Shown here piece by piece: positions 1 to 20,659 of a stretch of DNA of 20,659 nucleotides. Positions within the stretch are counted from its first letter, which is position 1, and each line of letters starts with the position of its first letter. The translations under genes and the position numbers were made by a program. Where the stretch lies: positions 1 through 20,659 of the IMG/VR virus record IMGVR_UViG_2778261527_000010; one strand, written 5' to 3'. Under the pieces are notes generated by a model. That model saw nothing but the letters and a program-made list of their open reading frames with translations, had not been told where the DNA came from and made no database searches. Source of the DNA: a virus. Its lineage: Duplodnaviria; Heunggongvirae; Uroviricota; Caudoviricetes.

Positions 1-19
1 ATGGTGCTCATAAATCTGG

Positions 20-25
20 TATACT
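20..25 (+). promoter_or_regulatory. putative -10 hexamer (tatact) of the ssrA promoter; -35 lies outside the window
   Basis: TATACT-like hexamer about 14 nt upstream of the tmRNA 5' end; position only, no -35 visible. Confidence 0.3.
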
Positions 26-39
26 TACCTTTACACATT

Positions 40-402
40 GGGGCTGATTCTGGATTCGACGGGATTTGCGAAACCCAAGGTGCATGCCGAGGGGCGGTTG
101 GCCTCGTAAAAAGCCGCAAAAAATAGTCGCAAACGACGAAAACTACGCTTTAGCAGCTTAATAACCTGCTTAGAGCCCTCTCTCCCTAGCCTCCGCTCTT
201 AGGACGGGGATCAAGAGAGGTCAAACCCAAAAGAGATCGCGTGGAAGCCCTGCCTGGGGTTGAAGCGTTAAAACTTAATCAGGCTAGTTTGTTAGTGGCG
301 TGTCCGTCCGCAGCTGGCAAGCGAATGTAAAGACTGACTAAGCATGTAGTACCGAGGATGTAGGAATTTCGGACGCGGGTTCAACTCCCGCCAGCTCCAC
401 CA
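40..402 (+). ncRNA. ssrA: tmRNA (SsrA), 363 nt
   Basis: Sequence ggggctgattctggattcgacggg...ccagctccacca matches E. coli tmRNA as I recall it; tag reading frame gcaaacgacgaaaactacgctttagcagcttaa (ANDENYALAA*) present; 3' CCA end at 400-402. Confidence 0.95.
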
Positions 403-403
403 A
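358..403 (+). repeat. attL core: 46-bp direct repeat covering the 3' end of ssrA
   Basis: atgtaggaatttcggacgcgggttcaactcccgccagctccaccaa repeated at 16279-16324 with one mismatch (g378 vs a16299). Confidence 0.85.
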
Positions 404-412
404 ATAAATCAA

Positions 413-444
413 GGGGTTACGTGAAAGCGTAGCCCTTTTTTCTT
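413..444 (+). terminator. rho-independent terminator just downstream of ssrA
   Basis: Stem ggggttacg / cgtagccc (one wobble) with loop tgaaag, followed by tttttcttt. Confidence 0.55.
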
Positions 445-510
445 TGGTAGTGGCGGCAAAACGGCGGCAGGCATTCAGTCAAGCCCAGTTGCTACTACAT
501 GCGATCGCAA

Positions 511-1284
511 TTACAACTTAAAGAGTTTCGCTTGCTCTGGATTAACAGCTTCGACGTAGTTTTTGACCCCTATTCTGTGCGGCTCATAATTGCTTGAATA
601 GAAATCAATCAGGAAGTCACTCATTTTCTGAGATGTGACTTTCATAACTCCCTTACTCAAAGTTAAATTAAACACGCTAATCTTTGACGATGGTGCCTGA
701 GTTTTACTCATGTTGGCTTGATAACCAGATTTACGCATTGCCACTAGTGCTTCGTCGTAAGCCGCTTGTAATTGGGCCAAATCGTTTGACGAGATGATCA
801 CATCATCCATAAACACACTTAGCTTGAGATCATGATGTTTGTTCAATCGGCGTAGTAAGCTACCAAAATAACTTTTATCTAAGCAGAGGGTTGCAAGTAT
901 TGGAGATTGAACAAAACCAAAAGGGAGGACATGCTTATGTGGACTATGGGACAAGTTTCTTACAGTTGAAAATGTTGAGATTTCCCGCGCTTGAGAATAG
1001 GTGAAGTAGCTCTTTAGATCACGGGTGATACGACTACGGCTCGTTGACTGAAAAAATTGTTTAATATCAACAACGGCAAAAAAATCACTTTTTAAGTGTA
1101 ATCTGGCAGCTTTAAGATGCCCACCAGTTCTTAGATGGTAAAAATAGAGTGGCGGAATCCACTTGTTTCTGACAGCCTGAAGTATCTTCCCTCCGACTTT
1201 ACGTGCCTCAACGCTTGGGACATAAACCCAAACCCCGGGCTTAATCTCAAATTTATCTTCCCACCTTTGAACTTCTATTGTCAT
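511..1284 (-). CDS. compact reverse transcriptase (257 aa), palm/finger domains only
   Basis: RT motifs in canonical order: motif A FFAVVDIKQFF, motif B' LPFGFVQSPILATL, motif C SVFMDDVII (F-x-D-D), K-T-containing domain 6; no thumb or effector extension; AT-richer than phage core. Confidence 0.8.
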   Translation of the reverse strand: MTIEVQRWEDKFEIKPGVWVYVPSVEARKVGGKILQAVRNKWIPPLYFYHLRTGGHLKAARLHLKSDFFAVVDIKQFFQSTSRSRITRDLKSYFTYSQAREISTFSTVRNLSHSPHKHVLPFGFVQSPILATLCLDKSYFGSLLRRLNKHHDLKLSVFMDDVIISSNDLAQLQAAYDEALVAMRKSGYQANMSKTQAPSSKISVFNLTLSKGVMKVTSQKMSDFLIDFYSSNYEPHRIGVKNYVEAVNPEQAKLFKL

Positions 1285-1441
1285 GAGTTAAATTGTTGTA
1301 GTTGAAGGCCATGTTAAGAACGGCGTAAACCGCACCAACTAAGCCAACAAACGCGGTTGCGCATTTGAGCATAGCGGTGATCAGTTCAACACGCGCCTTA
1401 ACTAAGCCAAGTTCGTTTGTATCCATAACTTGTTCCTCCAT
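1253..1441 (-). CDS. small predicted single-pass membrane protein (62 aa from ATG 1441; 57 aa from ATG 1426), 3' end overlaps the RT start by 32 nt
   Basis: Hydrophobic segment LITAMLKCATAFVGLVGAVYAVLNMAF; GGAGGA 7 nt upstream of the second ATG (1426); overlap suggests translational coupling with the RT. Confidence 0.5.
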   Translation of the reverse strand: MEEQVMDTNELGLVKARVELITAMLKCATAFVGLVGAVYAVLNMAFNYNNLTHDNRSSKVGR

Positions 1442-1687
1442 AGATACCTGACGTCTCTTAGCGCAAGCGCATGGCCCTAACTAAATAAAAAATAACAACC
1501 AGTTAGCCCAGAAAGCTTAACAAGTCGGCGTCCAATTACATGGCAATCAGGTAATCGGTCCGCAGTCGCAAAGCGACAAACTACATATCTACGGAGTGGG
1601 GATAAATCCCCGCTAACGTCAGGCATTGTTAATTTAACCTCAACTTATAGAAAAGTATAGTTTTAAATCATGTAGTTATGTCGCCAT
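1442..1687 (-). ncRNA. candidate structured noncoding RNA / leader upstream of the RT module (hypothetical, retron msr-msd-like)
   Basis: No ORF; perfect hairpins ggggataaatcccc (1598-1611), gtcgcaaagcgac (1565-1577), gcgcaagcgc (1461-1470); 8-bp inverted repeat cctgacgt/acgtcagg (1616-1623 vs 1447-1454) with TAGC + G-rich hairpin right after the upstream arm on the minus strand. Confidence 0.25.
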
Positions 1688-1906
1688 TTAAATCGGCAAA
1701 CCCACCTGTTTAAATTTATGAGGATGCGGCTGAACCGGATTTGACTCTTTTGGCGTTGCAATCGAACGAACAAAAGTTTCATGGGTAACAAAAGTATGGC
1801 TGCAGTTAATGTTCTGGCACTGGTTGTAACGCTCTTTGGTCAATGAAGATACCTGAAAACTGCTGCGAGTATGGGCGGCACTTCCACACAGTGGGCAAAT
1901 CATCAT
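1688..1906 (-). CDS. ogr: Ogr/Delta-family zinc-finger late-gene transcription activator (72 aa)
   Basis: MMICPLCGSAAHTRSS...YNQCQNINCSHTF with C-x2-C...C-x4-C spacing as in P2 Ogr; GGGGAGA RBS 9 nt before ATG at 1906; lies immediately after gene D as in P2. Confidence 0.85.
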   Translation of the reverse strand: MMICPLCGSAAHTRSSFQVSSLTKERYNQCQNINCSHTFVTHETFVRSIATPKESNPVQPHPHKFKQVGLPI

Positions 1907-1996
1907 TTTTCGAGTTCTCCCCATTTTTGCTAAATGCACAATAATGATATCGCATTATTCCATTTTTCAAACTTAAAAGTTCTCCATTGTGAAGAA

Positions 1997-3097
1997 TCAT
2001 TCCATTTCGAGATCATCAACCTTCACTTCAAGCTCAAGACTGGTCGTAAAACCGTTATCCGGGCTGACGGTATGTGTCAGGGTGGTAATGGTCCATTCCG
2101 CATCATCTATCGGCTGTTTAAAGCCACTGACTTTCACTGGCATTTCCGTGTAGAGATCTGCCCGCCCTTCCGCCAGTTGTAGCGAGAATGCCGCAACACC
2201 GCGTTGCAGACGTTCCCACTGCATTTTCGCCGCTCGTTCGGCGTTGCTCCGGTTGGCATAAGTGCGATTAAGTACCAGCACGTTTTCATCCGTACCCACC
2301 AGGTAATCGCCCTGCTTCGCTTCCGGCTCTTTCTTCTGCTTCTTAGTCCTGCGCTTACGCTTCACCATGGTGCTTTCTTTCTTCGCGGGTTCGCGGGTAT
2401 GCAACCAGCTGGCAATTACGCCCGTATAGGCTCCGCGATCTGCCAGGGTAAAGCGGTGACTGTCGCCGTCCTTACGCGTGATAGTGATCACCGGCAGTGG
2501 TTTACCGCTGGCGCTTTTGCCCTGTCCCTGCCGGATGAATAACAGATTGCCATTTTTCACCGACGCAATAGCACCGTACTGGCGCGCCAGCCGCATCAAA
2601 AAACTACCGTCACTCTCATTAGTCTGGTCTATATGCTCCACGGGCTTATCCGACAGGTCTTTACCCAGTGCCATCTTCAGCTTGTGACGTACGGCTATTT
2701 CCTTCACCACTTCCCCGACAGTGGTCTTGTGCCACGATTTTTCGCGGCGGGTATTCAGCGTTTCCCGAAAATCAGCACTTCGCGCCCGGATAGTCAGGCG
2801 GTCCGGTGCGCCAGTGTGTTCAATCTCGTCCACCGTGAATGCCCCTTTCGGGAAAAGCGGCTGCCCCTTCCACCCCAGCGCCAGCGTAATGACCGCACCA
2901 CGGCGCGGCAGCACTATTTTTCCGTCGGCGTCGTCCAGCTCCAGATCAAGCTGGTCTGCTTCAAAGCCCCGATTGTCCGTCAGCGTCAGACTCATCAGGC
3001 GGTTATCCAGCACAGTGGTGATATCCTTCCCCTCAATACTGATGCTGAATGCGGGAGTTTTGTTTCCTTTGTTAAGCAGTTCAGAGCTGAAATTCAC
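1997..3097 (-). CDS. D: P2 gpD-like tail protein (late control gene D)
   Basis: 366-aa translation matches gpD along its length (LTLTDNRGFEADQLDLEL, TIRARSADFRETLNTRRE, VKVSGFK, NGFTTSLELEV); ATGA overlap with the upstream U gene. Confidence 0.9.
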   Translation of the reverse strand: MNFSSELLNKGNKTPAFSISIEGKDITTVLDNRLMSLTLTDNRGFEADQLDLELDDADGKIVLPRRGAVITLALGWKGQPLFPKGAFTVDEIEHTGAPDRLTIRARSADFRETLNTRREKSWHKTTVGEVVKEIAVRHKLKMALGKDLSDKPVEHIDQTNESDGSFLMRLARQYGAIASVKNGNLLFIRQGQGKSASGKPLPVITITRKDGDSHRFTLADRGAYTGVIASWLHTREPAKKESTMVKRKRRTKKQKKEPEAKQGDYLVGTDENVLVLNRTYANRSNAERAAKMQWERLQRGVAAFSLQLAEGRADLYTEMPVKVSGFKQPIDDAEWTITTLTHTVSPDNGFTTSLELEVKVDDLEME

Positions 3098-3579
3098 GAC
3101 AGCAGCCCTCCCACCGTTTTACTGATATCGCTTAAGGCAGACGTTGTCGTATCCTGCAAATTATTCAGCTGCGCACTGAGATCACCGAACATATCGGACA
3201 GGGATTCATCCACCCGTTTGAGCGACAGGGTGAACTCAATCCGGCGCGGCATACCATCGCGGAAAAACTCCGTTTTAGTCTGATTCAGTCCCTCAATCAC
3301 ATACATGCCGTAAATCGTGCCGCTGCCTTCAATCAGGGGCCATGCTTTTCCCTGTTCTGCCATCTGCTCCAGAGCCAGCAACGACAGCCTGCCGCCCGTT
3401 ATCTCCGGCATAAGAACACCAGAAAGCGTCAGCATGTCGTTGTCTGGTCCCAGAAACTGCGTGGACGGACGTCGATTGACCCGGCTGTTTGCCGCATGTC
3501 GCCAGCTGCGTTGATACTGCAGTTCCTGATACGGCACAGTGCGCAGCATAAACACGTACAATCCCAGCACCATCATCAT
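3094..3579 (-). CDS. U: P2 gpU-like tail protein
   Basis: 161 aa, MMMVLGLYVFMLRTVPYQELQYQRSWRHA... matches gpU; overlapping start/stop with T fragment and D. Confidence 0.85.
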   Translation of the reverse strand: MMMVLGLYVFMLRTVPYQELQYQRSWRHAANSRVNRRPSTQFLGPDNDMLTLSGVLMPEITGGRLSLLALEQMAEQGKAWPLIEGSGTIYGMYVIEGLNQTKTEFFRDGMPRRIEFTLSLKRVDESLSDMFGDLSAQLNNLQDTTTSALSDISKTVGGLLS

Positions 3580-3995
3580 GCTTCGTATCCCCCCTGATCG
3601 CTGTAGTTACTCCTGGCTTTTGCCTTCAGCCTGCGTTCACGTTCATCAAGCTGGCGGGCCACCTCCCGCGCAATATCCTGCGCACTTTGTCCTGGCTGCG
3701 TCTGAATGATGATCTGCATCGGTGCCTCAATCCGTTGAACGGGCGGCACAGTGGCTGCACGACTCACCATCGCTTCGCCGCCTTTCGCGGGAAGTGCCAA
3801 AGAATGCAACGGTGGAAGCTCTGCAGGCGCGGCAGCAACGCCCATCATTCCGGCAACAACGGCAGCCAGTGCAGCTGTATTTCTCCGGCTGGTCACATTT
3901 GCCGGGCCGTTAACAATTTCCGGCCCGTTTTCACCGACGATGCCAAACTGCCCGCGCGGGATATAGCCGCCGCTGTCATACATCCCCGCAAAGCC
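3576..3995 (-). pseudogene. T: 3' fragment (~135 codons) of tail tape-measure gene (gpT-like); 5' part deleted
   Basis: C-terminal tape-measure-like sequence (GYGFAGMYDSGGYIPRGQFGIVGENGPE...) ending in-frame before U; reading frame runs into unrelated portal-gene sequence at ~3984-4003. Confidence 0.7.
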
Positions 3996-4003
3996 ATATC
4001 CCC

Positions 4004-4399
4004 ATGACCGATGCTGCGCAGAACCAGGAGGATGTGAACAACCTCCGCAATGCGATGAAAAGCGCCAAAGGTCCTGGTAACTTCCGTAACCTGTTTATGT
4101 ACTCGCCTAACGGTAAAAAGGACGGGCTTCAGATTATCCCGTTGTCAGAAGTGGCGGCGAAGGATGAGTTCCTGAATATCAAGAACGTGAGCCGGGACGA
4201 CATGATGGCGGCGCATCGTGTGCCGCCACAAATGATGGGGATAATGCCTAATAATGTCGGGGGGTTTGGGGATATCGAAAAGGCAAGCACAGTATTTGTA
4301 CGAAATGAGCTACTGCCTCTACAAAAAATGTTTCTAGAAATAAATAATTGGTTAAACGATAGAATTATAAATTTTTCAACCTACGAACTAAAAATTTAA
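4004..4399 (+). pseudogene. Q: 3' fragment of portal gene (gpQ-like); 5' part deleted
   Basis: Translation ...FRNLFMYSPNGKKDGLQIIPLSEVAAKDEFLNIKNVSRDDMMAAHRVPPQMMGIMPNNVGGFGDIEKA... resembles P2-family portal C-terminus; opposite strand to tail genes as in P2; last ~25 codons are AT-rich. Confidence 0.6.
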
Positions 4400-4415
4400 T
4401 TAAGATAATTTAGTC

Positions 4416-4433
4416 GGCCTCATTTCTGAGGCC
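4416..4433. terminator. bidirectional hairpin between convergent portal fragment and lmuB-like gene
   Basis: Perfect stem ggcctca / tgaggcc with 4-nt loop, flanked by A/T-rich sequence. Confidence 0.45.
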
Positions 4434-4439
4434 ATATTT

Positions 4440-6098
4440 TCATCTTGAAAGTATCACCCGTTCAAACAATGGCATTAATTGAGAATAAACATTATCATAA
4501 TGTTCATCATTTAAAAGATGATATTTATTTTCAAGTTTGATGCTATTAAAACCATCCATGAAACTCTCATAACCAACAGTTCCAATAATAATCTGATTTG
4601 TAAGGGAAAACCCATCCAAGCATAGTTTTATAAGCTTATGCGTATGCTCTGGATCCAAATCTTGTTGCTTTGGAGAGTCTATTACTATAGGCATATTCTC
4701 AACTGAAGAGTTGCTTTTCATAACACTAAGCAGCGCGTAGTGAAATGCAAATATACCTCGAGGACCTCGACTACCAGTCTTACCCTTAGTAATATTATTA
4801 TAACTACTAAGGCCACCTACCTTTGTATTTTCGACACCAAGCTCTTTAAGAGCTTTAGCGAAATACTCTTTGAAACAGTCATTTATTTTAACAGTTCTTT
4901 TCTTATCATTGTATACTTCTAATTCTTCTTGTAATTCTGTCAACTCGCCTTCTTTTCGACCAATCTCAACGAATAACTCATCTAACTGTGAAATAAAAGT
5001 AGATTCAATTTCATGGTATGCGGCAGATTTAATAACATCATGAAGCGTTATTTCCGATTGAGTTTCTAAAATCAGCGCCTGCAACGCCTCTGAAGCAGCC
5101 CTTGACTCTTCTAGCTTTTGATTCAATTTAGGAATATTTTCCTCAATCTTGCTTTTCTCATCTGCAAGAACAGCAATGTTTTTGAGCATTTCATCTCTAT
5201 GGTTTATATAATTATATTCATTTACTGAATAAGCAACATTATCATCTCGAAAATTCGAAATCTCAAATTCATTATCAATAATCGCAGTTATCTCTTTGAG
5301 TTCACTCTCAAGGAAATTCTTCCTAGAATATAACCTCAAAAGATTCAATCTATATTCTGTCTGAACTAAATTTAAATTAGAATATTCATTTAATATACGT
5401 TCCAACTTTGATTTATAAAAATCCAAATCAACATCAAATAAAACCACGCCAAAAGATTCATCAATCTTACTTTTGCTTCTTTTTAGAACCTTAACAAAAC
5501 CATCTAACTCTGAAATTTTAACTTTAATTTCTTTGATTTTCCCTTGAACTGTATAATATTCCTTTGGCTTAATTCCAGAGTGATAGTAAAGAATGTTTTT
5601 TTGCCATTCTGAGTACATACTCATGTTTTCGAAAGAATTTATCACCGCTTTCCATCCTTCATCCTGATCAATAAAGAATGGGGCAAACAAACAAGCAGGG
5701 TTTGCCTGAGTCGTAGCACCCGTATATTTATTATGTAATTCCAGTTTAAAACCAAATATATTTGAAACACGAGATGCTAATGACGAAATCGTGTTATACA
5801 CGACTAGATCATCATTCTTCAAATCAAAGACACCAATAATCTTTTTATAACGCAAAAAAATAAAATCATTTTCCCCGTTATTAATTTCCACCAGTGTAAC
5901 TATATCATCTGATTTCCAAGCATCATCAAGCCTTAAATCTCCACCTAATGTGTAATAAAGACTTTTAATCAGGCTTGATTTACCAACATCATTTGTACCA
6001 TATATGAAGTTAACCCCTTCTGAAAACTCATAAGAAAAAGCTTTTCTGTCTCTTAATGAGAGTATTTTTATATTTTTAAATTTAACGTTATTCTTCAT
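4440..6098 (-). CDS. SMC-like ABC ATPase, LmuB-like (DUF3732-type) component of a Lamassu-like defence system
   Basis: N-terminal Walker A GTNDVGKSS, long coiled-coil middle (E/K/L-rich), C-terminal IVIDSPKQQ resembling the D-Q-P Walker-B variant of LmuB; GAGGA RBS before ATG 6098; 11-nt overlap with upstream gene; AT-rich. Confidence 0.6.
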   Translation of the reverse strand: MKNNVKFKNIKILSLRDRKAFSYEFSEGVNFIYGTNDVGKSSLIKSLYYTLGGDLRLDDAWKSDDIVTLVEINNGENDFIFLRYKKIIGVFDLKNDDLVVYNTISSLASRVSNIFGFKLELHNKYTGATTQANPACLFAPFFIDQDEGWKAVINSFENMSMYSEWQKNILYYHSGIKPKEYYTVQGKIKEIKVKISELDGFVKVLKRSKSKIDESFGVVLFDVDLDFYKSKLERILNEYSNLNLVQTEYRLNLLRLYSRKNFLESELKEITAIIDNEFEISNFRDDNVAYSVNEYNYINHRDEMLKNIAVLADEKSKIEENIPKLNQKLEESRAASEALQALILETQSEITLHDVIKSAAYHEIESTFISQLDELFVEIGRKEGELTELQEELEVYNDKKRTVKINDCFKEYFAKALKELGVENTKVGGLSSYNNITKGKTGSRGPRGIFAFHYALLSVMKSNSSVENMPIVIDSPKQQDLDPEHTHKLIKLCLDGFSLTNQIIIGTVGYESFMDGFNSIKLENKYHLLNDEHYDNVYSQLMPLFERVILSR

Positions 6099-7167
6099 AA
6101 GAAACATCCTCAAAAGTCAACTTTATAATTGCATATATAGCAATCATAAATTTCTCTTCTTGATTTAATAAAGAGAAATCCCCGTCCCCCGCTGCAATTG
6201 TTTTTTCGAGTGTAAAGAAGAGGTCTCGAACAGGTATCTCACGATAATGCTCTATACTCTTTAGAGCCGATTGAAATTCCAGAAAATAAAGATAGTATAT
6301 TGAATTGACATTGAGCACTTTTATTGATATGCGTGTAAAAACTGATTGTAATTTAATCCCCTCATAAGGATCTGAGAAAGTACCAAGCAACATACAAACC
6401 TGTTCCCATTTTGGCGTTATTTTTATGCTTGCAATGAGTCCAGATAATAAATCAGTTACAAATTCTGAAGATATACCTTTCTTTAGTACTAAATCTTCAA
6501 AAGTTTTGATATCACTAGAAGCAACACTAACCTTCTCATTACACTTATTGATTAATAATTTAGTGAATGCTGTTGAATTAATACCATGATCATCCCCAAA
6601 GTAAGAATTCAAAAAAACTGCAACTTTCCCGTATAAATGTGAGTTAGGATCTAACAAACTAAGATCAGATGTTTTAAATTTTATTTTATCAAGAGGAACT
6701 TCTTTTTTAGTATTTAGCTGCTCTTGAACCTTACTAATTATAATTTCCTTATGCTCATTATTAAGATCACTACCTTTTTCGTTATTATCATTTAAGAAAT
6801 CGAATCCAGCATTCGATAACAGAACCATATAAATTTCGTGACCAACGAATTGATAGAAATGGTCATATAGTTTTGCAACAAATGATTTAGGTTTAGCTTT
6901 TGTTGCGTTCACTATTGCTGCGAGTGTCCATTTACCATCTTTTTTTGTTTTAACTTGGATAAACTCAGCACTAGTCGGAGAAACAGATGAATTCAATACA
7001 AGAATATCGTCATGATATTCAAATAGAAATAAATATTTCTCCTTTTCTTTTTGTTTCTCAAGTAAATAATTTATCCCCCAAGAGGCTTGATATGAAAAGC
7101 CTCTCAACGCGTTTTCACCGCCCCGTTCGGCTTGATTTACTGTAATTAACGCATCTGATAACGCCAC
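6088..7167 (-). CDS. LmuA-like effector with N-terminal Cap4/DUF4297-type PD-(D/E)xK-like nuclease region
   Basis: N-terminus GFSYQASWGINYLLE...EYHDDILVLN...FIQVKTKK resembles the DUF4297 D...QxK core; GTG start, in-frame stop two codons upstream; AT-rich; sits at the P2 old/tin position. Confidence 0.5.
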   Translation of the reverse strand: MALSDALITVNQAERGGENALRGFSYQASWGINYLLEKQKEKEKYLFLFEYHDDILVLNSSVSPTSAEFIQVKTKKDGKWTLAAIVNATKAKPKSFVAKLYDHFYQFVGHEIYMVLLSNAGFDFLNDNNEKGSDLNNEHKEIIISKVQEQLNTKKEVPLDKIKFKTSDLSLLDPNSHLYGKVAVFLNSYFGDDHGINSTAFTKLLINKCNEKVSVASSDIKTFEDLVLKKGISSEFVTDLLSGLIASIKITPKWEQVCMLLGTFSDPYEGIKLQSVFTRISIKVLNVNSIYYLYFLEFQSALKSIEHYREIPVRDLFFTLEKTIAAGDGDFSLLNQEEKFMIAIYAIIKLTFEDVSYEE

Positions 7168-7310
7168 TCTATATATCCCTATTGTACTGCTTTTTTTTGA
7201 TACAAATTACCTTAGCTTCACCATCAAGTCCACAGATTCATGGCTAAGCGCGCGCTCGTATCCCCGCCACGCCTGCCCGCTTTATGTAGTGGTTTTCATG
7301 CACCTGCATG

Positions 7311-7342
7311 ATCTACGCAAAAGCCCACCAGTTCTGGCGGGC
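7311..7342 (-). terminator. rho-independent terminator after the tum/DinI-like operon
   Basis: Minus-strand stem gcccgccag / ctggtgggc (one mismatch) followed by ttttgcg. Confidence 0.45.
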
Positions 7343-7477
7343 CTTAGCAAAAACGATCCTCAAACGATCATGCGATCTCATGCGGCATAGACATGCACTA
7401 CAGAGCTAACGCCTCGCAAGGGCTCGTTGTTCAACCTTGCTGACGCCAGAAACAAGTTCAGACGCCAGCAACGTTTC

Positions 7478-7711
7478 TTAATGCAGCCAGCTGTCGTCTT
7501 CCCACACCTTCTGCATAATTTTCATCACTTGCTTCCTTTCTTCGTCCAGTTGCAGTCCGGTCAGTTCCACACCGTTAGAGCTACCTTTGCGGATACGAAT
7601 TACCGTTTTGGGATACAGGGGGTGCAGATTACGGTAAAGCTCGGATTCAAGGGCGTCCAGGGTCGACTGGCTAATCTTCTGCTCTTTATCGATCATTATT
7701 TCAATGCGCAT
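7478..7711 (-). CDS. DinI-family protein (186 Tum C-terminal-domain-like)
   Basis: MRIEIMIDK...LDALESEL...IRIRKGSSNGVELTGL...KQVMKIMQKVWEDDSW parallels E. coli DinI; AGGTGA RBS 6 nt before ATG 7711. Confidence 0.75.
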   Translation of the reverse strand: MRIEIMIDKEQKISQSTLDALESELYRNLHPLYPKTVIRIRKGSSNGVELTGLQLDEERKQVMKIMQKVWEDDSWLH

Positions 7712-7721
7712 AAAAGTCACC

Positions 7722-7910
7722 TCAGCTGATGACATCCATTGAGCGGTTGTATTCGTGGCTTCTGATTTTTGCCATGAGTTCATCAGTCAATTCAGAAACC
7801 CACTGCAGAGCCAGTCCCTTCTCTTCATCACTACACTCACTGGCCGCTACAAGCTTAAGAAAAAAATCAATGCGCTGGAGCTTCAAAGACTCCAAAAAAT
7901 AGTCCTGCAT
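7722..7910 (-). CDS. small protein (62 aa), first gene of the LexA-controlled operon; possibly the N-terminal part of a split tum
   Basis: AGGAGG RBS 4 nt before ATG 7910; ends 10 nt before the DinI-like start; a frame open upstream of the DinI start overlaps it. Confidence 0.5.
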   Translation of the reverse strand: MQDYFLESLKLQRIDFFLKLVAASECSDEEKGLALQWVSELTDELMAKIRSHEYNRSMDVIS

Positions 7911-7951
7911 CTTTCCTCCTATGACACCACACGCAATACTGTATGTATAAC

Positions 7952-7971
7952 CACTGTTTATAATTACAGTA
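7952..7971. promoter_or_regulatory. LexA (SOS) box upstream of the tum-like operon
   Basis: cACTGTttataattACAGta: perfect CTGT-N8-ACAG with AT-rich spacer; a second half-match (tactgtatgtataacc) lies adjacent at 7937-7953. Confidence 0.7.
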
Positions 7972-8063
7972 TATAATAATATTACTGATGTAAAACGTTT
8001 TTTTACGTTTATCAGCCTGATATGCCTGGTATTATTAAGAGCACGAATGGTTAACCATCGTAA

Positions 8064-10478
8064 TTAATACAGGTTTCGCCACTTATCATCTTCCTGCAAA
8101 CGCTGGTTCCGATAGAAGATACGCAGGCCTGCTCCTGACGGAATACTGCCGCCGCGAAGGAGTAAATCGACCTCTTTCTCGCTACCATCAAACCCTCTGG
8201 ACTTCAGCTCATACTCGAGCTGCTGTCGCTGATGGTCTGTAATTCGCTGTTTGTAGTCTTTACGCCGTTTCGGTTTAACCAGGTGTAACCTTGCTGCCAG
8301 TTCCCGGCGTTCTTTTTTGCTCATACTGTGCAGGTAATCGTGCAACTCCTTGTCATCCATGCGGGTGATATCCGTTCTGGTATCCCCATCAGCTGATTTG
8401 TCTTTCCCTTGTTGGTTCAAATTTTCAGCAAGGGGACAGTTATTGCCACGAGTCCAAGGGGCGCAAGCGCCCTGGTCGGCTGCCGCCTCCTGAACGTCAA
8501 CGGCTTTACGAACCATTTTCCACTTCACTGCATGAGTGCAGATCTTGCCCTCTGCAATGGGTGACCAGATGCCATAAATACGAATGCCGTGATCGCCATA
8601 GGCGGTCGGCTCTTCGTTGATTTCATAAGCGGTTCTGATGAGGTGATATTTACGGGGAACCAGTACGCCGCCCTGCTTCATGATGTAGGTGGCAAAACAA
8701 CCAGCATCAGCAGCAGCCAGGATGGCATCAAGGCGCGGGTTATCCAGTACCGGCGCACCTGCTTTTTTGTCCCCCTGTTGCCTTGCCGCCTGACCAGCCA
8801 GCAATCGCAGTTCACGGTAAGCCTGACGCCCCGGAATGCCAAAGAAGCGGAATTGCTGAACACGATGCAAAGACGCCCAGGCATTCACGTATTCAGCGTT
8901 ATCACGCAGAGATTTACCCGTTTCCTTGCTGATCTCGCCAGCCAGACCACGCCCGTCAATGTTCTTACTGATGTATTTCGCTATGTAGCTTGTCGGCGTT
9001 CCTTTGCGCGGGTTAATCAGCTCAGACTTAAAGCGCGGCCCCGTGTTATTGCCCAGCTCCTCGCGGTCTTCACGGATAGCAAACTTACGCAACAATGCAG
9101 TAATGGCTCGGCGGTCTTTTTTGCGCATGAAACACAACAGGTGCCAGTGAACTGTGCCGTCGTGATGCGGCTCAGCCACCCGCACGCCATACCAGCGCAA
9201 CCCGGCTTTGTGCATCGCCTTACGAAATGCAGCAAACATACCGACCAGATAATCGCTGCTTTGTCTTACCGTCGCATTTGTCCAGGTCGGGTTGGGCCTG
9301 CCGTTATTTAGCGTGGAATGGAAACGTGACGGACAGGTGATGGTGTAGAAAACGGCGCAGTCACCGCGCATTTCCGCGATAAGCTCCAGACCTTTAACAC
9401 AGGCCATCATCTCATTGCGGCGATGCGCAGGGTTGCTGCTGCTGGCGTTTACCACATCCTCCATGTCCAGCGTGTCGCCGTCTTCGTTCACCAGTTCATG
9501 AGAACGGAAAAACTCCAGCGACTTACGGCGCTGCTCACGTTTATGCAACACGGCTTCATAGCTGACATAGGGAGATGCTTTTTTGCTGACAAGGCAGACA
9601 GCACGCAACTGCTCTTCCCGCCATTCGCAACGCATCTTCCATAATTTCCGATACCACCAGTCGGCGCACAACATACGCGCCAGCGAACCCGGAATGAGTT
9701 CATAGGGCACGGGTTTACGGCGGTTTCTTTTCCGACGGAGTTGCTCAAACGCAGGCGGGATGACATCCAGACGCAGGGTTTCCGCTGCCACCCTTTCCCA
9801 TGTCTTGCGGATTTCTTCTGGCTTAACGTCATCGGTGGCATACAAATCGCCACAAGCGGCATCAAGGCACATACTCATATGCGCAGCTACCAGGGTGGAC
9901 AGGCGTTTCACCTGATCCTGACTCATTTCAGGCAGGATCAGCAGGCCGTCCAGCCCTTCATGGCTTGCCATAAAGCGAAAAGATGCAGATAGCTGACTGT
10001 CGCGTACATGCTCCAGTCGTTCCAGACATGGCTTAATCGTCTCACGTAAATAGCGGGAATAAGCCTTTGGCCTGCCCAGGCTGCTGAAGTATTCAATACG
10101 TTGCATCAGCGGCTTGCTGATATGGGAAGGCTGGGCGTTGACGTCCGCCAGAATGACCATATCCGGATTAAAACACTGCTGCTCATGCGCCAGCTTTGCC
10201 CGACTAATGAGCTTATCCTGTTCCATTTCGCGCTGGACAGGATCACGGGATTCATTAAAGAAATAACGCTCCCAGACCTGATCACTCAGCGCCTCACGGC
10301 GCAGCTGTTCCTGCTCGTTATCGGCAGCGTACAGAGTGATCAGGTTTGAAAGCGTAGAAACCGGCGCAACTTCCGCCGGGTCCAGATAAGGGTTAATGGC
10401 CTTTTTCGGGCTGTTCCATGAGAACGATGCGGCAGCTTCGTTAAAGCCGCAGCAGTTGTTCATATCGGCATGACTCAT
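8064..10478 (-). CDS. A: P2 gpA-like rolling-circle replication initiator endonuclease (804 aa)
   Basis: Active-site tyrosine motif [13 protein letters not shown] and metal-binding [15 protein letters not shown] as in P2 A; ATGA overlap with upstream dam-like gene. Confidence 0.9.
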
Positions 10479-11332
10479 GCACGTACTCCGTACACGGCAG
10501 AACTATCCACGCCACGCGAATAATCAAATCCCACCCAGCAGCGCGGCCCAGAAACAGCAATGATTTCTGTTGCTGATTTACCCTCGCCAGCTGCCACACC
10601 GATGCTGCGTTTTGCCTTGATGTAGTGGTGAGTAAAATTGCGATACAGCGAACGGATCAGGGATGTGTCACTGTTAGAAACAATGACCGGATGTCCTTCT
10701 GATGACCGATGTTCAAGAACAGATGCCAGGTGATACTGGTCATCTTCAGTGAAGCCGTCAGTGTGATAGCCGGAAAACGTACCGTCATACGGCGGATCGC
10801 AATACACCACATCCCCCGCCTTCAACATCGCCAGCGTTTCATCAAAGCTGGCGCAGATAAACGTTGCTCGCTGGGCCTTTTCTGCAAATGCGCGAATTTC
10901 TTTTTCAGGGAAATACGGATTTTTATAATTACCGTAGGGAATGTTGAAATGCCCGCTCTTGTTATAGCGACATAAACCACGGTAACCGTGACGATTGAGA
11001 TACAGGAAATATACCGCTTTCATGAAATCAGTAATTTCAGTTGAGTAATTAAACTCCTGCCTTATGTTGTAATAAGCCACCTCCCTGTTTGCGATCTCAA
11101 ATAAAACTCTGGCGCGAGATATAAACGATTCACAATCAGCGGCAACCTTTTTATAGAGGTTGATTAAATCAGGATTAATATCCGCAACCAGATAGCTGGG
11201 ATAATCCGTCTCCATCATCACAGCACAGGAACCCGCGAAAGGTTCAACCAGTCGCGGGCCAGCAGGAAGATGTTTTTTCAGTTCGGACATTATGGCAGTT
11301 TTATTTCCCGCCCATTTCAGGATGGTGCTCAT
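10475..11332 (-). CDS. Dam-like N6-adenine DNA methyltransferase (285 aa)
   Basis: ILKWAGNK and [10 protein letters not shown] (AdoMet-binding), DPPY catalytic motif; GGAGGT RBS 5 nt before ATG 11332; ATGA overlaps with both neighbours. Confidence 0.8.
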
Positions 11333-11556
11333 ACAGCACCTCCGTTGTAATGTTTGCCTTTCAGCTCTGCGATTTCCTGACAGGTAATGCAAAGCTGCAC
11401 ACCCGGAATGGCACGGCGGCGTGCTGGCGGAATTGGCGCTTCACACTCAATGCAAAGCACGCGTGACACGCCCGGTGTTTTGGCACGGGCTGCACGGATA
11501 TGGCGCTGGCGTTCTTCTTCAACGCGCTGCTGTACGAGATCCATTGCATCAGCCAT
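11329..11556 (-). CDS. TraR/DksA-family C4 zinc-finger protein
   Basis: C-x2-C...C-x2-C (CIECEAPIPPARRRAIPGVQLCITCQ); start overlaps stop of upstream ORF (TAATG). Confidence 0.7.
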   Translation of the reverse strand: MADAMDLVQQRVEEERQRHIRAARAKTPGVSRVLCIECEAPIPPARRRAIPGVQLCITCQEIAELKGKHYNGGAV

Positions 11557-11789
11557 TAGTGGATCTCCTGCGCTTCGTTCTGGATTGCTTCAGCAGTCAC
11601 ACGCAGCAGTTCTGCTGCTTCGACGTGGTTTAGCTGGCAGATTGTGATATGACACGCTAGGCTATCAAGGCGGGCAGCCATTGCCTCAGCCCTTGCCCGG
11701 CGTTCTTCCAGACGAGCCTCTGTCAGTAAAATATTAAGCCCTGCGTCATCCGGTCTGGTTTTGGTCGAGAGGGTTTCAATATTACGCAT
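11556..11789 (-). CDS. hypothetical phage early protein (77 aa)
   Basis: AGGAGA RBS 7 nt upstream of ATG 11789; coupled to the TraR-like gene. Confidence 0.45.
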   Translation of the reverse strand: MRNIETLSTKTRPDDAGLNILLTEARLEERRARAEAMAARLDSLACHITICQLNHVEAAELLRVTAEAIQNEAQEIH

Positions 11790-11856
11790 AATCAATTCTC
11801 CTGAATTTAGATAAAGGGATGCACGGCGGGTTTACGCCATTAATTTCATTAGTTGC

Positions 11857-12198
11857 TTAATTCGGCATGGTTAGCCGTCTGGGAAATAAGCTCACCACTG
11901 CACGAAAATGATTCATTGCTTTAATCAACTCCCGCTTTTCGTCAGTGGTCAGCTCATTAATGCTGATGCTATGACGTTCAGCTGGAATTTTTGCCATAAA
12001 GAATATGGCAGCCAGTGCCCGTTTATTTTGTTCATTATTGATATCCCGTGGATCACGCATATCTTTAATAAACCGCTCAAGCTCTGACTCAATATTCAAA
12101 CCAAAAACTTTCGCCCTTAACTCCGCAATATGATTAAGTCCATTCAGGCGTTCACCGGGTCTTAATGGAACAGTCGCCGCAGCGCCTTCAATAGCCAT
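11857..12198 (-). CDS. hypothetical phage early protein (113 aa)
   Basis: GGGGGA RBS 6 nt before ATG 12198; in the 186 fil/dhr-equivalent position. Confidence 0.5.
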   Translation of the reverse strand: MAIEGAAATVPLRPGERLNGLNHIAELRAKVFGLNIESELERFIKDMRDPRDINNEQNKRALAAIFFMAKIPAERHSISINELTTDEKRELIKAMNHFRAVVSLFPRRLTMPN

Positions 12199-12362
12199 TT
12201 GTTCCCCCGTTTTTTCGTAGATAGTTCTGCCAGCAATTCATCTTGTGAACGGCACGGATGCCAGCGTTTACCATCCTCACCCATGATCCAGCCGTGACCG
12301 TAGTGCATTGCCGGACTTTGTTTTACCAGCAGCGATGCAAATGATGGTTCTTTCGTCAGCAT
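12162..12362 (-). CDS. hypothetical small protein (66 aa)
   Basis: AGGTG RBS before ATG 12362; 37-nt overlap with the downstream gene. Confidence 0.35.
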   Translation of the reverse strand: MLTKEPSFASLLVKQSPAMHYGHGWIMGEDGKRWHPCRSQDELLAELSTKKRGNKWLLKALRRLFH

Positions 12363-12369
12363 AAGCACC

Positions 12370-12879
12370 TCACAGCAAACCGAATGAAGCACCGAGGCCA
12401 GTTACAGTATCAACTGCACTTGCCATCGCAGGATTAACCTGTAAACGGGCCTGCAATGAAACAGCAGCTAACGCCATCAGTCGTGTAACAGAGTTAATGC
12501 TGCTGATAGCATCACGACGACCTGCACTGGTTTTTACATCGCCAGATACCGCACCTGCAGCAACACGCCCGATCTCTGCGGTTGCACTCATGACGTAATG
12601 TGGCAGTTTCTCTTTTGCCACCTCATTAATCGGTACACATGGCAGGCAGTGAATCTGTGCCAGAAAACCGTCTACCAGCGTTGAATCTTCCGTCAGATCG
12701 GTAAGTAGCCAGATATCTGGCGCATTGAGCTGATGCGGTTGATCTGGGTTGAGTTTGTTTCGCAGAGTCTGGACATTCATTCCTGCACGTTCTGCCAGCT
12801 TCGCCATATTGTGACGAAGTGCAAAAGCTCTACAGGCTTCATCAAAATGCGGGTGTTTGGAAATCTTATAATCAAACAT
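12370..12879 (-). CDS. cII: phage 186 CII-like transcriptional activator (169 aa)
   Basis: MFDYKISKHPHFDEACRAFALRHNMAKLAERAGMNVQTLRNKLNPDQPHQ... HTH protein matching 186 CII in length and sequence as I recall it. Confidence 0.85.
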   Translation of the reverse strand: MFDYKISKHPHFDEACRAFALRHNMAKLAERAGMNVQTLRNKLNPDQPHQLNAPDIWLLTDLTEDSTLVDGFLAQIHCLPCVPINEVAKEKLPHYVMSATAEIGRVAAGAVSGDVKTSAGRRDAISSINSVTRLMALAAVSLQARLQVNPAMASAVDTVTGLGASFGLL

Positions 12880-12911
12880 GCTACCCCCTTAGAAAGTTCT
12901 CATAATTGAAC

Positions 12912-13154
12912 TTACTTACCAACAATGACGCGGAAGTTGGAATGACCGAGGGATTCACGGACCTGATCGGTTTTGTACATTAAATAACGCAGGCTTACGC
13001 GGCCTTTGTTTTTTTCTTTCTTGACCATGTATTTAGCAAGCTGACCATGGTGAATTTTTTGATACACAGAGCCGCGGGAGATACCTTCCCATTCCGCGAA
13101 CTCTGCAGGCGTAGCCATCTCTTTTGGTACACGAATTGAAATATCAGTGCTCAT
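12912..13154 (-). CDS. apl: Apl/Cox-like small HTH excisionase/regulator (80 aa)
   Basis: First gene of the lytic operon, divergent from cI; HTH-like EFAEWEGISRGSVYQKIHHGQL; GGGAGA RBS. Confidence 0.6.
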   Translation of the reverse strand: MSTDISIRVPKEMATPAEFAEWEGISRGSVYQKIHHGQLAKYMVKKEKNKGRVSLRYLMYKTDQVRESLGHSNFRVIVGK

Positions 13155-13210
13155 AGTGCAGTATCTCCCGATTAAGGTTTGGTTTACGTCGTTTTATCTC
13201 GTTTTACTTG

Positions 13211-13259
13211 ATTCAATATTTGATACATCGAGATACTACGATCCAATATTTGATACGTC
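13211..13259. repeat. two direct repeats (caatatttgatac, 13214-13226 and 13244-13256; 17/19 identity when extended) in the immunity switch region; candidate operator sites
   Basis: Identical 13-mers 30 bp apart; one lies between -35 and -10 of the lytic promoter, the other just downstream of its predicted start. Confidence 0.45.
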
Positions 13260-13261
13260 AA
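13233..13261 (-). promoter_or_regulatory. pR-like lytic promoter for apl-cII operon
   Basis: Minus strand TTGACG-17 nt-TAGTAT; correctly placed upstream of apl. Confidence 0.55.
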
Positions 13262-13273
13262 CAGGATTAAAAA

Positions 13274-13906
13274 ATGATACAGGTAAAGGTTGGAGAGAAT
13301 ACAGGGGGAAGAGAGGCTATCCATAGACTAATGGCAGCCTATGATTTCAAGTCCAGACAGCAACTTTGCGATCACTTAGGCGCATCAAAAAGCACCATGG
13401 CAAACAGATACTTAAGAGATAGTTTTCCTGCAGAGTGGGTGATTCAGTGCGCCTTGGAAACAGGAGTTTCTTTATTGTGGCTAACCACCGGACAGGGGGA
13501 GCCAGGTCCAAACATTGAACCTAAAAAAAATATCAATTCCGTGAACTCCAGCAAGGTTGTACCTCTTTCTGAACTAGTATCTCCTGAAATTGACAAGGCG
13601 ACTCTCAACGGTGGTTTATTGGTCGATGCTGGAAAAGCAATCATTGATAGCAGCATACTCCCCTCAGACTCAAGCAACCTACTGCTGGTGACTACTTCTG
13701 GTGATTCTTATTTAATAGATCGCAACCAAACACCACCAGTAAATGGTATGTGGTTAGTCGATATCGACGGGATAAAAAGCATCGTTAAATTGACTCGACT
13801 CCCGGGAAACAAATTAGTAGTGCATCAGGATGATTCATCGTTTGAGTGCGGTCTGGATGACATTGAGGTAGTAGGCCGCGCACTGAAAATCATTAAGAGC
13901 CTTTGA
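13274..13906 (+). CDS. cI: CI-like immunity repressor (210 aa)
   Basis: N-terminal HTH (SRQQLCDHLGASKSTMANRYLR); divergent from apl; immediately upstream of int as in 186. Confidence 0.75.
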   Translation: MIQVKVGENTGGREAIHRLMAAYDFKSRQQLCDHLGASKSTMANRYLRDSFPAEWVIQCALETGVSLLWLTTGQGEPGPNIEPKKNINSVNSSKVVPLSELVSPEIDKATLNGGLLVDAGKAIIDSSILPSDSSNLLLVTTSGDSYLIDRNQTPPVNGMWLVDIDGIKSIVKLTRLPGNKLVVHQDDSSFECGLDDIEVVGRALKIIKSL

Positions 13907-13907
13907 T

Positions 13908-14924
13908 ATGACCATCAGAAAACAGCCGAACGGAAAATGGTTGTGTGAGTGCTATCCCAATGGACGCAATGGCAAGCGCGTGCGTAAGCAATTTGCCACG
14001 AAAGGCGAAGCCATTGCGTTTGAAAGCTTCACAATGGAAGAAGTGAATAAAAAACCGTGGTTGGGTGAAAAGGATGATCGGCGACGCCTATCAGAATTAA
14101 TTGAGCTTTGGTATTCCCTGTATGGTCAGACACTCGCAGACCCCAAGCGCCTCATGGCGAAACTTAGAATTATCTGTAATGGCCTAGGCGACCCCATCGC
14201 CTCAGAACTGACAGCCGGAGACTTTACGAAATACCGCGAAGCACGGTTAAAAGGTGAAATACGAAATGAAGATGGCACGCTTATGTCGCCCGTTAAGCCC
14301 CGCACGGTAAACCTTGAACAACGCAATCTATCATCGGTGTTCGGTACATTAAAAAAACTAGGACACTGGTCAGCACCAAACCCGCTGGCAGGACTTCCGA
14401 CCTTCAAAATTGCCGAAGGTGAGCTGGCTTTTCTTTCCACGGACGAAATCAAGCGCCTGTTGGCGGCATGTGCTGAATCTCAAAGCCCTAGCTTACTAAT
14501 GATTGCAAAAATATGCCTAGCTACTGGCGCACGGTGGAGTGAAGCAGAAAATTTGCAGGGCCATCAGTTATCCAAATACCGCATCACTTATACCAAGACG
14601 AAGGGCAAGAAAAACCGTACCGTGCCAATATCTCAGGATCTGTACAACGAACTTCCTAAAAATCGAGGGAAGTTATTCTCACCATGCAGAAAAGCCTTTG
14701 AGCGTGCAGTAAAGCGGGCCGATATTGAGCTTCCTGAGGGTCAATGCACCCATGTATTACGTCATACATTCGCCAGCCATTTTATGATGAACGGAGGAAA
14801 CATACTTGTGCTTAAAGAAATTTTAGGCCATGCCGATATAAAAATGACCATGATTTATGCGCACTTTTCTCCAGATCATCTGGAGGATGCGGTAACTAAA
14901 AATCCTTTAAACTATATAGAGTGA
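13908..14924 (+). CDS. int: tyrosine integrase, P2/186 family (338 aa)
   Basis: Catalytic-region motifs ATGARWSEA, HVLRHTFASHF, LGHADIKMTMIYAHF; adjacent to attR. Confidence 0.9.
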   Translation: MTIRKQPNGKWLCECYPNGRNGKRVRKQFATKGEAIAFESFTMEEVNKKPWLGEKDDRRRLSELIELWYSLYGQTLADPKRLMAKLRIICNGLGDPIASELTAGDFTKYREARLKGEIRNEDGTLMSPVKPRTVNLEQRNLSSVFGTLKKLGHWSAPNPLAGLPTFKIAEGELAFLSTDEIKRLLAACAESQSPSLLMIAKICLATGARWSEAENLQGHQLSKYRITYTKTKGKKNRTVPISQDLYNELPKNRGKLFSPCRKAFERAVKRADIELPEGQCTHVLRHTFASHFMMNGGNILVLKEILGHADIKMTMIYAHFSPDHLEDAVTKNPLNYIE

Positions 14925-14928
14925 AAAC

Positions 14929-16164
14929 ATGGACGAAAAAAAATCCAGTACTCAATTAGAATCAGAAAAGAAAAATGCACTCTGGATTGATCACTTTCTT
15001 GAACGACTATTGAGCCATGAAGAATTAAATCCACCATTCAACATTAAAGGCGATATAGCCAGTGATTTTTCTAATCGATGTAAAATTTATATGACTTTAA
15101 TTGATGAATCAATAAAAGCAGACATGAATGGATGCGGTAGGGAACTTAGAGTTCTAAAAGGACGAGTTGCAAATATTCATAAGTGCATACAAAAAACTCT
15201 AGAGGAGTTTTTGTCTGGAGATATTAAAAAAGCATATGACATTTTCGATGACATTATGTCAAAGGAGGCAACAATAGCCCAACTAAATCGAATTAGTATC
15301 TTGCTAAAAGATTTTTGCAATAAGGAAAAGCCACTTTATCGGGTCAGAAAATCAGAAACGCCTTTGATTGAGCACAACCAAATATTTCATATTCCGTTTT
15401 CAAAAAGACATTTAGTGAATGCTCAAAGATATTCAGTCGCAGGCCAACCCTGCTTATATCTCGGTACATCCTTGTACGTATGTTGGCAAGAGATGGGAAA
15501 GCCAGATTTTGATAAATTATATATATCATCCTTCGTTACAAACGATGTAAATTCAACAATTTTAAATTTTGCTTCTCCTCACCTTTCACTTCCAATTAAA
15601 AAAACTGTTGATGAAAATAAAATATATGATGAAAACAGAACAAAAGCATCATACTTGATATTCTGGCCATTACTAATCGCTTGCAATTATTTAAAACGCG
15701 TAGAAAATTCATCATTCACACCTGAATATATAATCCCAAATTTATTAATGCAGTGGATCGGTCGTCGGGTTAAATCACCAATAGCGGGGATAGCATATTA
15801 CTCTACAAAAATGCCGAATTCTAGGAGCAGTAAATATTCTGTTAATGTTGTATTACCACCTAAAGCAACCTATAAGCAATCTATTCAATATGATTTTTGT
15901 CCAAAACTAGCTTCTTACTTCGAATTTACAGCCCCTATGTCTTGGCAAGTACTTAAAACCTTAGATTATCAAAATCAGTTTGAGATATCGAATGAACAAA
16001 GAATTGCCATCGATTACTTACGAAAAAAAGAAAAATTATCAGGTATAGCGAATTTTGAGGAAGACATCGTGAAGCTATATCCTCTTACAGATTTTCACAA
16101 ACTTGAATTATTGGTTGATCGGTTATTCAAACATCAAAAAATCGAACATACACTGCACACGTAA
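14929..16164 (+). CDS. RES-domain protein with N- and C-terminal extensions (411 aa)
   Basis: RES signature in order: PLYRVRKSE ... NAQRYSVAGQPCLYLGTSLYVCWQEMG (R, E) ... PIAGIAYYSTKMPNS (S); strongly AT-rich versus flanking int; lies between int and attR. Confidence 0.6.
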   Translation: MDEKKSSTQLESEKKNALWIDHFLERLLSHEELNPPFNIKGDIASDFSNRCKIYMTLIDESIKADMNGCGRELRVLKGRVANIHKCIQKTLEEFLSGDIKKAYDIFDDIMSKEATIAQLNRISILLKDFCNKEKPLYRVRKSETPLIEHNQIFHIPFSKRHLVNAQRYSVAGQPCLYLGTSLYVCWQEMGKPDFDKLYISSFVTNDVNSTILNFASPHLSLPIKKTVDENKIYDENRTKASYLIFWPLLIACNYLKRVENSSFTPEYIIPNLLMQWIGRRVKSPIAGIAYYSTKMPNSRSSKYSVNVVLPPKATYKQSIQYDFCPKLASYFEFTAPMSWQVLKTLDYQNQFEISNEQRIAIDYLRKKEKLSGIANFEEDIVKLYPLTDFHKLELLVDRLFKHQKIEHTLHT

Positions 16165-16278
16165 GTGGCGACACTTTGGCGGCAGAGCATTAAATACGCC
16201 TAAAACGACCAAACACAAATTAAGACTAATCAGTTGTTTTATTTGATAATTATATGTTTTTATTATAGTAATAATGGT

Positions 16279-16324
16279 ATGTAGGAATTTCGGACGCGAG
16301 TTCAACTCCCGCCAGCTCCACCAA
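16279..16324 (+). repeat. attR core: second copy of the 46-bp ssrA 3'-end repeat (one mismatch)
   Basis: atgtaggaatttcggacgcgagttcaactcccgccagctccaccaa; the mismatch would break a T-arm base pair, consistent with the displaced non-functional copy. Confidence 0.85.
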
Positions 16325-16450
16325 TCATGATTGGACGGTGTAAGGACAACACCAACAAAAACAGGAAGTTAGCAGTCTCAGCAGGACACCGACCAGACGG
16401 TGAGGAGACAAAAAAGGATACGCAAAGGAGCCGCGGCTCTCGAGTGACAC

Positions 16451-16480
16451 AAAAGCCCGCTTATGCGGGCTTTTTGTTTT
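16451..16480 (+). terminator. rho-independent terminator
   Basis: aaaagcccgc-ttat-gcgggc followed by tttttgttttt. Confidence 0.6.
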
Positions 16481-16557
16481 TCCCTTAAGTTCCTAGCCGC
16501 TTATCTATAACTATGGAAAAATGTTAACCCTGACTGTATGTTAACAAAGGGATGTAT

Positions 16558-17765
16558 ATGTCGGTTTTTCATAACTGGCTGCTTGATATCGCAAGCGGGA
16601 ATTACTTTATCTACATCAAACGCCTTTCTGCAAACGACACAGGCGCAACAGGTGGCCATCAGGTCGGACTTTATATCCCCTCAAATATCGTTGAAAAGCT
16701 TTTTCCATCTATCAATCATACTCGCGAACTGAACCCTTCAGTCTTCCTTACTGCGCATGTATCATCCCATGATTGCCCTGATACCCAAGCACGCGCAATT
16801 TATTACAACAACCGTTATTTTGGTAAGACCCGAAACGAAAAAAGAATTACGCGCTGGGGGAGAGGAAGTCCATTACAGAACCCTGAAAATACAGGAGCCC
16901 TCACAATTCTTGCTTTCAGGTTAAACGAACAGAACACTGACTGTTCCGAGGTAGATATATGGGTCTGCGTCAATCCCGATGAAGAGGATATCATCGAGTC
17001 TGCTATTGGCGAAATCATACCTGGAACCCTAATTTCCGGCCCTGCCGGACAAATTTTGGGCGGATTGTCTCTTCAGCAAACTCCAGTAAATCATAAATAT
17101 GTTATTCCTGAAGACTGGAAGAAGCGTTTTCCTTCTGGAAACGAAATTATTCAATATGCTGCTGGCCATTATGCTAAAAACTCCAAGGATCCAGATGAGC
17201 AACTGATTGACCGTCGGCGTGTCGAGTATGATATTTTCTACTCGTCGAGGAATTACATGTTCTTGATATTATTAAGAAAGGATTCGATTCTGTAGATGAG
17301 TTTATTGCATTAGCCAACTCTGTCAGTAATCGACGTAAATCAAGGGCAGGCAAATCACTTGAACTTCACCTAGAGAAGCTTTTTATCGAGCACGGACTAC
17401 GGCATTTCTCCACTCAGGCAGTTACTGAAGGTAATAAAAAACCAGATTTCCTGTTTCCTTCAGCAGAGGCATATCATAACGTTGAATTTCCTGTAGAAAA
17501 CTTACGTATGCTGGCAGTAAAGACCACCTGCAAAGATCGCTGGCGTCAGATACTGAATGAAGCAGATAAAATCCATCAGGTACATTTATTTACACTGCAA
17601 GAAGGTGTTTCTTCAGCACAATACCGAGAAATGAAAGATGCGGGTGTCAGACTCGTTGTACCATCAACTTTACATAAAAAATACCCAGAAGCAGTTAGAG
17701 AAGAATTAATAACGCTCGGAGCATTCATTACTGAGCTGATAGAGCTTTACGCTGAACTATCATAG
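16558..17765 (+). pseudogene. EcoRII-family (CCWGG-type) restriction endonuclease gene, disrupted by a 1-nt frameshift near 17234-17238
   Basis: N-terminus MSVFHNWLL..YIKRLSANDTGATGGHQVGLYIPS matches EcoRII as I recall it; frame 0 stops at 17293-17295 (246 aa); homologous sequence continues in the +2 frame from 17238 (LLVEELHVLDIIKKGF...) to stop at 17763-17765. Confidence 0.8.
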
Positions 17766-17770
17766 GCTGA

Positions 17771-17793
17771 CTCCCGGCTTAAAAGGCCGGGAG
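17771..17793. terminator. bidirectional hairpin between convergent R and M genes
   Basis: ctcccggc-ttaaaag-gccgggag perfect 8-bp stem. Confidence 0.5.
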
Positions 17794-17799
17794 ATGTTC

Positions 17800-19233
17800 T
17801 CAAGGCTGCCCAGTCTTACCAGCATCAGCAGAAACAGCTTTGAGGATATAGGGTTCCAGAAGTCTGGCAACAGCTTCAAATACTGGCACCACAACTGAGT
17901 TACCGAACTGCCGATATGACTGAGTATCTGAAACCGGAATACGGAATGGTTTCCCTCCAGGTTTTTCAAATCCCATAAGGCGTGCGCACTCTCGGGGAGT
18001 CAGCCTGCGTGGTCGACGAGCCTGATTACTCTCATTCATAAAGTCAGCCTCTCCCGTTGCCATATCCCAACCACGATCAATAAGAATTTCTGATCCGTCT
18101 TTGTGATATCTGGCAGAAAGTGTGCGTGCAATGCTTTCCTTATTCTCAGGATTGACCAACCCAAAGCCAAAACCATTCCCCTTGGCTGCATGCTTTTTGG
18201 CGTAGTTATAAAGGTACTCCCATAGTTTTGGCGTAAGTATATATTTACTGTCGACTACAGGCTCCAGCAATTCACCAAATGATGGGCGGTGTTCCGGATA
18301 AAAACGACTGATATCACGCAAGGTAAACCCCTTGTGAATATTCAGATCTCGTCTAAATCCGACCAGAACAATACGTTCACGATGCTGAGGCAAAAAATGC
18401 TTCCCATCGATAATCTTTGGATCGTTTTTTCCCATTTCTGCAGCATCGGCAACTTCGTAGCCCAGCTCGTCAAGGGTCTCCATAATGACTTTGAAAGTTT
18501 TACCCTTATCATGGCTCTTCAGATTTTTGACATTTTCCAGCACAAAAATTGCCGGTTTTTTTGCTCGTATAATACGTGCCACGTCAAAAAAAAGTGTTCC
18601 TTGTGCTTCACATTCAAAACCATGCGCACGACCAAGTGAGTTTTTCTTACTAACACCAGCAAGGCTAAATGGCTGGCACGGGAACCCCGCAAGAAGCACA
18701 TCATGATCCGGCACATGCTCATCAATATATGCATAAGCATCCGTTTCCAATACATCGGTTTTATCACTCAGCGTGACTTCCCGAATATCGAGATTGAATT
18801 TATGCACCTGTTCATCGTTAAACCAGTTGGCCTTGTATGTACGCACAGCATCTTTATTCCATTCACTGGTAAAAACACACTGGCCTCCAATGGCCTCAAA
18901 ACCTTTCCGTATCCCTCCAATTCCAGCAAATAAGTCAATGAAGCGGAAAGCATATTCCGGATGGTTTGCAGGTGGTTCTGGTAGCATCTTACGCAGAAGA
19001 GACTCTTCTACTGAAGTCAACGATTTTGGTAAACACTTGCCATTAATCCAGCGGTTAATGGTTTCACGGCTCCACTCATTTTTTCCGACTTTTCTCAGTA
19101 ATTCAGCCACATACTTCTGATCATAGATTTCCAGCACTTTCTCGATAAGCTTTTTATCATTTTCCTGTCGCAGCTTTTCTTCCGCCTCGGCTTCCTTCAG
19201 CAGATGCTGTGCCAACACTTCAAATTCAGACAT
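17800..19233 (-). CDS. DNA (cytosine-5) methyltransferase, M.EcoRII/Dcm-like (477 aa)
   Basis: C5-MTase motifs [36 protein letters not shown]; collinear with M.EcoRII as I recall it; GGAGG RBS 5 nt before ATG 19233 (ORF track start at 19275 is probably too long). Confidence 0.9.
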
Positions 19234-19594
19234 AATTCCTCCAAGGGGTCTAATGGGTGAAACTTTATCACTCATTCAACCCAGAAGGAAATGTTTTATC
19301 TGGATATTTAAACAGTGACTACAACGTAATCTAGCACTGGTGATGCTTTGTTAGGCATAGAGAATCATTCTATATACGACTAATGACAGAAAAACAGCAG
19401 ACAAGTAGTTTGTTCATAAATTAACGCATACTATGTGTCTACGGTTTTCGAGACCGGTCCAATCATCAAACGAAACATAAAATTAGCTCACATTATGAGG
19501 AAAAGTATCTTTTTTGTACTATGTAAATTCAAAGGCTTAGCCTCATTTCTCCGATGGTTTTCTCAACACTACTGGTTGTGAGCCCTTGCAATGA

Positions 19595-20413
<819 letters not shown>

Positions 20414-20435
20414 GTCTTTAAGTGATAAGCATAAA

Positions 20436-20480
20436 CCGCAGCACGTCATGCATACGTCGTGTCTGCGGTTTTTCTTTTTT
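20436..20480 (+). terminator. rho-independent terminator after the GIY-YIG-like gene
   Basis: Long imperfect hairpin ccgcagcacg...cgtgtctgcgg followed by tttttctttttt. Confidence 0.5.
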
Positions 20481-20482
20481 GC

Positions 20483-20659
20483 TTACACGGTGTCTGGTTC
20501 TTCTGGCCACTCAATATCCGGTGCAGTTGATGTATCAACACGGTTCAGCAACACCCGATACTTTTTCCAGGCTTCCAGCAATGAGGTTTCTTCCTCCGTT
20601 GCGATTTCCAGATCTACAGCATCCTGAAGTGGCGCAATATGCTCACTGGCTACCTGCAT
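20483..20659 (-). CDS. tfa: tail-fibre assembly protein, C-terminal part (partial; 5' end beyond window)
   Basis: Translation ...[45 protein letters not shown]... typical of Tfa C-termini of E. coli prophages. Confidence 0.75.

Follow-up and report, generated by a model that had tools for sequence, protein, structure and literature searches.

Region 404-16278 of the window (the whole 20,659-nt stretch of DNA analysed here) is a defective P2/186-like (Peduoviridae) prophage inserted at the 3' end of ssrA, and its compact attachment site is flanked by two separate cargo slots. One slot lies between the int stop codon and the adjoining attP arm and is filled by a RES-fold gene; the other lies between the opposite arm and ogr and is filled by a reverse transcriptase (RT) module. 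We consider it highly likely that, among phages with this integrase and these arms, either slot can gain, lose and regain cargo independently of the other. Judged by their sequence distribution, the RT and RES modules would thus occupy two separate swap-in slots, and a single two-part system is not supported.

A defective P2/186-like prophage at ssrA

The last 46 nt of ssrA (358-403) are repeated at 16279-16324 with one mismatch, G378 versus A16299. This att core is the sole long direct repeat in the window, the two copies enclose 15.9 kb of P2/186-like prophage (Table 1), and the duplication of the target 3' end at both prophage ends identifies it as an ssrA prophage. Pfam matches place ogr, tail genes D, U and T, gene A, the CI/Cox-Apl/CII switch and a tyrosine integrase in P2 order, and the window is 97-99% collinear with annotated full-length prophages. 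The window copy is defective because 19 kb of head, lysis and tail genes, between gene T and the portal gene, has been deleted and only remnants are left; a complete virion gene set (portal, terminase, capsid, lysis, tail) was not found in the window prophage. In a blastn comparison with the related locus L002, positions 1-4007 align with 622-4628 and positions 4003-12198 with 23651-31847. Owing to the same deletion, the excised window phage would be a 15.9-kb defective circle. Full-length relatives of the window prophage exist. A Lamassu system (4440-7167) occupies the classical gpA-portal hotspot, the third slot of the prophage, and beyond attR lie an EcoRII-like restriction-modification (R-M) system and PD-T4-3.

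Table 1. Features of the window in order of position
Feature	Position	Strand	Basis or remark
ssrA (tmRNA), host integration target	40-402	+	ARAGORN; Rfam RF00023, 295.8 bits
att core copy, attL (ssrA 3' end, G at 378)	358-403	.	45/46 identical to 16279-16324
Conserved phage arm, ogr side of attP, 67 nt	404-470	.	homology to relatives with other cargo stops at 470
ogr-att cargo slot, filled by RT module (ncRNA, small ORF, RT)	471-1626	-	variable among relatives; GC 0.425 versus 0.52 for ogr-D-U
257-aa reverse transcriptase	511-1284	-	Pfam RVT_1, 1.9e-21
57-aa hydrophobic ORF overlapping RT start	1253-1426	-	alternative ORF call runs to 1441; 57-aa protein in RefSeq relatives
Conserved structured non-coding RNA upstream of RT operon	1444-1626	-	MFE -64.4 kcal/mol, z -3.7
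ogr late-gene activator	1688-1906	-	Pfam Ogr_Delta, 6.7e-22; RefSeq annotation in relatives
gpD, gpU, C-terminal remnant of tape-measure gene T	1997-3983	-	Pfam Phage_GPD, Phage_P2_GpU; collinear with IZSBS22 prophage to 4007
19-kb deletion junction (gene T to portal Q), 5 nt overlap	4003-4007	.	blastn versus L002
131-aa portal remnant	4004-4399		Pfam portal match in identical contigs
LmuB (Lamassu)	4440-6113	-	PADLOC, 8.6e-254
LmuA with Cap4 nuclease domain (Lamassu)	6088-7167	-	PADLOC, 4e-143; Pfam Cap4_nuclease
gpA replication endonuclease	8064-10478	-	annotation in relatives at 98% identity; Pfam Phage_GPA in identical contigs
CI repressor	13274-13906	+	Pfam Phage_CI_repr in identical contigs
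Tyrosine integrase (int)	13908-14924	+	Pfam Int_N, Phage_integrase; 1 nt after CI
int-att cargo slot, filled by 411-aa RES-fold protein	14929-16164	+	4 nt after int
Conserved phage arm, int side of attP	16166-16278	.	homology to relatives with five other cargoes begins at 16161-16166, at RES stop codon
att core copy, attR (A at 16299)	16279-16324	.	46-nt direct repeat

The ogr-side arm contains a terminator-like hairpin (411-438) and two GGCGGCA repeats, at 452 and 463, which are putative Int arm-type sites; ~770 E. coli genomes match this 67-nt arm at ~95% and diverge beyond it. The int-side arm carries the related repeats GGCGACA at 16167 and GGCGGCA at 16178. Arm (114 nt), core (46 nt) and arm (67 nt) together make attP a compact unit of ~227 bp. 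The paired GGCG(G/A)CA repeats that end each arm are probably the arm-type sites of Int, and on either arm the cargo begins immediately outside them. A sequence-only reading of this DNA had described the arms as squeezed into ~110 bp on each side, which is not supported: phages without cargo have the same 114-nt and 67-nt arms, and the cargo sits outside them. The geometry given in that reading was otherwise correct. The RT module adjoins attL, with the RT 3' end (511) 107 nt from the core end (403), and the RES gene adjoins attR, its stop codon (16164) lying 114 nt from the core start (16279). After excision the convergent genes would be ~270 bp apart as predicted, with 267 bp (114 + 46 + 107 nt) between their stops. 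The predicted phage-form order of int, RES-like gene, attP, cargo and ogr is seen in the virion order of Escherichia phage Cartapus and in the attP-joined viral contig L091; in both, the gene beyond attP encodes a 160-aa BRCT-like protein and not an RT.

Probably independent contents of the two slots

What else do these slots contain? Among 72 evaluable IMG/VR loci picked by integrase similarity, the int-att slot holds a RES-like gene in 21, a member of a 327-375-aa family in 21, a member of a 510-aa family in eight, a dCTP deaminase in three and other ORFs in three; it is empty in the remaining 16, where the int stop lies 19-25 bp from the arm. On the other side, 29 loci with the ssrA-type arm were surveyed. 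The 160-aa BRCT-like gene fills the ogr-att slot in 17 of these, other ORFs in three and an RT in two, and in the seven empty cases ogr lies ~65 bp from the arm. On both sides, the boundary of homology to prophages carrying different cargo is flush with the arm (Table 1). Both intervals are therefore hotspots, in which constant flanks enclose unrelated alternative contents among close relatives, and the existence of an empty state in each marks the cargo as dispensable. The phages with alternative cargo share the integrase (90-96% identical) and the same arms. This supports one of the two alternatives of the earlier reading, in which each end of the att region would be a moron hotspot in its own right. 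The RES-like, 327-375-aa and 510-aa families, which account for most int-side slots, are missed by DefenseFinder/PADLOC; the dCTP deaminase of the relatives is the only recognised defence gene among the att-flanking cargo.

We propose that cargo exchange would most likely proceed by homologous recombination through the conserved flanks, a route to which the boundary positions point. On the int side these flanks would be the int 3' end and the arm, and on the ogr side the arm and ogr/D. Crossover by Int at the core may be a further source of shuffling, since it would genetically separate slots that are only ~270 bp apart.

The proximity of the RT and RES genes had also raised the idea that they were acquired together and may interact. 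In its strongest form, they would be one co-acquired functional system that attP splits and that only excision of the phage would bring together; an NAD+-depleting RES effector might, for instance, be licensed by cDNA that the RT makes, or by the loss of that cDNA. The convergent arrangement of the genes in the predicted attP form is consistent with this, both resemble defence parts, RES toxins normally need a partner, which is missing here, and four different RES-like alleles stand opposite the same RT allele. Their distribution argues against it. The RT lies opposite at least five int-side cargoes, as the RT-bearing E. coli prophages encode RES-like, 343-aa, 327-aa or 510-aa proteins or the dCTP deaminase on the int side, four of them unrelated to RES. 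In other P2-like lineages (L110, L117 and L132) RT homologues face int across ~300 bp with no int-side cargo. Co-occurrence in related prophages equals background: RES-like genes are present in 4/12 RT-bearing prophages versus 21/72 loci overall (p=0.74), although only these 12, several of them clonal, have the int side resolved. Likewise, RES-like prophages carry the BRCT-like gene or nothing on the ogr side. In 80/80 viral loci the RES-like gene has no RT in reach, the evaluable ones facing the BRCT-like gene; no contig is common to these 80 and the 56 RT viral loci, and no phage record was found with both genes. Either module also occurs with its counterpart missing; phage Cartapus, SopEPhi and Klebsiella prophage records are examples. 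Complete E. coli genomes show a slight excess, with RT and RES-like genes together in four where about 1.5 (1.4-1.7) would be expected (one-sided p=0.05-0.08), in a comparison that relied on an insensitive DNA search for RES-like genes and is uncorrected for shared ancestry. Nor do the alleles match: the RT module is nearly invariant (99.5% identical in 27 E. coli genomes), and its RES-like partners are ~51% identical to that of the window where compared, or are replaced. Finally, any defence has to operate in the lysogen, and there the two genes belong to different transcription units with 14-34 kb between them. We thus regard a system split by attP as very unlikely. Epistasis between the modules in strains carrying both may occur, and would be compatible with independent distribution.

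Could imprecise excision, of the kind behind specialised transduction, have picked up the cargoes from the adjoining host chromosome, so that their place at the prophage ends has a mechanical reason? The ssrA locus is itself a defence island (the EcoRII-like R-M system and PD-T4-3 mentioned above), other islands occupy the same position in relatives, and both window cargoes are AT-rich relative to the backbone. Imprecise excision should, however, replace an arm and leave the cargo abutting the core, yet both arms are intact with the cargo on the phage side, and the same cargoes recur in phages with different neighbouring host DNA; such an origin is highly improbable. Equally hard to credit is a service of these genes to the phage life cycle instead of defence (RES modulating host NAD+ during induction, or the RT acting in phage replication), which fits the location of the RES-like gene directly after int, apparently in one operon, and its restriction to this integrase type (80/80 viral loci), but conflicts with the empty states of otherwise similar phages, which imply that neither gene is required, with the hypervariability of the RES-like gene (39-83% identity beside int conserved at 90-96%), which fits arms-race and not core genes, and with the use of the same slot by a known anti-phage dCTP deaminase.

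A long RES-fold protein and a retron-like module

The 411-aa int-side protein has a RES / ART-like catalytic fold. Residues R167, E188 and S292, candidates for the signature Arg, Glu and Ser of RES toxins, are invariant in 45 homologues and lie in motifs that resemble the RES signature. The match to Pfam PF08808 (13.6 bits, E=0.068) falls below the cut-off of 23.2, a PDB profile search with the protein found no RES chain, and the gene matches no PADLOC system. The protein differs from those of RES-Xre modules (MbcT/MbcA, Res/Xre, ParT/ParS, NatT/NatR) in its length (411 aa versus ~150-250 aa), in its extra N- and C-terminal helical regions and in the absence of an adjacent Xre-type (DUF2384) antitoxin gene, the RES gene sitting between int and the att arm. 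In some relatives a 375-aa gene lies upstream of the RES-like gene. The same arrangement of repressor, integrase and RES-like gene is present in the sequenced P2-like phages Cartapus (NC_070909) and, from Salmonella, SopEPhi and RE2010, and in Cartapus the gene already bears the annotation 'putative RES protein, NAD+ binding domain'. However, the RES-like proteins of these phages are 40-44% identical to that of the window, and their records contain no RT. SopEPhi integrates in ssrA. In the lysogen the RES protein is probably co-transcribed with CI and int, and we infer that it probably functions as an NAD+-targeting abortive-infection effector.

The ogr-side cargo is a retron-like module composed of an ncRNA, a putative 57-aa membrane peptide and a 257-aa RT. 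The RT belongs to a family of 72 clusters, nearly all of 244-270 aa, and reaches no curated RT family threshold: its best PADLOC match is retron RT_VI (5.7e-18, 63 bits), NCBIfam retron_St85 scores 49.8 bits against a cut-off of 235, and it matches no PADLOC system. The 57-aa ORF is 77-100% conserved across RT loci and has no family match in Pfam, PADLOC or NCBIfam. The ncRNA has no Rfam match. Its termini, CCTGACGTTAGC and GCTAAGAnnCGTCAGG, pair with each other, and this pairing is preserved in loci whose RT is only 42-49% identical; the 12-13-bp closing helix is preserved in 16 diverse loci, an end pairing of the retron a1/a2 type. An internal hairpin shows compensatory changes (three sequences altered on both sides), and the centre of the ncRNA is variable, with tandem repeats in some loci. 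The layout of structured ncRNA, small membrane protein and RT resembles that of retrons and ncRNA-templated DRT systems, and the best HMM matches are to retron RTs. DRT10 comprises an ncRNA, a SLATT protein and a UG17 RT (PMC12632851); the window RT, in contrast, is only 257 aa with no UG17 match, and its small protein is 57 aa with no SLATT match.

A bolder proposal, which we put forward tentatively and think somewhat unlikely, is that the slots form a two-sided cassette site re-assorting cargo by Int crossover, and that both window cargoes are undescribed abortive-infection systems. If so, when a phage enters a lysogen whose resident prophage has matching specificity, Int-mediated crossover at the 46-nt core would create new left/right defence combinations. 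The int-side system would be a 'long RES' effector that targets NAD+ as a single chain and is expressed from the CI-int lysogenic operon, and the second system would consist of the 257-aa RT and the conserved ncRNA, whose variable centre is made of short tandem repeats at several loci.

Relation to known P2 hotspots

Variable cargo beside P2 att sites has already been published, and our preferred reading of two independently refilled slots is supported by the listing of the int-att region as a minor P2 defence hotspot. According to PMC13586616, this region holds ~3% of the recognised defence systems in P2-like prophages and is mobilised with the phage; position and phage group are those described here, and the dCTP deaminase of our relatives is such a recognised system. 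That survey counts only systems recognised by DefenseFinder/PADLOC, and the text consulted does not list the ogr-att slot as a hotspot of its own. A 'third hotspot' between a tail protein and CI has also been reported (bioRxiv 10.1101/2024.10.15.618418), and in the phage form everything from tail gene D to CI, with ogr, attP and int between them, is precisely the region described here. It was described as one hotspot, whereas here two slots with separate empty states are split by the conserved attP. The classical P2 hotspots (old/tin gpA-portal and Z/fun tail genes) and the P4 psu-int hotspot (Rousset et al. 2022, PMC9122126) likewise combine conserved flanks, interchangeable anti-phage cargo and prophage-encoded defence, and the window Lamassu sits at the old/tin position. 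These hotspots lie elsewhere in the genome, and unlike them the att-flanking slots are bounded by recombination-site DNA, not by two genes.

Physical adjacency across attP does not imply functional linkage. To equate the two is a tempting but wrong inference, which the present analysis settles: the att site itself keeps apart two slots that exchange freely. The int-att and ogr-att intervals of ssrA-specific P2-like phages are sharply bounded sources of candidate anti-phage genes overlooked by current tools. Of the int-side slots sampled, about three quarters are filled, mostly by three families without annotation. The long RES protein and the mini-RT with its ncRNA are two such candidates, and they are of more interest than their adjacency.

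Architecture of the prophage and its attachment region

How are the RES-like and RT cargoes placed relative to the attachment site? The last 46 nt of ssrA are repeated, with a single mismatch (G378 versus A16299), at the far end of a 15.9-kb P2/186-like prophage, and the two cargo genes lie just inside the repeats: 107 nt separate the RT stop codon from the attL core, and 114 nt separate the stop of the 411-aa ORF from the core at attR. The predicted excised form would have the two genes convergent, with 267 bp between them; the sequence-only reading had the repeat, the ORF positions and this geometry right. Because E. coli ssrA has G at the mismatched position, the original integration crossover would have fallen within the last 25 nt at the 3' end of the core.

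Features of the window, in order from its first nucleotide
Feature	Position	Strand	Remark
ssrA (tmRNA)	40-402		opens the window
attL core	358-403		last 46 nt of ssrA
Terminator-like hairpin	411-438		in the ogr-side arm
GGCG(G/A)CA repeats	452, 463		outer edge of the ogr-side arm
RT	511-1284	minus
Small ORF	1253-1426	minus	57 aa, hydrophobic
ncRNA	1444-1626	minus	upstream of RT
ogr, gpD, gpU, T remnant			in this order from attL
Deletion junction	4003-4007
Portal remnant
Lamassu (LmuB, LmuA)	4440-7167	minus
gpA, methylase, CII/Fil/Cox region, CI			in this order from attL
int	13908-14924
411-aa ORF (RES-like)	14929-16164	plus
GGCG(G/A)CA repeats	16167, 16178		outer edge of the int-side arm
attR core	16279-16324		46-nt repeat
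Second island	16552-20659		past attR
PD-T4-3 (GIY-YIG)	19640-20413		within the second island

Comparison with the full-length prophage of strain IZSBS22 shows that window positions 1-4007 and 4003-12198 map 19 kb apart in that prophage. The 19-kb deletion starts inside the tape-measure gene T and ends inside the portal gene, with a clean junction and a 5-nt overlap; excision of this copy would give a non-viable circle. Relatives that share these prophage ends are known in full length, and the deleted form is also present in assemblies GCA_904809585.1 and Logan ERR3062200. The Lamassu system is complete (LmuB, and LmuA with a Cap4 nuclease domain), has a GC content of 0.32 and fills the classical old/tin hotspot, so this small defective prophage has cargo in three slots. 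In elements of ~6 kb between two ssrA cores (IMG/VR loci L023, at 1031-7097, L024 and L092), the gene content is reduced to ogr, D, U, CI and int plus a BRCT-like gene on one side and a RES-like gene on the other; they are more extreme deletion derivatives that retain both att-flanking cargoes.

In the island past attR, an EcoRII-like restriction gene is broken into ORFs of 247 and 85 aa (strain 442/2 has it whole, at 402 aa) and adjoins an intact Dcm-type methylase; after PD-T4-3 an IS009 sRNA match begins. Finally, window 388-464, which runs from the core into the ogr-side arm, recurs in some genomes as a further, degenerate copy (94% identical) near ypjA, several kb past attR (L002, the IZSBS22 prophage locus, 42027-42098; L012 and L014, around 1650-1750); this copy is probably the scar of an older ssrA integration.

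Limits and contents of the two cargo slots

Homology to prophages with any other cargo starts at 16161-16166, the RES stop codon, and on the other side stops at 470. The outer edge of each arm is marked by two GGCG(G/A)CA repeats 11 nt apart, which we read as putative Int arm-type sites on an assumed analogy with P2 attP. The arms are unchanged in phages without cargo, where the int stop lies 19-25 bp from one arm and ogr ~65 bp from the other. Contrary to the suggestion that the arms are squeezed, they are therefore not compressed by cargo; attP is a fixed unit of ~227 bp, and the cargo lies immediately outside it. The hairpin in the ogr-side arm is predicted to terminate ssrA transcription in attL, and in attP may do the same for the CI-int-cargo transcript.

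What fills the slots? Of 80 IMG/VR loci picked by integrase similarity alone, 72 were evaluable, and their int-att slot held a RES-like gene in 21, a member of a 327-375-aa family in 21, a 510-aa family in eight, a dCTP deaminase in three, other ORFs in three and nothing in 16. Similarly, among 29 loci picked by gpD similarity and bearing an ssrA-type arm, the ogr-side slot held the BRCT-like gene in 17, nothing in seven, other ORFs in three and the RT module in two. In the int-att slot, the 327-375-aa and 510-aa families, both unannotated, are roughly as frequent as the RES-like family (examples at L001 4402-5529, L007 5135-6166, L009 4660-5643 and L002 34882-36414), and the 327-, 343-, 375- and 510-aa proteins matched nothing in Pfam, NCBIfam or PADLOC. 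In strain C2 and in L030/L031, a 327-375-aa family member lies between int and a RES-like gene; the two may form an optional gene pair.

Co-occurrence and proposed exchange of the RES-like and RT cargoes

Among 5,426 complete E. coli genomes, 27 have the RT module, at 99.5% identity. The int side was resolved in 11 of these prophages and in a twelfth by DNA match, RES-like identity being confirmed with the family HMM. It carries a RES-like gene of three different alleles (strains C2 and OY754371, SCU-115, and JL05), a 343-aa protein (EcPNK004, E6, GPEC673), a 327-aa protein (442/2), a 510-aa protein (IZSBS22) or an anti-phage dCTP deaminase (5735, CV839-06, ETEC1731). A RES-like gene therefore stands opposite the RT in 4 of 12 prophages versus 21 of 72 loci in general, with no enrichment (Fisher p=0.74).

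Each module is also found without the other. All 80 RES-like viral loci (L018-L097) share the order CI, int, RES-like gene, ~140 bp, ssrA core, and in none of them is there an RT within reach. Those that could be evaluated carry the 160-aa BRCT-like gene, which in prophages that have a RES-like gene but lack the RT lies between ogr and attL. A RES-like gene without an RT is also seen in the phage records Cartapus, RE2010, SE479_1PHIH2 and SopEPhi. The reverse holds for the Klebsiella Kp48xx records, which contain the RT but lack a RES-like gene; the one examined carries a 510-aa family gene beside int. In P2-like phages with other integrases (L110, L117, L132), int lies directly opposite the RT homologue at ~300 bp with no int-side cargo, and further RT homologues adjoin tRNA-Met.

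The sole hint of association is a DNA-level count, made with an insensitive detector and ignoring shared ancestry, of both modules in four E. coli genomes versus 1.4-1.7 expected (p=0.05-0.08). Megablast found no near match to the RES gene among the 5,426 genomes, and a 'distant' DNA search, which found it in 41, was too insensitive to set a baseline (29% in the protein-level IMG/VR sample versus about 5%). The proposal that the modules were acquired together or interact is thus unsupported, while alternative cargoes and empty states in each slot support its counterpart, that the two ends of the att region are independent hotspots. The RT/RES pairing in the window is one among many cargo combinations.

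Cargo capture by aberrant excision is unlikely, since both phage arms are intact whereas capture replaces an arm with host DNA. Flush slot boundaries and conserved flanks suggest that cassettes are replaced through homologous exchange between related phages. In L018-L097, divergence rises sharply where int stops: int is 90-96% identical, and the RES-like gene, 4-70 nt downstream, only 42-83%. Re-assortment of markers flanking att is a classical property of lambda. An Int-mediated crossover at the core, as when a phage enters a cell whose resident prophage has the same specificity, could similarly re-assort the two cargo sides, and would explain the absent linkage of slots only ~270 bp apart in phage DNA.

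Nature of the cargoes and significance

The 411-aa protein has no match at curated thresholds in Pfam, PADLOC or NCBIfam (Pfam RES, 13.6 bits only), and a profile made from the RES-like alignment found no relevant match among PDB sequences. RES toxins were recovered by fold comparison only, with a confident AlphaFold model built from 45 homologues (pLDDT 88.8). Residues R167, E188 and S292 are invariant across the family. We class the protein as a 'long RES' protein; it has extra helical regions, and no Xre antitoxin gene adjoins it.

The RT is unusually small at 257 aa, as is its family (nearly all 244-270 aa; 72 clusters, Enterobacterales and beyond); its catalytic motif, the equivalent of YxDD, is FMDD, and it falls below every curated RT family threshold in PADLOC and NCBIfam. 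It is preceded by the 57-aa ORF, without a match in Pfam, NCBIfam or PADLOC, and by a structured ncRNA (~183 nt, z -3.7) for which an Rfam search gave no credible family. The pairing termini of the ncRNA, CCTGACGTTAGC and GCTAAGAnnCGTCAGG, are near-invariant, also at loci whose RT is only 42-49% identical. Its center is hypervariable among RT loci L104-L150 and in several consists of short tandem repeats of varying copy number: TGGGACTCC, ~8-11 times in L133/L135, ACTGGGACTC in L132/L150 and CTGGGCTTA in L106. The layout is retron-like or DRT-like and outside the described classes. DRT10/UG17 was rejected, as there is no UG17 match and DRT10 is described with a SLATT protein as its partner.

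Variable cargo at the att-flanking position is already published, and the iLund4u preprint (bioRxiv 10.1101/2024.10.15.618418) describes a third P2 hotspot, lying between a tail protein and CI. The record of Escherichia phage Cartapus (NC_070909), deposited in virion order, runs repressor, integrase, 'putative RES protein', attP, BRCT-like gene and ogr, and thus already names the int-side gene. The placement of the modules around att is confirmed and in itself ordinary. The present analysis adds that the region splits into two sharply bounded slots, each of which can be empty, and that the families filling most int-side slots go unrecognised by defence finders. The RES-like and RT cargoes merit separate follow-up.

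Follow-up and report, generated by a model that had tools for sequence, protein, structure and literature searches.

Which kind of reverse transcriptase (RT) system occupies the att-proximal end of a P2-like prophage, between ssrA and the late-gene activator gene ogr? The question arises from a stretch of 20,659 nucleotides of a caudoviricete record (IMGVR_UViG_2778261527_000010), called the window here, and from an earlier note on its letters that had proposed an RT module with a partner ORF and an msr-like leader, belonging to no named type. These parts of the interpretation stood, whereas its statements on the thumb and on a membrane protein did not, and it had omitted an analogue. The locus is laid out as follows (window coordinates).

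40-402, plus strand: ssrA (tmRNA), Rfam RF00023 (295.8 bits, E=4.9e-122); context, outside the module
403-475, no strand: att-proximal prophage end, common to P2-like prophages without the module; left cargo boundary
511-1284, minus strand: compact RT, 257 aa, Pfam RVT_1 over residues 49-200 (E=1.9e-21)
1253-1426, minus strand: small protein SP, with 57 aa when read from the ATG at 1426 and 62 aa when read from 1441, a PGAP hypothetical protein
1434-1439, minus strand: Shine-Dalgarno (SD) sequence GGAGGA of SP, assigned from sequence, within 1446-1435 (UAUCUAUGGAGG) and able to pair with the anti-SD element
1444-1627, minus strand: retron-like ncRNA from arm to arm, based on minimum free energy (MFE), covariation and a covariance model
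1688-1939, minus strand: ogr/Delta late-gene activator, Pfam Ogr_Delta (E=6.7e-22) and PGAP annotation; right cargo boundary

The module is carried by a decayed P2-like prophage as cargo (a moron) at the ogr/att end, and the integration site of the prophage is the 3' end of ssrA, a gene annotated in E. coli H2 and the sole Rfam match within positions 1-2400. Phage records without the RT module align only to positions 1-73 of the query, equal to window 403-475; the query was partly matched in 771 E. coli genomes, only 28 of which held at least 80% of it. Both the moron-type position and the AT-richness that had been claimed for the module are borne out: it lies between ssrA and ogr, and its GC content is about 40-45% versus 53-59% in the adjacent phage late genes. 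Lamassu is also found on the prophage remnant of the window, with PD-T4-3 and methyltransferases nearby. At other loci the neighbors include type I RM, Mrr, Old, AriA, DrmD, integrases and P2 gpD, a homologue of which adjoins the module in Escherichia, Klebsiella, Halomonas and Salinicola. A third conserved gene was sought across the loci, and none was kept beyond close relatives. Comparison of the loci demonstrates that the predicted ncRNA, SP and RT are conserved together, without other conserved partner. This position suggests that the ogr-att junction is a further cargo site of P2-like prophages.

The palm motifs that had been read from the translation (FFAVVDIKQFF, LPFGFVQSPILATL and SVFMDDVII) are present, with the catalytic F-M-D-D box at residues 158-161 (window 813-802), and the search with the RVT_1 profile was positive. 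AlphaFold models the protein with high confidence (pLDDT 95.6, pTM 0.90). The claim that there is no room for a thumb is refuted by this model, in which three C-terminal helices (218-252) complete a retron-like fold with a minimal thumb that superposes on retron RTs over about 265 columns. Foldseek ranks 1-17 are all retron RTs (TM 0.68-0.76; Ec86 with E=4e-15, Ec83 with TM 0.76), and retron RTs were also best in a PDB profile search. Judged by its motifs and its predicted structure, the RT is intact and retron-like in fold.

Two sequence regions are regarded as characteristic of retron RTs: region X with NAXXH between RT2 and RT3, where H is most conserved, and region Y with the VTG triplet in RT7, where G is most conserved; VTG occurs in all 1,928 catalogued retron RTs (PMC7736814). 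Here, A59-x-x-x-H63 occupies the place of NAXXH. Both residues are invariant in the family context GGH-x-x-A-[A/L]-x-x-H, which aligns to NATPH of Ec86 with N replaced. VTG is replaced by V-F205-N206, with F205 and N206 invariant in 44 aligned sequences, so that K-V-T-G-L of Ec86 aligns to x-V-F-N-I/L in the family. Overall, the RT resembles those of canonical retrons (Ec86/Eco1, Ec83, Ec78/Eco7, Eco8) in a fold that matches over the whole length, in the retained A and H of the NAXXH position, though not its N, and in being prophage-borne. Unlike them, it is 50-70 residues shorter, lacks VTG and stays under member-level profile scores. Retron RTs to which the structure searches gave a match have chains of 310-596 aa as compared to about 250 aa in the RT family, and the latter is the smallest retron-type RT in the present analysis.

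The statement that the RT matches no named type is supported by the profile searches, in which retron, DRT, Abi, Cas-RT and group II profiles all remained below member-level scores. The best PADLOC match of the window RT was RT_VI (63 bits, E=5.7e-18); family-wide, RT_I-B (2.4e-26) was slightly better than RT_VI (1.9e-24), and retron RT profiles were matched by 44/44 family members. The NCBIfam model retron_St85_RT reached 50-59 bits against a cut-off of 235. An identity as DRT or Abi RT is ruled out, given that the protein stops at residue 257 past its three-helix thumb and that DRT scores are low (RT_UG33 33.7 bits; Drt3a 17.6 bits versus a cut-off of 200). A group II intron is likewise ruled out by the profile TIGR04416 (23 bits versus a cut-off of 300) and by a search of positions 1-2400 that found no Rfam group II intron. 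No direct repeats of at least 14 nt were found in 380-2100 as a TR/VR test, and SP lacks a Pfam match, which rules out a DGR. The profile sets comprised 2023 PADLOC and 2026 NCBIfam models; since these fail to recognise the RT, tools based on them would miss the whole family. Public names in NCBI/PGAP, UniRef and JGI are limited to 'reverse transcriptase domain-containing protein' or similar, and we found no published description of the family in the retron literature, including that on compact and orphan retrons.

The leader upstream of SP contains the following elements.

1632-1637, minus strand: TTAAAT, a -10-like hexamer of a putative promoter, separated from the downstream 5' arm by about 5-7 nt
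1611-1598, minus strand: SL1 (GGGGATTTATCCCC)
1585-1597, minus strand: anti-SD element (ACUCCGUAGAUAU), with a predicted pseudoknot to the ribosome-binding region of SP
1577-1565, minus strand: SL2, GUCGC/GCGAC
about 1563-1494, minus strand: two variable hairpins
1484-1479, minus strand: UUAGUU
1470-1461, minus strand: small 3' hairpin GCGC/GCGC

The inverted repeat reported for this leader was found again, with its 5' arm at 1626-1615 (core CCTGACGT) and its 3' arm at 1455-1444, and so was the msr-like layout, in which T-A-G(1613)-C and then the SL1 hairpin follow the 5' arm. The ncRNA folds with an MFE of -65.2 kcal/mol (z = -3.9), and 0/200 shuffles were as good. Across 60 homologous loci the 8-bp closing stem is 93.8% paired compared to 73.9% after shuffling, with 133 compensatory cells (0/500 shuffles) and 27-45% in slid controls, so that the check for covariation turned out positive. 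In a subset of 35 sequences the closing stem is 97% and SL2 96% paired, the latter with AU-to-GC swaps. We conclude that the comparison of loci demonstrates structural selection on the predicted ncRNA. Directly 3' of the 5' arm, U13 and G15 are each conserved in at least 90% of the 60 sequences and A14 is invariant; in the subset A14 and G15 are both invariant. By analogy, this conserved UAG beside the closing stem resembles the a2/a1 stem of retrons with its priming G. As in canonical retrons, the ncRNA lies immediately upstream and a covarying a1/a2-type stem adjoins a conserved G-containing triplet. The covariance model R1 matched the 20.6-kb window once, at 1424-1627 with 79 bits. Another 48 loci had one match each, located upstream of the RT (49 in total), and the matches always lay upstream of SP. 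No Rfam family matched the ncRNA in the searched positions 1-2400. A TAnnnT block is conserved at -10 spacing in an alignment of 70 loci, with a TTG block further upstream. TTAAAT may thus drive an ncRNA-SP-RT transcript, although a consensus promoter scan of the window did not call it.

SP likely starts at the ATG at 1426, as annotated by PGAP (WP_000380485.1). We could retrace the 32-nt overlap of the small ORF (1253-1441, minus strand) with the RT start and its strong GGAGGA ribosome-binding site, with the SD at 1439-1434. The protein has a basic/polar N-terminus, one long helix, an invariant Asn-Tyr (N42-Y43) and a variable tail over the RT start. A small ORF on the same strand was found in 75/88 loci, its end lying +4 to +98 nt beyond the start of the RT; its Tyr is invariant in 75/75. 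Family members, of roughly 40-57 residues, have in common that the N-terminus is basic, that the helix is amphipathic and that (N/S)Y is invariant. The description as a membrane protein holds for the window SP in so far as it has an uncharged stretch of 24 residues. However, a run of at least 19 occurs in only 7% of the family, and the 20 residues preceding the conserved NY contain a median of 3 charged ones. Going by this composition, the SP family is not a generic transmembrane protein. Searches of SP against Pfam, PADLOC, NCBIfam and PDB sequences gave no match.

Only 26/74 RT starts have an SD-like 4-mer of their own, and the RT appears to be translationally coupled to SP. A programmed SP-RT frameshift is ruled out: most loci have the RT in frame +1, some have it in +2, and fusions in 0. 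In the window, a TAA two codons ahead of the RT ATG closes the frame of the RT. Likewise ruled out is that NY is conserved because its nucleotides mark the start of the RT, as the Tyr codons vary synonymously (TAT 38 versus TAC 32) and the RT start ranges from -5 to +31 nt. In the alpha clade, the RT AUG overlaps the Tyr codon.

The anti-SD element just 3' of SL1 could pair with the SP ribosome-binding region. In the window the anti-SD:SD duplex comprises 11 bp at -16.4 kcal/mol (RNAduplex), and the duplexes of the individual loci occupy the same relative position with differing flanking sequences. Cognate anti-SD/SD pairs reach a mean of -16.65 kcal/mol versus -13.96 kcal/mol for non-cognate ones (Wilcoxon p=5.7e-7); this significance comes from the restricted duplex test, while a test of the whole interior was noisy. 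In MAFFT register only 73% and 53% of the anti-SD/SD cells pair, and a rigid flank test anchored on the core was uninformative, with anchors missing in most loci. Sequestration of the SP ribosome-binding site by this predicted helix is supported but not proven.

We consider it an evenly balanced call that the locus represents a self-contained, previously unclassified retron-like system, set apart by its profile scores, motifs and gene content and operating by the following mechanism. A single transcript starting near 1627 would contain the ncRNA of about 180 nt, then SP, then the coupled 257-aa RT. In the resting state, the anti-SD of the ncRNA would pair with the SP ribosome-binding site and keep SP low, and via coupling this lock would hold most RT low, too. 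As the lock on SP would therefore also limit the RT, the model can work only with some basal leak, or if translation of the RT can begin without an SD. Bound to its own leader, the RT could produce a cDNA of part of the leader in the manner of retrons, starting from the closing-stem junction. Infection would perturb this cDNA/RNA state and open the lock, be it by accumulation of cDNA, by RNase H removal of the template or by lost control of host nucleases. SP, a basic amphipathic helix that is transmembrane-like in E. coli and ends in a presumably essential Asn-Tyr, would then accumulate and lead to cell arrest or death. The function of the module is probably abortive-infection defense. Several observations speak against this model. 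The advantage of the anti-SD helix over non-cognate pairings is only modest, and the SP family is too charged for a plain transmembrane toxin. The module contains no antitoxin or repressor such as the HTH protein of Type VI retrons, and SP has no detectable homology to the SPs of the latter. Against the retron-like model stands the absence of VTG, which is said to direct the RT to its msr (PMC7736814).

The effector of canonical retrons is a nuclease, an NDT, an ATPase or a two-transmembrane protein encoded downstream, whereas here a mini-ORF lies between ncRNA and RT. A functional analogy, and only that, exists to type I toxin-antitoxin systems of the hok/sok and tisB/istR type. Their toxins are very small peptides with a basic N-terminus and a hydrophobic or amphipathic helix, and the SD is masked by an upstream segment of the mRNA; SP is similar in size, helix and predicted SD masking. 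Unlike these systems, the module has no evident antisense sRNA gene, its leader resembles the RNA template of a retron RT, and an RT is coupled downstream. With a peptide of about 40 residues as sole partner of the RT and no protein antitoxin evident, the module offers a very small system for studying how the release of a toxin is coupled to reverse transcription, and the lock that the RNA is predicted to place on the effector ribosome-binding site is open to direct testing. A cloned locus that made cDNA and conferred protection against phage would constitute a further retron type. Retron-based DNA production and genome editing could also profit from so compact a self-templating RT, whose RNA partner is short and defined.

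A possible but rather doubtful alternative is that SP is a subunit of the polymerase instead of an effector, either as an N-terminal RNA-binding element or as a terminal-protein-like primer providing a Tyr-OH, as in AbiK/Abi-P2 or the hepadnaviral terminal protein (TP). The system would in that case act through its cDNA or through an effector that is not linked to it. Such a role would agree with the selection of the invariant Tyr at the protein level and with the tightly conserved Met-to-Tyr distance (median 38 aa). It would also explain why SP is found at the N-terminus of the RT in in-frame fusions of three independent lineages (P0036, P0017 and P0205, including Klebsiella and Serratia), which suit an RT cofactor at least as well as a toxin. 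SP core and RT together amount to about 300 aa, the size of an ordinary retron RT, and with SP fused to the RT, the Foldseek alignments to Ec83/type I-A RTs grow from 266-268 columns to 287-291. Translational coupling, moreover, suggests a fixed stoichiometry. However, AlphaFold leaves SP undocked on the RT in a natural fusion (helix pLDDT 47-66, linker <50), where the alignment is shallow, and the SP profile matched no N-terminus of retron RTs. According to the St85-type profile, the RT core is N-terminally short by only about 15-20 residues. In addition, the layout of the ncRNA is as expected for retron 2'-OH priming from the conserved G.

The closest known system is the Type VI retron (Retron-Vpa2, Retron-Eco12, Retron-Sen3; Mestre et al. 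2020 clade 3). In Type VI retrons, the ncRNA comes first, a small toxic protein (SP) second and the RT last, after an HTH gene, and translation of the toxin SP is locked in the RNA (10.1101/2025.10.22.683967; 10.64898/2026.04.27.721009). Like them, the module occurs in Proteobacteria on mobile elements and opens with an ncRNA closed by terminal inverted repeats, directly upstream of SP according to the covariance model (49 loci), after which come a helical protein and an RT, both of them small; Type VI RTs are likewise small (profile length 279). The SP ribosome-binding site is sequestered by RNA there and, by our prediction, here. The scheme proposed above would parallel that of Vpa2 minus the HTH repressor/antitoxin. 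It is nevertheless unlikely that the module is merely a Type VI sub-lineage without HTH that uses the same mechanism as Retron-Vpa2 or Retron-Sen3. The shared order of ncRNA, SP and RT and RT_VI as best PADLOC match argue for such a relationship, and the HTH is also missing from about 22% of catalogued Type VI entries (10.64898/2026.04.27.721009). On the other hand, the RT_VI score of the window RT is only 63 bits and family-wide no better than RT_I-B, and the RT has an invariant VFN instead of the VTG of all catalogued retron RTs. SP measures about 38 aa to the conserved Tyr versus 55-79 aa and is half as long as the cl2075 SPs. With SP sequences taken from Table S3 of 10.64898/2026.04.27.721009, hhalign gave the SP profile a probability of 0.8% against cl2075 SPs and 0.1% against the Vpa2 SP (clusters 2760, 3272 and 3897 were left out), which indicates no homology to either. 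Also unlike Type VI, no Cro/C1-type HTH (cluster 2_1, 91-110 aa) lies between SP and RT or overlaps the RT: SP overlaps the RT and thus leaves no space for an HTH gene, the window has no intervening ORF, and no small Cro/C1 HTH gene is conserved among the neighbors across loci. Finally, SP-RT fusions occur in the module family.

The more specific proposal that SP is a terminal protein, whose invariant C-proximal Tyr would prime reverse transcription on a retron-like RNA to give a protein-linked cDNA, appears improbable to us. It would account for the loss of VTG, the hallmark of msr recognition, because protein priming would replace the 2'-OH of the branching G. If true, the system would be a bacterial counterpart of hepadnaviral TP-primed synthesis, with the SP-RT fusions as its single-chain form. 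Abi-P2, AbiK and UG-DRT RTs have about 450-600 aa with a C-terminal helical-repeat domain and occupy other P2 hotspots, and Abi-type RTs are template-independent. The module shares with them that it is RT-based cargo of P2-like prophages and that a conserved Tyr might, in principle, serve as primer; it differs in an RT that stops after the three-helix thumb and whose best DRT match reaches 34 bits.

That the RT is the decayed remnant of some larger enzyme (of a retron, DRT, group II intron or DGR) beside a chance ORF and hairpins, as its unusually short ORF and generic public annotation might suggest, is refuted to the point of being next to inconceivable by the length and catalytic motifs conserved in hundreds of divergent homologues, the covarying closing stem, the partner ORF and leader kept family-wide, the confident and complete AlphaFold model, the missing TR/VR repeats and the group II and Drt scores far under their cut-offs. 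The family comprises 159 clusters (50% identity) at E<=1e-30 and 320 at E<=1e-10, and a length of about 245-275 aa, mostly about 250-265 aa, is kept across the clusters. It is widespread in Proteobacteria: 80 loci span alpha-, beta-, gamma- and zeta-proteobacteria, with an RT of 244-278 aa in essentially all of them. The fused SP-RT form is listed for thousands of Klebsiella pneumoniae assemblies.

The DNA between ogr and ssrA carries a three-part module, consisting of a non-coding RNA (ncRNA), a small protein (SP) and a reverse transcriptase (RT), that is real, conserved and widespread. It is unannotated in the libraries tested and belongs to the retron kind as a new form. Our literature search found no description of this RT/SP/ncRNA family, and the module is of interest to specialists in retrons and defence and to builders of RT tools. 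On the minus strand, read from ogr towards ssrA, a stretch of 245 nt without a convincing ORF is followed by the small ORF and the RT ORF:

Features at the ssrA end of the window
40-402: ssrA, the tmRNA gene, at the start of the window (Rfam, 296 bits)
511-1284, minus strand: RT ORF, 257 aa, overlapping the SP ORF by 32 nt (Pfam RVT_1, E=1.9e-21)
1253-1441, minus strand: SP ORF; likely start ATG at 1426, 7 nt past GGAGGA, giving 57 aa as in PGAP
1455-1444, minus strand: 3' arm of the ncRNA, then the SP ribosome-binding site
1577-1565, minus strand: internal hairpin SL2, GUCGC/GCGAC in the window
1626-1615, minus strand: 5' arm of the ncRNA, with a G at 1613
1688-1939, minus strand: ogr (Pfam Ogr_Delta)

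A P2/186-like prophage is integrated at the 3' end of ssrA. Because module-free phage records share only 403-475 with the window, the cargo can be delimited to approximately 476-1687. An earlier note, made from the sequence alone, had described an RT ORF, an overlapping small ORF and an ORF-less leader at this locus. All three are present, the palm motifs it named were all found in the 257-aa ORF, and the RVT_1 match agrees with its reading. The module is also AT-richer than the phage genes, as stated there, with a GC content of about 40-45% versus 53-59% in the adjoining late genes. Of 5,426 complete E. coli genomes, 28 contain the same 1.3 kb with at least 99.5% identity, as do 13 prophage records from Klebsiella; its annotation reads only 'reverse transcriptase domain-containing protein' and 'hypothetical protein'.

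A word-indexed search returned 72 relatives of the RT, nearly all of 244-270 aa, and when 1.84 billion representatives were scanned exhaustively with phmmer, 159 clusters reached E<=1e-30 and 320 reached E<=1e-10; their proteins are approximately 250-265 aa long. A separate scan, with one genome per species, gave 80 loci in gamma-, beta-, alpha- and zeta-proteobacteria, virtually all with an RT ORF of 244-278 aa. Alignment of 44 sequences revealed 23 invariant residues including D73, the D160-D161 pair and K194. The AlphaFold model based on this alignment (pLDDT 95.6, pTM 0.90) comprises fingers and palm and ends in a short C-terminal region of three helices. When compared with the PDB by Foldseek, positions 1-17 were all retron RTs (Ec86 with E=4e-15, Ec83 with TM 0.76), with some 265 columns aligned, and DRT9, G2L4 and group II intron RTs ranked next. 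Model and ranking indicate that the enzyme is a complete, very compact RT of predicted retron fold. The claim that there is no room for a thumb was wrong, given the three-helix C-terminal region and the whole-length match to retron RTs. The possibility of a decayed fragment of a larger RT is refuted by the conservation of length and motifs across hundreds of homologues.

The small partner ORF is conserved as well: 75 of the 88 loci have an ORF on the same strand whose end lies 4-98 nt beyond the start of the RT. On alignment, these SPs share a basic N-terminus (median net charge of +3 over residues 1-12), a single long helix and an (N/S)Y motif with Tyr in 75/75 and Asn in at least 90%. The distance from Met to Tyr is mostly 31-48 aa (median 38). 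The invariant Tyr is encoded by 38 TAT and 32 TAC codons, and selection therefore acts at the protein level. Beyond it, the tail is variable and runs out of frame across the first RT codons. Most loci have the RT in frame +1 relative to SP, some have it in +2, and three independent fusions have it in 0; in the window the RT frame is closed by a stop two codons ahead of the ATG. These varied frames and the stop argue for translational coupling of SP and RT, not programmed frameshifting. An SD-like 4-mer of their own is found at only 26 of 74 RT starts. The earlier description of the small ORF as a membrane protein suits the window SP, whose uncharged run of 24 residues is transmembrane-like, but not the family: a run of at least 19 occurs in only 7%, the helix typically carries three charges, and the shared trait is a predicted amphipathic helix. 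SP had no match in Pfam, PADLOC, NCBIfam or PDB. In the alpha clade (L051-L087, around position 3000), the start codon of the RT and the codon for the invariant Tyr overlap (AAC UAU G).

The upstream DNA of 70 loci was aligned for conserved blocks, and their order is fixed. Promoter-like TTG and TAnnnT blocks come first, followed after about 7 nt by YCYGGCG-AUAGG (GCCUGACGU-UAGC in the window), the hairpin SL1, the second hairpin GUCAC-NNN-GUGAY, a variable hairpin region, UUGGUU and a small hairpin; the RNA measures 128-197 nt from arm to arm. RNAalifold, run on 60 sequences, recovered the terminal stem; 7 of its 8 pairs show compensatory changes. Covariation substantiates the proposed structured leader: 93.8% of closing-stem cells are paired versus 73.9% when shuffled, 133 cells are doubly changed, and the covariation score of 0.715 (0.316 shuffled) was reached by 0 of 500 shuffles. 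Slid-register controls gave 27-45% pairing. Among 35 gamma/beta sequences taken as a subset, pairing reaches 97% in the closing stem and 96% in SL2, where the enteric clade has exchanged AU for GC pairs. The triplet U-A-G adjoins the 5' arm on its 3' side, with A invariant and U and G each at 90% or more in the 60 sequences, and with both A and G invariant in the subset. The window RNA folds with -65.2 kcal/mol (z=-3.9). A covariance model trained on the subset matched the 20.6-kb window just once, at 1424-1627 on the minus strand (79 bits), and had one match directly upstream of SP/RT in each of 48 further loci (49 in total), including untrained ones such as the Klebsiella fusion. Rfam holds no model for the ncRNA. 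Judged by its sequence, the leader is an a2/a1 stem with an adjacent conserved G, the layout of retron msr-msd RNAs, and by analogy this G is a candidate branch point. Since alpha-clade RNAs, whose small 3' hairpin has a different, covarying sequence, were not detected by the gamma/beta model, a separate model is needed for them. A 49-aa ORF wholly inside the ncRNA (1477-1626, minus strand) is spurious; its counterparts at other loci have peptides in common (VMRFALGKPG and SLGYALALRIVRIV, for example) solely owing to conservation at the RNA level, and gene callers may label them as hypothetical proteins.

In most ncRNAs the segment just 3' of SL1 is rich in pyrimidines and complementary to the Shine-Dalgarno region of SP and the nucleotides flanking it. 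The duplex of the window, between ACUCCGUAGAUAU (1597-1585) and UAUCUAUGGAGG (1446-1435), has 11 bp and -16.4 kcal/mol. The flanks of the duplex differ by clade while complementarity is kept, as in CCUCAUC with GAUGAGG, CCCUCUAUUC with GAAUAGAGG, CCUCUCUGUAC with GUAUAGAGAG and CCCUUAUCAA with UUGAUAAGG. When the 50 nt past the 5' arm were paired with the 22 nt ahead of the start codon, cognate duplexes averaged -16.65 versus -13.96 kcal/mol for dissimilar non-cognate ones (Wilcoxon p=5.7e-7). In an alignment made from sequence only, no more than 53-73% of cells have the helix in register. A translational lock on SP is predicted, supported but not proven; its helix and the closing stem would together make a pseudoknot.

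The likeliest reading, to which we give an even chance, is that the module is a retron-like abortive-infection unit. The RT would copy part of its own leader into cDNA, and the cDNA/RNA state would control SP, whose translation would otherwise be masked by the anti-SD segment. The three conserved parts, the RNA structure under selection, the intact retron-fold RT and the coupling geometry are observed; cDNA synthesis, SP toxicity, the trigger and the direction of control are inferred. The main alternative, rather unlikely in our view, is that SP serves as a polymerase subunit or protein primer. Its invariant Tyr, the three SP-RT fusions, a combined SP and RT length that matches ordinary retron RTs and the longer Foldseek alignments obtained with fused SP would suit such a role; however, AlphaFold did not dock SP, and little is missing from the N-terminus of the RT core. 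The natural in-frame fusions have 302-316 aa and are represented by P0036 of Klebsiella (listed in 7,802 assembly-index blocks), P0017 of Serratia and P0205. In Klebsiella pneumoniae (L001-L003, 4001-4909) the fusion lies between umuDC and an SRAP gene, and in one Klebsiella strain it adjoins a second RT of 494 aa.

That the module is an HTH-less subtype of Type VI retrons appears quite improbable. PADLOC matched the window RT best to RT_VI, at only 63 bits and with Cas-associated RT, RT_I-B and RT_IX close behind; across 44 members every retron RT profile matched weakly, RT_I-B (2.4e-26) marginally better than RT_VI (1.9e-24). Type VI operons have the order ncRNA, SP, HTH, RT, and in Retron-Sen3 SP is a toxin and HTH its antitoxin. 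The module, in contrast, has neither an HTH gene nor space for one, and its RT has diverged. For its SP, hhalign detected no homology with the Type VI SPs of cl2075 (0.8%) and Vpa2 (0.1%), and the homologous loci share no conserved neighbour gene other than the module parts. By analogy, Type VI retrons may be its functional neighbour. The NCBIfam model retron_St85_RT scored 50-59 bits against a cut-off of 235, and the Drt3a, Drt5, group II and Ec67 models far below that. Retron RTs are defined by NAXXH, with H most conserved, and VTG, with G most conserved (Mestre et al. 2020, PMC7736814). The counterparts in this family are A-[A/L]-x-x-H, with A and H invariant, and V-F-N, with F and N invariant; as the VTG hallmark is absent, the family is placed in no catalogued retron type. 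With scores short of member level, this upholds the earlier view that no named retron or DRT type matches. DGR, group II intron and UG/Abi identities are excluded, as the module has no TR/VR repeats, maturase domain or helical-repeat domain.

The module adjoins P2 gpD homologues in Klebsiella (L008, Klebsiella michiganensis), Salinicola (L042) and Halomonas (L043), in the latter two upstream of position 2700. This adjacency in distant hosts, as in the window between ogr and att, points to the D/ogr-att end as a site where P2-like phages repeatedly carry cargo, distinct from the two published P2 hotspots. Other copies lie beside a type I RM system and an integrase (Endozoicomonas), at a prophage/T6SS junction (Dickeya), beside another RT and umuDC (Klebsiella) or amid Mrr, Old, AriA, DrmD and mobilisation genes. 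These mobile-element and defence-island settings are consistent with an anti-phage role but are not proof of it. Only about 14.5 kb of the window prophage survives (403-14924), in the order ogr, gpD, gpU and, with hardly a gap, a low-GC Lamassu block (4200-7200, GC 27-36%), gpA, Dam methylase, CII, CI and integrase. The Lamassu position beside gene A is the classic P2 old/tin cargo hotspot.

Further features of the window
4440-6113, minus strand: LmuB (PADLOC, 841 bits)
6088-7167, minus strand: LmuA with a Cap4-type nuclease domain (PADLOC, 475 bits)
8064-10478: replication gene A (gpA), adjoining the Lamassu block
17800-19275, minus strand: C5 cytosine methyltransferase, a gene of defence type outside the prophage
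19640-20413: PD-T4-3 homologue with a GIY-YIG domain, likewise of defence type and outside the prophage (PADLOC, 463 bits)

A 411-aa ORF at 14929-16164 had no Pfam or PADLOC match. At the identical locus of E. coli H2 (L088, 6174-6997), PGAP calls the tape-measure and portal genes partial pseudogenes, and the surviving prophage content is mostly regulatory and defence cargo.

Follow-up and report, generated by a model that had tools for sequence, protein, structure and literature searches.

Type VI retrons, represented by Retron-Vpa2, Retron-Eco12 and Retron-Sen3, have the order ncRNA-SP-HTH-RT, in which SP is a small hydrophobic protein and RT the reverse transcriptase. Their RNA is a hybrid in which the ribosome-binding site of SP is sequestered, and derepression depends on msDNA (bioRxiv 10.1101/2025.10.22.683967; 10.64898/2026.04.27.721009). 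According to the published description, ~22% of the Type VI entries lack the HTH gene. The strict signatures of retron RTs are the motifs NAxxH and VTG (PMC7736814).

We analysed a locus in a window of 20,659 nucleotides (the whole stretch of DNA presented here), in which an ncRNA, an SP gene and an RT gene follow each other on the minus strand. We consider it probable that these three parts form a self-contained module, which a P2-like prophage carries as a moron in the interval from ogr to the att site. On balance, we favour its interpretation as a minimal, unclassified retron-like module with a Type VI-like mode of action. A hybrid RNA likely has its non-coding 5' region at 1626-1427 and would run on into the SP and RT genes. 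The features of the locus are summarized in Table 1.

Table 1. Features of the ncRNA-SP-RT locus, in the order of the minus strand (positions in the window).
Feature	Position	Strand	Description and basis
Putative sigma-70 promoter	1631..1659	-	weak -35 TATACT 1659-1654, 17-nt spacer, -10 TAAATT 1636-1631
5' arm A, AUGCCUGACGU, retron a2-like	1616..1626	-	partner 1454-1444; covariation and duplex test
UAGC motif, with G1613 as candidate branching/priming guanosine	1612..1615	-	A and G invariant in 46/46 aligned loci
Hairpin 1, GGGGA-UUUA-UCCCC, msr-like stem-loop	1598..1611	-	perfect; hairpin after UAG[G/C] in all loci
Segment B, CUCCGUAGAUA, anti-Shine-Dalgarno (anti-SD) strand	1586..1596	-	partner 1446-1436; cognate duplex test
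Hairpin 2, GUCGC-UUU-GCGAC	1565..1577	-	family consensus GUCAC-N3-GUGAY
Hypervariable region (candidate stem of the msd template), folded in the window as two hairpins	1485..1564	-	fold against dinucleotide shuffles
UUAGUU box	1479..1484	-	family consensus UUGGUU; near-invariant columns (alignments A2, A3)
GCGC-UU-GCGC hairpin (1470-1461) and UAAGAG spacer (family UAGGnn)	1455..1470	-	GCGC/GCGC in 46/46 loci, loops variable
3' arm A', ACGUCAGGUAU, retron a1-like	1444..1454	-	partner 1626-1616; covariation and duplex test
Segment B', UAUCUAUGGAG (1446-1436), with SP Shine-Dalgarno GGAGG 1439-1435	1435..1446	-	partner is segment B
SP, 57 aa	1253..1426	-	basic N-terminus, hydrophobic helix, invariant NY motif (LNMAFNY)
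RT, 257 aa, FMDD catalytic motif	511..1284	-	start 32 nt inside the SP ORF, without its own Shine-Dalgarno
G+C-rich hairpin, RT stop-ssrA interval	411..438	.	called as terminator on the plus strand; minus-strand use predicted from sequence

The module shares several properties with Type VI retrons. In both, a promoter-proximal structured ncRNA is contiguous with a small helical hydrophobic SP (for the module, the contiguity and the helical form of SP are predictions) and followed by a short RT. Both RNAs have paired terminal inverted repeats, a non-conserved central stem-loop between conserved elements, a sequestered SP ribosome-binding site and possibly a long-range pairing into the SP coding region. 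Both systems are found in P2-like phages; for Type VI, Burkholderia phage KS5 is an example with a true retron of this type.

In contrast to Type VI retrons, the module has neither a Cro/C1 HTH gene nor any other conserved gene. The SP ORF directly overlaps the start of the RT gene in the family loci, which leaves no space for an HTH ORF. The SP is shorter (about 40-60 aa), with an NY motif of its own, and similarity to the SP ORF of KS5 was not evident by eye. The RT, of ~255 aa, scores 63 bits with the RT_VI model of PADLOC, whereas KS5 gp44 scores 260 bits (4.6e-78). The best RT_VI E-value within the RT family of the module is 1.9e-24. On the other retron-type models, gp44 reaches 76-115 bits and the module RT 27-54 bits. 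The two proteins are 24% identical over 169 aa, and the covariance model of the family RNA (R1) found no match at the KS5 locus. None of the six family accessions that we looked up occurs in the published tree of Types IV, V and VI. In view of the KS5 calibration and the absence of an HTH gene or other conserved neighbour, an assignment to Type VI retrons was dropped; no other retron type described so far accommodates this compact family either.

By profile and by fold alike, the nearest relatives of the RT are retron RTs, with low scores (at most 63 bits, E ~1e-11). Pfam RVT_1 matches with 77 bits. In PADLOC, the significant matches of the RT from the window and of its family are all headed by retron RT models, with RT_VI as the best match of the window RT and the DRT/UG models below the retron models (RT_UG33, 34 bits). 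A profile search of the PDB placed retron RTs first (E ~1e-11 to 1e-12). The AF2 model of the RT (pLDDT 95) has retron RTs as its best 17 Foldseek matches in the PDB, with TM-scores of 0.67-0.76 to the RTs of Ec86, Ec83, Eco7, Eco8 and Eco2. The Ec86 and Ec83 enzymes are the nearest (0.74-0.76), and the next-best matches after the retron RTs are the DRT9 and G2L4 RTs (0.63-0.72). The modelled protein of 257 aa has no alpha-Rep or extra domains, and it is shorter than the Ec86 RT by ~48 N-terminal and 24 C-terminal residues.

Residues D160 and D161 are invariant across the RT family. Because the catalytic residues are invariant, the RT is expected to polymerise something. The strict retron signatures, which canonical retron RTs contain, are absent from alignment A1, in which positions were assigned by eye: AAxxH is found for NAxxH, and (V/I)FN for VTG. 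The family consensus is GGH(V/L)AAxxxH, corresponding to A59-A60-x-x-H63, with (V/I)-F205-N206 at the VTG position. Since these signatures are missing and the best retron score is only 63 bits, the RT may use another mode of priming or another template.

An earlier note on this DNA had proposed a possible retron-like ncRNA on the minus strand, from an 8-bp inverted repeat that brackets several perfect stem-loops. The minus-strand sequence reads as described there, and the stem-loops are confirmed (1611-1598, 1577-1565 and 1470-1461). The 8-bp repeat, in which CCUGACGU (1623-1616) is complementary to ACGUCAGG (1454-1447), is the core of a longer helix, A-A', which comprises 11 bp, one G.U included, when the flanking bases are counted (1626-1616 with 1454-1444). 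The warning that such a repeat may arise by chance was justified: 351 nt of the window contain 15 inverted pairs with a length of 7 nt or more, so that the arm repeat by itself is not significant and the window alone proves nothing. The covariance analysis of homologous loci that the note had suggested recovered the helix. RNAalifold predicted A-A' unaided from 46 homologous loci, with double compensatory changes in six of the seven pairs, and arms and hairpins are both kept. Also preserved is the position of the second arm just before the small ORF and the RT operon, which the note had pointed out: in 46/46 aligned loci and in most alphaproteobacterial loci, a 3' arm at this place is the pairing partner of a 5' arm close to the promoter.

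Helix A-A' is supported by further comparisons. Paired cells amount to 97.5-98.2%, against ~90% (89.6%) in shuffles (0/500), and fall to 22-51% when the 3' partner is slid. The duplex energy is -14.2 kcal/mol for cognate and -8.9 kcal/mol for non-cognate arms (0/5000 permutations). The spacing from 5' arm to 3' arm is ~160 nt. In alphaproteobacterial loci, the arms have other sequences and the same place, for example CCCCUAGCA/UGCUAGGGG and GACUUUAGCAA/UUGCUGAAGUC. The locus thus has an ncRNA that adjoins an RT operon, with its ends joined by a covarying helix in the manner of a retron a1/a2 stem.

Sequence comparison gives the following order of elements in the RNA, from 5' to 3': 5' arm, invariant UAG, hairpin 1, anti-SD segment, hairpin 2, hypervariable hairpin, UUGGUU box and invariant GCGC hairpin. 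Canonical retrons (Retron-Eco1/Ec86) have a similar order upstream of the RT, with the a2 arm, a UAG(C) containing the candidate branching G, one or more msr hairpins, the msd hairpin and the a1 arm. In contrast to canonical retrons, the presumed effector gene of the module, known here from its sequence, sits between ncRNA and RT and would be under translational control of the ncRNA. Also in contrast to them, Rfam gives no match: a scan of positions 1-2400 with E-values up to 10 returned the tmRNA and chance matches only, and nothing over the ncRNA. One of the chance-level matches was RsmY, on the opposite strand (E = 9.9). The minus-strand RNA of 261 nt is more stable than shuffles (z = -3.0); the plus strand has a z-score of -1.9.

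The G that retrons conserve immediately 3' of the 5' arm is present, as part of the invariant AG, and was scored for presence and conservation only. The local sequence UUAGCG is identical to that in the branch region of the Ec86 msr. In most loci, the invariant G is predicted to be base-paired within the stem of hairpin 1 (AUAGGC...GCCUAU). A paired state is unusual for a branch point and counts against retron priming. Variants of this stem, noted by eye and unscored, are AUAGAC/GUCUAU (L063) and GUAGGC/GCCUAC (L034). In hairpin 2, 96-98% of the cells are paired, and A-U is replaced by G-C in 6-7 loci. The hypervariable region ranges from 40 to 107 nt across loci, yet it is predicted to form an extended hairpin (mean z -1.44 against dinucleotide shuffles, z < -1 in 65% of the loci, z = -3.6 in the window). 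Alphaproteobacterial counterparts of the UUAGUU box are UUGGUUGA or UCAGUUGAC. The GCGC hairpin and its spacer would be the first stretch copied, if priming is retron-like.

From the placement of the putative promoter, the transcript would start at about 1626-1622, at the 5' arm. In 29 of 50 loci, the invariant AG is preceded by a -10-like TAnnnT whose end lies 16-17 nt upstream of it, and TTGACA-like -35 boxes are present in several, such as L004, L021 and L077. Because a generic promoter scan of the window called no promoter here on the minus strand, the promoter is proposed from conservation. A terminator scan found none between ncRNA and SP. The hairpin downstream of the RT stop codon is a probable bidirectional terminator that would close the SP-RT transcript.

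The SP helix has a Kyte-Doolittle maximum of 1.94, and residues N42 and Y43 are invariant (alignment A5). SP has no match in Pfam, PADLOC or PHROG. It is presumed to be a toxic effector. The in-frame fusions of SP and RT at two loci (L031 and L052) suggest that SP may instead be a partner of the RT and not a free toxin. The apparent translational coupling of RT to SP would also be awkward if a toxin must stay silent while the RT is needed.

A second long-range helix, B-B', pairs the anti-SD segment with the ribosome-binding site of SP. Column-wise covariation could not be used for this helix, because MAFFT leaves B and B' out of register between subgroups, and it was replaced by a permutation test of cognate against non-cognate duplex energies. 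The cognate mean is -14.2 kcal/mol, against -9.8 kcal/mol for non-cognate pairs (0/5000 permutations), and the control pairings A-B' and B-A' are at chance level in the same test. Sequestration of the SP ribosome-binding site by B-B' is thus a strongly supported prediction. Helix B-B' crosses A-A', and therefore the RNA forms either a pseudoknot or a two-state switch. The nested folds with A-A' enforced (-65.6 kcal/mol) and with B-B' enforced (-64.2 kcal/mol) are nearly isoenergetic, in a calculation that is blind to whether the two helices coexist or alternate. A third pairing, of GCGC-CUAGG with GCCUAG ~20-30 nt into the SP coding sequence, is significant (4/5000 permutations). Its effect is small (-10.6 against -9.9 kcal/mol) and it is kept as a lead only; in the window, GCUUAG 1407-1402 in the SP gene may pair with GCUAAG 1462-1457.

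Since B-B' also covaries and places the ribosome-binding site of SP in a helix with an anti-SD segment, the RNA appears to be a retron-like element and a translational leader at once, like the hybrid RNAs of Type VI retrons (bioRxiv 10.1101/2025.10.22.683967). The earlier note had held both options open, and both have stood up. Its retron-like reading is supported at sequence level by the covarying arms, the invariant AG, the msr-like hairpins together with the hypervariable hairpin, the placement of the -10 element and the adjoining retron-like RT; its leader or attenuator reading, which is compatible with the former, finds support in the anti-SD helix. The boundaries had to be revised. Within the interval 1442-1687 that had been delimited, the part from ~1626 downwards belongs to the RNA, and 1627-1687 is promoter and intergenic DNA. 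The small ORF had been taken to begin at AUG 1441; AUG 1426 is most likely the start instead, preceded by the Shine-Dalgarno sequence, and the Klebsiella michiganensis locus L038 (81% identical) has no AUG corresponding to the upstream one.

We propose the following working model. In the resting state, B-B' would block translation of SP, and along with it that of the RT, which overlaps SP and has no Shine-Dalgarno sequence of its own. The RT would bind the ncRNA and prime cDNA synthesis from the 2'-OH of G1613 in retron fashion, with copying that begins at ~1455, passes the GCGC hairpin and then the variable hairpin, and heads for the anti-SD segment. Upon phage infection, synthesis or accumulation of cDNA may open or remove the anti-SD strand, via RNase H or strand displacement. 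Alternatively, the cDNA may lock the A-A' conformer, leaving the Shine-Dalgarno sequence free. SP would then be made and the cell killed or arrested, resulting in abortive infection. The same logic has been shown experimentally for the Type VI Retron-Vpa2 (bioRxiv 10.1101/2025.10.22.683967), of which the module would be a version without the HTH protein. We tentatively put forward, at somewhat less than an even chance, that the family represents a retron lineage which has so far escaped classification, more compact than any other known and widespread in Proteobacteria. With a single RNA, a ~45-57-aa protein and an RT of ~255 aa, it would do without an HTH protein or enzyme effector. Its pseudoknotted or bistable hybrid RNA would directly couple reverse transcription, through the priming helix A-A', to the translation of a membrane toxin, through the anti-SD helix B-B'.

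An unlikely reading, though the best placed of the alternatives, is that the RNA serves only as a cis-acting translational leader or riboregulator of the SP-RT operon. The crossing helices would then form a pseudoknot or a switch that is never reverse-transcribed, and the RT might be an autogenous repressor, or act on another template or on none. The strong support for sequestration of the Shine-Dalgarno sequence and the similar energies of the two conformers agree with such a leader, and an RT that overlaps SP and lacks its own Shine-Dalgarno sequence fits autoregulation; the departure of the RT from the NAxxH and VTG signatures points the same way. However, a simple leader has no need of the specific retron layout that is seen, with an invariant AG after the terminal helix, a hypervariable hairpin between invariant elements and a transcript predicted to start at the arm. 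The invariant catalytic residues of the RT and the absence of any other conserved RNA or gene nearby also speak against it.

The hok and tisB mRNAs encode a small hydrophobic protein, with the Shine-Dalgarno sequence sequestered by an upstream complementary segment and a long-range pairing between 5' and 3' parts. SP and its structured 5' UTR could accordingly be a type I toxin-like mRNA (as hok, tisB and zorO) that is inert until processed, with the RT as a passenger or unrelated partner. The likeness extends to the small hydrophobic ORF, its Shine-Dalgarno sequence paired with an upstream segment and the long-range pairing that involves the mRNA 5' end, and SP has no family match. We nevertheless consider this improbable. 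SP and RT always occur together, with overlapping or, at the two fusion loci, joined ORFs, and the RNA elements, which are retron-like, track the RT family in Alpha-, Beta- and Gammaproteobacteria alike. Neither an antisense promoter nor a small RNA was seen to be conserved at the module, and the sole promoter-like site on its plus strand (1634-1661) is directed away from SP.

In DRT2 and DRT9 systems, an ncRNA lies upstream of the RT. It is very improbable that the present ncRNA templates concatemeric cDNA with a new gene, as in DRT2, or a homopolymer, as in DRT9: the rank of the DRT9 and G2L4 RTs directly behind the retron RTs in the fold comparison is outweighed by the order of the PADLOC models and by the lack of an alpha-Rep or extra domains. 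A neo ORF of the DRT2 kind was searched for and rejected. There is no conserved neo-like ORF, because, in the window, each of the six frames is interrupted by a stop codon in the stretch that the arms enclose, and a stop-free frame of any kind exists in only 21/46 loci. That the inverted repeat and hairpins arose by chance in an A+T-rich intergenic region, as the many inverted pairs in the window might suggest, has a negligible likelihood and is refuted by covariation and conservation over loci from several proteobacterial classes.

The RTs of the family are uniform in length (about 250-260 aa) and, clustered at 50% identity, fall into at least 280 groups. With covariance model R1, each locus has a single match, in every case directly upstream of SP, and there are no others in 505 kb; it also finds loci outside its training set (L023, L046 and L054). 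The RNA elements and the RT family co-occur in all three proteobacterial classes named above. Among the flanking genes at 80 loci, no protein family is common to more than 4/80. Literature searches for a type XIV retron, for newly named retrons and for RTs beside ogr in P2-like phages gave no description of the family, and RefSeq labels the RT gene only as 'reverse transcriptase domain-containing protein'.

If confirmed, the module would add to the retron classification a large and taxonomically broad lineage that current detectors miss (the retron RT models of PADLOC 2.0 give at most 63 bits), and it would represent a natural minimal form of the mechanism of Type VI retrons that dispenses with the HTH protein. 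How msDNA derepresses SP, an open question for Type VI retrons, would become directly testable, because the RNA elements are short, strongly covarying and easy to mutate. The RT of 257 aa and its cognate RNA of roughly 200 nt would be the smallest retron-type RT/template pair, of interest for retron-based editing.

The module is common in P2-like prophages of Klebsiella pneumoniae, and therefore, if confirmed, it may influence how susceptible this clinically important host is to phages. The same module is found at the end of 35.5-kb Klebsiella prophage records. Lamassu is present on the prophage remnant as well, with PD-T4-3 and an EcoRII/Dcm pair located just beyond its integrase.

The region upstream of the small ORF had been put forward in an earlier note as a possible retron-like non-coding RNA with 8-bp inverted repeat arms and several hairpins, and the positions of arms and hairpins agree exactly with the window sequence. 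With flanking bases included, the arms form a long-range helix of 11 bp (A-A', 1626-1616 with 1454-1444), and UAGC (1615-1612) and then the hairpin GGGGA-UUUA-UCCCC come next after the 5' arm. The note's caution about chance was justified, in that the arms are unremarkable within the window alone (351 nt contain 15 inverted pairs of 7 nt or more). The minus-strand RNA is more stable than shuffled sequences (z = -3.0).

To locate the arms in homologous loci, a GCGC-loop-GCGC hairpin, which almost every gamma and beta locus has ~150-200 nt before the reverse transcriptase (RT) gene, was used as an anchor. The arms vary between loci yet remain complementary (CCUGACG/CGUCAGG, CCCGGC/GCCGGG, CUUGGC/GCCAAG, CCUAGC/GCUAGG, UCUGGC/GCCAGA). 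The covariance check that the note had proposed bears the helix out: in a plain MAFFT alignment of 46 loci, A-A' is predicted by RNAalifold with double changes in six of seven pairs. The arms are 97.5% paired versus 89.6% in shuffles (0/500), falling to 22-51% when slid by 1-3 columns, and 98.2% paired in a model-based alignment of 56 loci. In an alignment-independent test, cognate arms pair with -14.2 kcal/mol, versus -8.9 kcal/mol for non-cognate arms (0/5000 permutations). Alphaproteobacterial loci, too diverged for the covariance model, have the same arrangement with other arm sequences (CCCCUAGCA/UGCUAGGGG, GACUUUAGCAA/UUGCUGAAGUC, CUUCGGCGU/GUGCCGAAG). The covariance model of the leader RNA (R1) finds exactly one match per locus, always just upstream of the ORF for the small hydrophobic protein (SP), and also recovers three loci outside the training set (L023, L046 and L054); a scan of 505 kb gave no matches beyond the leader RNA loci. 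The region is almost certainly a functional, conserved structured RNA tied to SP and RT.

A second segment, B (1596-1586, CUCCGUAGAUA), is complementary to the Shine-Dalgarno (SD) stretch of SP (B', 1446-1436, UAUCUAUGGAG), and the two change in step across loci (CCUCAUC/GAUGAGG, CUCCAUU/AAUGGAG, CCUCUAUUC/GAAUAGAGG, CCUCGACUC/GAGUCGAGG, CCUUAGAUC/GAUCUAAGG). Cognate B-B' duplexes average -14.2 kcal/mol versus -9.8 kcal/mol for non-cognate ones (0/5000 permutations), and A-B' and B-A', tested as controls, do no better than chance. Because the segments are ordered A, B, A', B' along the RNA, the helices cross: they either coexist as a pseudoknot or represent two alternative states. Nested folding of the window RNA gives almost equal energies for the A-A' fold (-65.6 kcal/mol), with the SD in a hairpin loop, and the B-B' fold (-64.2 kcal/mol). 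Their median difference over the family is -2.1 kcal/mol, and on average one or other fold comes within 0.7 kcal/mol of the unconstrained minimum. The leader RNA quite probably controls SP translation via SD sequestration.

A third long-range helix may connect the GCGC-CUAGG region with the SP coding sequence. A nucleotide-conserved GCCUAG or GCUUAG lies ~20-30 nt into SP (window 1402-1407; R/G-L-V codons), its Leu codon being CUA, a rare codon in E. coli, or UUA. The motif is complementary to CUAGGC or CUAAG, which directly follows the GCGC hairpin (window 1457-1462). Some co-variation is seen: UAAG pairs with CUUA (three lineages), UAGAC with GUCUA, CAGG with CCUG. In the permutation test the effect is small (4/5000). 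The pairing may be like that of IR1-IR2 described for Retron-Sen3.

The elements follow a conserved order: -10 box, 5' arm, (A)UAG[G/C], hairpin 1, the pyrimidine-rich segment B and hairpin 2 (family form GUCAC-N3-GUGAY), then a hypervariable segment, UUGGUU, the GCGC hairpin, UAGG, 3' arm, SD and AUG. The invariant AG lies 16-17 nt downstream of the end of the -10 box. The hypervariable segment is 40-107 nt long, yet folds as a long hairpin (mean z -1.44). As read from sequence, this is the order of retron elements: a2, branching G, msr hairpins, msd hairpin, a1. On the opposite strand, a promoter-like site directed toward ogr (plus strand, 1634-1661; TTAACC-16-TATAGT, 9/12 matches) is probably a chance occurrence in A+T-rich DNA.

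Close relatives of the RT form 72 clusters in a word-indexed search, and an exhaustive profile search returned 280 representatives at 50% identity (E <=1e-30); among the 150 best listed, almost every full-length member has ~250-260 aa. A genome scan yielded 80 loci in Gamma-, Beta- and Alphaproteobacteria and a few other phyla. The SP ORF in these loci encodes 40-65 aa and ends within the first RT codons; its product (consensus MKKxxxxRLV...LLNMAFNY) has a basic N-terminus and a hydrophobic helix, and its NY motif is invariant. No other protein family beside the RT is common to more than four of the 80 loci, and the conserved unit is upstream RNA, SP and RT, nothing more. The window RT starts 32 nt inside the SP ORF (overlap 1253-1284) without an SD. 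The overlap is 4-80 nt in most relatives, with RT usually in the +1 frame, and two loci (L031 and L052) have SP and RT fused in-frame. The overlapping starts and the fusions suggest that RT translation is coupled to that of SP; the proteins possibly associate physically.

Retron RT models were the top PADLOC match for all 30 sampled family members, but weakly (best RT_VI, 1.9e-24; window RT 63 bits). For calibration we used the RT and regulator of the Burkholderia P2-like phage KS5 (PMC3091744), which score 260 bits on RT_VI and 117 bits on HTH_VI, respectively. Models of other retron types give 76-115 bits for the KS5 RT versus 27-54 for the window RT, and identity between the KS5 and window RTs is 24% over 169 residues. 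In a PDB profile search only retron RTs rank on top (Kva2, Eco8, Ec86, Ec78, Ec83, Ec67; E 3e-12 to 1e-7), with a group II intron RT at 5e-5. The AlphaFold model is confident (pLDDT 95.2); retron RTs take the first 17 places among its Foldseek PDB matches (TM 0.67-0.76), and DRT9, G2L4 and group II RTs come next. The active-site aspartates do not vary across the family. In place of the retron signatures NAxxH and VTG (PMC7736814), the family has AAxxH and (V/I)FN. Given the weak retron-first matches, the fold and the altered signatures, the RT appears to be a trimmed, divergent retron-like enzyme outside the typed clades compared (PADLOC-DB 2.0, 2023 models). Covarying arms, retron element order and retron-like RT thus support the earlier interpretation as a retron-like RNA. 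The note's reservation that it might be a leader also holds, since the predicted B-B' sequestration of the SD makes it a translational leader as well; the element is apparently both.

Comparison between loci establishes the RNA architecture, the predicted SD sequestration, the three-part module and a retron-like RT with an intact active site. We hypothesize that the RT binds the leader RNA and that G1613, the candidate branching guanosine, primes cDNA synthesis on a template starting just 5' of the 3' arm, so that copying would begin with the invariant GCGC hairpin and go on to the variable hairpin. At rest the SD would be closed and no SP made; the RT would also be silent, because its start lies inside the SP ORF and lacks an SD. 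Upon infection, cDNA synthesis or accumulation would remove or displace the anti-SD strand, or lock the A-A' conformer, and SP would then be translated and damage the membrane. This scheme would mirror Retron-Vpa2, in which a hybrid RNA hides the ribosome-binding site of a toxic SP, and msDNA is barely detectable at rest and needed for SP translation (bioRxiv 10.1101/2025.10.22.683967). The model has weak points: the candidate branch G is predicted to be base-paired within hairpin 1 in most relatives, RT and SP translation appear coupled, and the SP-RT fusions might point to SP as a partner of the RT instead of a free toxin. On balance, we lean modestly toward the full retron-type reverse-transcription model.

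The system resembles Type VI retrons in its proposed mode of working, but departs from two of their defining features, RT clade and HTH gene. R1 had no match in the KS5 Type VI locus, Rfam contains no family for the leader RNA, and the published Type IV/V/VI tree lacks the six family accessions that were checked. Literature searches turned up neither an SP-RT retron lacking HTH nor such an RT beside ogr. Since PADLOC-DB 2.0 dates from 2023, the family might belong to Type VI as a deep branch not yet recognised; ~22% of Type VI entries lack HTH in the published description. In KS5 itself (GU911303), an unannotated 67-aa ORF (MATPSIKRPKRK...; ~2084-2284, minus) lies upstream of gp45 (regulator) and gp44 (RT), preceded by a structured leader after a TTGACT/TAGACT promoter. 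The 2010 annotation lists only RT and regulator; with the ORF and leader, KS5 carries a complete Type VI retron (SP-HTH-RT).

On the minus strand toward ssrA, the order is gene D, ogr, the leader region, SP and RT; the gpA replication gene, CI repressor and integrase lie farther along. A stray portal fragment (4004-4399) on the opposite strand suggests that the prophage at 403-14924 beside ssrA is a degraded remnant retaining D, ogr, gpA, CI and integrase, its structural-gene region largely lost or rearranged. The RT module thus sits as a moron at the ogr-att end of this degraded, P2/186-like prophage.

Annotated features of the window
Feature	Positions	Strand	Remarks
ssrA (tmRNA)	40-402	plus	296 bits
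RT, 257 aa	511-1284	minus	RVT_1, 77 bits
ogr	1688-1939	minus	Pfam Ogr_Delta
P2 tail gene D	1997-3097	minus	
Lamassu LmuB ATPase (557 aa) and LmuA with Cap4-nuclease/DUF4297 domain (359 aa)	4440-7167	minus	841 bits (LmuB), 475 bits (LmuA)
411-aa protein of unknown function	14929-16164		phrog_7835
EcoRII-type restriction enzyme ORF	16552-17295	plus	apparently truncated, as it spans only model positions 1-243 of 365
Dcm-type C5 cytosine methylase, intact	17800-19275	minus	beside EcoRII-type ORF
PD-T4-3 defence protein, full-length, GIY-YIG domain	19640-20413	plus	PADLOC, 463 bits; just beyond prophage

A module with 99% protein identity occupies the extreme end of 35.5-kb Klebsiella prophage records, and the module occurs in only 27 of 5,426 complete E. 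coli genomes. The RT cluster at >=90% identity is common in Klebsiella pneumoniae, with single sequences on 963 and 318 contigs. The same RT (>=90% identity) is annotated as 71-193-aa fragments in Salmonella Typhi, E. coli and Klebsiella genomes, which suggests that the module decays repeatedly in some lineages. The Lamassu genes adjoin the P2 gpA gene, where P2 has its old/tin defence hotspot.

Follow-up and report, generated by a model that had tools for sequence, protein, structure and literature searches.

The 20,659-nucleotide stretch of DNA analysed here (the window) contains a P2/186-type (Peduoviridae) prophage in the 3′ end of ssrA of E. coli, and this element is a defective derivative rather than a functional phage. 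The late region was very probably lost in a single microhomology-mediated deletion of ~19.4 kb, which left the 3′ ends of tape-measure gene T and portal gene Q joined to each other. The position at which the deletion ended within T was probably not chosen at random, because other, independent deletions end in the same 14-nt zone.

Retained backbone of the element

Assignment to the P2-like phages (Peduoviridae) rests on nucleotide homology that runs collinear with complete members to the left and to the right of the junction, and the hallmarks of the family (ogr, D, U, gpA, a P2-type cos and an att-adjacent integrase) are all present according to Pfam matches, the cos alignment and the att repeats. 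Two att repeats, at 358–403 and 16279–16324, bound a remnant of 15.9 kb. The features are as follows.

40–402, plus strand: ssrA (tmRNA), the integration target, whose 3′ end is the att core (ARAGORN; tag peptide ANDENYALAA)
358–403: att repeat, left copy (46-nt direct repeat, 45/46 identical to its partner at 16279–16324)
511–1284, minus strand: cargo locus 1, reverse transcriptase of 257 aa between ogr and att (Pfam RVT_1, PADLOC RT_VI)
1688–1906, minus strand: ogr/delta-type late-gene activator (Pfam Ogr_Delta)
1997–3097, minus strand: tail gene D, full length, 366 aa (Pfam Phage_GPD; equal in length to the intact-phage protein, 362/366 residues identical)
3094–3579, minus strand: tail gene U, full length, 161 aa (Pfam Phage_P2_GpU; 159/161 residues identical to intact phage)
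3576–4008, minus strand: 3′ fragment of tape-measure gene T, residues 883–1025 of 1025 plus stop and 1 extra nt (PHROG matches; collinear with intact T to 4008)
3995–4008: zone in which seven independent E. coli deletions end on their T side (mapped to the nucleotide on the intact T gene)
4003–4008: deletion junction, 6-bp microhomology CATGAC common to the T and Q sides (three-way alignment with Kp4845-2 and VG888)
4003–4399, plus strand: 3′ fragment of portal gene Q, residues 213–343 of 343 plus stop (phrog_68, Pfam Phage_portal, P2 gpQ alignment)
4416–4433, plus strand: hairpin resembling a terminator after Q, where P2 has tQ (terminator scan; P2 tQ annotation)
4440–7167, minus strand: cargo locus 2, Lamassu genes LmuB (4440–6098) and LmuA (6088–7167; Cap4-type nuclease), between Q and cos (PADLOC, Pfam Cap4_nuclease)
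7255–7273, minus strand: retained cos cohesive-end sequence GGCGTGGCGGGGATACGAG (59-nt local alignment to the annotated cos of phage P2)
8064–10478, minus strand: replication gene A, intact, 804 aa (Pfam Phage_GPA, E=1e-127)
13274–14924, plus strand: 186-type CI repressor (13274–13906) and integrase (13908–14924) (Pfam Phage_CI_repr, Int_N, Phage_integrase)
14929–16164, plus strand: cargo locus 3, protein of 411 aa between int and att (phrog_7835, unknown function, only)

Every retained gene has the length that it has in intact phages, and a homologue of the ori nick site is situated within the gpA gene of the remnant. A full set of P2 genes for morphogenesis and lysis (Q P O N M L X Y K ... 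V W J I H G FI FII E T) is absent between the att repeats. Besides U and D, all that is left of the P2 morphogenetic set is Q codons 213–343 and T codons 883–1025, with 26 genes missing. The element is likewise no R-type tailocin, since the sheath, tube, baseplate, fibre and lysis genes all lie within the deleted interval.

The T and Q fragments and their junction

On the minus strand, the segment 3576–4007 corresponds to the C-terminal end of PHROG tape-measure families (phrog_5690, E=1e-46; phrog_28, E=4.5e-12) and is 96–97% identical at the nucleotide level to annotated tail tape measure protein genes. On the plus strand, 4004–4399 matches positions 211–340 of 344 of portal phrog_68 (E=1.5e-62), is 56% identical to residues 211–339 of P2 gpQ, and is 100% identical to residues 213–343 of the intact portal protein of E. 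coli VG888-46E9. The two fragments are joined head-to-head at CATGAC, and the portal ORF opens with the ATG of internal codon Met213, located inside the microhomology. Apart from this 6-bp overlap the partner flanks are unrelated, as expected of a microhomology-mediated (illegitimate) deletion; alignment and a repeat search found no IS element, att-like site or longer repeat at the junction.

The first-pass annotation had read the two frames as T and Q fragments beside intact minus-strand D and U genes, and both readings agree with the PHROG and Pfam matches, the intact-gene alignments and the lengths of D and U (366 and 161 aa, as in intact phage). Its statement that the fragments lack start contexts of their own also stands: no sigma-70-like promoter was found near the junction and no Shine-Dalgarno sequence upstream of the ATG at 4004. 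It was right that a 3′ fragment of T is retained, but the ~135 codons it counted are in fact 143, the 135-codon ORF beginning at the first internal Met. The junction, which it had placed at 3984–4003, lies 5–20 nt further right at 4003–4008, the sequence 3984–4008 still being T; the microhomology it had suggested looking for at 3984–4003 does exist, but at the corrected location.

Extent of the deletion and intact relatives

Compared with intact relatives, 19.35–19.37 kb is absent, comprising 26 whole genes and the 5′ parts of Q and T (Q codons 1–212; the genes for terminase, capsid, lysis and most of the tail; and T codons 1–882). Against Klebsiella phage Kp4845-2 (OK490395; 35,561 bp), window 405–4011 is 97.3% and 4003–14906 is 96.0% identical, with 19,374 bp of the phage missing between the two arms. 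The same arms share 93.9% and 97.0% identity with the ssrA prophage of E. coli VG888-46E9 (NZ_CP128581), and 19,348 bp (26 annotated genes and two gene parts) is missing between them; the arm alignments to the two relatives cover 3.6 kb and 10.9 kb. Both relatives resemble the remnant in backbone, Lamassu cargo, CI repressor and integrase, and the VG888-46E9 prophage shares its ssrA integration site as well; they differ from it in having kept the full 19.4-kb late region, and VG888 has other genes at the ogr-att and int-att cargo positions. No single intact parent more than 99% identical to both arms was present in the collections searched. Because the left arm is nearer to Kp4845-2 and the right arm nearer to VG888, the parent was a mosaic from outside these collections.

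These comparisons uphold the earlier proposal that the 5′ part of Q, the capsid, lysis and most tail genes and the 5′ part of T had been removed, and show that one deletion accounts for the loss. The intact version at ssrA that was to be sought in other strains exists, in E. coli VG888-46E9. The view that the prophage is morphogenetically dead is also sustained, no morphogenetic module being found elsewhere between the two att repeats.

Probable origin of the junction

In the scenario that we consider very probable, a RecA-independent, microhomology-mediated deletion would have removed ~19.4 kb in one event. A break in T (coding strand ...TTTTCC|GTCATG|GGGATATGG...) would have been fused to a break in Q (...ATCG|GTCATG|TACATG...) through the hexamer GTCATG common to both (CATGAC on the window's plus strand), bringing the gene ends head-to-head. 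Judging from the sequence, the joining could have occurred by end-joining after a break or by template switching at a collapsed fork. All late operon promoters were lost, together with the terminase, capsid, lysis, baseplate, fibre, sheath and tube genes; with these gone, the remnant is unable to lyse the cell or build particles, and U, D and the T and Q fragments have become promoterless passengers. The remnant may still be able to excise and replicate, but would not propagate independently.

Other origins were considered. It is hardly credible that the junction is an assembly chimera. Six of the eight contigs with the 131-aa portal fragment do begin exactly at 4002–4004, a branch in the assembly graph, but the junction is read through in NCBI assembly GCA_904809585.1 (100% identical to window 1–14399) and identically in the Logan assemblies of ERR3372528 and ERR3062200, and a 6-bp overlap is unable to make a k=31 chimera; since several independent assemblies span the junction, it is no artefact. 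A second scenario is that two P2-like prophages integrated at ssrA in tandem or in succession and a deletion then occurred between them, so that RT-ogr-D-U-T′ and Q′-Lamassu...int never belonged to one genome. The differing closest relatives of the arms (left, 97.3% to Kp4845-2 and 93.9% to VG888; right, 96.0% and 97.0%) would fit such a history, but P2-like phages are normally mosaic in this way, and both arms are found in single 35-kb genomes, ordered and oriented as expected. The att repeats form one pair only, with no extra att copy and no second integrase of the same type between them. We regard this scenario as very unlikely, and loss of the late genes by a non-homologous deletion would stand regardless.

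It is also possible to imagine the element as a functional, helper-dependent mini-P2, similar to a satellite, that excises, replicates, is packaged by a co-infecting P2-like phage and so spreads its defence cargo. In its favour, cos is retained and the int, CI, gpA and ogr genes are intact, a dimer of the 15.9-kb element (31.8 kb) nears the size of a P2-type genome, and remnants built in a similar way, with different integrases and cargo, occupy a second att site. However, any deletion that stays within the late region produces such features automatically. The junctions of the similar remnants differ, which points to independent deletions and not to the spread of one lineage; among complete genomes, every junction type appears clonal; and the close relative L044 is also without cos. 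P4-type satellites and the remnant are both small and integrated, with a P2-compatible cos, their own integrase, an Ogr/Delta-family late activator and a defence hotspot, and the remnant has the helper-compatible cos without structural genes that marks P4-like satellites. Yet the P4-type hijacking genes (alpha primase-helicase, sid, psu and epsilon) gave no family match among the ORFs scanned or those with precomputed Pfam matches, and the remnant, in contrast to P4, would replicate by P2's own gpA-type genes and derives from a phage by deletion rather than from a separate lineage. A functional mini-P2 is thus improbable, and a single deletion within one prophage remains our preferred explanation.

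Cargo genes and the question of selection

The element is a dead prophage of the ordinary sort, in which anti-phage genes have been kept. Its Lamassu system consists of the LmuA effector and the SMC-like ATPase LmuB in a single operon (PADLOC E=4e-143 and E=9e-254, respectively). With regard to LmuC, the ORF list has no third ORF of at least 100 aa at 4400–7250 and the precomputed gene calls have none. The same Lamassu genes are present in the intact VG888 prophage and in Kp4845-2. At the position of the reverse transcriptase VG888 has an unrelated 160-aa ORF, and at that of the 411-aa protein, which has no Pfam or PADLOC match, it has an anti-phage dCTP deaminase.

It had been suggested initially that the genes kept are precisely those for regulation and replication together with the cargo, a pattern expected if the cargo is under selection. 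The premise is not literally correct, ogr, D, U and the T and Q fragments also being left, and the retention pattern does not support selection on the cargo. The cargo genes are no better preserved than the useless D and U genes and the two fragments, so that there is no differential decay to read. The selection reading is weakened further by L044, whose T arm is 99.7% identical: its deletion runs from the same T site and removed the Lamassu genes, cos and dinI as well. The remnant thus adds one more well-resolved case of a temperate phage turned into a fixed, harmless carrier of defence genes, here Lamassu, a reverse transcriptase and a 411-aa unknown protein within an ssrA defence island; its value is for annotation, and it is no surprise.

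A recurrent endpoint in gene T

The recurrence of the T-side end means that a single random illegitimate event is not the full explanation. Independent deletions of this kind number eight (seven in E. coli, one in Salmonella), and each has a different partner site. In coordinates of the VG888 locus (L016), the E. coli partners are in Q (20318 and 20424), terminase gene P (21736), 12 nt past the gpA stop (16270), the lysozyme gene (26549), codon 12 of gpV (28772) and T itself (39185). The eighth junction, T|P, is in a Fels-2-like remnant of Salmonella, with its T end at the place equivalent to the E. coli zone. Microhomologies at the seven zone-ending deletions other than the window's are 1–8 nt.

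The shared endpoint suggests a locally fragile or cleaved site, and we consider it nearly an even question whether the 14-nt zone (3995–4008; coding strand GTCATGGGGATATG), at the start of the conserved C-terminal T module, is a site-specific deletion hot spot. A corresponding mechanism, which we hold to be a serious though somewhat doubtful possibility, is that a site-specific lesion (a nick, double-strand break or replication-fork barrier) at 3995–4008 starts the deletions, with resection and chance microhomology setting the far end. One candidate agent would be phage terminase acting on a cos-like sequence that starts at the edge of the zone. Besides the eight independent junctions at one place with all partners different, it can be argued for this mechanism that the same protein searches gave only ~18 other junction types over the other ~275 codons surveyed, and that the right edge of the zone starts GGCTTTGCGGGGAT, which matches the lineage's cos end GGCGTGGCGGGGAT at 12/14 bases, on the same strand as the true cos, and is tied for the best secondary cos match across the 33-kb prophage.

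Several observations weigh on the other side. The events came from searches seeded with this T fragment, and distinct junctions elsewhere may collapse into one generic ORF, so that the background rate is underestimated. Records of partial cover per 300-nt window in complete E. coli genomes are similar in number around the site (20, of which 17 are one clone), upstream (30) and downstream (11). Folding energies at the zone do not differ from those of shuffled sequences (z-scores −0.9 and −0.7), which led us to reject a hairpin or other unusual DNA structure; the idea of a gpA pseudo-origin was likewise dropped, the zone having no similarity to the ori nick site and the true ori homologue lying inside gpA. 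Inspection by eye revealed no Chi site in the flanks, and no EcoRII site (CCWGG), GATC or invertase crossover-like site at the zone. The Salmonella allele retains just GCGGGGAT of the cos-like motif, and retained T runs 0–13 nt past the predicted cos-type nick. No partner end lies at the true cos (about 17050 in L016), which also speaks against recombination between cos and a pseudo-cos.

Exact-pattern scans for the junction, or for any non-T continuation after ...CCATATCCCCATG, produced no new junction types. GTDB species-representative genomes gave 0 matches and then 12, all by chance, JGI metagenomes gave 11 (10 chance matches, the other being an intact T gene that carries a SNP), and the single match in IMG/VR was an APEC-type remnant. 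A control search with 135 upstream residues gave no zone-ending junction, as expected for so few events. One further candidate, P0008/L050, was excluded, as it proved to be an intact T gene that lacks 1 nt in a contig of 1.3x coverage. The deletions appear one-sided, but this is meaningless: the search was limited to events keeping the T 3′ end, and the other side has only 3.6 kb of dispensable DNA.

If the zone is a hot spot, lineage after lineage in E. coli and Salmonella would have shed its late genes through the same site in T. A defined lesion (nick, cut or fork barrier) would be implied, with terminase on the adjacent cos-like GGCTTTGCGGGGAT as one candidate, and prophage inactivation would be partly predetermined rather than random decay. 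This would provide a testable handle on the disarming of prophages and would explain the commonness of ogr-D-U-T′ stubs among P2 remnants. We found no relevant description in the literature of a deletion hot spot in the P2 T gene. Deletion hot spots at sites of replication arrest or cleavage, e.g., Ter sites and the nick sites of rolling-circle origins, have reportedly been studied by Bierne, Michel and Ehrlich. The T zone is similar to these in that one end is fixed within a few nucleotides and the other is variable, with 1–8 nt microhomologies at the joints; it differs in that no arrest site, nickase site, stable DNA structure or similarity to the gpA ori was found.

Related remnants

A P2-like remnant at ybjL/rcdA in E. 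coli APEC O78 (NC_020163, annotated with a partial tape measure and a partial portal gene) and 16 other complete genomes shares the layout ogr-D-U-T′|Q′-cargo-...-gpA...int, with its T-side end 2 nt from that of the window. Its att site and integrase are different, as is its cargo, a TIR-domain protein. Its Q-side end lies 108 nt farther upstream than that of the window and is joined through a microhomology of 2 nt, and the Q fragments of the two elements are only 86% identical. These differences indicate an independent deletion. We also considered whether the window junction arose from an APEC-type junction through a second, 108-nt CATG..CATG deletion. This would need the same positional coincidence as an independent origin, and the window's T fragment resembles the APEC allele (421/431) no more than it does intact phages (424–425/431); the derivation was dropped when further junctions with unrelated partners were found. 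The APEC-type junction sequence is identical in the 17 genomes, which are mostly from poultry.

Defective P2-like prophages with conserved defence genes have already been described as ‘uncharacteristic genomic regions’ with P2 markers (Nucleic Acids Res 2026, PMC13586616), and a cos-proximal defence hotspot between gpA and gpQ is established for P2-like phages (Rousset et al. 2022, PMC9122126). The Lamassu cargo of the remnant sits exactly in this hotspot. Like the elements of that class, the remnant has a P2-type backbone, has lost mobility or structural functions, and carries gpA-gpQ defence genes near-identical to those of intact phages. Whereas the class was described statistically, the event is resolved here to the nucleotide, as a single 19.4-kb deletion with a 6-bp microhomology, and the remaining genes show no decay. 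Finally, the 150 nt around cos are conserved yet unannotated in Fels-2, RE2010 and others.

Structure of the deletion

The element is integrated at the ssrA (tmRNA) gene, and the stretch between two copies of the ssrA 3′ end, the second a 46-nt copy at 16279-16324, is 15.9 kb. The host is Escherichia coli: contig CAJGEL010000023.1 (GCA_904809585.1) is 100% identical to window 1-14399 and the ORF of the tape-measure fragment is listed at NCBI as an E. coli protein. Gene content was read from Pfam, PHROG and PADLOC together with precomputed annotations:

40-402, ssrA (tmRNA; ARAGORN)
511-1284 (-), reverse transcriptase
1688-1906 (-), ogr
1997-3097 (-), tail gene D
3094-3579 (-), tail gene U
4440-6098 (-), Lamassu LmuB
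6088-7167 (-), Lamassu LmuA
between the Lamassu pair and gpA, dinI-like gene
8064-10478 (-), gpA
between gpA and CI: dam, traR-like, fil, cII and an apl-like gene
13274-13906, 186-type CI
13908-14924, integrase
14929-16164 (+), protein of 411 aa, function unknown
17800-19275 (-), outside the prophage, Dcm-type methylase, intact
19640-20413, outside the prophage, PD-T4-3 defence gene

Between U and the Lamassu pair lie two gene fragments. The frame at 3576-4007 (-) aligns with tape-measure families in PHROG at their C-terminal end and is directly upstream of U, as the tape-measure gene T is placed in annotated relatives. The ORF at 4004-4399 (+) matches portal families at profile positions 211-340 of 344, P2 gpQ residues 211-339 and, with 100% identity, portal residues 213-343 of the intact prophage of E. 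coli VG888-46E9. These matches bear out the first-pass annotation, which had taken the two frames for 3′ fragments of T and of the portal gene Q (T′ and Q′). It had also held that both lack start contexts of their own, and a scan around the fragments found no promoter-like site or ribosome-binding site serving either; the ATG at 4004, which falls within the microhomology at the joint, encodes Met213 of the portal.

The breakpoints were mapped by alignment to intact P2-like genomes. Megablast against phage records gave left-arm matches that end at 4007-4011 and right-arm matches that begin at 4003. Both arms are present in one genome, that of Klebsiella phage Kp4845-2 (35,561 bp), in which window 405-4011 aligns to 35561-31955 and window 4003-14906 to 12589-1681; 19,374 bp of this phage are absent from the window. 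In a three-way alignment, T-side identity extends up to 4008 and Q-side identity starts at 4003, and the joint is therefore the common hexamer CATGAC (4003-4008). The switch from T to Q proposed earlier is real, but its position, 3984-4003, was not correct: 3984-4008 is still T, and 143 T codons are kept rather than about 135.

An intact version at ssrA was sought and found in VG888-46E9, where a complete prophage lies between ssrA and the downstream island and shares the Lamassu genes, the CI and the integrase. Its arms are 93.9% and 97.0% identical to those of the window, from which 19,348 bp are absent. According to the RefSeq annotation of VG888-46E9, the missing DNA comprises 26 whole genes together with Q codons 1-212 and T codons 1-882. 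Lost are head and packaging genes (both terminase subunits, scaffold, capsid, head completion), lysis genes (holin, lysozyme, LysA/B/C), and tail and other genes (R, S, V, W, J, I, fibre genes, invertase, sheath, tube, E/E′). The comparison confirms the predicted removal of the 5′ part of Q, the capsid, lysis and most tail genes, and the 5′ part of T. D and U, described as intact, are full length, and all retained genes have the same length as in the intact sibling.

The junction is real, because one NCBI assembly and independent Logan assemblies read through it identically and a 6-bp overlap cannot yield a de Bruijn chimera; an assembly artefact was rejected on these grounds. Apart from the small correction to the breakpoint, the earlier observation and its main interpretation hold, although the inference of selection does not: the element is a cleanly resolved defective P2-like prophage carrying defence cargo, which is a known kind.

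Among contigs that carry the 131-aa portal fragment (loci L008-L013), six of eight begin exactly at window 4002-4004, and one starts ACATGACC, with the intact-portal base at 4002. Such starts suggest an assembly-graph branch at the junction, and point to the coexistence of intact and deleted forms (or of two left neighbours) in these samples.

Cargo and residual functions

The lineage's cos is retained at 7255-7273 (-), with a 59-nt stretch that aligns to the annotated P2 cos and a cohesive-end sequence of GGCGTGGCGGGGATACGAG. Whereas phage P2 has old and tin on the gpA side of cos, the cargo here is placed between cos and Q (4440-7273), inside the gpA-gpQ hotspot of P2-like phages (Rousset et al., PMC9122126).

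The slot between ogr and att, 511-1441 (-), holds the short 257-aa reverse transcriptase, for which RT_VI is the best PADLOC model, along with a small ORF that overlaps it. As the intact E. coli sibling carries an unrelated ORF of 160 aa in this slot, it is a second variable cargo position. The 411-aa protein between int and att has no Pfam or PADLOC match, only phrog_7835 (unknown function). It is a candidate uncharacterised defence gene, since the same slot in the sibling prophage holds an anti-phage dCTP deaminase.

The first-pass annotation read the retention of regulatory, replication and cargo genes as the pattern that selection for the cargo would be expected to produce. Selection cannot be shown from these data, because there is no differential decay (D and U, now useless, are as intact as the cargo), and every single deletion that stays inside the late block leaves the same gene set. 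In the closely related locus L044, whose T arm is 99.7% and gpA side 100% identical to the window, the deletion starts at the same T site, ends 12 nt beyond the gpA stop and takes out Q′, cos, dinI and the two Lamassu genes. This relative also counts against a strong version of the selection claim. That defective P2-like elements often hold near-identical defence genes has already been published (PMC13586616).

From its gene content, the remnant can presumably still be repressed and may excise and replicate, and would be unable to lyse the cell or make particles. By the P2 annotation, the late promoters that drove U, D, T′ and Q′ are gone.

A defence island occupies the ssrA locus. Just outside the prophage, an EcoRII-type restriction gene is probably inactivated, since it is split into an N-terminal (16552-17295) and a C-terminal (17508-17765) ORF. 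The intact Dcm-type methylase and the PD-T4-3 defence gene are its neighbours.

A recurrent deletion end in the tape-measure gene

The recurrent T-side breakpoint is the sole element that might repay further work. A junction-region search of complete E. coli genomes found, in 17 of them (APEC O78 and relatives), a P2-like remnant that differs from the ssrA element in its att (ybjL/rcdA), integrase and cargo (TIR-domain); the T-side end of its T′-Q′ joint is 2 nt from the window's, and the Q-side end 108 nt further upstream. In a third remnant (strain ZH177), both ends are unrelated. Truncated T products were also sought in a large protein collection, the encoding DNA and the complete genome of strain E92 were added, and every junction was placed on intact T by alignment. 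Eight independent deletions share one short zone as the start of their remaining T sequence; the T start of the seven E. coli deletions lies within 14 nt, at 39661-39674 of the VG888-46E9 locus (L016), which is window 4008-3995. The Salmonella deletion ends at the equivalent place; its T allele is 73% identical, and T homology begins 16 nt before the equivalent Met codon. Partner ends span from inside T to beyond gpA. Besides the window, loci for the zone are L005, L044, L045, L046, L048, L049 and L051.

Deletions ending in the T zone: partner end (L016 coordinate); microhomology. L044, L045, L046/L047 and L049 are loci of P2-like prophages.
This window: Q (20318); 6 nt
APEC type: Q (20424); 2 nt
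L044: just past gpA (16270); 1 nt
L046/L047: terminase P (21736); 3 nt
Strain E92: gpV codon 12 (28772); 3 nt
L045: inside T (39185); 2 nt
L049: lysozyme (26549); 2 nt
Salmonella Fels-2-like remnant beside bapA: terminase P; 8 nt

In the same two protein searches, about 18 further junction types turned up over the remaining ~275 codons covered, including a looser cluster near RIEAPTQIIIQTQPGQ. The clustering at the zone is striking, but hot-spot sampling is biased: the searches were seeded with the window's T fragment, the truncated-T matches are all ≤236 aa, apparently through a length cap, and distinct junctions elsewhere in T can merge into one generic ORF. Complete genomes with partial cover of a 300-nt window numbered 20 for the site-centred window (17 being one clone), 30 upstream and 11 downstream; given these similar counts, truncations elsewhere in T are therefore not rare. 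What stands out as unusual is the number of independent events inside 14 nt. The apparent one-sidedness of the deletions can be discounted, given that the other side offers only 3.6 kb of dispensable DNA. We consider the chances that the recurrent end reflects a real site-specific process to be about evenly balanced.

The zone has no unusual DNA structure, no similarity to the gpA nick site and, by eye, no Chi, GATC or CCWGG site. One lead to the cause of the clustered ends is a cos-like 14-mer: the zone's right edge begins GGCTTTGCGGGGAT, which matches the lineage's cos end at 12/14 positions on the same strand and ties for the best secondary cos-end match in the 33-kb prophage. However, the Salmonella allele retains only GCGGGGAT, the kept T sequence extends as much as 13 nt beyond the predicted nick, and none of the partner ends is at cos. 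From the K-12 map, we take both att sites to place the prophage with replication forks running from int to ogr. In the model proposed on this basis, the unreplicated T′-U-D-ogr side would stay fixed at a nick or barrier in the zone, and the replicated side would be open to resection.

Some T alleles (Enterobacter and E. coli proteins P0012, P0026, P0031 and P0039) carry two or three tandem copies of the C-terminal module; because the module begins at FAGMYD, the tandem-copy boundary coincides with the deletion zone. Locus L045 (Logan SRR12904586) is a P2-like prophage at ybjL with several separate internal deletions, giving scaffold O-L, fibre-sheath and tube-T fusions and one inside T; it exemplifies decay in steps, unlike the window with its single clean deletion.

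Follow-up and report, generated by a model that had tools for sequence, protein, structure and literature searches.

Two overlapping genes on the minus strand of the analysed window (the whole stretch of 20,659 nt) very probably constitute a complete type I Lamassu system, LmuA–LmuB, with a Cap4-type effector, horizontally acquired as cargo of the cos-proximal gpA–gpQ hotspot of a decayed P2/186-like prophage. The assignment of the pair to Lamassu is supported by profile searches, structure prediction and genomic context alike. The initial annotation of this DNA had proposed a short two-gene variant of the system. The pair is not a new variant and belongs to the already catalogued two-gene type I: lmuA–lmuB without lmuC is the original Lamassu, the system of Doron 2018 according to 10.1101/2025.06.23.660979 and 10.1101/2022.05.11.491447, and its structures have been solved (PDB 9ux7/9ux8). 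The definition and mechanism of type I are given in 10.1101/2025.06.23.660979, PMC12663957 and 10.1101/2022.05.11.491447; in PMC12663957 type I LmuAB appears as 'clade S, loss of LmuC'.

Table 1. Features of the Lamassu locus and its surroundings (window coordinates)
Feature	Position	Strand	Description
Portal fragment	4004..4399		C-terminal 131 aa only; adjoins lmuB
Hairpin GGCCTCA-TTTC-TGAGGCC	4416..4433		GC-rich; within the 40 nt that separate lmuB from the convergent portal fragment
lmuB	4440..6098	-	SMC/Rad50-like ABC ATPase, 552 aa
Gene junction	6088..6111	-	GAGGA ribosome-binding site 6111-6107 within the end of lmuA; lmuB ATG 6098; lmuA TAA 6090-6088
lmuA	6088..7167	-	Effector, 359 aa, GTG start (ORF listing of the window); N-terminal Cap4-type PD-(D/E)xK nuclease domain ~15-212, helical C-terminal domain ~174-354
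cos-like site	7247..7305	-	Bounds the variable cargo on the right; flanked by the DinI/tum-like gene and lmuA
DinI/tum-like gene	7783..7478		
gpA (replication)	10478..8064		

The pair had been described as two overlapping AT-rich genes at 4440–7167, and the ORFs and their composition agree with this. The GC content of the pair is 32.1%, compared to 48.5% at 7500–14900 and 55.3% at 1997–4000. At the composition of the cassette a stop codon is expected every ~12 codons, from which the probability of an open frame arising by chance is ~2e-14 for 359 codons and ~7e-22 for 552 codons. Under the longest-ORF rule the second ORF spans 4440..6113 on the minus strand and has 557 aa. Translation of lmuB almost certainly begins with the ATG at 6098, giving a predicted protein of 552 aa, because three lines agree: a GAGGA Shine–Dalgarno sequence is read directly 8 nt 5' of this ATG, the PADLOC LmuB profile begins at residue 8 of the 557-aa ORF, and the RefSeq annotation of E. 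coli 47-1826 contains lmuB in the 552-aa form with identical gene boundaries. With the start placed there, lmuA and lmuB overlap by 11 nt, ATGAAGAATAA, which implies translational coupling. Homologous lmuA–lmuB cassettes elsewhere likewise abut or overlap. The order, lmuA upstream of lmuB on the same strand in one operon, is kept in five loci from different genera. As judged from the sequence, neither gene is disrupted, their translation is coupled, and they belong to the LmuA and LmuB families, respectively.

The PADLOC search recommended in the initial annotation matched both proteins end to end: LmuA to PDLC00243 (4e-143, 475 bits, residues 1–356 on profile positions 1–360 of 361) and LmuB to PDLC00255 (8.6e-254, 841 bits, profile positions 2–549 of 550). 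In Pfam, the nuclease domain was the sole part of LmuA matched, by PF14130 Cap4_nuclease (117.3 bits vs a cut-off of 26.2). Together with the AF2 fold matched to BcLmuA, this bears out the earlier reading of LmuA as a DUF4297/Cap4-type nuclease. The motifs listed for the upstream gene, GFSYQ, EYHDD and QVK, were located at residues 23, 50 and 71, respectively. Residues H52, D53 and D54, as well as Q71, V72 and K73, are invariant in 14 homologues with identity down to 21%, and the predicted nuclease motif D53/D54...Q71-x-K73 is conserved in LmuA. In published work, the catalytic lysine of the characterised nucleases was mutated (K59A or K57A in BcLmuA, K57A in VcLmuA); K73 is its putative counterpart here. 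The AF2 model of LmuA (pLDDT 86.2) consists of an alpha/beta N-domain and a nine-helix C-terminal domain; in Lamassu it is the helical domain by which LmuA docks on LmuB, and the same is predicted here. Its best Foldseek match is 9ux7_C, the LmuA of the type I LmuAB–DNA complex (E 7.9e-7, 352 columns), followed by HamA, VcLmuA and Cap4; the Cap4 structures align over ~250 columns of the N-domain. In sequence searches against PDB, single-sequence phmmer of LmuA yielded no match even at E ≤ 10. A profile of 14 LmuA sequences retrieved HamA 8zue alone (7.9e-4), with which the DDI...QVK block of LmuA aligns, and neither BcLmuA nor VcLmuA. The link between LmuA and BcLmuA is thus based on structure prediction and Foldseek, the sequence profile not reaching BcLmuA. 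The PHROGs search with LmuA returned nothing, and NCBIfam has no specific model for LmuA or LmuB.

The two motifs noted earlier in the downstream gene are the Walker A GTNDVGKS at residues 34–41 of LmuB, of the prototypical form G-x4-GK[S/T] and including K40, and IVIDSPKQQ at 471–479. N36, G39, K40 and S41 of the former are invariant in 30 homologues, and P470-V-I-D474-S475-P476 at the latter is invariant among homologues. The Walker B motif (IVID474-S475) is deviant, having the aspartate without the following catalytic glutamate, and PIVIDS aligns with PFCMDS of BcLmuB; a deviant Walker B was described for BcLmuB and VcLmuB (10.1101/2025.06.23.660979). The signature region contains GSRGPR at 442, and the CxxC zinc hook sought in the LmuB sequence is absent. 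The AF2 model (pLDDT 84.5) has N- and C-terminal head lobes and coiled-coil helices at ~179–419; the coiled coil, announced as long, is real but short. A family profile built from 30 LmuB sequences matched PDB 9ux7_A, 'Lamassu protein LmuB', over residues 8–546 (E 3.6e-45, 158 bits), and the score of the same profile for the type II LmuB 9hqu_A was 19.9 bits (E 0.0025); Rad50, too, scored far below 9ux7_A. Reaching 9ux7_A from the LmuB sequence took this profile: single-sequence phmmer against PDB sequences matched Rad50 N-lobes alone and no Lamassu chain. These lobes are the only non-Lamassu sequence matches of LmuB. The best Foldseek match of the model is 9ux7_A at 3.2e-24; the top six comprise five Lamassu LmuB chains and the YydD–YydB model 9a6c, with SMC and Rad50 following. 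PADLOC, the family profile and Foldseek therefore agree with the original view of LmuB as the SMC-like ATPase of Lamassu. The Pfam models SMC_N, AAA_23 and AAA_15 all scored below threshold, and the DUF3732 model, suggested earlier for this protein, gave no match at E ≤ 0.1. A PDB chain titled 'DUF3732 domain-containing protein' is 9hqu_A, the type II chain with a weak match to the LmuB profile (0.0025). In PHROGs, LmuB falls into phrog_29295, a family of 'unknown function'.

Structure prediction, also recommended at the outset, gave 9ux7 as the best structural match for both proteins. By these models, the closest solved relatives of both are in the type I LmuAB complex of Bacillus cellulasensis. 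Placement in another ATPase–nuclease family and lack of a PD-(D/E)xK fold had been named as outcomes that would contradict the initial annotation, and neither occurred.

The surrounding prophage is decayed. The portal fragment is fused at ~4003 to a tape-measure fragment, and the N-terminal part of the portal gene, most of the tape measure and all that would lie between them are missing; the prophage is therefore defective. The pair had been placed next to the portal gene. It does adjoin portal sequence, but only the fragment listed in Table 1. The cos-like site was identified by comparison with P2: window positions 7305–7261 are identical in 37 of 45 positions to the cosR flank and the start of the cohesive end (E 9e-8), and positions 7273–7247 in 21 of 27 to the cohesive end and its left flank. 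With the DinI/tum-like gene on one side of this site and lmuA on the other, the cargo falls on the side of cos that faces the portal. The proposed P2 old/tin position thus holds for the gpA-to-portal hotspot as a whole, but tin and old themselves are on the gpA side. The hairpin downstream of lmuB was picked up by the terminator-like scan on the plus strand and is a probable bidirectional terminator ending the operon, its minus-strand use being suggested by symmetry and position. In P2 the equivalent place is occupied by the terminator tQ, after Q. The promoter scan found no consensus sigma-70 promoter between cos and lmuA (12 promoter-like sites overall vs 14.3 expected from shuffling). The hexamer TACAAT at 7186–7181 was rejected as a −10 element because only 13 nt separate it from the GTG start that follows, and its use would leave the transcript without the ribosome-binding site.

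Copies of the cassette with 99.4–99.9% identity occur in 10 of the 5426 E. coli genomes and in 12 P2-like phages of Klebsiella, with 99.7% in the latter. Its flanks are common to 1250 E. coli genomes, 10 of which have the cargo; approximately 1240 E. coli records match only the cos stretch (query 2933–3001, corresponding to window 7232–7300) and lack the cargo. The only residue that differs from the copies in the intact prophage of E. coli 47-1826 is in LmuB (N536D); LmuA is the same in both. The cargo together with the T'/Q' deletion junction was not found among 5426 complete E. coli genomes. By sequence comparison, the pair is variable gpA–gpQ cargo near cos with conserved flanks, which is the definition of the P2-type hotspot. 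The gpA–gpQ defence hotspot is described in PMC13586616, which cites Rousset 2022 for it.

Abortive infection, dependence on the ATPase and the nuclease, and the DNA-end-sensing LmuB2:LmuA1 complex were described for BcLmuAB and VcLmuACB only (10.1101/2025.06.23.660979), and the mechanism proposed here is transferred by homology from the published work on these two systems. An asymmetric LmuB dimer would keep one LmuA monomer inactive on its coiled coils. Upon infection, the LmuB heads would recognise free ends of dsDNA or aberrant products of replication, with binding regulated by ATP. LmuA would then be set free and tetramerise via its helical C-terminal domain, and the paired Cap4 domains of the tetramer would cleave DNA without specificity, so that the infected cell dies or is arrested before new phage can form. 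The identity to the solved Bacillus proteins in structural alignments is ~15% for LmuA and ~20% for LmuB. Because of this and because the LmuA profile missed BcLmuA, residue-level transfer of interfaces is unsafe. In the literature searched, nothing specific was found on the RefSeq accessions or on E. coli type I Lamassu.

Since the subfamily is only 15–20% identical to the Bacillus type I complex, we have also considered that gammaproteobacterial LmuAB may differ from it mechanistically, and that carriage by P2-like phages may be tolerated owing to the P2 mode of replication; we regard this as doubtful. For example, the LmuA C-terminal domain might take the role of LmuC in bridging DNA and the coiled coils, in a different geometry. 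P2 replicates by a gpA-capped rolling circle and is packaged from circular monomers. If the suggestion is true, P2 replication presents a DNA-end sensor with few free ends, and the replication mode of the carrier phage is a determinant of which defence cargo it can bear.

As to the identity of the system, one has to consider a three-gene type II Lamassu whose LmuC was overlooked as small, divergent or displaced, given that most Lamassu systems encode LmuC (10.1101/2022.05.11.491447; PMC12663957) and that LmuC families are diverse and difficult to detect by sequence. We regard this as highly improbable. There is no space for a gene between lmuA and lmuB because they overlap, and PADLOC found no LmuC match in neighbouring or internal ORFs of the operon, in accordance with the initial remark that an LmuC-like third gene is lacking. 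The upstream spacer containing cos has ORFs of 21–33 aa only; these were rejected as LmuC candidates, and so were the small ORFs located within the operon or on its opposite strand. The flanks are accounted for by the cos site, the DinI-like gene, a conserved P2-family 62-aa gene (phrog_698) and the portal fragment. Cassettes of two genes without an intervening gene were found in a Cronobacter lambdoid prophage, on the V. cholerae chromosome, in Serratia, where primase-type and Ogr/Delta genes adjoin the cassette and the locus was read as a P4-like satellite, and in Elizabethkingia. In these four distant homologous loci with unrelated contexts no third conserved gene was found, the two genes alone being common to them. 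Moreover, the profile search places LmuB much nearer to BcLmuB of type I than to the LmuB of type II. The middle gene lmuC required in type II is thus lacking from the sequence, and its absence is what defines type I. It is extremely improbable that the pair represents another ATPase–nuclease family (Gabija, Septu, PARIS, OLD-type) or that LmuA is a Hachiman HamA or CBASS Cap4 effector. Weak P-loop matches to GajA (4e-5), AbiLi, HEC-02A and AriA (0.004) do exist, and HamA models match LmuA residues ~5–97 (4.7e-11), as does PDB 8zue. However, these matches are local, and the full-length matches to Lamassu are stronger by 100–240 orders of magnitude. The pair contains neither a helicase (HamB), SAVED or CD-NTase domain nor a Toprim/OLD domain. 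The partner of LmuA is an SMC-like ATPase and not the helicase of Hachiman; for CBASS Cap4, only the nuclease domain matches and no cyclase is encoded in the neighbourhood. LmuA resembles HamA and Cap4 because the nuclease fold is shared, as is known for LmuA.

Two further alternatives accept Lamassu and concern its activity and role. The cassette could be Lamassu by descent but inactive in this genome, either silent (H-NS-repressed and without its own promoter) or drifting in a dead remnant. The defective carrier, the lack of a promoter-like site between cos and lmuA in the scan, and a GC content typical of H-NS targets are in line with that, as is the silencing by H-NS reported for other AT-rich defence loci of E. 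coli, among them the Lamassu locus of ECOR28, which is reported to be H-NS-compacted and up-regulated on hns deletion (10.64898/2026.09.05.749240). Still, we consider inactivity unlikely: both ORFs are intact and near-identical to the copies in the intact prophage of E. coli 47-1826, all predicted catalytic residues are kept, and defence pseudogenes are reported to be rare in P2/P4 hotspots (PMC13586616). Silencing, moreover, would be a matter of regulation and not of identity. The chief role could also be competition between elements (plasmids, satellites, rival prophages) instead of abortive infection directed at lytic phages, since type II DdmABC acts on both plasmids and phages and is triggered by palindromic DNA (10.1101/2025.06.23.660979; 10.1101/2022.05.11.491447), and the carriers of the cassette include P2-like phages, a lambdoid prophage and a P4-like satellite-type locus. 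This is distinctly unlikely, as BcLmuAB, which is the characterised type I system, makes E. coli resistant to phage T1 (10.1101/2025.06.23.660979). The sequence does not tell the targets apart, and the difference is one of emphasis within one mechanism.

With type I Lamassu as the preferred reading, it is safe to give the names LmuB and LmuA of type I Lamassu to the proteins now labelled in RefSeq as 'hypothetical protein' or 'AAA family ATPase' (LmuB) and 'dsDNA nuclease domain-containing protein' (LmuA). The importance beyond annotation is little. The locus is a clean natural case of a 2.8-kb defence module moving nearly unchanged between P2-like phages of E. coli and Klebsiella, with more diverged versions in lambdoid prophages and a P4-like satellite-type locus. 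The module outlasts the decay of its carrier prophage, and all of this is consistent with the hotspot models in the literature. A type I Lamassu from enterobacteria would also be convenient for studying the architecture without LmuC in a native host, work to date having used only the Bacillus system expressed in E. coli.

Among known systems, the pair most resembles BcLmuAB of B. cellulasensis NIO-1130 (PDB 9ux7/9ux8). In both, lmuA is followed by lmuB without lmuC; LmuA combines a Cap4 nuclease domain with a helical C-terminal domain; and LmuB, of ~550–560 aa, has a short coiled coil, a canonical Walker A and a Walker B aspartate without the glutamate. They differ in the host, which is a gammaproteobacterium here and belongs to Firmicutes for BcLmuAB, and in the carriage by a P2-like prophage hotspot. 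Contacts between the C-terminal domain and the coiled coil may also differ, because the LmuA profile did not reach BcLmuA. The type II systems, V. cholerae DdmABC/VcLmuACB (9nxx, 9nyg, 9uxh) and Salmonella enterica LmuACB (9hqu, 9hqx), share the family and the Cap4 effector class and, by homology, presumably also the sequestered LmuA monomer, DNA-end sensing and the active tetramer; the Walker A lysine even has the same number, K40. In contrast, they need the middle gene lmuC, whose product contacts DNA, the LmuA C-terminal domain and both LmuB coiled coils, and their LmuB is ~100 aa longer (653–660 aa). As with old and tin of P2, the pair is non-essential AT-rich cargo, presumably anti-phage, between the gene A region and the portal gene Q, near cos, and is exchanged among phages whose backbones are otherwise conserved. 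It has no homology to P2 Old (an OLD-family ATPase–Toprim nuclease) or Tin, and the cargo here is located between cos and Q and transcribed towards Q, whereas P2 tin and old lie between orf91 and cosR. Finally, LmuB shares with Rad50/SbcC and SMC proteins the split ABC head and antiparallel coiled coil, and Lamassu has been proposed to descend from SbcCD (PMC12663957). Unlike in Rad50/SbcC, the coiled coil of LmuB is far shorter, without a CxxC zinc hook, and there is no Mre11/SbcD partner; by analogy, the output of LmuB would be effector release, whereas that of Rad50/SbcC is repair.

The cassette consists of two long minus-strand open reading frames within 4440–7167, lmuA and lmuB, as the initial annotation had described. 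At their base composition a stop is expected about every 12 codons, and the probability of an open frame arising by chance is approximately 2e-14 for 359 codons and 7e-22 for 552 codons. The longest form of lmuB in the ORF listing (6113..4440, TTG start) encodes 557 aa; translation almost certainly begins at the ATG at 6098 instead, since a GAGGA ribosome-binding site precedes it by 8 nt, the PADLOC LmuB profile alignment opens at residue 8 of the 557-aa form, and the RefSeq gene in an E. coli genome with the same DNA is 1659 nt long. Given this start, the genes overlap by 11 nt (ATGAAGAATAA), a putative case of translational coupling, of which such an overlap is the usual signature. The pair is indeed AT-rich, with a G+C content of 32.1% vs 48.5% in the prophage early region and 55.3% in the tail genes on the other side.

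Features of the window and coordinates of the homologous cassettes in their own loci
Feature	Position	Strand	Details
lmuA	7167..6088	minus	GTG start, 359 aa; upstream gene of the pair
lmuB	6098..4440	minus	ATG start, 552 aa; downstream gene
GC-rich hairpin	4416-4433		within 40 nt downstream of lmuB, before the converging portal fragment
cos-like site	7305-7247	minus	between the DinI/tum-like gene and lmuA
DinI-family (tum-like) gene	7783..7478		beyond the lmuA upstream spacer
62-aa gene			conserved phage family phrog_698; beyond the lmuA upstream spacer
gpA, replication endonuclease	10478..8064	minus	
Portal C-terminal fragment	4004..4399		cut at ~4003, 131 residues left
Tape-measure C-terminal fragment	3983..3576		last 135 codons, joined to the portal fragment; followed by gpU, gpD, ogr
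ogr	1939..1688		
Integrase	13908..14924		
ssrA tmRNA gene	40-402		Rfam 295.8 bits
46-nt direct repeat of ssrA 3' end	358-403 and 16279-16324		98% identical
Reverse-transcriptase ORF	511-1284	minus	257 aa
411-aa ORF	14929-16164	plus	32–35% GC
EcoRII-N-type ORF and methylase	16552-19275		just outside the prophage; ORF of 247 aa
C5 cytosine methylase	19275..17800		491 aa, faces the EcoRII-N-type ORF
IS009 RNA match	20526-20659	minus	Rfam 157.5 bits, reaching beyond the window end
Homologous cassette L004	3929-6659		
Homologous cassette L007	3931-6662		
Homologous cassette L005	3916-6650		
Homologous cassette L009	3871-6728		

The Lamassu identification, proposed from motifs alone, was correct: both proteins match PADLOC-DB Lamassu models end to end. 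The best models are PDLC00255 for LmuB (8.6e-254, profile positions 2–549 of 550) and PDLC00243 for LmuA (4e-143, residues 1–356 of 359), with many more LmuA and LmuB models scoring below them. The NCBIfam search yielded no specific model for either protein, only weak matches to an archaeal SMC-related protein, SMC, Rad50 and RecF. In Pfam, LmuB matches SMC_N, AAA_23 and AAA_15, all below threshold; the suggested DUF3732 model gave no match.

Both LmuB motifs quoted earlier are present (GTNDVGKS at 34–41, IVIDSPKQQ at 471–479). Residues that do not vary among 30 homologues, the most distant at 22% identity, include N36, G39, K40 and S41 of Walker A, D144 and Q145, G442, P446 and R447 of the signature region, and P470, V472, I473, D474, S475, P476 and D482. 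In Walker B the aspartate is followed by serine rather than glutamate, the same 'naturally deviant Walker B' as reported for LmuB of the Bacillus cellulasensis type I system (BcLmuB) and of Vibrio cholerae (VcLmuB) (10.1101/2025.06.23.660979). No CxxC motif was found in the LmuB sequence, and hence there is no zinc hook. A single-sequence search of PDB did not find a Lamassu chain, and the family profile reached 9ux7_A/9ux8, 'Lamassu protein LmuB' (562 aa), over nearly the whole length (E 3.6e-45); with the same profile Salmonella type II LmuB (9hqu_A, 660 aa) scored just 0.0025 and Rad50 heads about 1e-6. The predicted structure (pLDDT 84.5) comprises an N-terminal head lobe, long helices at 179–419 and a C-terminal head lobe. 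Its best fold match is 9ux7_A (3.2e-24), followed by the type II LmuB chains 9uxh_F, 9hqu_A, 9hqx_B and 9nyg_B and then by SMC, Rad50 and SbcC.

For LmuA, the DUF4297/Cap4-like nuclease predicted for the N-terminus was borne out by Pfam Cap4_nuclease PF14130 at residues 15–212 (117 bits, cut-off 26.2) and by Cap4 and LmuA fold matches of the structure model. The quoted motifs GFSYQ, EYHDD and QVK start at residues 23, 50 and 71. Columns invariant in 14 homologues, down to 21% identity, include E14, G17, Q27, H52, D53, D54, I55, F69, Q71, V72, K73, T74 and K75, which appear to form a D...Q-x-K version of the PD-(D/E)xK site. The single-sequence PDB search with LmuA found no Lamassu chain, and its family profile reached only Hachiman HamA 8zue (7.9e-4), via the common DDI...QVK nuclease core. 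In the predicted structure (mean pLDDT 86.2) nine helices come after an alpha/beta N-domain. Among PDB folds it is closest to LmuA of the 'LmuAB-DNA complex', 9ux7_C (E 7.9e-7, 352 aligned columns, TM 0.51/0.59); HamA, VcLmuA (9nxx), Cap4 receptors (6wan, 6vm5, 6vm6) and Salmonella LmuA (9hqx_A) come next.

Two other assignments were considered. The pair could represent another ATPase-nuclease family, or LmuA a HamA or Cap4 effector. Score and architecture rule this out. GajA, AbiLi and HEC-02A were matched in PADLOC-DB just at E 1e-4 to 1e-6, on the P-loop. We are highly confident that lmuA–lmuB belong to Lamassu. The other reading, in which the system is type II and its LmuC hidden, is rejected by space, flanks and comparative loci, and the earlier claim that LmuC is absent holds. 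Nothing fits between the two genes because they overlap; the 310-nt spacer upstream of lmuA holds just ORFs of 21–33 aa and the cos-like site; and PADLOC models gave zero matches to flanking, internal and antisense ORFs. In four homologous loci with unrelated contexts a Cap4_nuclease gene of about 360 aa is directly followed by an ATPase gene of about 550 aa, and no further genes are common to these loci. They lie in a lambdoid prophage of Cronobacter, flanked by lambda-P-like and Q-antiterminator genes; at a non-phage site of a V. cholerae chromosome; in Serratia, where a primase-type gene (Zn_Ribbon_Prim/Toprim_3/DUF927) and an Ogr/Delta gene are neighbours and we read the locus as a probable P4-like satellite; and in Elizabethkingia. 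LmuB identity across the four is 26–72%, and the module moves among very different mobile elements.

The carrier is a P2/186-like prophage (404–16324) integrated at the ssrA 3' end and bounded by the direct repeat. Positions 4003–14909 are 97.1% identical to an intact 186/P2-like prophage of E. coli 47-1826, in whose copies LmuA is identical and LmuB differs by one residue. The minus-strand order is integrase/CI, early genes, gpA, the 62-aa gene, the DinI-like gene, cos, lmuA, lmuB and the converging portal gene. The prophage is defective and lacks every head and lysis gene and most of the tail genes. A similar tape-measure/portal junction occurs with other hotspot cargo in many E. coli genomes (APEC O78, ACN001 and others); together with this cassette it was found in none of the complete E. 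coli genomes of the collection.

The P2 cosR flank with the cohesive end aligns to the cos-like site with 37/45 identical positions (E 9e-8), and the cohesive end with the left flank, with 21/27. P2 itself has tin and old on the gpA side of cos, between orf91 and cosR, and just the terminator tQ between cosL and Q, whereas here the Lamassu cassette occupies the latter interval, on the portal side. P2-like phages have a gpA–gpQ hotspot 'near the cos site' (PMC13586616). Therefore the cassette does sit in the gpA–gpQ hotspot, and its placement at the P2 old/tin position needs correction as to the side of cos. A packaged linear genome would thus carry the Lamassu operon at its portal-proximal end, physically apart from the upstream early operon. 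The cargo was found in just 10 of the 1250 E. coli genomes that matched the 3-kb query at all (99.4–99.9% identity); in the remaining ones, among the matches listed, the common part is just ~65 nt at the cos edge. It is also present in 12 Klebsiella P2-like phage records (99.7% identity).

Other cargo-like loci were noted. The reverse-transcriptase ORF (Pfam RVT_1, 77 bits) has ssrA/attL on one side and ogr on the other, in a stretch of 40–43% GC. It matches retron models weakly (PADLOC RT_VI, 63 bits; NCBIfam retron_St85, 49.8 bits, cut-off 235), and no Rfam retron RNA was found; the ORF may represent a defence-type RT, truncated or unclassified, at the ogr–att prophage end. The 411-aa ORF follows the integrase directly, inside the att repeat, in the minor 'integrase-att' cargo slot of P2-like phages. 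Its sole match is phrog_7835 (unknown function, 474 bits), with zero PADLOC or NCBIfam matches and a sub-threshold Pfam RES-domain (E 0.068, residues 136–191); an uncharacterised toxin or defence gene is possible. The EcoRII-N-type restriction endonuclease ORF is probably truncated, because it covers just positions 1–243 of the 365-position PADLOC REase_II model, and with the methylase looks like a decayed EcoRII/Dcm-like R-M pair.

In BcLmuAB, an asymmetric LmuB dimer holds one LmuA monomer via the LmuA CTD and distal coiled coils; ATPase activity is moderate and lost upon Walker A mutation; the complex binds a dsDNA end directly; linear dsDNA stimulates and ATP tunes the nuclease; and DNA with ATP/Mg yields separate LmuA tetramer and LmuB-DNA particles. 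BcLmuAB protects E. coli from phage T1, less so with catalytic-lysine or interface mutations (10.1101/2025.06.23.660979). By homology, LmuB would bind ATP through K40 and, as a dimer, keep LmuA sequestered until phage DNA ends or replication intermediates set it free; LmuA would then oligomerise via its helical CTD and degrade DNA with its Cap4 domains (D53/D54, Q71, K73), aborting infection. Such transfer of mechanism is weaker than family membership, since identity to the solved Bacillus proteins is just ~15–20%. A main role in competition among mobile elements would be compatible with this mechanism. The cassette might also be a silent or decaying relic. For regulation this is possible: the promoter scan gave no promoter-like site between cos and lmuA, and H-NS silencing has been reported for AT-rich E. 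coli defence loci, a Lamassu in ECOR28 among them (10.64898/2026.09.05.749240). For integrity it is contradicted by intact ORFs nearly identical to the copies in the intact prophage.

Mildly informative are the location on the portal side of cos, the retention in a gutted prophage, and the distribution, with near-identical copies in E. coli and Klebsiella P2-like phages and diverged ones on lambdoid and P4-like satellite-type elements. The hotspot is already known to hold such systems, and the architecture has been solved structurally. In type II the same logic applies, LmuC acting as an additional subunit that bridges the others, and abortive infection was shown (10.1101/2022.05.11.491447; PMC12663957). 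The original Lamassu (Doron et al. 2018) was the two-gene lmuA–lmuB, now type I, and systems with lmuC are type II (10.1101/2022.05.11.491447; 10.1101/2025.06.23.660979); Haudiquet et al. place Bacillus type I in 'clade S' and hypothesise LmuC loss (PMC12663957). The 'short two-gene variant' of the initial annotation is thus nothing new: the system is a standard type I Lamassu, recognised end to end by existing defence-annotation models.

What the first reader, a model, noticed from the sequence alone, without database searches (positions are those of the whole stretch)
7478..7971. SOS-controlled tum-like antirepressor operon, possibly split by a frameshift
A perfect LexA box (CTGT-N8-ACAG, 7954-7969) overlaps the promoter of a two-ORF operon whose second product is DinI-like, as in the 186 p95-tum arrangement downstream of the replication gene. 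A DinI-frame reading is open upstream of the predicted start and overlaps the 62-aa ORF. The combined length (~140-145 aa) is close to the ~146 aa I recall for 186 Tum, so the pair may be one tum gene split by a frameshift, or a natural two-gene arrangement. Either way, induction of this defective prophage is wired to the host SOS response.
Basis: partly seen in the sequence, partly recalled or inferred. Interest (0 to 1): 0.35.

Follow-up and report, generated by a model that had tools for sequence, protein, structure and literature searches.

The report
SOS-controlled tumA–tumB antirepressor operon
This is the known LexA-repressed antirepressor operon of Fels-2/PSP3-type P2-family prophages: a 62-aa Tum-like antirepressor gene followed by a separate DinI-like gene, a natural two-gene arrangement and not a frameshifted tum, so the finding is correct but ordinary.

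Summary
A perfect CTGT-N8-ACAG LexA box (7954-7969) lies 41 nt upstream of a 62-aa ORF (7910-7722, minus strand). A 77-aa DinI-family ORF (7711-7478) follows, just downstream of replication gene A.

The 62-aa protein is 97% identical to Fels-2 STM2728. At profile level it is homologous to the N-terminal half of 186 Tum. The pair matches the annotated tumA/tumB genes of phage PSP3.

The frameshift idea is rejected:
- In relatives from about 30 enterobacterial species tumA is 62 codons in nearly all loci.
- The tumA-tumB spacer varies from 9 to 12 nt, and all three relative frames occur.
- tumB is missing from about a third of loci.
- Both genes show dN/dS of about 0.07.

The promoter (TTTACA, 17 nt, TACTGT) has the same layout as the annotated 186 p95. 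Both it and the box are conserved in 36 of 38 loci.

A refinement: the operator is double. A second overlapping box has the geometry of the colicin E1 operator.

The prophage is defective, but its cI, apl, int and A genes read as full-length ORFs.

This arrangement is already in the literature (Bunny 2002, as cited by Lemire 2011). LexA binding and antirepression are inferred from orthology.

The parts
7989..7994 (-). -35 hexamer TTTACA of the tumAB promoter (p95 equivalent)
   Evidence: It lies 17 nt upstream of TACTGT. The hexamer is kept in the related loci while the spacer sequence differs. The layout is that of the annotated 186 p95. Function is inferred.
7966..7971 (-). -10 hexamer TACTGT, which is also the left half of LexA box 1
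   Evidence: The identical hexamer is annotated as the p95 -10 in 186. It is conserved in 36 of 38 loci.
7952..7971 (-). LexA box 1, TACTGTAATTATAAACAGTG (core CTGT-N8-ACAG at 7954-7969)
   Evidence: It is unique in the window. A CTG-N10-CAG box lies at the same place in 36 of 38 related loci, in 80 of 80 186-type loci and in 79 of 80 PSP3-type loci.
7937..7956 (-). LexA box 2, CAGTGGTTATACATACAGTA (core GTG-N10-CAG at 7939-7954), sharing one G with the core of box 1
   Evidence: It is present in 23 of 34 Fels-2-type loci and in no 186-type or PSP3-type locus. The geometry is that of the ColE1 cea operator TGCTGTATATAAAACCAGTGGTTATATGTACAGTA. LexA binding was not tested.
7915..7920 (-). Ribosome-binding site AGGAGG of tumA
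   Evidence: Read from the sequence. A GGAGG motif is conserved before the start codon in relatives.
7722..7910 (-). tumA: 62-aa Tum-N-domain-like protein, the inferred CI antirepressor
   Evidence: phrog_698 at E 5.9e-38, with cross-hits to the 186 Tum N-half families. 97% identical to Fels-2 STM2728. dN/dS 0.068. Predicted as a two-helix hairpin, pLDDT 89.5.
7718..7723 (-). Ribosome-binding site GAGGTG of tumB, overlapping the tumA stop codon
   Evidence: A purine-rich motif is conserved in the 9-12 nt spacer of all loci that carry tumB.
7478..7711 (-). tumB: 77-aa DinI-family protein
   Evidence: Pfam DinI at E 2.5e-23. 99% identical to Fels-2 STM2726.1, 78% to PSP3 TumB, 42% to 186 Tum 71-146 and 30% to E. 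coli DinI. dN/dS 0.073.
7313..7345 (-). Probable intrinsic terminator: an 11-bp G+C-rich stem followed by UUUUG
   Evidence: RNA fold of 7300-7480, z-score -3.3. It lies in the variable cargo region, because homology to the Klebsiella phages stops at the tumB stop codon, 7480.
13274..13906 (+). cI: 186-family immunity repressor, the inferred target of TumA
   Evidence: Pfam Phage_CI_repr (E 5.4e-31) and Phage_CI_C (E 5.6e-28) were the only families reported, with no autocleaving peptidase domain among them.

Best explanation
The locus is a LexA-repressed two-gene operon, tumA-tumB, of a Fels-2-type member of the P2/186 phage family.

In an undamaged cell, LexA sits on a double operator. Box 1 contains the -10 hexamer and box 2 overlaps it by one base. 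This keeps the promoter TTTACA-17-TACTGT shut.

DNA damage makes LexA cleave itself, and the operon is transcribed. TumA is a 62-aa two-helix protein homologous to the N-terminal half of 186 Tum. It binds the prophage's 186-type CI repressor and stops it binding its operators, so the early lytic operon (apl, cII, fil, replication genes B and A) is switched on. This CI shows no autocleaving peptidase domain. TumB is a DinI homologue translated from its own ribosome-binding site. It most likely modulates RecA filament activity, and it is dispensable.

The two genes are separate by nature. 186 is the lineage in which the two modules are fused.

Because head, lysis and most tail genes are deleted here, SOS induction can at most give derepression, excision and replication. 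It cannot give phage particles.

Shown here: the sequence anatomy, the homologies, the conservation and the purifying selection. Inferred from orthologues: LexA binding, the TumA-CI interaction and the role of TumB.
For: - Anatomy.
- Orthology: 97% and 99% protein identity to the Fels-2 pair; the same arrangement as PSP3 tumA ('UV induction of prophage') and tumB.
- Homology to Tum: PHROG cross-hits place TumA and the 186 Tum N-half in related families, in register. hhalign of the Fels-2 type against the 186 type gives E 7e-4, and 186 type against PSP3 type gives E 8e-6, all over the same core. TumB is 41% identical to Tum 71-145 and passes the Pfam DinI cut-off.
- Promoter and operator: -35, -10 and LexA box are conserved in 36 of 38 loci while the spacer diverges. 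The layout equals the annotated 186 p95. The double box matches the ColE1 colicin operator. The literature says such operators bind two LexA dimers (PMC2994835).
- Independent genes: spacer 9-12 nt, all three frames, tumB lost in about 13 of 33 loci. dN/dS is 0.068 and 0.073. 186-type loci are fused in 78 of 80; PSP3-type loci are split in 80 of 80.
- Target: a 186-type CI is present and no S24 peptidase domain was reported for it.
- Class-level pairing: 186-type Tum occurs with 186-class CI in 64 of 68 loci. Fels-2-type TumA occurs with other CI classes.
- Literature: Lemire et al. 2011 (PMC3121763) state that Fels-2 and PSP3 have tum split in two. They add that in PSP3 the upstream gene is the antirepressor and the downstream gene the DinI homologue, citing Bunny, Liu and Roth 2002.
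Against: - Pairwise BLASTP finds no similarity between the 62-aa protein and 186 Tum. The homology rests on profiles. hhalign probability is only 26% for the Fels-2 type against the 186 type, and E is 0.059 against the PSP3 type.
- The antirepressor activity of a stand-alone TumA is known to me only through a personal communication quoted second-hand. The primary paper could not be read.
- The -10 hexamer is weak, and the generic promoter scan found nothing.
- Box 2 has GTG where CTG is expected.
- One nearly invariant TumA (71-98% identity) accompanies CI proteins that are only 32-93% identical, with no co-variation. That is not what a tight one-to-one partnership predicts.
- No experiment was possible.
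Confidence: 0.86

Rival explanations
1. The pair is a single 186-like tum gene broken by a frameshift, either a pseudogene or a sequencing error. The functional product would be a fusion of about 140 aa.
For: The DinI frame is open for 24-25 codons upstream of its ATG and overlaps the 62-aa ORF. The combined length is 139 aa against 146 aa for Tum. In 186-type phages the two modules really are fused (78 of 80 loci).
Against: - The same stop, 10-nt spacer and ATG occur in Fels-2 and in other E. coli records.
- Across 20 loci the spacer is 9-12 nt, with relative frames 0, 1 and 2. The upstream open stretch ranges from 1 to 25 codons.
- tumB always starts at MR(I/V)E, as DinI itself does, behind a conserved purine-rich ribosome-binding site.
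- The 24 extra residues match no family beyond the DinI domain, whose hit starts at residue 38 of the 101-aa ORF.
- Both ORFs have dN/dS of about 0.07.
- tumA persists without tumB in about 13 of 33 loci.
Confidence: 0.02
2. The operon is SOS-controlled, but the 62-aa protein is not the CI antirepressor. It would have some other SOS-linked role, and this prophage would be induced by another route or not at all.
For: - There is no direct assay for this family. Databases call it 'hypothetical protein', and it has no Pfam or NCBIfam model.
- TumA does not co-vary with CI.
- Similarity to the characterised 186 Tum N-half is remote.
Against: - It has the same position, the same promoter and operator layout and the same DinI partner as 186 tum and PSP3 tumA.
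- The profile homology is in register.
- PSP3 tumA is annotated as needed for UV induction.
- Literature quoted assigns antirepression to the upstream gene.
- The CI shows no self-cleavage domain, so an antirepressor is needed for SOS induction.
- Tum type and CI class do pair at class level.
Confidence: 0.08
3. The LexA-like palindrome is not a working operator. The small operon would be expressed constitutively or under phage control.
For: The bare CTGT-N8-ACAG motif appears by chance in 18 of 100 shuffles of the window. The promoter scan found no consensus promoter.
Against: - The extended motif never occurs in shuffles.
- A box occurs at the same place in 36 of 38 Fels-2-type loci, 80 of 80 186-type loci and 79 of 80 PSP3-type loci, although the flanking sequence diverges.
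- The one locus with a broken tumA (L035) is also one that has lost the box.
- The 186 box and p95 are annotated as SOS-dependent.
Confidence: 0.03

Closest known systems
Salmonella phage Fels-2, STM2728 and STM2726.1 (DinI family)
   Same: Proteins are 97% and 99% identical. The 10-nt spacer, the double LexA operator (box 1 differs at one base, box 2 at two) and the position after gene A are the same.
   Different: The cargo downstream differs: an orf97-like gene in Fels-2, Lamassu LmuA/LmuB here. Fels-2 is a complete phage; this prophage has lost its head, lysis and most tail genes.
Phage PSP3 tumA / tumB
   Same: A two-gene split of tum behind a LexA box, downstream of A. tumB is 78% identical. 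tumA is annotated as similar to the 5' end of 186 tum and as needed for UV induction.
   Different: TumA is only about 22% identical and belongs to a different PHROG family. The spacer is 3 nt and in frame. There is a single LexA box 20 nt from the start codon.
Coliphage 186 Tum and promoter p95
   Same: A LexA-repressed promoter whose -10 (TACTGT) is the left half of the box; a position after gene A; an N-terminal antirepressor module plus a DinI-like module; a 186-family CI as target.
   Different: In 186 the two modules form one 146-aa protein, with further internal starts annotated. There is a single LexA box. The N-module is recognisable only at profile level. orf97 follows in the operon.
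Gifsy-1/-2/-3 dinI-gfoA/gftA operons of Salmonella
   Same: A LexA-controlled operon that combines a dinI homologue with a small antirepressor that inactivates a non-cleavable repressor (PMC3121763).
   Different: The gene order is reversed (dinI first). The phages are lambdoid. The antirepressor and repressor belong to other families. No sequence comparison with them was made here.
Colicin E1 (cea) double SOS operator of plasmid ColE1
   Same: Two LexA boxes whose 16-bp cores share one base: CTG-N10-CAG followed by GTG-N10-CAG. The ColE1 and Fels-2 operators are identical at 33 of 38 positions by my count from the sequences, and box 2 of Fels-2 is identical over 22 nt.
   Different: In ColE1 the boxes lie just downstream of the -10 (TTTTAT). 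Here box 1 contains the -10. The regulated genes are unrelated.
E. coli DinI
   Same: TumB matches the whole Pfam DinI domain and starts with the same MRIE. The C-terminal W-E-(D/S)-x-x-W helix is kept.
   Different: Only 30% identical. It scores below the NCBIfam equivalog cut-off (43 bits against 111). It is phage-borne and paired with an antirepressor.

Membership tests
Tum-type SOS antirepressor module of 186-like P2-family phages (186 tum; PSP3 and Fels-2 tumA/tumB) | It lies directly downstream of replication gene A, on the same strand | tested here: met
   A is at 8064-10478 (minus) and tumA starts 153 nt later. The order is the same in 186, Fels-2, PSP3 and 33 genome loci.
Tum-type SOS antirepressor module of 186-like P2-family phages (186 tum; PSP3 and Fels-2 tumA/tumB) | A LexA box overlaps the promoter (sequence level) | tested here: met
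   TACTGTAATTATAAACAGTG contains the -10 TACTGT, with TTTACA 17 nt upstream. This is conserved in 36 of 38 loci. The layout equals the annotated p95.
Tum-type SOS antirepressor module of 186-like P2-family phages (186 tum; PSP3 and Fels-2 tumA/tumB) | LexA actually binds and represses; transcription is SOS-inducible | not testable with these tools
   Inferred from 186 (annotation) and from the literature on Fels-2.
Tum-type SOS antirepressor module of 186-like P2-family phages (186 tum; PSP3 and Fels-2 tumA/tumB) | The first product is homologous to the N-terminal half of Tum or to TumA | tested here: met
   Met at profile level. Tum 1-70 against phrog_698 gives E 5.9e-6 over positions 6-44 in register. 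TumA gives E 1.1e-8 against phrog_8554 and E 0.002 against phrog_1993. hhalign gives E 7e-4. It is not met by pairwise BLASTP.
Tum-type SOS antirepressor module of 186-like P2-family phages (186 tum; PSP3 and Fels-2 tumA/tumB) | A DinI-like module is fused or lies immediately downstream | tested here: met
   Pfam DinI at E 2.5e-23. 41% identity to Tum 71-145. 78% identity to PSP3 TumB.
Tum-type SOS antirepressor module of 186-like P2-family phages (186 tum; PSP3 and Fels-2 tumA/tumB) | The same element carries a 186-family CI repressor without a self-cleavage domain | tested here: met
   The 210-aa CI hit only Phage_CI_repr and Phage_CI_C in Pfam.
Tum-type SOS antirepressor module of 186-like P2-family phages (186 tum; PSP3 and Fels-2 tumA/tumB) | The product binds CI and prevents operator binding | not testable with these tools
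   Known for 186 Tum (Shearwin et al. 1998, cited). Assigned to the upstream gene in PSP3 by a personal communication quoted.
DinI family (Pfam PF06183) | Full-length match above the Pfam gathering score | tested here: met
   82.6 bits against a cut-off of 24.2; profile positions 1-63 of 63.
DinI family (Pfam PF06183) | Orthologue of chromosomal E. coli DinI (NCBIfam equivalog NF007893) | tested here: not met
   43.2 bits against a cut-off of 111. It is a phage paralogue, not dinI itself.
Colicin-type double overlapping SOS operator | Two LexA-type boxes whose 16-bp cores share one base | tested here: met
   Box 1 core is at 7954-7969 and box 2 core at 7939-7954. The pattern is present in 23 of 34 Fels-2-type loci. 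The register is identical to ColE1.
Colicin-type double overlapping SOS operator | Two LexA dimers bind | not testable with these tools
   Stated for colicin operators in PMC2994835. Not tested for this sequence.
Frameshifted (pseudogenised) single tum gene | Close relatives carry one continuous ORF, and the break is private to this sequence | tested here: not met
   All 33 genome loci and the Fels-2-type phage records inspected carry the split. Spacer length and frame vary, and both ORFs are under purifying selection.

The most novel reading that the evidence does not exclude
The Fels-2-type TumA may be a broad-specificity antirepressor that docks on the conserved N-terminal DNA-binding domain of CI.

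One almost invariant TumA (71-98% identity) accompanies CI proteins of several immunity classes. Their N-terminal domains stay 52-97% identical, while their C-terminal domains fall to 25%.

If so, a defective prophage such as this one keeps a tightly double-locked tumA. On DNA damage it could induce, or block lysogeny by, heteroimmune P2-family phages in the same cell. This would be the kind of cross-talk shown for the Gifsy antirepressors.
Probability: 0.25. Interest if true: 0.4.

Novelty: already known. Interest (0 to 1): 0.14.

Why it matters
It matters little as a discovery. The split tum of Fels-2 and PSP3 and its LexA control have been in the literature since 2002.

There are three practical points:
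- The TumA family has no curated name. It has no Pfam or NCBIfam model, PHROGs lists it as 'unknown function', and records call it 'hypothetical protein' or, wrongly, 'levan regulatory protein'. SOS-inducibility of many P2-family prophages is therefore invisible in routine annotation.
- A prophage that can no longer make particles still carries what reads as an intact SOS switch. DNA damage, including that caused by antibiotics, may still trigger derepression, excision, replication and expression of a cell-division inhibitor. That could carry a fitness cost for the host.
- The Fels-2-type operator is a colicin-like double LexA site. This predicts very tight repression and late induction.

Tried and rejected
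- Pairwise BLASTP of the 62-aa protein against 186 Tum found nothing. Profiles were needed.
- The generic sigma-70 scan found no promoter. The promoter was placed by comparison with the annotated 186 p95 and by conservation.
- The terminator scan missed the hairpin at 7313-7345. It was found by folding.
- The search for related loci with the four-sequence Tum alignment failed because it had no conserved stretch. The single protein was used instead.
- The primary paper (Bunny, Liu and Roth 2002, PMC151935) is not held. Its content is cited only through Lemire et al. 2011.
- The structure prediction of TumA gave a confident two-helix hairpin. Foldseek against the PDB then gave only generic helical hairpins with E above 0.7, which is not informative.
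- Rfam found no RNA family in the region.
- The LexA heterology index was not computed, because I do not hold the published frequency table.
- I considered and rejected the idea that the Lamassu genes belong to the SOS operon. A G+C-rich hairpin with a U tract lies between them, and the shared homology ends at the tumB stop codon. Read-through cannot be excluded.

Full report
**1. What is in the sequence**

All features below are on the minus strand.
- A P2 A-type replication gene ends at 8064 (804 aa).
- 153 nt later an ORF of 62 aa begins (7910-7722), behind a strong ribosome-binding site (AGGAGG, 7920-7915).
- Its TGA stop is followed by 10 nt containing GAGGTG, and then by a 77-aa ORF (7711-7478) that begins MRIE.
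- The second protein is a full-length DinI-family member (Pfam E 2.5e-23, 82.6 bits against a cut-off of 24.2).
- The DinI frame is indeed open for another 24 codons upstream, giving a 101-aa ORF at 7783-7478. That extension adds no family match.
- CTGT-N8-ACAG occurs once in the window, at 7954-7969. The bare motif is not very improbable (0.22 expected). The extended match TACTGTWWWTWTWWACAGT never arose in 100 shuffles.

**2. Promoter and operator**

The generic promoter scan found nothing. In phage 186 the annotated SOS promoter p95 is TTCACA, 18 nt, TACTGT, and its -10 is the left half of the LexA box. The window has TTTACA (7994-7989), 17 nt, TACTGT (7971-7966), which is the same layout.

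I collected 33 related loci from different enterobacterial species, plus phage records.
- TTTACA, the 17-nt distance and a CTG-N10-CAG box are conserved in 36 of 38 loci, while the spacer sequence drifts.
- One exception is a contig that ends 53 nt upstream of the gene.
- The other exception is L035, where tumA itself is broken and the box has decayed.
- 186-type loci have a box in 80 of 80, and PSP3-type loci in 79 of 80.

A refinement of the finding: the operator is double. Immediately after box 1 lies GTGGTTATACATACAG (core 7954-7939), which is GTG-N10-CAG sharing one G with box 1.
- This second box is present in 23 of 34 Fels-2-type loci.
- It is absent from all 186-type and PSP3-type loci.
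- The geometry is that of the colicin E1 operator. TGCTGTATATAAAACCAGTGGTTATATGTACAGTA matched plasmid ColE1 exactly, just upstream of the colicin E1 start.
- Box 2 of Fels-2 is identical to the ColE1 box over 22 nt.
- Colicin operators of this kind are reported to bind two LexA dimers and to give very tight repression (PMC2994835).
- That the window's operator behaves the same way is an inference.

**3. Identity of the two proteins**

The 62-aa protein:
- It belongs to phrog_698 (E 5.9e-38).
- The N-terminal 70 residues of 186 Tum hit the same family at E 5.9e-6 over positions 6-44, in register. Both proteins hit phrog_8554 (1.1e-8 and 3.4e-12) and phrog_1993 (0.002 and 1.5e-23).
- My own family alignments gave hhalign E 7e-4 (Fels-2 type against 186 type), 8e-6 (186 type against PSP3 type) and 0.059 (Fels-2 type against PSP3 type). 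All covered the same core around a conserved Cys...AL motif.
- Pairwise BLASTP finds nothing, so the homology is remote but supported.
- It is 97% identical to Fels-2 STM2728.

The 77-aa protein is 99% identical to Fels-2 STM2726.1, 78% to PSP3 TumB, 42% to 186 Tum 71-146 and 30% to E. coli DinI.

PSP3 annotates the pair as tumA ('similar to 5' end 186 tum; UV induction of prophage') and tumB ('similar to dinI and 3' end of 186 tum').

Lemire et al. 2011 state that Fels-2 and PSP3 have tum split in two. [quoted passage not shown] Their source is Bunny, Liu and Roth 2002 (PMC3121763). I could not read that primary paper.

**4. Frameshift or two genes**

The answer is two genes.
- tumA is 62 codons in nearly all related loci.
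- Across 20 loci the tumA-tumB spacer is 9, 10, 11 or 12 nt, and PSP3 has 3 nt. The relative frame is 0, 1 or 2.
- A purine-rich ribosome-binding site is always present, and tumB always starts at ATG-CG.
- The open stretch upstream in the DinI frame ranges from 1 to 25 codons, so the long one in the window is an accident of its lineage.
- tumB is absent or truncated in about 13 of 33 loci that keep tumA and its LexA box, and in 30 of 80 PSP3-type loci.
- Median dN/dS is 0.068 for tumA and 0.073 for tumB, at median dS of about 1.
- The fused form belongs to the 186 lineage (78 of 80 loci).

**5. Context**

The element carries a 186-family CI. Phage_CI_repr and Phage_CI_C were the only Pfam families reported, with no self-cleaving peptidase domain among them. 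It also carries int, an Apl/Cox-like excisionase, cII, fil, a DksA-like protein, a methylase and A, all as full-length ORFs.

It is defective. A tape-measure C-terminal fragment (3576-3983) abuts a portal C-terminal fragment (4004-4399), so the head, lysis and most tail genes are gone. A similar junction is annotated as two pseudogenes in E. coli ACN001.

Homology to the Klebsiella phages ends exactly at the tumB stop codon. What follows is variable cargo, here Lamassu LmuA/LmuB. Between tumB and lmuA the RNA folds into two hairpins, and the second (7345-7313) has a U tract. I therefore read the operon as ending there, although read-through is possible.

**6. Mechanism**

Shown here:
- the anatomy;
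- the conservation of the promoter, the operator and both genes;
- the homologies;
- the presence of the presumed target.

Inferred from 186, PSP3 and Fels-2:
- LexA represses the operon.
- DNA damage relieves repression.
- TumA binds CI and blocks its DNA binding.
- TumB modulates RecA filaments and is accessory.

In this remnant the outcome can only be derepression, excision and replication, without particles.

**7. An unexpected detail**

TumA (71-98% identical to the window's) accompanies CI proteins only 32-93% identical, with no correlation (Spearman 0.12 and 0.01). The CI N-terminal domain is better conserved (52-97%) than the C-terminal domain (25-93%).

At class level there is pairing. 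186-type Tum occurs with 186-class CI in 64 of 68 loci. Fels-2-type TumA occurs with other classes.

This fits a TumA that recognises a conserved face of the CI DNA-binding domain and may act across immunities. That remains a hypothesis.

TumA is predicted to be a two-helix hairpin (pLDDT 89.5). The fold search was uninformative.

**8. Verdict**

The system is already known, and the window is a near-identical copy of the Fels-2 module inside a defective prophage next to ssrA. Interest is low. The small additions are the colicin-type double operator, the evidence that tumB is dispensable, the lack of TumA-CI co-variation, and the absence of any curated name for the TumA family.

Noticed in passing
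window 40-402 (+): A tmRNA gene (ssrA, tag peptide ANDENYALAA) lies at the left edge. The prophage remnant and the other islands lie next to it. From memory, ssrA is also the Fels-2 attachment site.
   Followed up: partly
window 3576-4399: This is a deletion junction. A tape-measure C-terminal fragment (3576-3983, minus) abuts a portal C-terminal fragment (4004-4399, plus), so head, lysis and most tail genes are missing. E. coli ACN001 has a similar junction annotated as pseudogenes, with a TIR gene as cargo (L199 4177-5108).
   Followed up: partly
window 4440-7167 (-): A Lamassu defence system, LmuA (Cap4-type nuclease, 6088-7167) and LmuB (SMC-like ATPase, 4440-6113), occupies the variable hotspot. 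The hotspot begins exactly at the tumB stop codon. It lies downstream of the SOS promoter, separated from it by a hairpin with a U tract.
   Followed up: partly
window 511-1284 (-): A short reverse transcriptase ORF (257 aa, Pfam RVT_1, best PADLOC hit retron RT type VI) lies between ssrA and the small ORF at 1688-1939 that sits where ogr lies in E. coli ACN001. It may be truncated. No msr/msd RNA was looked for.
   Followed up: no
window 14929-16164 (+): A 411-aa ORF starts 4 nt after the integrase stop codon. It has no Pfam or PADLOC match.
   Followed up: no
window 16552-19275: An EcoRII-like restriction gene appears truncated (247 aa, matching positions 1-243 of a 365-position model). It converges on a full-length Dcm-type cytosine methylase (17800-19275, minus). 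This may be an orphaned methylase.
   Followed up: no
window 19298-19317 (-): A second LexA-like site, CACTGTTTAAATATCCAGAT (CTG-N10-CAG with an A+T-rich spacer), lies 25 nt upstream of the methylase start codon. It could be chance: 8 such cores occur in the window against about 4 expected.
   Followed up: no
window 19640-20413 (+) and 20526-20659 (-): A PD-T4-3 defence gene (PADLOC E 7.6e-140) and a partial IS009 RNA (Rfam RF02111) lie here. With the other systems, the window reads as a dense defence island around the prophage remnant.
   Followed up: no
loci L005-L037, L200-L278: Fels-2-type TumA is nearly invariant while the partner CI varies from 32% to 93% identity, with the N-terminal domain better conserved than the C-terminal domain. 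186-type fused Tum pairs with 186-class CI in 64 of 68 loci.
   Followed up: partly

Follow-up and report, generated by a model that had tools for sequence, protein, structure and literature searches.

What does a stand-alone RES-like protein do between the integrase gene and the attachment site of a prophage? The question is raised by one gene of the window (the whole stretch of 20,659 nucleotides analysed here), which represents the ssrA region of Escherichia coli strain H2 (NZ_CP028733.1) and differs from that record by one base in the compared stretch. The ORF list places the gene on the plus strand at 14929..16164, stop codon included, with an ATG start and a product of 411 aa, exactly as described in the first-pass annotation. 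The sole difference between this gene and its counterpart in NZ_CP028733.1 lies in a homopolymer within the last 30 nt (16136..16141, plus strand), which is A6 in the window and A7 in the strain H2 record. The A6 version encodes the 411-aa product ending in KIEHTLHT, and the A7 version encodes 421 aa ending in TLAAEH.

The gene is surrounded by what is left of a 186/P2-like prophage, 15.9 kb in all, which is bounded by attL and attR and sits at ssrA. The tmRNA gene (ssrA) extends over 40-402. A 46-nt direct repeat and a tmRNA match identified the attL core (358..403, plus strand) as the 3' end of this intact gene, and the other copy of the repeat identified the attR core (16279..16324, plus strand) as a duplicated ssrA 3' end; the two copies are identical at 45/46 positions (98%), with one mismatch. 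The genes left in the remnant are ogr, D, U, gpA, dam, fil, cII, apl, cI and int, together with a tape-measure gene that has been truncated and joined to a portal fragment. The RES-like gene is intact although this prophage has lost its structural (virion) genes. Directly 5' of it are the cI repressor and integrase genes (13274..14924, plus strand; ORFs with PGAP names), with int at 13908..14924 on the plus strand in the ORF list. The gap between the int stop codon and the ATG of the RES-like gene is 5 nt, and 115 nt separate the stop of the latter from attR. No further ORF of plausible size was present between int and attR in the ORF list. Both neighbours were therefore as the first-pass annotation had named them, and the gene is also as AT-rich as had been claimed, with a GC content of 33.3% compared to 46.2% for int and 44.3% for the whole window.

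Assignment of the protein to the RES family could not be made with standard profiles. The Pfam RES HMM gave 13.6 bits (E 0.068), which is below the cut-off of 23.2 bits, and the partial match spanned only profile positions 2-50 of 157. Searches with the 411-aa protein produced no match in PADLOC 2.0 or NCBIfam, and the PHROGs search returned families of unknown function only, with assignment to PHROG 7835 (phrog_7835; 6e-142; function unknown). Foldseek comparison with the BFVD viral structures detected nothing at an E value of ≤0.001. An hmmsearch of PDB sequences with two family profiles recovered no RES toxin; the matches were compositionally similar helical bundles and designed proteins only. 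The family itself is large. At 50% identity it comprises 2448 cluster representatives (E ≤ 1e-3), for which the NCBI name is "hypothetical protein" throughout and which have no Pfam assignment.

As the Pfam score was subthreshold, evidence from the fold and from profile-profile comparisons was needed. A confident AF2 model (pLDDT, 88.4; pTM, 0.89) exhibited the three-dimensional fold of RES/ART-like proteins. Among 63 distant relatives of the window protein, 25 matched Pfam RES at an E value of ≤0.01, the best at 8.1e-7. A further comparison was made with the aRES proteins, which are stand-alone antiphage RES-domain proteins that are present in defence islands without an antitoxin and that act as an anti-phage NAD+ phosphorylase (Osterman et al., bioRxiv 10.64898/2026.01.28.702374, 28 January 2026). 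An hhalign comparison of the family profile with an aRES profile built from 25 sequences gave a probability of 91.9% (E 6.9e-7) over aa 94-318. The RES identity proposed at the outset was thus upheld by the fold, by profile-profile comparison and by the signature residues considered below, but not by the Pfam HMM itself.

The Arg/Glu/Ser signature reported on first inspection was found to be real and in the correct order, with an additional Arg and Tyr. The motifs are LYRVR, containing R138 and R140 (codons at 15340-15342 and 15346-15348); QRYSVAGQPCLYLGTSLYVCWQEM, containing R167, Y177 and E188 (15427-15429, 15457-15459 and 15490-15492); and GIAYYSTK, containing S292 (15802-15804), all on the plus strand. 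In the aRES protein of E. coli UC5, alanine substitutions were made at R182, R184, R215, Y225, E236 and S334, and mutation of the predicted active-site residues abolished defence (10.64898/2026.01.28.702374). These six positions pair in the hhalign alignment with the identical residues R138, R140, R167, Y177, E188 and S292 of the window protein. All six were invariant in 35/35 close homologs. In the 63 distant members, which share only 24 to 51% identity with the window protein, R138 was retained in 61/63, R140 in 62/63, and R167, Y177 and E188 each in 63/63, while S292 was retained in 55/63 and replaced by Thr in 7 more. This level of conservation is far beyond chance. The near-invariance of six aRES-equivalent residues indicates, at the level of sequence, that the catalytic machinery necessary for aRES function is intact in the window protein and under strong selection. 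The subthreshold Pfam score might be taken as a sign that the protein is a RES-like scaffold that has lost catalysis and has a non-enzymatic role, but such a scaffold would hardly have kept the catalytic and NAD+-binding equivalents near-invariant across members that have diverged to this extent. We consider this alternative to be highly improbable, and a dead enzyme was rejected on the invariance of the active site. The 411-aa protein is, very probably, a functional RES-fold enzyme.

The best-known RES proteins are toxins with an adjacent partner, and the locus was therefore compared with these systems. The toxins of the Xre-RES, MbcTA, NatRT and ParST systems (PF08808) have solved chains of 144 to 250 aa and are neutralised by an adjacent antitoxin. 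The window protein differs on each count, having 411 aa and conserved N- and C-terminal helical domains fused to both sides of the RES core, with no antitoxin adjoining it. No Xre/DUF2384 (or MbcA/ParS-type) antitoxin gene was detected beside the RES-like gene in the window or beside its homologs in 87 related loci. The absence of an Xre-type partner, noted originally for this locus, thus extends to its relatives, and the neighbourhood survey, in which pairing with an antitoxin would have counted against the original proposal, found the homologs to be unpaired. The sole HTH gene near the RES-like gene encodes the prophage repressor cI and lies two genes upstream.

A more distant relative, YopC of Bacillus phage SPbeta (32% identity), differs from the window protein in several ways. 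This protein has 442 aa, is encoded by a different phage type and is preceded by a small HTH gene, yopB (75 aa), just upstream of yopC; yopB could be a regulator. Nothing on the function of yopC was found in the literature. The yopB gene and the resemblance of the RES core to the toxins could be explained if the window gene were a remnant of an Xre-RES toxin-antitoxin pair that has lost its antitoxin and is either inert or tolerated as it is not expressed. The 87 partner-less loci have already largely refuted this explanation, to which we attach a very slight probability, and a toxin-antitoxin remnant was rejected on these grounds.

The extra regions flanking the RES core were both present as described and were helical in the model. 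The protein has three parts: an all-helical N-terminal domain (aa 1-134; 14929..15330, plus strand) with five helices in the AF2 model and no Pfam match; a RES-fold catalytic domain (aa ∼135-345; 15331..15963, plus strand) with a variable insert at aa ∼201-240; and a C-terminal helical extension (aa 346-411; 15964..16161, plus strand) with AF2 helices at 355-399 and the motif LYPLTDFxKLE. Within this motif, Y384, F389 and E393 were at least 90% conserved among the 63 distant members, and G97 in the N-terminal domain was likewise at least 90% conserved among distant members. On this evidence from sequence comparison, the three-part build is a hallmark of the family and not a local accident.

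Conservation was distributed unevenly over these parts. Mean pairwise identities were determined by region for 35 homologs from the same prophage slot. The first part of the RES core (residues 135-200), which contains the three Arg residues, the Tyr and the Glu, had a value of 0.81, and the second part (residues 241-312), containing the Ser, a value of 0.65. Between these two parts, the variable insert (residues 201-240) fell to 0.31. The N-terminus (residues 1-95) had values of 0.27 to 0.34, the linker helices (residues 96-134) 0.49 and the first C-terminal helix region (residues 346-378) 0.31. The N-terminal domain as a whole thus evolves fast, at 0.27 to 0.49 compared to 0.81 for the core. 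A conserved core within a fast-changing shell is what would be expected if the shell senses, or is targeted by, phage proteins.

The closest described system is aRES, and the extent of the likeness determines how much can be carried over. Three aRES proteins, from E. coli UC5, K. pneumoniae and E. chengduensis, guard E. coli from diverse phages, with growth arrest; during infection NAD+ is depleted and ADPR-1''-phosphate builds up, NAD+ being converted to Nam and ADPR-1P (10.64898/2026.01.28.702374). The window protein and aRES are both single-gene, stand-alone RES proteins of 300 to 600 aa with no operonic partner, their RES domains are homologous, and members of both are present in Enterobacterales and in neighbourhoods of a defence type. 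The window gene stands alone in the sense used for aRES, with int upstream, attR downstream and no partner gene. Its length of 411 aa falls within the 300- to 600-aa range, and the hhalign probability exceeds the >80% used for RES, with the family-versus-aRES profile comparison serving as a proxy for the hhsearch against Pfam of the aRES authors. By analogy, the same chemistry (NAD+ to Nam and ADPR-1P) and growth arrest would be expected of the window protein.

Outside the RES core, the two families had little in common. A protein is classed as aRES by its authors if it matches PF18870 (HEPN/RES N-terminal domain 1) as well as the Pfam family for RES (10.64898/2026.01.28.702374). No Pfam HMM match to PF18870 was obtained for the window protein at an E value of ≤10 or for any of its relatives (0/63 at E ≤ 0.01), while the positive controls, aRES UC5 and aRES Kp, matched at 3.6e-4 and 2.7e-10, respectively. 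In hhalign comparisons between the window family and aRES, the N-terminal profiles gave probabilities of 0.5 to 1.9% and the C-terminal profiles 0.3%. The aRES N-terminus consists of a CxxC...CxxC zinc ribbon and PF18870, whereas that of the window protein is a helical domain free of Cys pairs, in which the invariant C8, C11, C31 and C34 of aRES have no counterpart; the C-terminal extensions are also unrelated. BLASTP between the window protein and aRES UC5 was not significant, and the relationship was detected by profile-profile comparison alone.

The families also differ in their records and habitats. Homologs of aRES have ∼450 to 500 aa, a precomputed PF08808 match and the NCBI name "RES family NAD+ phosphorylase," in contrast to the "hypothetical" members of the window family. 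The aRES catalogue (Table S2) includes no Bacillus subtilis or Cronobacter genome, and both of these carry members of the window family. The prophage int-att slot is a habitat unlike that of aRES. As a side observation, the aRES preprint prints the RES accession as PF00808, and the validated proteins match PF08808 in a Pfam scan.

Membership of the window protein in aRES sensu stricto was rejected as PF18870 is absent. Given this absence and the different flanking domains, we treat the protein as a sister architecture, which shares the core and the stand-alone logic of aRES but is flanked by other domains. The trigger and regulation of aRES are not transferable to the window protein, since the sensor-type N-terminal domain of aRES is missing. 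The suggestion that the protein belongs to a type not recognised as named has to be corrected in this light, as a named analogue exists in aRES (10.64898/2026.01.28.702374) and a homolog in Escherichia phage Cartapus is already annotated as RES.

The genomic position of the family was examined in other prophages. For two homologs of 43 to 47% identity, from Salmonella and Cronobacter, the order cI-int-gene was found in 8/8 genome places, with unrelated host or island genes 3' of the homolog. The same integrase was located upstream of the homolog in 79/80 IMG/VR loci and was directly adjacent in 77; two loci had an extra 352-aa membrane protein between int and the homolog, and the 80th locus begins at the homolog gene itself. 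No recurrent partner gene was present in the 8/8 genome places or the 79/80 IMG/VR loci, where the homolog was followed by the end of the prophage or by host DNA that varied. Across the IMG/VR loci, the integrases were 90 to 96% identical and the cargo proteins only 41 to 83%. This divergence, together with the conserved core and the variable N-terminus, insert and first C-terminal region (0.27 to 0.34), resembles the signature of an arms race and is counted in favour of a defence role. The exact window allele occurred in 1/5426 complete E. coli genomes; a further 41, LF82 and S88 among them, had divergent relatives that could be recognised by DNA comparison.

The cargo position between int and attR was borne out by these comparisons, and the same slot in other E. 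coli strains contained GapS1, an HNH endonuclease or other hypothetical proteins. In E. coli the cargo differed between flanks (int and att) that had ∼90% DNA identity. In 186-like prophages that integrate at ssrA, the RES-like family is what the int-att slot usually, and most frequently, contains. GapS1 is an experimentally described anti-phage gene (GAPS1, from a bioRxiv preprint on Gamma-Mobile-Trio elements rich in defensive tools). The slot is therefore a high-turnover hotspot of a P2/186-like element, with known defence genes in related elements. The cargo loci of P2/186-like phages (tin/old and Z/fun; Rousset 2022, Vassallo 2022) are likewise small, AT-rich, high-turnover sites with single-gene defence candidates. 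In the text of these two papers that was accessible, the hotspots described are the gpA-portal (cos-adjacent) and Z/fun sites, and there is no mention of the int-attR slot of ssrA-integrating 186-like phages or of RES. The tin/old-equivalent hotspot of the window prophage carries Lamassu, with the pair complete in the gpA-portal interval (LmuB, 8e-254; LmuA, 4e-143), and a retron-type reverse transcriptase is encoded between attL and ogr of the same remnant. With Lamassu, the retron-type reverse transcriptase and the RES-like gene, all three variable slots of this prophage hold defence-type cargo.

Members of the family were also found in named phages. Identities with the window protein were 44% for CARTA_33 of Cartapus, 44% for the homolog in Salmonella phage RE2010 and 40% for the left-end ORF of Salmonella phage SopEPhi, and an int-adjacent position is common to the homologs of these three phages; a widespread Cronobacter prophage gene belongs to the family as well. 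The Cartapus homolog is annotated as "putative RES protein, NAD+ binding domain" and YopC as "RES domain-containing protein." For the CARTA_33, RE2010, SopEPhi and YopC homologs, the literature yielded database annotations only and no functional study.

The contexts of seven distant members were inspected, and four of these had neighbours of a defence type. One (P0160) is part of a type I R-M operon, in which hsdR and hsdM flank it, and adjoins GmrSD, and another (P0145) follows hsdR and a YgjP-like gene. A third (P0150) is fused to an LlaMI-type restriction endonuclease and has a Gabija-like OLD-ATPase/UvrD pair as its neighbour, and a fourth (P0128) is near AbiGi. Defence neighbours were absent in 3/7 contexts (P0197, P0149 and P0192), which had no informative neighbours, and no small gene recurred beside the seven members.

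These contexts bear on the possibility that the gene serves the phage, whether as a toxin for lysogeny maintenance or addiction, in metabolic takeover of the host at induction or by destroying NAD+-derived immune signals. The family is indeed the most frequent occupant of a slot that adjoins int inside a phage genome, and it is present in intact, inducible phages (Cartapus, RE2010, SopEPhi and, as yopC, SPbeta). Its distant homologs, however, have non-phage settings, within type I R-M operons or next to them and in the neighbourhood of a Gabija-like pair, of GmrSD and of AbiGi; GapS1 can take the place of the RES-like gene in the slot; the gene has been kept intact in a prophage that has lost its structural genes; and an enzyme that destroys NAD+ would hurt the phage's own replication. 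A phage-serving role was accordingly judged to be unlikely. An abortive-infection or superinfection-exclusion role, as first proposed for this gene, is the best-supported reading in view of the genomic context and the aRES analogue, and the function is stated below in conditional terms.

No convincing promoter was detected in a scan between int and the RES-like gene; promoter-like sites were fewer than the shuffle expectation, and the scan therefore supports no claim. The first terminator candidate 3' of the gene was an intrinsic-terminator-like hairpin with a 10-bp stem and a T run (16451..16474, plus strand), just beyond attR, which is probably the displaced ssrA terminator. The three genes cI, int and the RES-like gene probably form one lysogenic transcription unit, as supported by the 5-nt gap after int, the lack of a good promoter in between and the same gene order in 79/80 and 8/8 loci. 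The arrangement is most simply read as cotranscription from the lysogenic promoter. In LF82, which is lysogenic for the related phage Cartapus, cI was transcribed and int weakly so, the rows of the transcriptome table ending at int.

The defence reading can be put together as follows. The RES-like gene is the cargo of a cI-int-[cargo]-attR slot in an ssrA-integrated 186-like prophage, and in the lysogen it is probably cotranscribed with cI and int. Its product would be a self-contained, single-chain enzyme whose catalytic core, of the MbcT/NatT/aRES type, is enclosed by N- and C-terminal helical domains peculiar to the family. In the uninfected cell the enzyme would be silent, and because no antitoxin exists, it is presumably held inactive by its own fast-evolving flanking domains. 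Infection by another, heterologous phage would activate it, and the active enzyme would phosphorolyse NAD+ to nicotinamide and ADPR-1''-phosphate. The infected cell would then stop growing and the phage would fail to replicate. Such abortive infection or superinfection exclusion, for which aRES is the demonstrated precedent, would benefit the lysogen population and the resident prophage. We regard this full statement, that the window protein is a prophage-borne, NAD+-depleting abortive-infection defence, as rather probable by analogy with aRES. The chemistry might be different, in that a RES-fold ADP-ribosyltransferase of the ParT type would, once activated, modify one particular protein or nucleic acid, of the host or of a phage, without depleting NAD+. 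Such an enzyme may still serve defence, and we assign it a small share of the probability, similar to that of a phage-serving role.

The finding is not categorically new, since stand-alone RES defence is already known from aRES and the same-slot homolog of Cartapus is labelled as a RES protein in its phage record. What is new is the architecture, the size of an unrecognised family and its absence from all of the defence catalogues tested, and also its role as default cargo of a prophage slot that the accessible parts of the P2 hotspot literature do not cover. The family escapes detection by Pfam, NCBIfam and PADLOC 2.0, and the rule used to detect aRES does not recover it either. A broader reading, which we consider about evenly balanced, is that these proteins, with the window protein as the founding example, are stand-alone RES immune enzymes of a second clade that was built independently, comprising ∼2,400 clusters from Proteobacteria to SPbeta that are all labelled "hypothetical," with an aRES-type core in a different, fast-evolving sensory or autoinhibitory shell, acting as default int-att defence cargo and responding to phage triggers unlike those of aRES. 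If so, sensitivity to aRad1, NARP2 or ADPR-1P phosphatase might differ from that of aRES.

If the defence reading is true, NAD+ phosphorolysis by stand-alone RES proteins would be considerably wider in phage defence than the ∼4% of genomes in which aRES has been counted (10.64898/2026.01.28.702374). The two families would offer a natural pair, with the same catalytic core and unrelated regulatory domains, for probing how such enzymes are silenced without an antitoxin and how infection is sensed. The int-attR slot of 186-like prophages would join the known defence hotspots of the P2 family, and ORFs of SopEPhi, RE2010, the LF82 prophage Cartapus and SPbeta (yopC) that have long lacked a function would be given one.

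The prophage inserted in ssrA is a remnant produced by deletion. Its tape-measure gene survives as a C-terminal fragment joined to a fragment of the portal gene (window 3576-4399), which indicated that all of the head genes and most of the tail genes had been lost. Three accessory loci, namely, those encoding a reverse transcriptase (RT), a Lamassu pair and the RES-like protein, were intact, as was the immunity/int region.

The Lamassu locus is an AT-rich (~31% GC) block of two genes on the minus strand (window 4440-7167), located between gpA/dinI and the portal fragment. PADLOC analysis identified LmuB as an SMC-type ATPase of 552 aa (8e-254) and LmuA as a protein of 359 aa with a Cap4/DUF4297 nuclease (4e-143). 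By these profile matches, the block is a complete Lamassu system. In the PGAP annotation of strain H2, the two products are labelled 'hypothetical protein' and 'dsDNA nuclease domain-containing protein'. The position of the block is that of the classical P2 tin/old hotspot.

A 257-aa RT-domain protein is encoded on the minus strand between attL/ssrA and ogr (window 511-1284), and PGAP places a small ORF of 58 aa upstream of this gene (about window 1253-1426). Retron RT models were the top PADLOC matches (RT_VI, 5.7e-18), making this protein a candidate retron RT, albeit a short one by retron RT standards. The apl-like gene and cI are separated by a divergent region, where a 20-nt sequence (GATYCAATATTTGATACRTC) occurs twice as direct repeats 30 nt apart (window 13210-13229 and 13240-13259); these repeats are probably the repressor operators of the pR/pL switch.

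The int-att slot was compared between the window (13908-16164) and 80 IMG/VR loci (L018-L097). The integrases were 90 to 96% identical, whereas the neighbouring RES-like proteins were only 41 to 83% identical, and several immunity types of cI were present (52 to 100% identity). These differences indicate either mosaic exchange of the RES-like cargo or its accelerated divergence relative to int. In two of these prophages (L029 and L030), int and the RES-like gene are separated by another gene (2813-3871, plus strand in both) whose 352-aa product has transmembrane helices at its N-terminus, and hence the slot is able to hold two cargo genes.

The end of the RES-like gene differs between records. 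An A6 run in the window (16136-16141) gives a protein of 411 aa ending in KIEHTLHT, while the A7 run at the same site in the GenBank record of strain H2 shifts the frame and gives 421 aa ending in NRTYTAHVSGDTLAAEH. The -LAAEH ending is also found in several ~50%-identical homologs (P0043, P0050 and P0029), indicating that the longer A7 frame runs into conserved att-proximal sequence. Either an error in sequencing or true slippage may account for the difference.

Distant members of the RES-like family were found in other contexts. One (P0150, 611 aa; L016 3522-5357) is fused to an LlaMI/MvaI-type restriction endonuclease domain and has a Gabija-like OLD-ATPase/UvrD helicase pair as neighbours. 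Another (P0160; L011 4001-5131) lies within a type I R-M operon, with hsdR on one side and hsdM on the other; this interval is a known position of PrrC-like anticodon nucleases. YopC of Bacillus phage SPbeta (442 aa) exhibits 32% identity to the window protein over aa 79-344, and yopC is preceded by yopB, a 75-aa helix-turn-helix gene (L013 3279-4942). Of the contexts seen, it alone includes a gene that may be a regulator or partner.

Just outside attR, a frameshifted EcoRII-like restriction endonuclease gene is present as two ORFs (window 16552-17295 and 17508-17765) and adjoins a convergent, intact gene for a Dcm-type cytosine methyltransferase on the minus strand (window 17800-19275). The two genes have the look of an R-M system in decay, with the methylase being left as an orphan. 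Farther downstream, strain H2 carries a GIY-YIG protein, a further integrase island and DarTG. Together with the EcoRII-like/Dcm-type pair, these elements indicated that the ssrA locus is a tandem array of defence-laden islands.

Follow-up and report, generated by a model that had tools for sequence, protein, structure and literature searches.

Restriction genes that carry a frameshift while the adjacent methylase is intact are textbook material. The question raised by the present locus is whether the EcoRII-type restriction endonuclease gene (R) in a 20,659-nt stretch of DNA (the window) has really been inactivated by the loss of one nucleotide next to a complete methylase gene (M), as claimed in an earlier note on this DNA, or whether the apparent loss is a sequencing error or a frameshift with a function of its own. 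The restriction-modification (R-M) system, its intact allele and the truncated 245-aa product are all in public databases, and the finding is in this sense already known. The comparisons described below indicate that in the window a chromosomal, prophage-associated EcoRII isoschizomer has very probably been inactivated by a genuine mutation, as part of the routine R-first decay of an R-M pair.

The R and M genes as encoded in the window

The truncated R ORF was found on the plus strand at 16558–17295, from ATG 16558 to the TGA at 17293–17295, and encodes 245 aa; an alternative in-frame ATG at 16552, two codons upstream, gives an ORF of 247 aa. Its translation ...LIDRRRVEYDIF is followed by the out-of-frame tail YSSRNYMFLILLRKDSIL*, and the EcoRII frame is lost past ...RRRVEYDIF. 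The remainder of the catalytic domain, which reads LLVEELHVLDIIKKGFDSVDEFIALANSV..., was located on the same strand at 17238–17765 in the +2 frame and ends with TAG at 17763–17765. Thus, the start at 16558, the stop at 17293 and the +2-frame continuation between 17238 and the stop at 17765 were all recovered as the earlier note had placed them.

EcoRII identity had been proposed on both sides of the shift, and this was shown to be correct by profile and structure searches. The 245-aa ORF matched Pfam PF09217 (EcoRII-N) at residues 16–163, covering profile positions 5–152 of 154 (E 1.2e-61), and the presence of the N-terminal effector DNA-binding domain was also seen in a match to PDB 3HQF (E 9.4e-100). 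The +2 frame matched PF09019 (EcoRII-C) over profile positions 3–165 of 165 (E 1.3e-71), and the region 17238–17765 aligned to PDB 3HQG and 1NA6. In EcoRII, catalysis is performed by a dimer of EcoRII-C, and EcoRII-N binds DNA sequence-specifically and has a regulatory role (PMC2577355, PMC5766183); isolated EcoRII-N is also able to bind the recognition sequence (PMC5766183). The 245-aa product was found to be made up of the EcoRII N-terminal effector (B3-like) domain, a linker, about 45 residues of the C-domain and an 18-residue out-of-frame tail. Counted along the 404-aa EcoRII, the last in-frame residue is F229 (codon F227 of R); R222 and Y226 of the base-flipping pocket (PMC2577355) are still present before this point, and the PD-(D/E)XK core of the C-domain is missing together with everything else downstream of F229. 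As encoded, the PD-(D/E)XK domain is therefore not on the same polypeptide as EcoRII-N, and the two are joined only when one T is restored.

No ATG, GTG or TTG was found in the catalytic-domain frame from 17238 to 17508. The sole startable ORF of this frame lies on the plus strand at 17508–17765, with ATG 17508 downstream of the KKPDF segment, and the resulting 85-aa EcoRII-C fragment, which gene callers report as a separate entry, is too short for an active nuclease. Judged from its domain content, the encoded R product should bind DNA yet not cut it, and CCWGG cleavage stimulated by a second site is predicted to be absent for this allele. R in the window would thus be classed as a pseudogene of an EcoRII family member, not as a functional member.

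On the minus strand, convergent to R, a C5 cytosine methyltransferase gene of the M.EcoRII/Dcm type was located at 17800–19233. It is one uninterrupted ORF of 477 aa with an N-terminal regulatory domain, matching PF18284 (E 6.6e-27) and PF00145 (E 4.4e-78), and motifs I (FxGxG), IV (PCQ), VI (ENV), VIII (QxRxR), IX (RE..R..GF) and X (GNSV) were found at residues 102, 183, 233, 283, 414 and 444, respectively; the description of this methylase as full-length with all motifs is therefore accurate. The protein was identical residue for residue to one found on at least 1000 contigs, and is entered under WP_001288444.1 in the annotations of E. coli SA186, G749 and JS316. From these similarities M is expected to be an active methylase with CCWGG specificity, and it would then qualify functionally as an 'orphan methylase'. 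Between the convergent stop codons of R and M, an 8-bp inverted repeat (CTCCCGGC / GCCGGGAG) at 17771–17793 is a possible bidirectional terminator; it has no T tail, and a terminator scan gave it no score.

The pair shows the same organization as the EcoRII system of enterobacterial plasmids (R.EcoRII, a Type IIE enzyme, PDB 1NA6/3HQF/3HQG; M.EcoRII), with a two-domain R that is colinear over 401 residues and a convergent R/M arrangement. EcoRII-type R-M pairs with approximately 80% nucleotide identity to the pair of the window were present in about 1950 plasmid records. In contrast to the plasmid-borne EcoRII system, the copy in the window is chromosomal, being situated at the ssrA att site and the tail-fibre end of a lambdoid prophage, and its R has a 1-nt deletion such that the catalytic domain is not made. 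A megablast search with the M gene alone returned 412 records, 262 with at least 99% identity and 150 with about 82% identity, and 153 of 419 M-matching places were located on plasmids. Besides, M showed 69% identity over 442 aa to Dcm of E. coli K-12 (b1961), and the two enzymes have every catalytic motif in common. Whereas Dcm is encoded by a conserved core-genome gene paired with vsr, M of the window is mobile-element cargo that still adjoins a wrecked endonuclease gene. Dcm is a textbook solitary methyltransferase with EcoRII specificity, recognizing the same site as EcoRII and protecting against it (PMC3424554). Because the chromosomal Dcm methylates this same site (PMC3424554), methylation of genomic CCWGG is uninformative on M in dcm+ E. 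coli.

One missing T and its distribution in E. coli

Ten E. coli chromosomes showed '100.0%' identity to a 3-kb query around R, with matches that were one base longer than the query. E. coli SA186 has TTTTT where the window has TTTT at 17234–17237, which is the sole difference in 3001 bases, and a single T was likewise the only difference between E. coli G749 and window positions 16343–20534 (4193 and 4192 bases, respectively). The lesion on the plus strand is thus a run of four T (T4) at 17234–17237 in place of the intact run of five (T5) at gene positions 677–681, i.e., a 1-nt deletion after codon F227, and the earlier note was right in tracing the frameshift to one missing nucleotide at this run. 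Restoring the T gave a 402-aa protein identical to RefSeq WP_000110239.1, annotated as 'type II restriction endonuclease'. Residues 1–401 of the restored protein aligned without gaps to residues 3–403 of R.EcoRII (1NA6) with an E value of 1.3e-242, so the comparison with intact EcoRII-family genes that had been suggested runs over the full length and straight through the shift point. The expected length of 404 aa applies if ATG 16552 is taken as the start, whereas the RefSeq annotation of intact R starts at 16558 and has 402 aa. An exact look-up of the truncated 247-aa form that starts at ATG 16552 returned zero records, the form on record being that of 245 aa.

The intact chromosomal allele (WP_000110239.1 together with WP_001288444.1) was found in SA186, G749, JS316, IAI39, CE10 and about 260 other complete genomes. 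Its DNA is the same as that of the window save the single T, with T5 and an annotated 402-aa endonuclease as opposed to T4. The flanks of the module in SA186 and G749 also match those of the window, with ssrA to the left and, to the right, genes for a GIY-YIG protein and for tail fibre assembly, except that the window additionally has a 15.9-kb P2-like prophage remnant between ssrA and the R-M module. An 80-nt T4 probe matched 262 complete-genome E. coli records, none of them perfectly, and an 81-nt T5 probe matched perfectly in 245 of the same 262 records; the T4 allele is therefore rare. M was present at 99% identity or more in 262 complete-genome records as well, and these equal counts suggest that R and M normally travel together.

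The earlier note had allowed for a sequencing error in a homopolymer as an alternative, in which case the true genome would have T5 and an intact R of 402 or 404 aa and one T would have been under-called during sequencing or assembly. The position of the lesion inside a homopolymer and the lack of T4 in all 262 complete-genome records are in agreement with such an artefact, and at least one related public assembly (L010, ERZ1759872) has 12 indel positions across R and M, mostly in homopolymer runs, which resembles sequencing noise and indicates that the collection includes artefacts of this kind. However, 8 contigs, derived from at least 5 samples, encode the exact 245-aa product. This product has been deposited as CAD5549398.1, CAD5729692.1 and CAD5876617.1, three accessions that may represent clonal isolates from one project and one sequencing technology, and a contig of GCA_904809585.1 carrying the product was 100% identical to window positions 6558–20659 and probably represents the source of the window or a clone-mate of it. 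The product was also present in the Logan assemblies of two independent SRA runs, SRR27972484 and SRR33637634. Their 4.2-kb contigs share four SNPs compared to the window (positions 18373, 19317, 20173, and 20519) and thus derive from different strains, and in both contigs the missing T is the only indel in the R-M genes. SRR27972484 was shown to equal E. coli JS316, a T5 genome, apart from the missing T. Two haplotypes thus carry the deletion, and a T5 twin exists for both (G749 for the window and JS316 for SRR27972484), which argues for inherited DNA and makes a one-off base-calling slip very unlikely. Besides, the corresponding 4.2 kb of the window are otherwise identical to G749, where a noisy assembly would look different, and a T4/T5 run is short for an Illumina-type error. 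Taken together, we consider an artefact very unlikely. As an inherited allele, the deletion would either have arisen twice or have spread by a short recombination tract.

Probable decay of the pair and possible functions of the frameshift

For an inherited loss-of-function allele, the following course of events is proposed. Replication slippage may have removed one T from the T5 run in codons 226–228, the deletion itself being seen directly in the comparisons above. Translation from the R start would then give a non-catalytic, CCWGG-binding N-terminal effector domain with a short nonsense tail, and from what is known of the domains restriction activity would not be expected, because the PD-(D/E)XK domain of the cleaving dimer is out of frame and without a usable start. 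The untouched convergent methyltransferase presumably still methylates CCWGG, redundantly with the host Dcm. With host Dcm as well as M protecting the CCWGG sites, loss of R would be tolerated (PMC3424554); it would cost the cell nothing and rid it of a potentially self-toxic nuclease, and the allele could in this way persist and be inherited as one step of R-first decay toward a solitary methylase. The state of the neighbourhood is in line with decay, since the P2-like prophage has lost most of its structural genes and the PD-T4-3 gene next to M has a 4-nt deletion in SRR33637634.

Orphan methyltransferases frequently arise via degradation of the restriction enzyme (PMC3424554). The window resembles the class of orphan methyltransferases next to degraded restriction enzymes, in which an intact methyltransferase adjoins a non-functional restriction enzyme and which has been read as an intermediate toward solitary methyltransferases (Seshasayee et al., 2012, PMC3424554). 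It differs from this class in that its restriction gene is undiverged and one base from intact, which corresponds to the very first step of decay.

Relatives with a broken R were searched for by means of the 85-aa downstream fragment, which is emitted whenever R breaks upstream of 17508 and is listed in 82 blocks of the collection; L010, L011, L016 and L017 were left out of the lesion comparison as noisy or N-gapped assemblies. An additional A in the A6 run at gene positions 880–885 of R was found in L009 and L012, and one A was missing from the same run in L014. In L015, R has a 104-nt deletion at gene positions 739–842. M was shown to be intact in L012 and L014 and to have an additional A in an A8 run in L009 and L015, so that the M lesion (A8 to A9) was seen solely with a broken R in this look-up, which was itself conditioned on a broken R. 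Truncation at other positions gave R products of 307, 312, and 257 aa in other isolates. This series, with various lesions in R and M mostly intact, is what would be seen along the 'usual decay path' invoked earlier, and it fits R-first decay, the order of events being beyond proof in a look-up conditioned on broken R. The R gene contains nine homopolymer runs of at least 5 nt, three of them of 6 nt, and a very large collection should therefore contain more than one hit at runs of this kind. A mutational hotspot at the T run is not claimed, since each of the two look-ups started from a fixed product sequence and recurrence at the same site is thus ascertainment-biased.

A functional frameshift, either as a reversible ON/OFF phase switch by slippage at the T5 and A6 runs or through −1 ribosomal or transcriptional slippage that restores some full-length enzyme, might also account for finding an identical T deletion on two haplotypes and for the alteration of the A6 run in both directions in other isolates. 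However, with nine such runs in the gene and look-ups conditioned on the same product, repeat hits are expected anyway, and the allele counts (T4 in 0 and exact T5 81-mers in 245 of 262 records) do not resemble those of a switch. Runs of 5–6 nt are much shorter than the tracts of known phase-variable genes. A phase-variable R-M system was rejected on the allele counts and the 5-nt tract. At the mutant site, GAU AUU UUC UAC, no slippery X XXY YYZ heptamer was found, and the 106 nt downstream did not fold better than shuffled sequences (z −0.47), i.e., no stimulatory structure was detected in this stretch; a programmed −1 frameshift was rejected on these grounds. A functional frameshift of any of these kinds is considered extremely unlikely.

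Another role could be sought in the truncated protein itself, kept as a CCWGG-binding regulator or as a dominant-negative decoy against incoming EcoRII-type plasmids. The effector domain is complete (PF09217 positions 5–152 of 154), its isolated counterpart binds the recognition sequence (PMC5766183; cf. the 3HQF match), and the allele has been inherited in at least two lineages. On the other hand, the allele is rare, no sign of selection for the product was seen, and the truncations to 307, 312, and 257 aa show that other isolates break R elsewhere. In a Dcm+/M+ cell the CCWGG sites would moreover be methylated, and methylated CCWGG sites are poor EcoRII ligands. We regard a retained EcoRII-N function as exceedingly improbable. 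In a broader form, the T5 and A6 runs could act as low-frequency reversible switches of restriction, or free EcoRII-N made in the off state could blunt incoming EcoRII-type plasmids; this is judged highly unlikely. R-first decay thus remains the preferred reading.

The result matters little beyond annotation. The R gene should be flagged as a pseudogene, as GenBank entries such as CAD5549398.1 label the 245-aa fragment 'Type-2 restriction enzyme EcoRII', and the strain is to be predicted restriction-negative for CCWGG. A small population-genetic point is that the allele would show R-first decay at a clean and dated first step, with R one base from intact and M being the common allele. Several independent R knock-outs occur here in a host whose Dcm already neutralizes the addiction and much of the defensive value of the system, and they could serve as a natural series for studying the origin of solitary methylases.

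The prophage neighbourhood of the module

The ssrA (tmRNA) gene was located at 40–402. A second copy of its 3′ end, a 46-bp att repeat on the plus strand at 16279–16324 that is identical to 358–403 in 45 of 46 positions, lies between the P2-like prophage remnant and the R-M module. This 15.9-kb P2/186-like remnant (404–16278) is integrated into the 3′ end of ssrA between the att repeats and contains genes for a reverse transcriptase, gpD, gpU, a portal fragment, LmuA/LmuB, gpA, a Dam-type methylase, CI, an integrase and a 411-aa protein. As structural genes are missing, and gpD (1997–3097), gpU (3094–3579) and a 135-aa ORF (3576–3983) abut a portal fragment (4004–4399) covering Pfam positions 200–277 only, a defective prophage with a large internal deletion of structural genes is implied.

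To the right of the R-M pair, the gene for PD-T4-3, a LEM-3-like GIY-YIG nuclease, adjoins the methylase gene on the plus strand (19640–20413; padloc 7.6e-140), and lambdoid tail-fibre genes were found beyond it. In SRR33637634, the PD-T4-3 gene (contig L004, 3298–3825) has a 4-nt deletion at window positions 20130–20133 and encodes 175 aa; this lineage has therefore lost a second defence gene. From this gene order, the att-proximal end of a lambdoid prophage appears to carry the R-M pair as accessory cargo, in a hotspot that is rich in defence genes and visibly eroding. In the phage collection, 0 phages with the R-M pair were found, and lambdoid phages matched only stretches of about 100 nt in the att-proximal and tail-fibre-assembly regions; the term 'phage-borne R-M' thus refers to the prophage context.

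A different location was seen in JS316 (contig L005, 1–6215), where the module consisting of R-M, PD-T4-3 and tail-fibre genes adjoins paoBCD and not smpB-ssrA, and is preceded by an ssrA-3′-like stretch (GGTTTCAACTCCCGCCAGCTCC). Such a position points to prophages having rearranged with each other or to the use of a secondary att site. A megablast search with 16400–19400 returned 2866 E. coli records at 80–90% identity compared to 412 for M alone. Chromosomal dcm was ruled out as the source of these records, M alone matching 412, and some short flanking segment must therefore be very widespread, possibly the att-proximal terminator region 16400–16480, which also matches lambdoid phages.

LmuB (4440–6113, minus strand; padloc 8.5e-254) and its partner LmuA with a Cap4-type nuclease (6088–7167, minus strand; 3.4e-142) form a Lamassu pair in the P2 cargo hotspot adjoining the portal remnant. 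Immediately beside ssrA/attL, a 257-aa reverse transcriptase (511–1284, minus strand; PF00078, 1.9e-21) showed weak matches to several retron/DRT reverse transcriptase classes; it is short for a retron reverse transcriptase and may be truncated. Between the P2-type integrase gene and attR, the 411-aa ORF at 14929–16164 on the plus strand had no match in Pfam or PADLOC and matched phrog_7835, a family of unknown function (6e-142), and is a candidate for an uncharacterized prophage cargo or defence gene.
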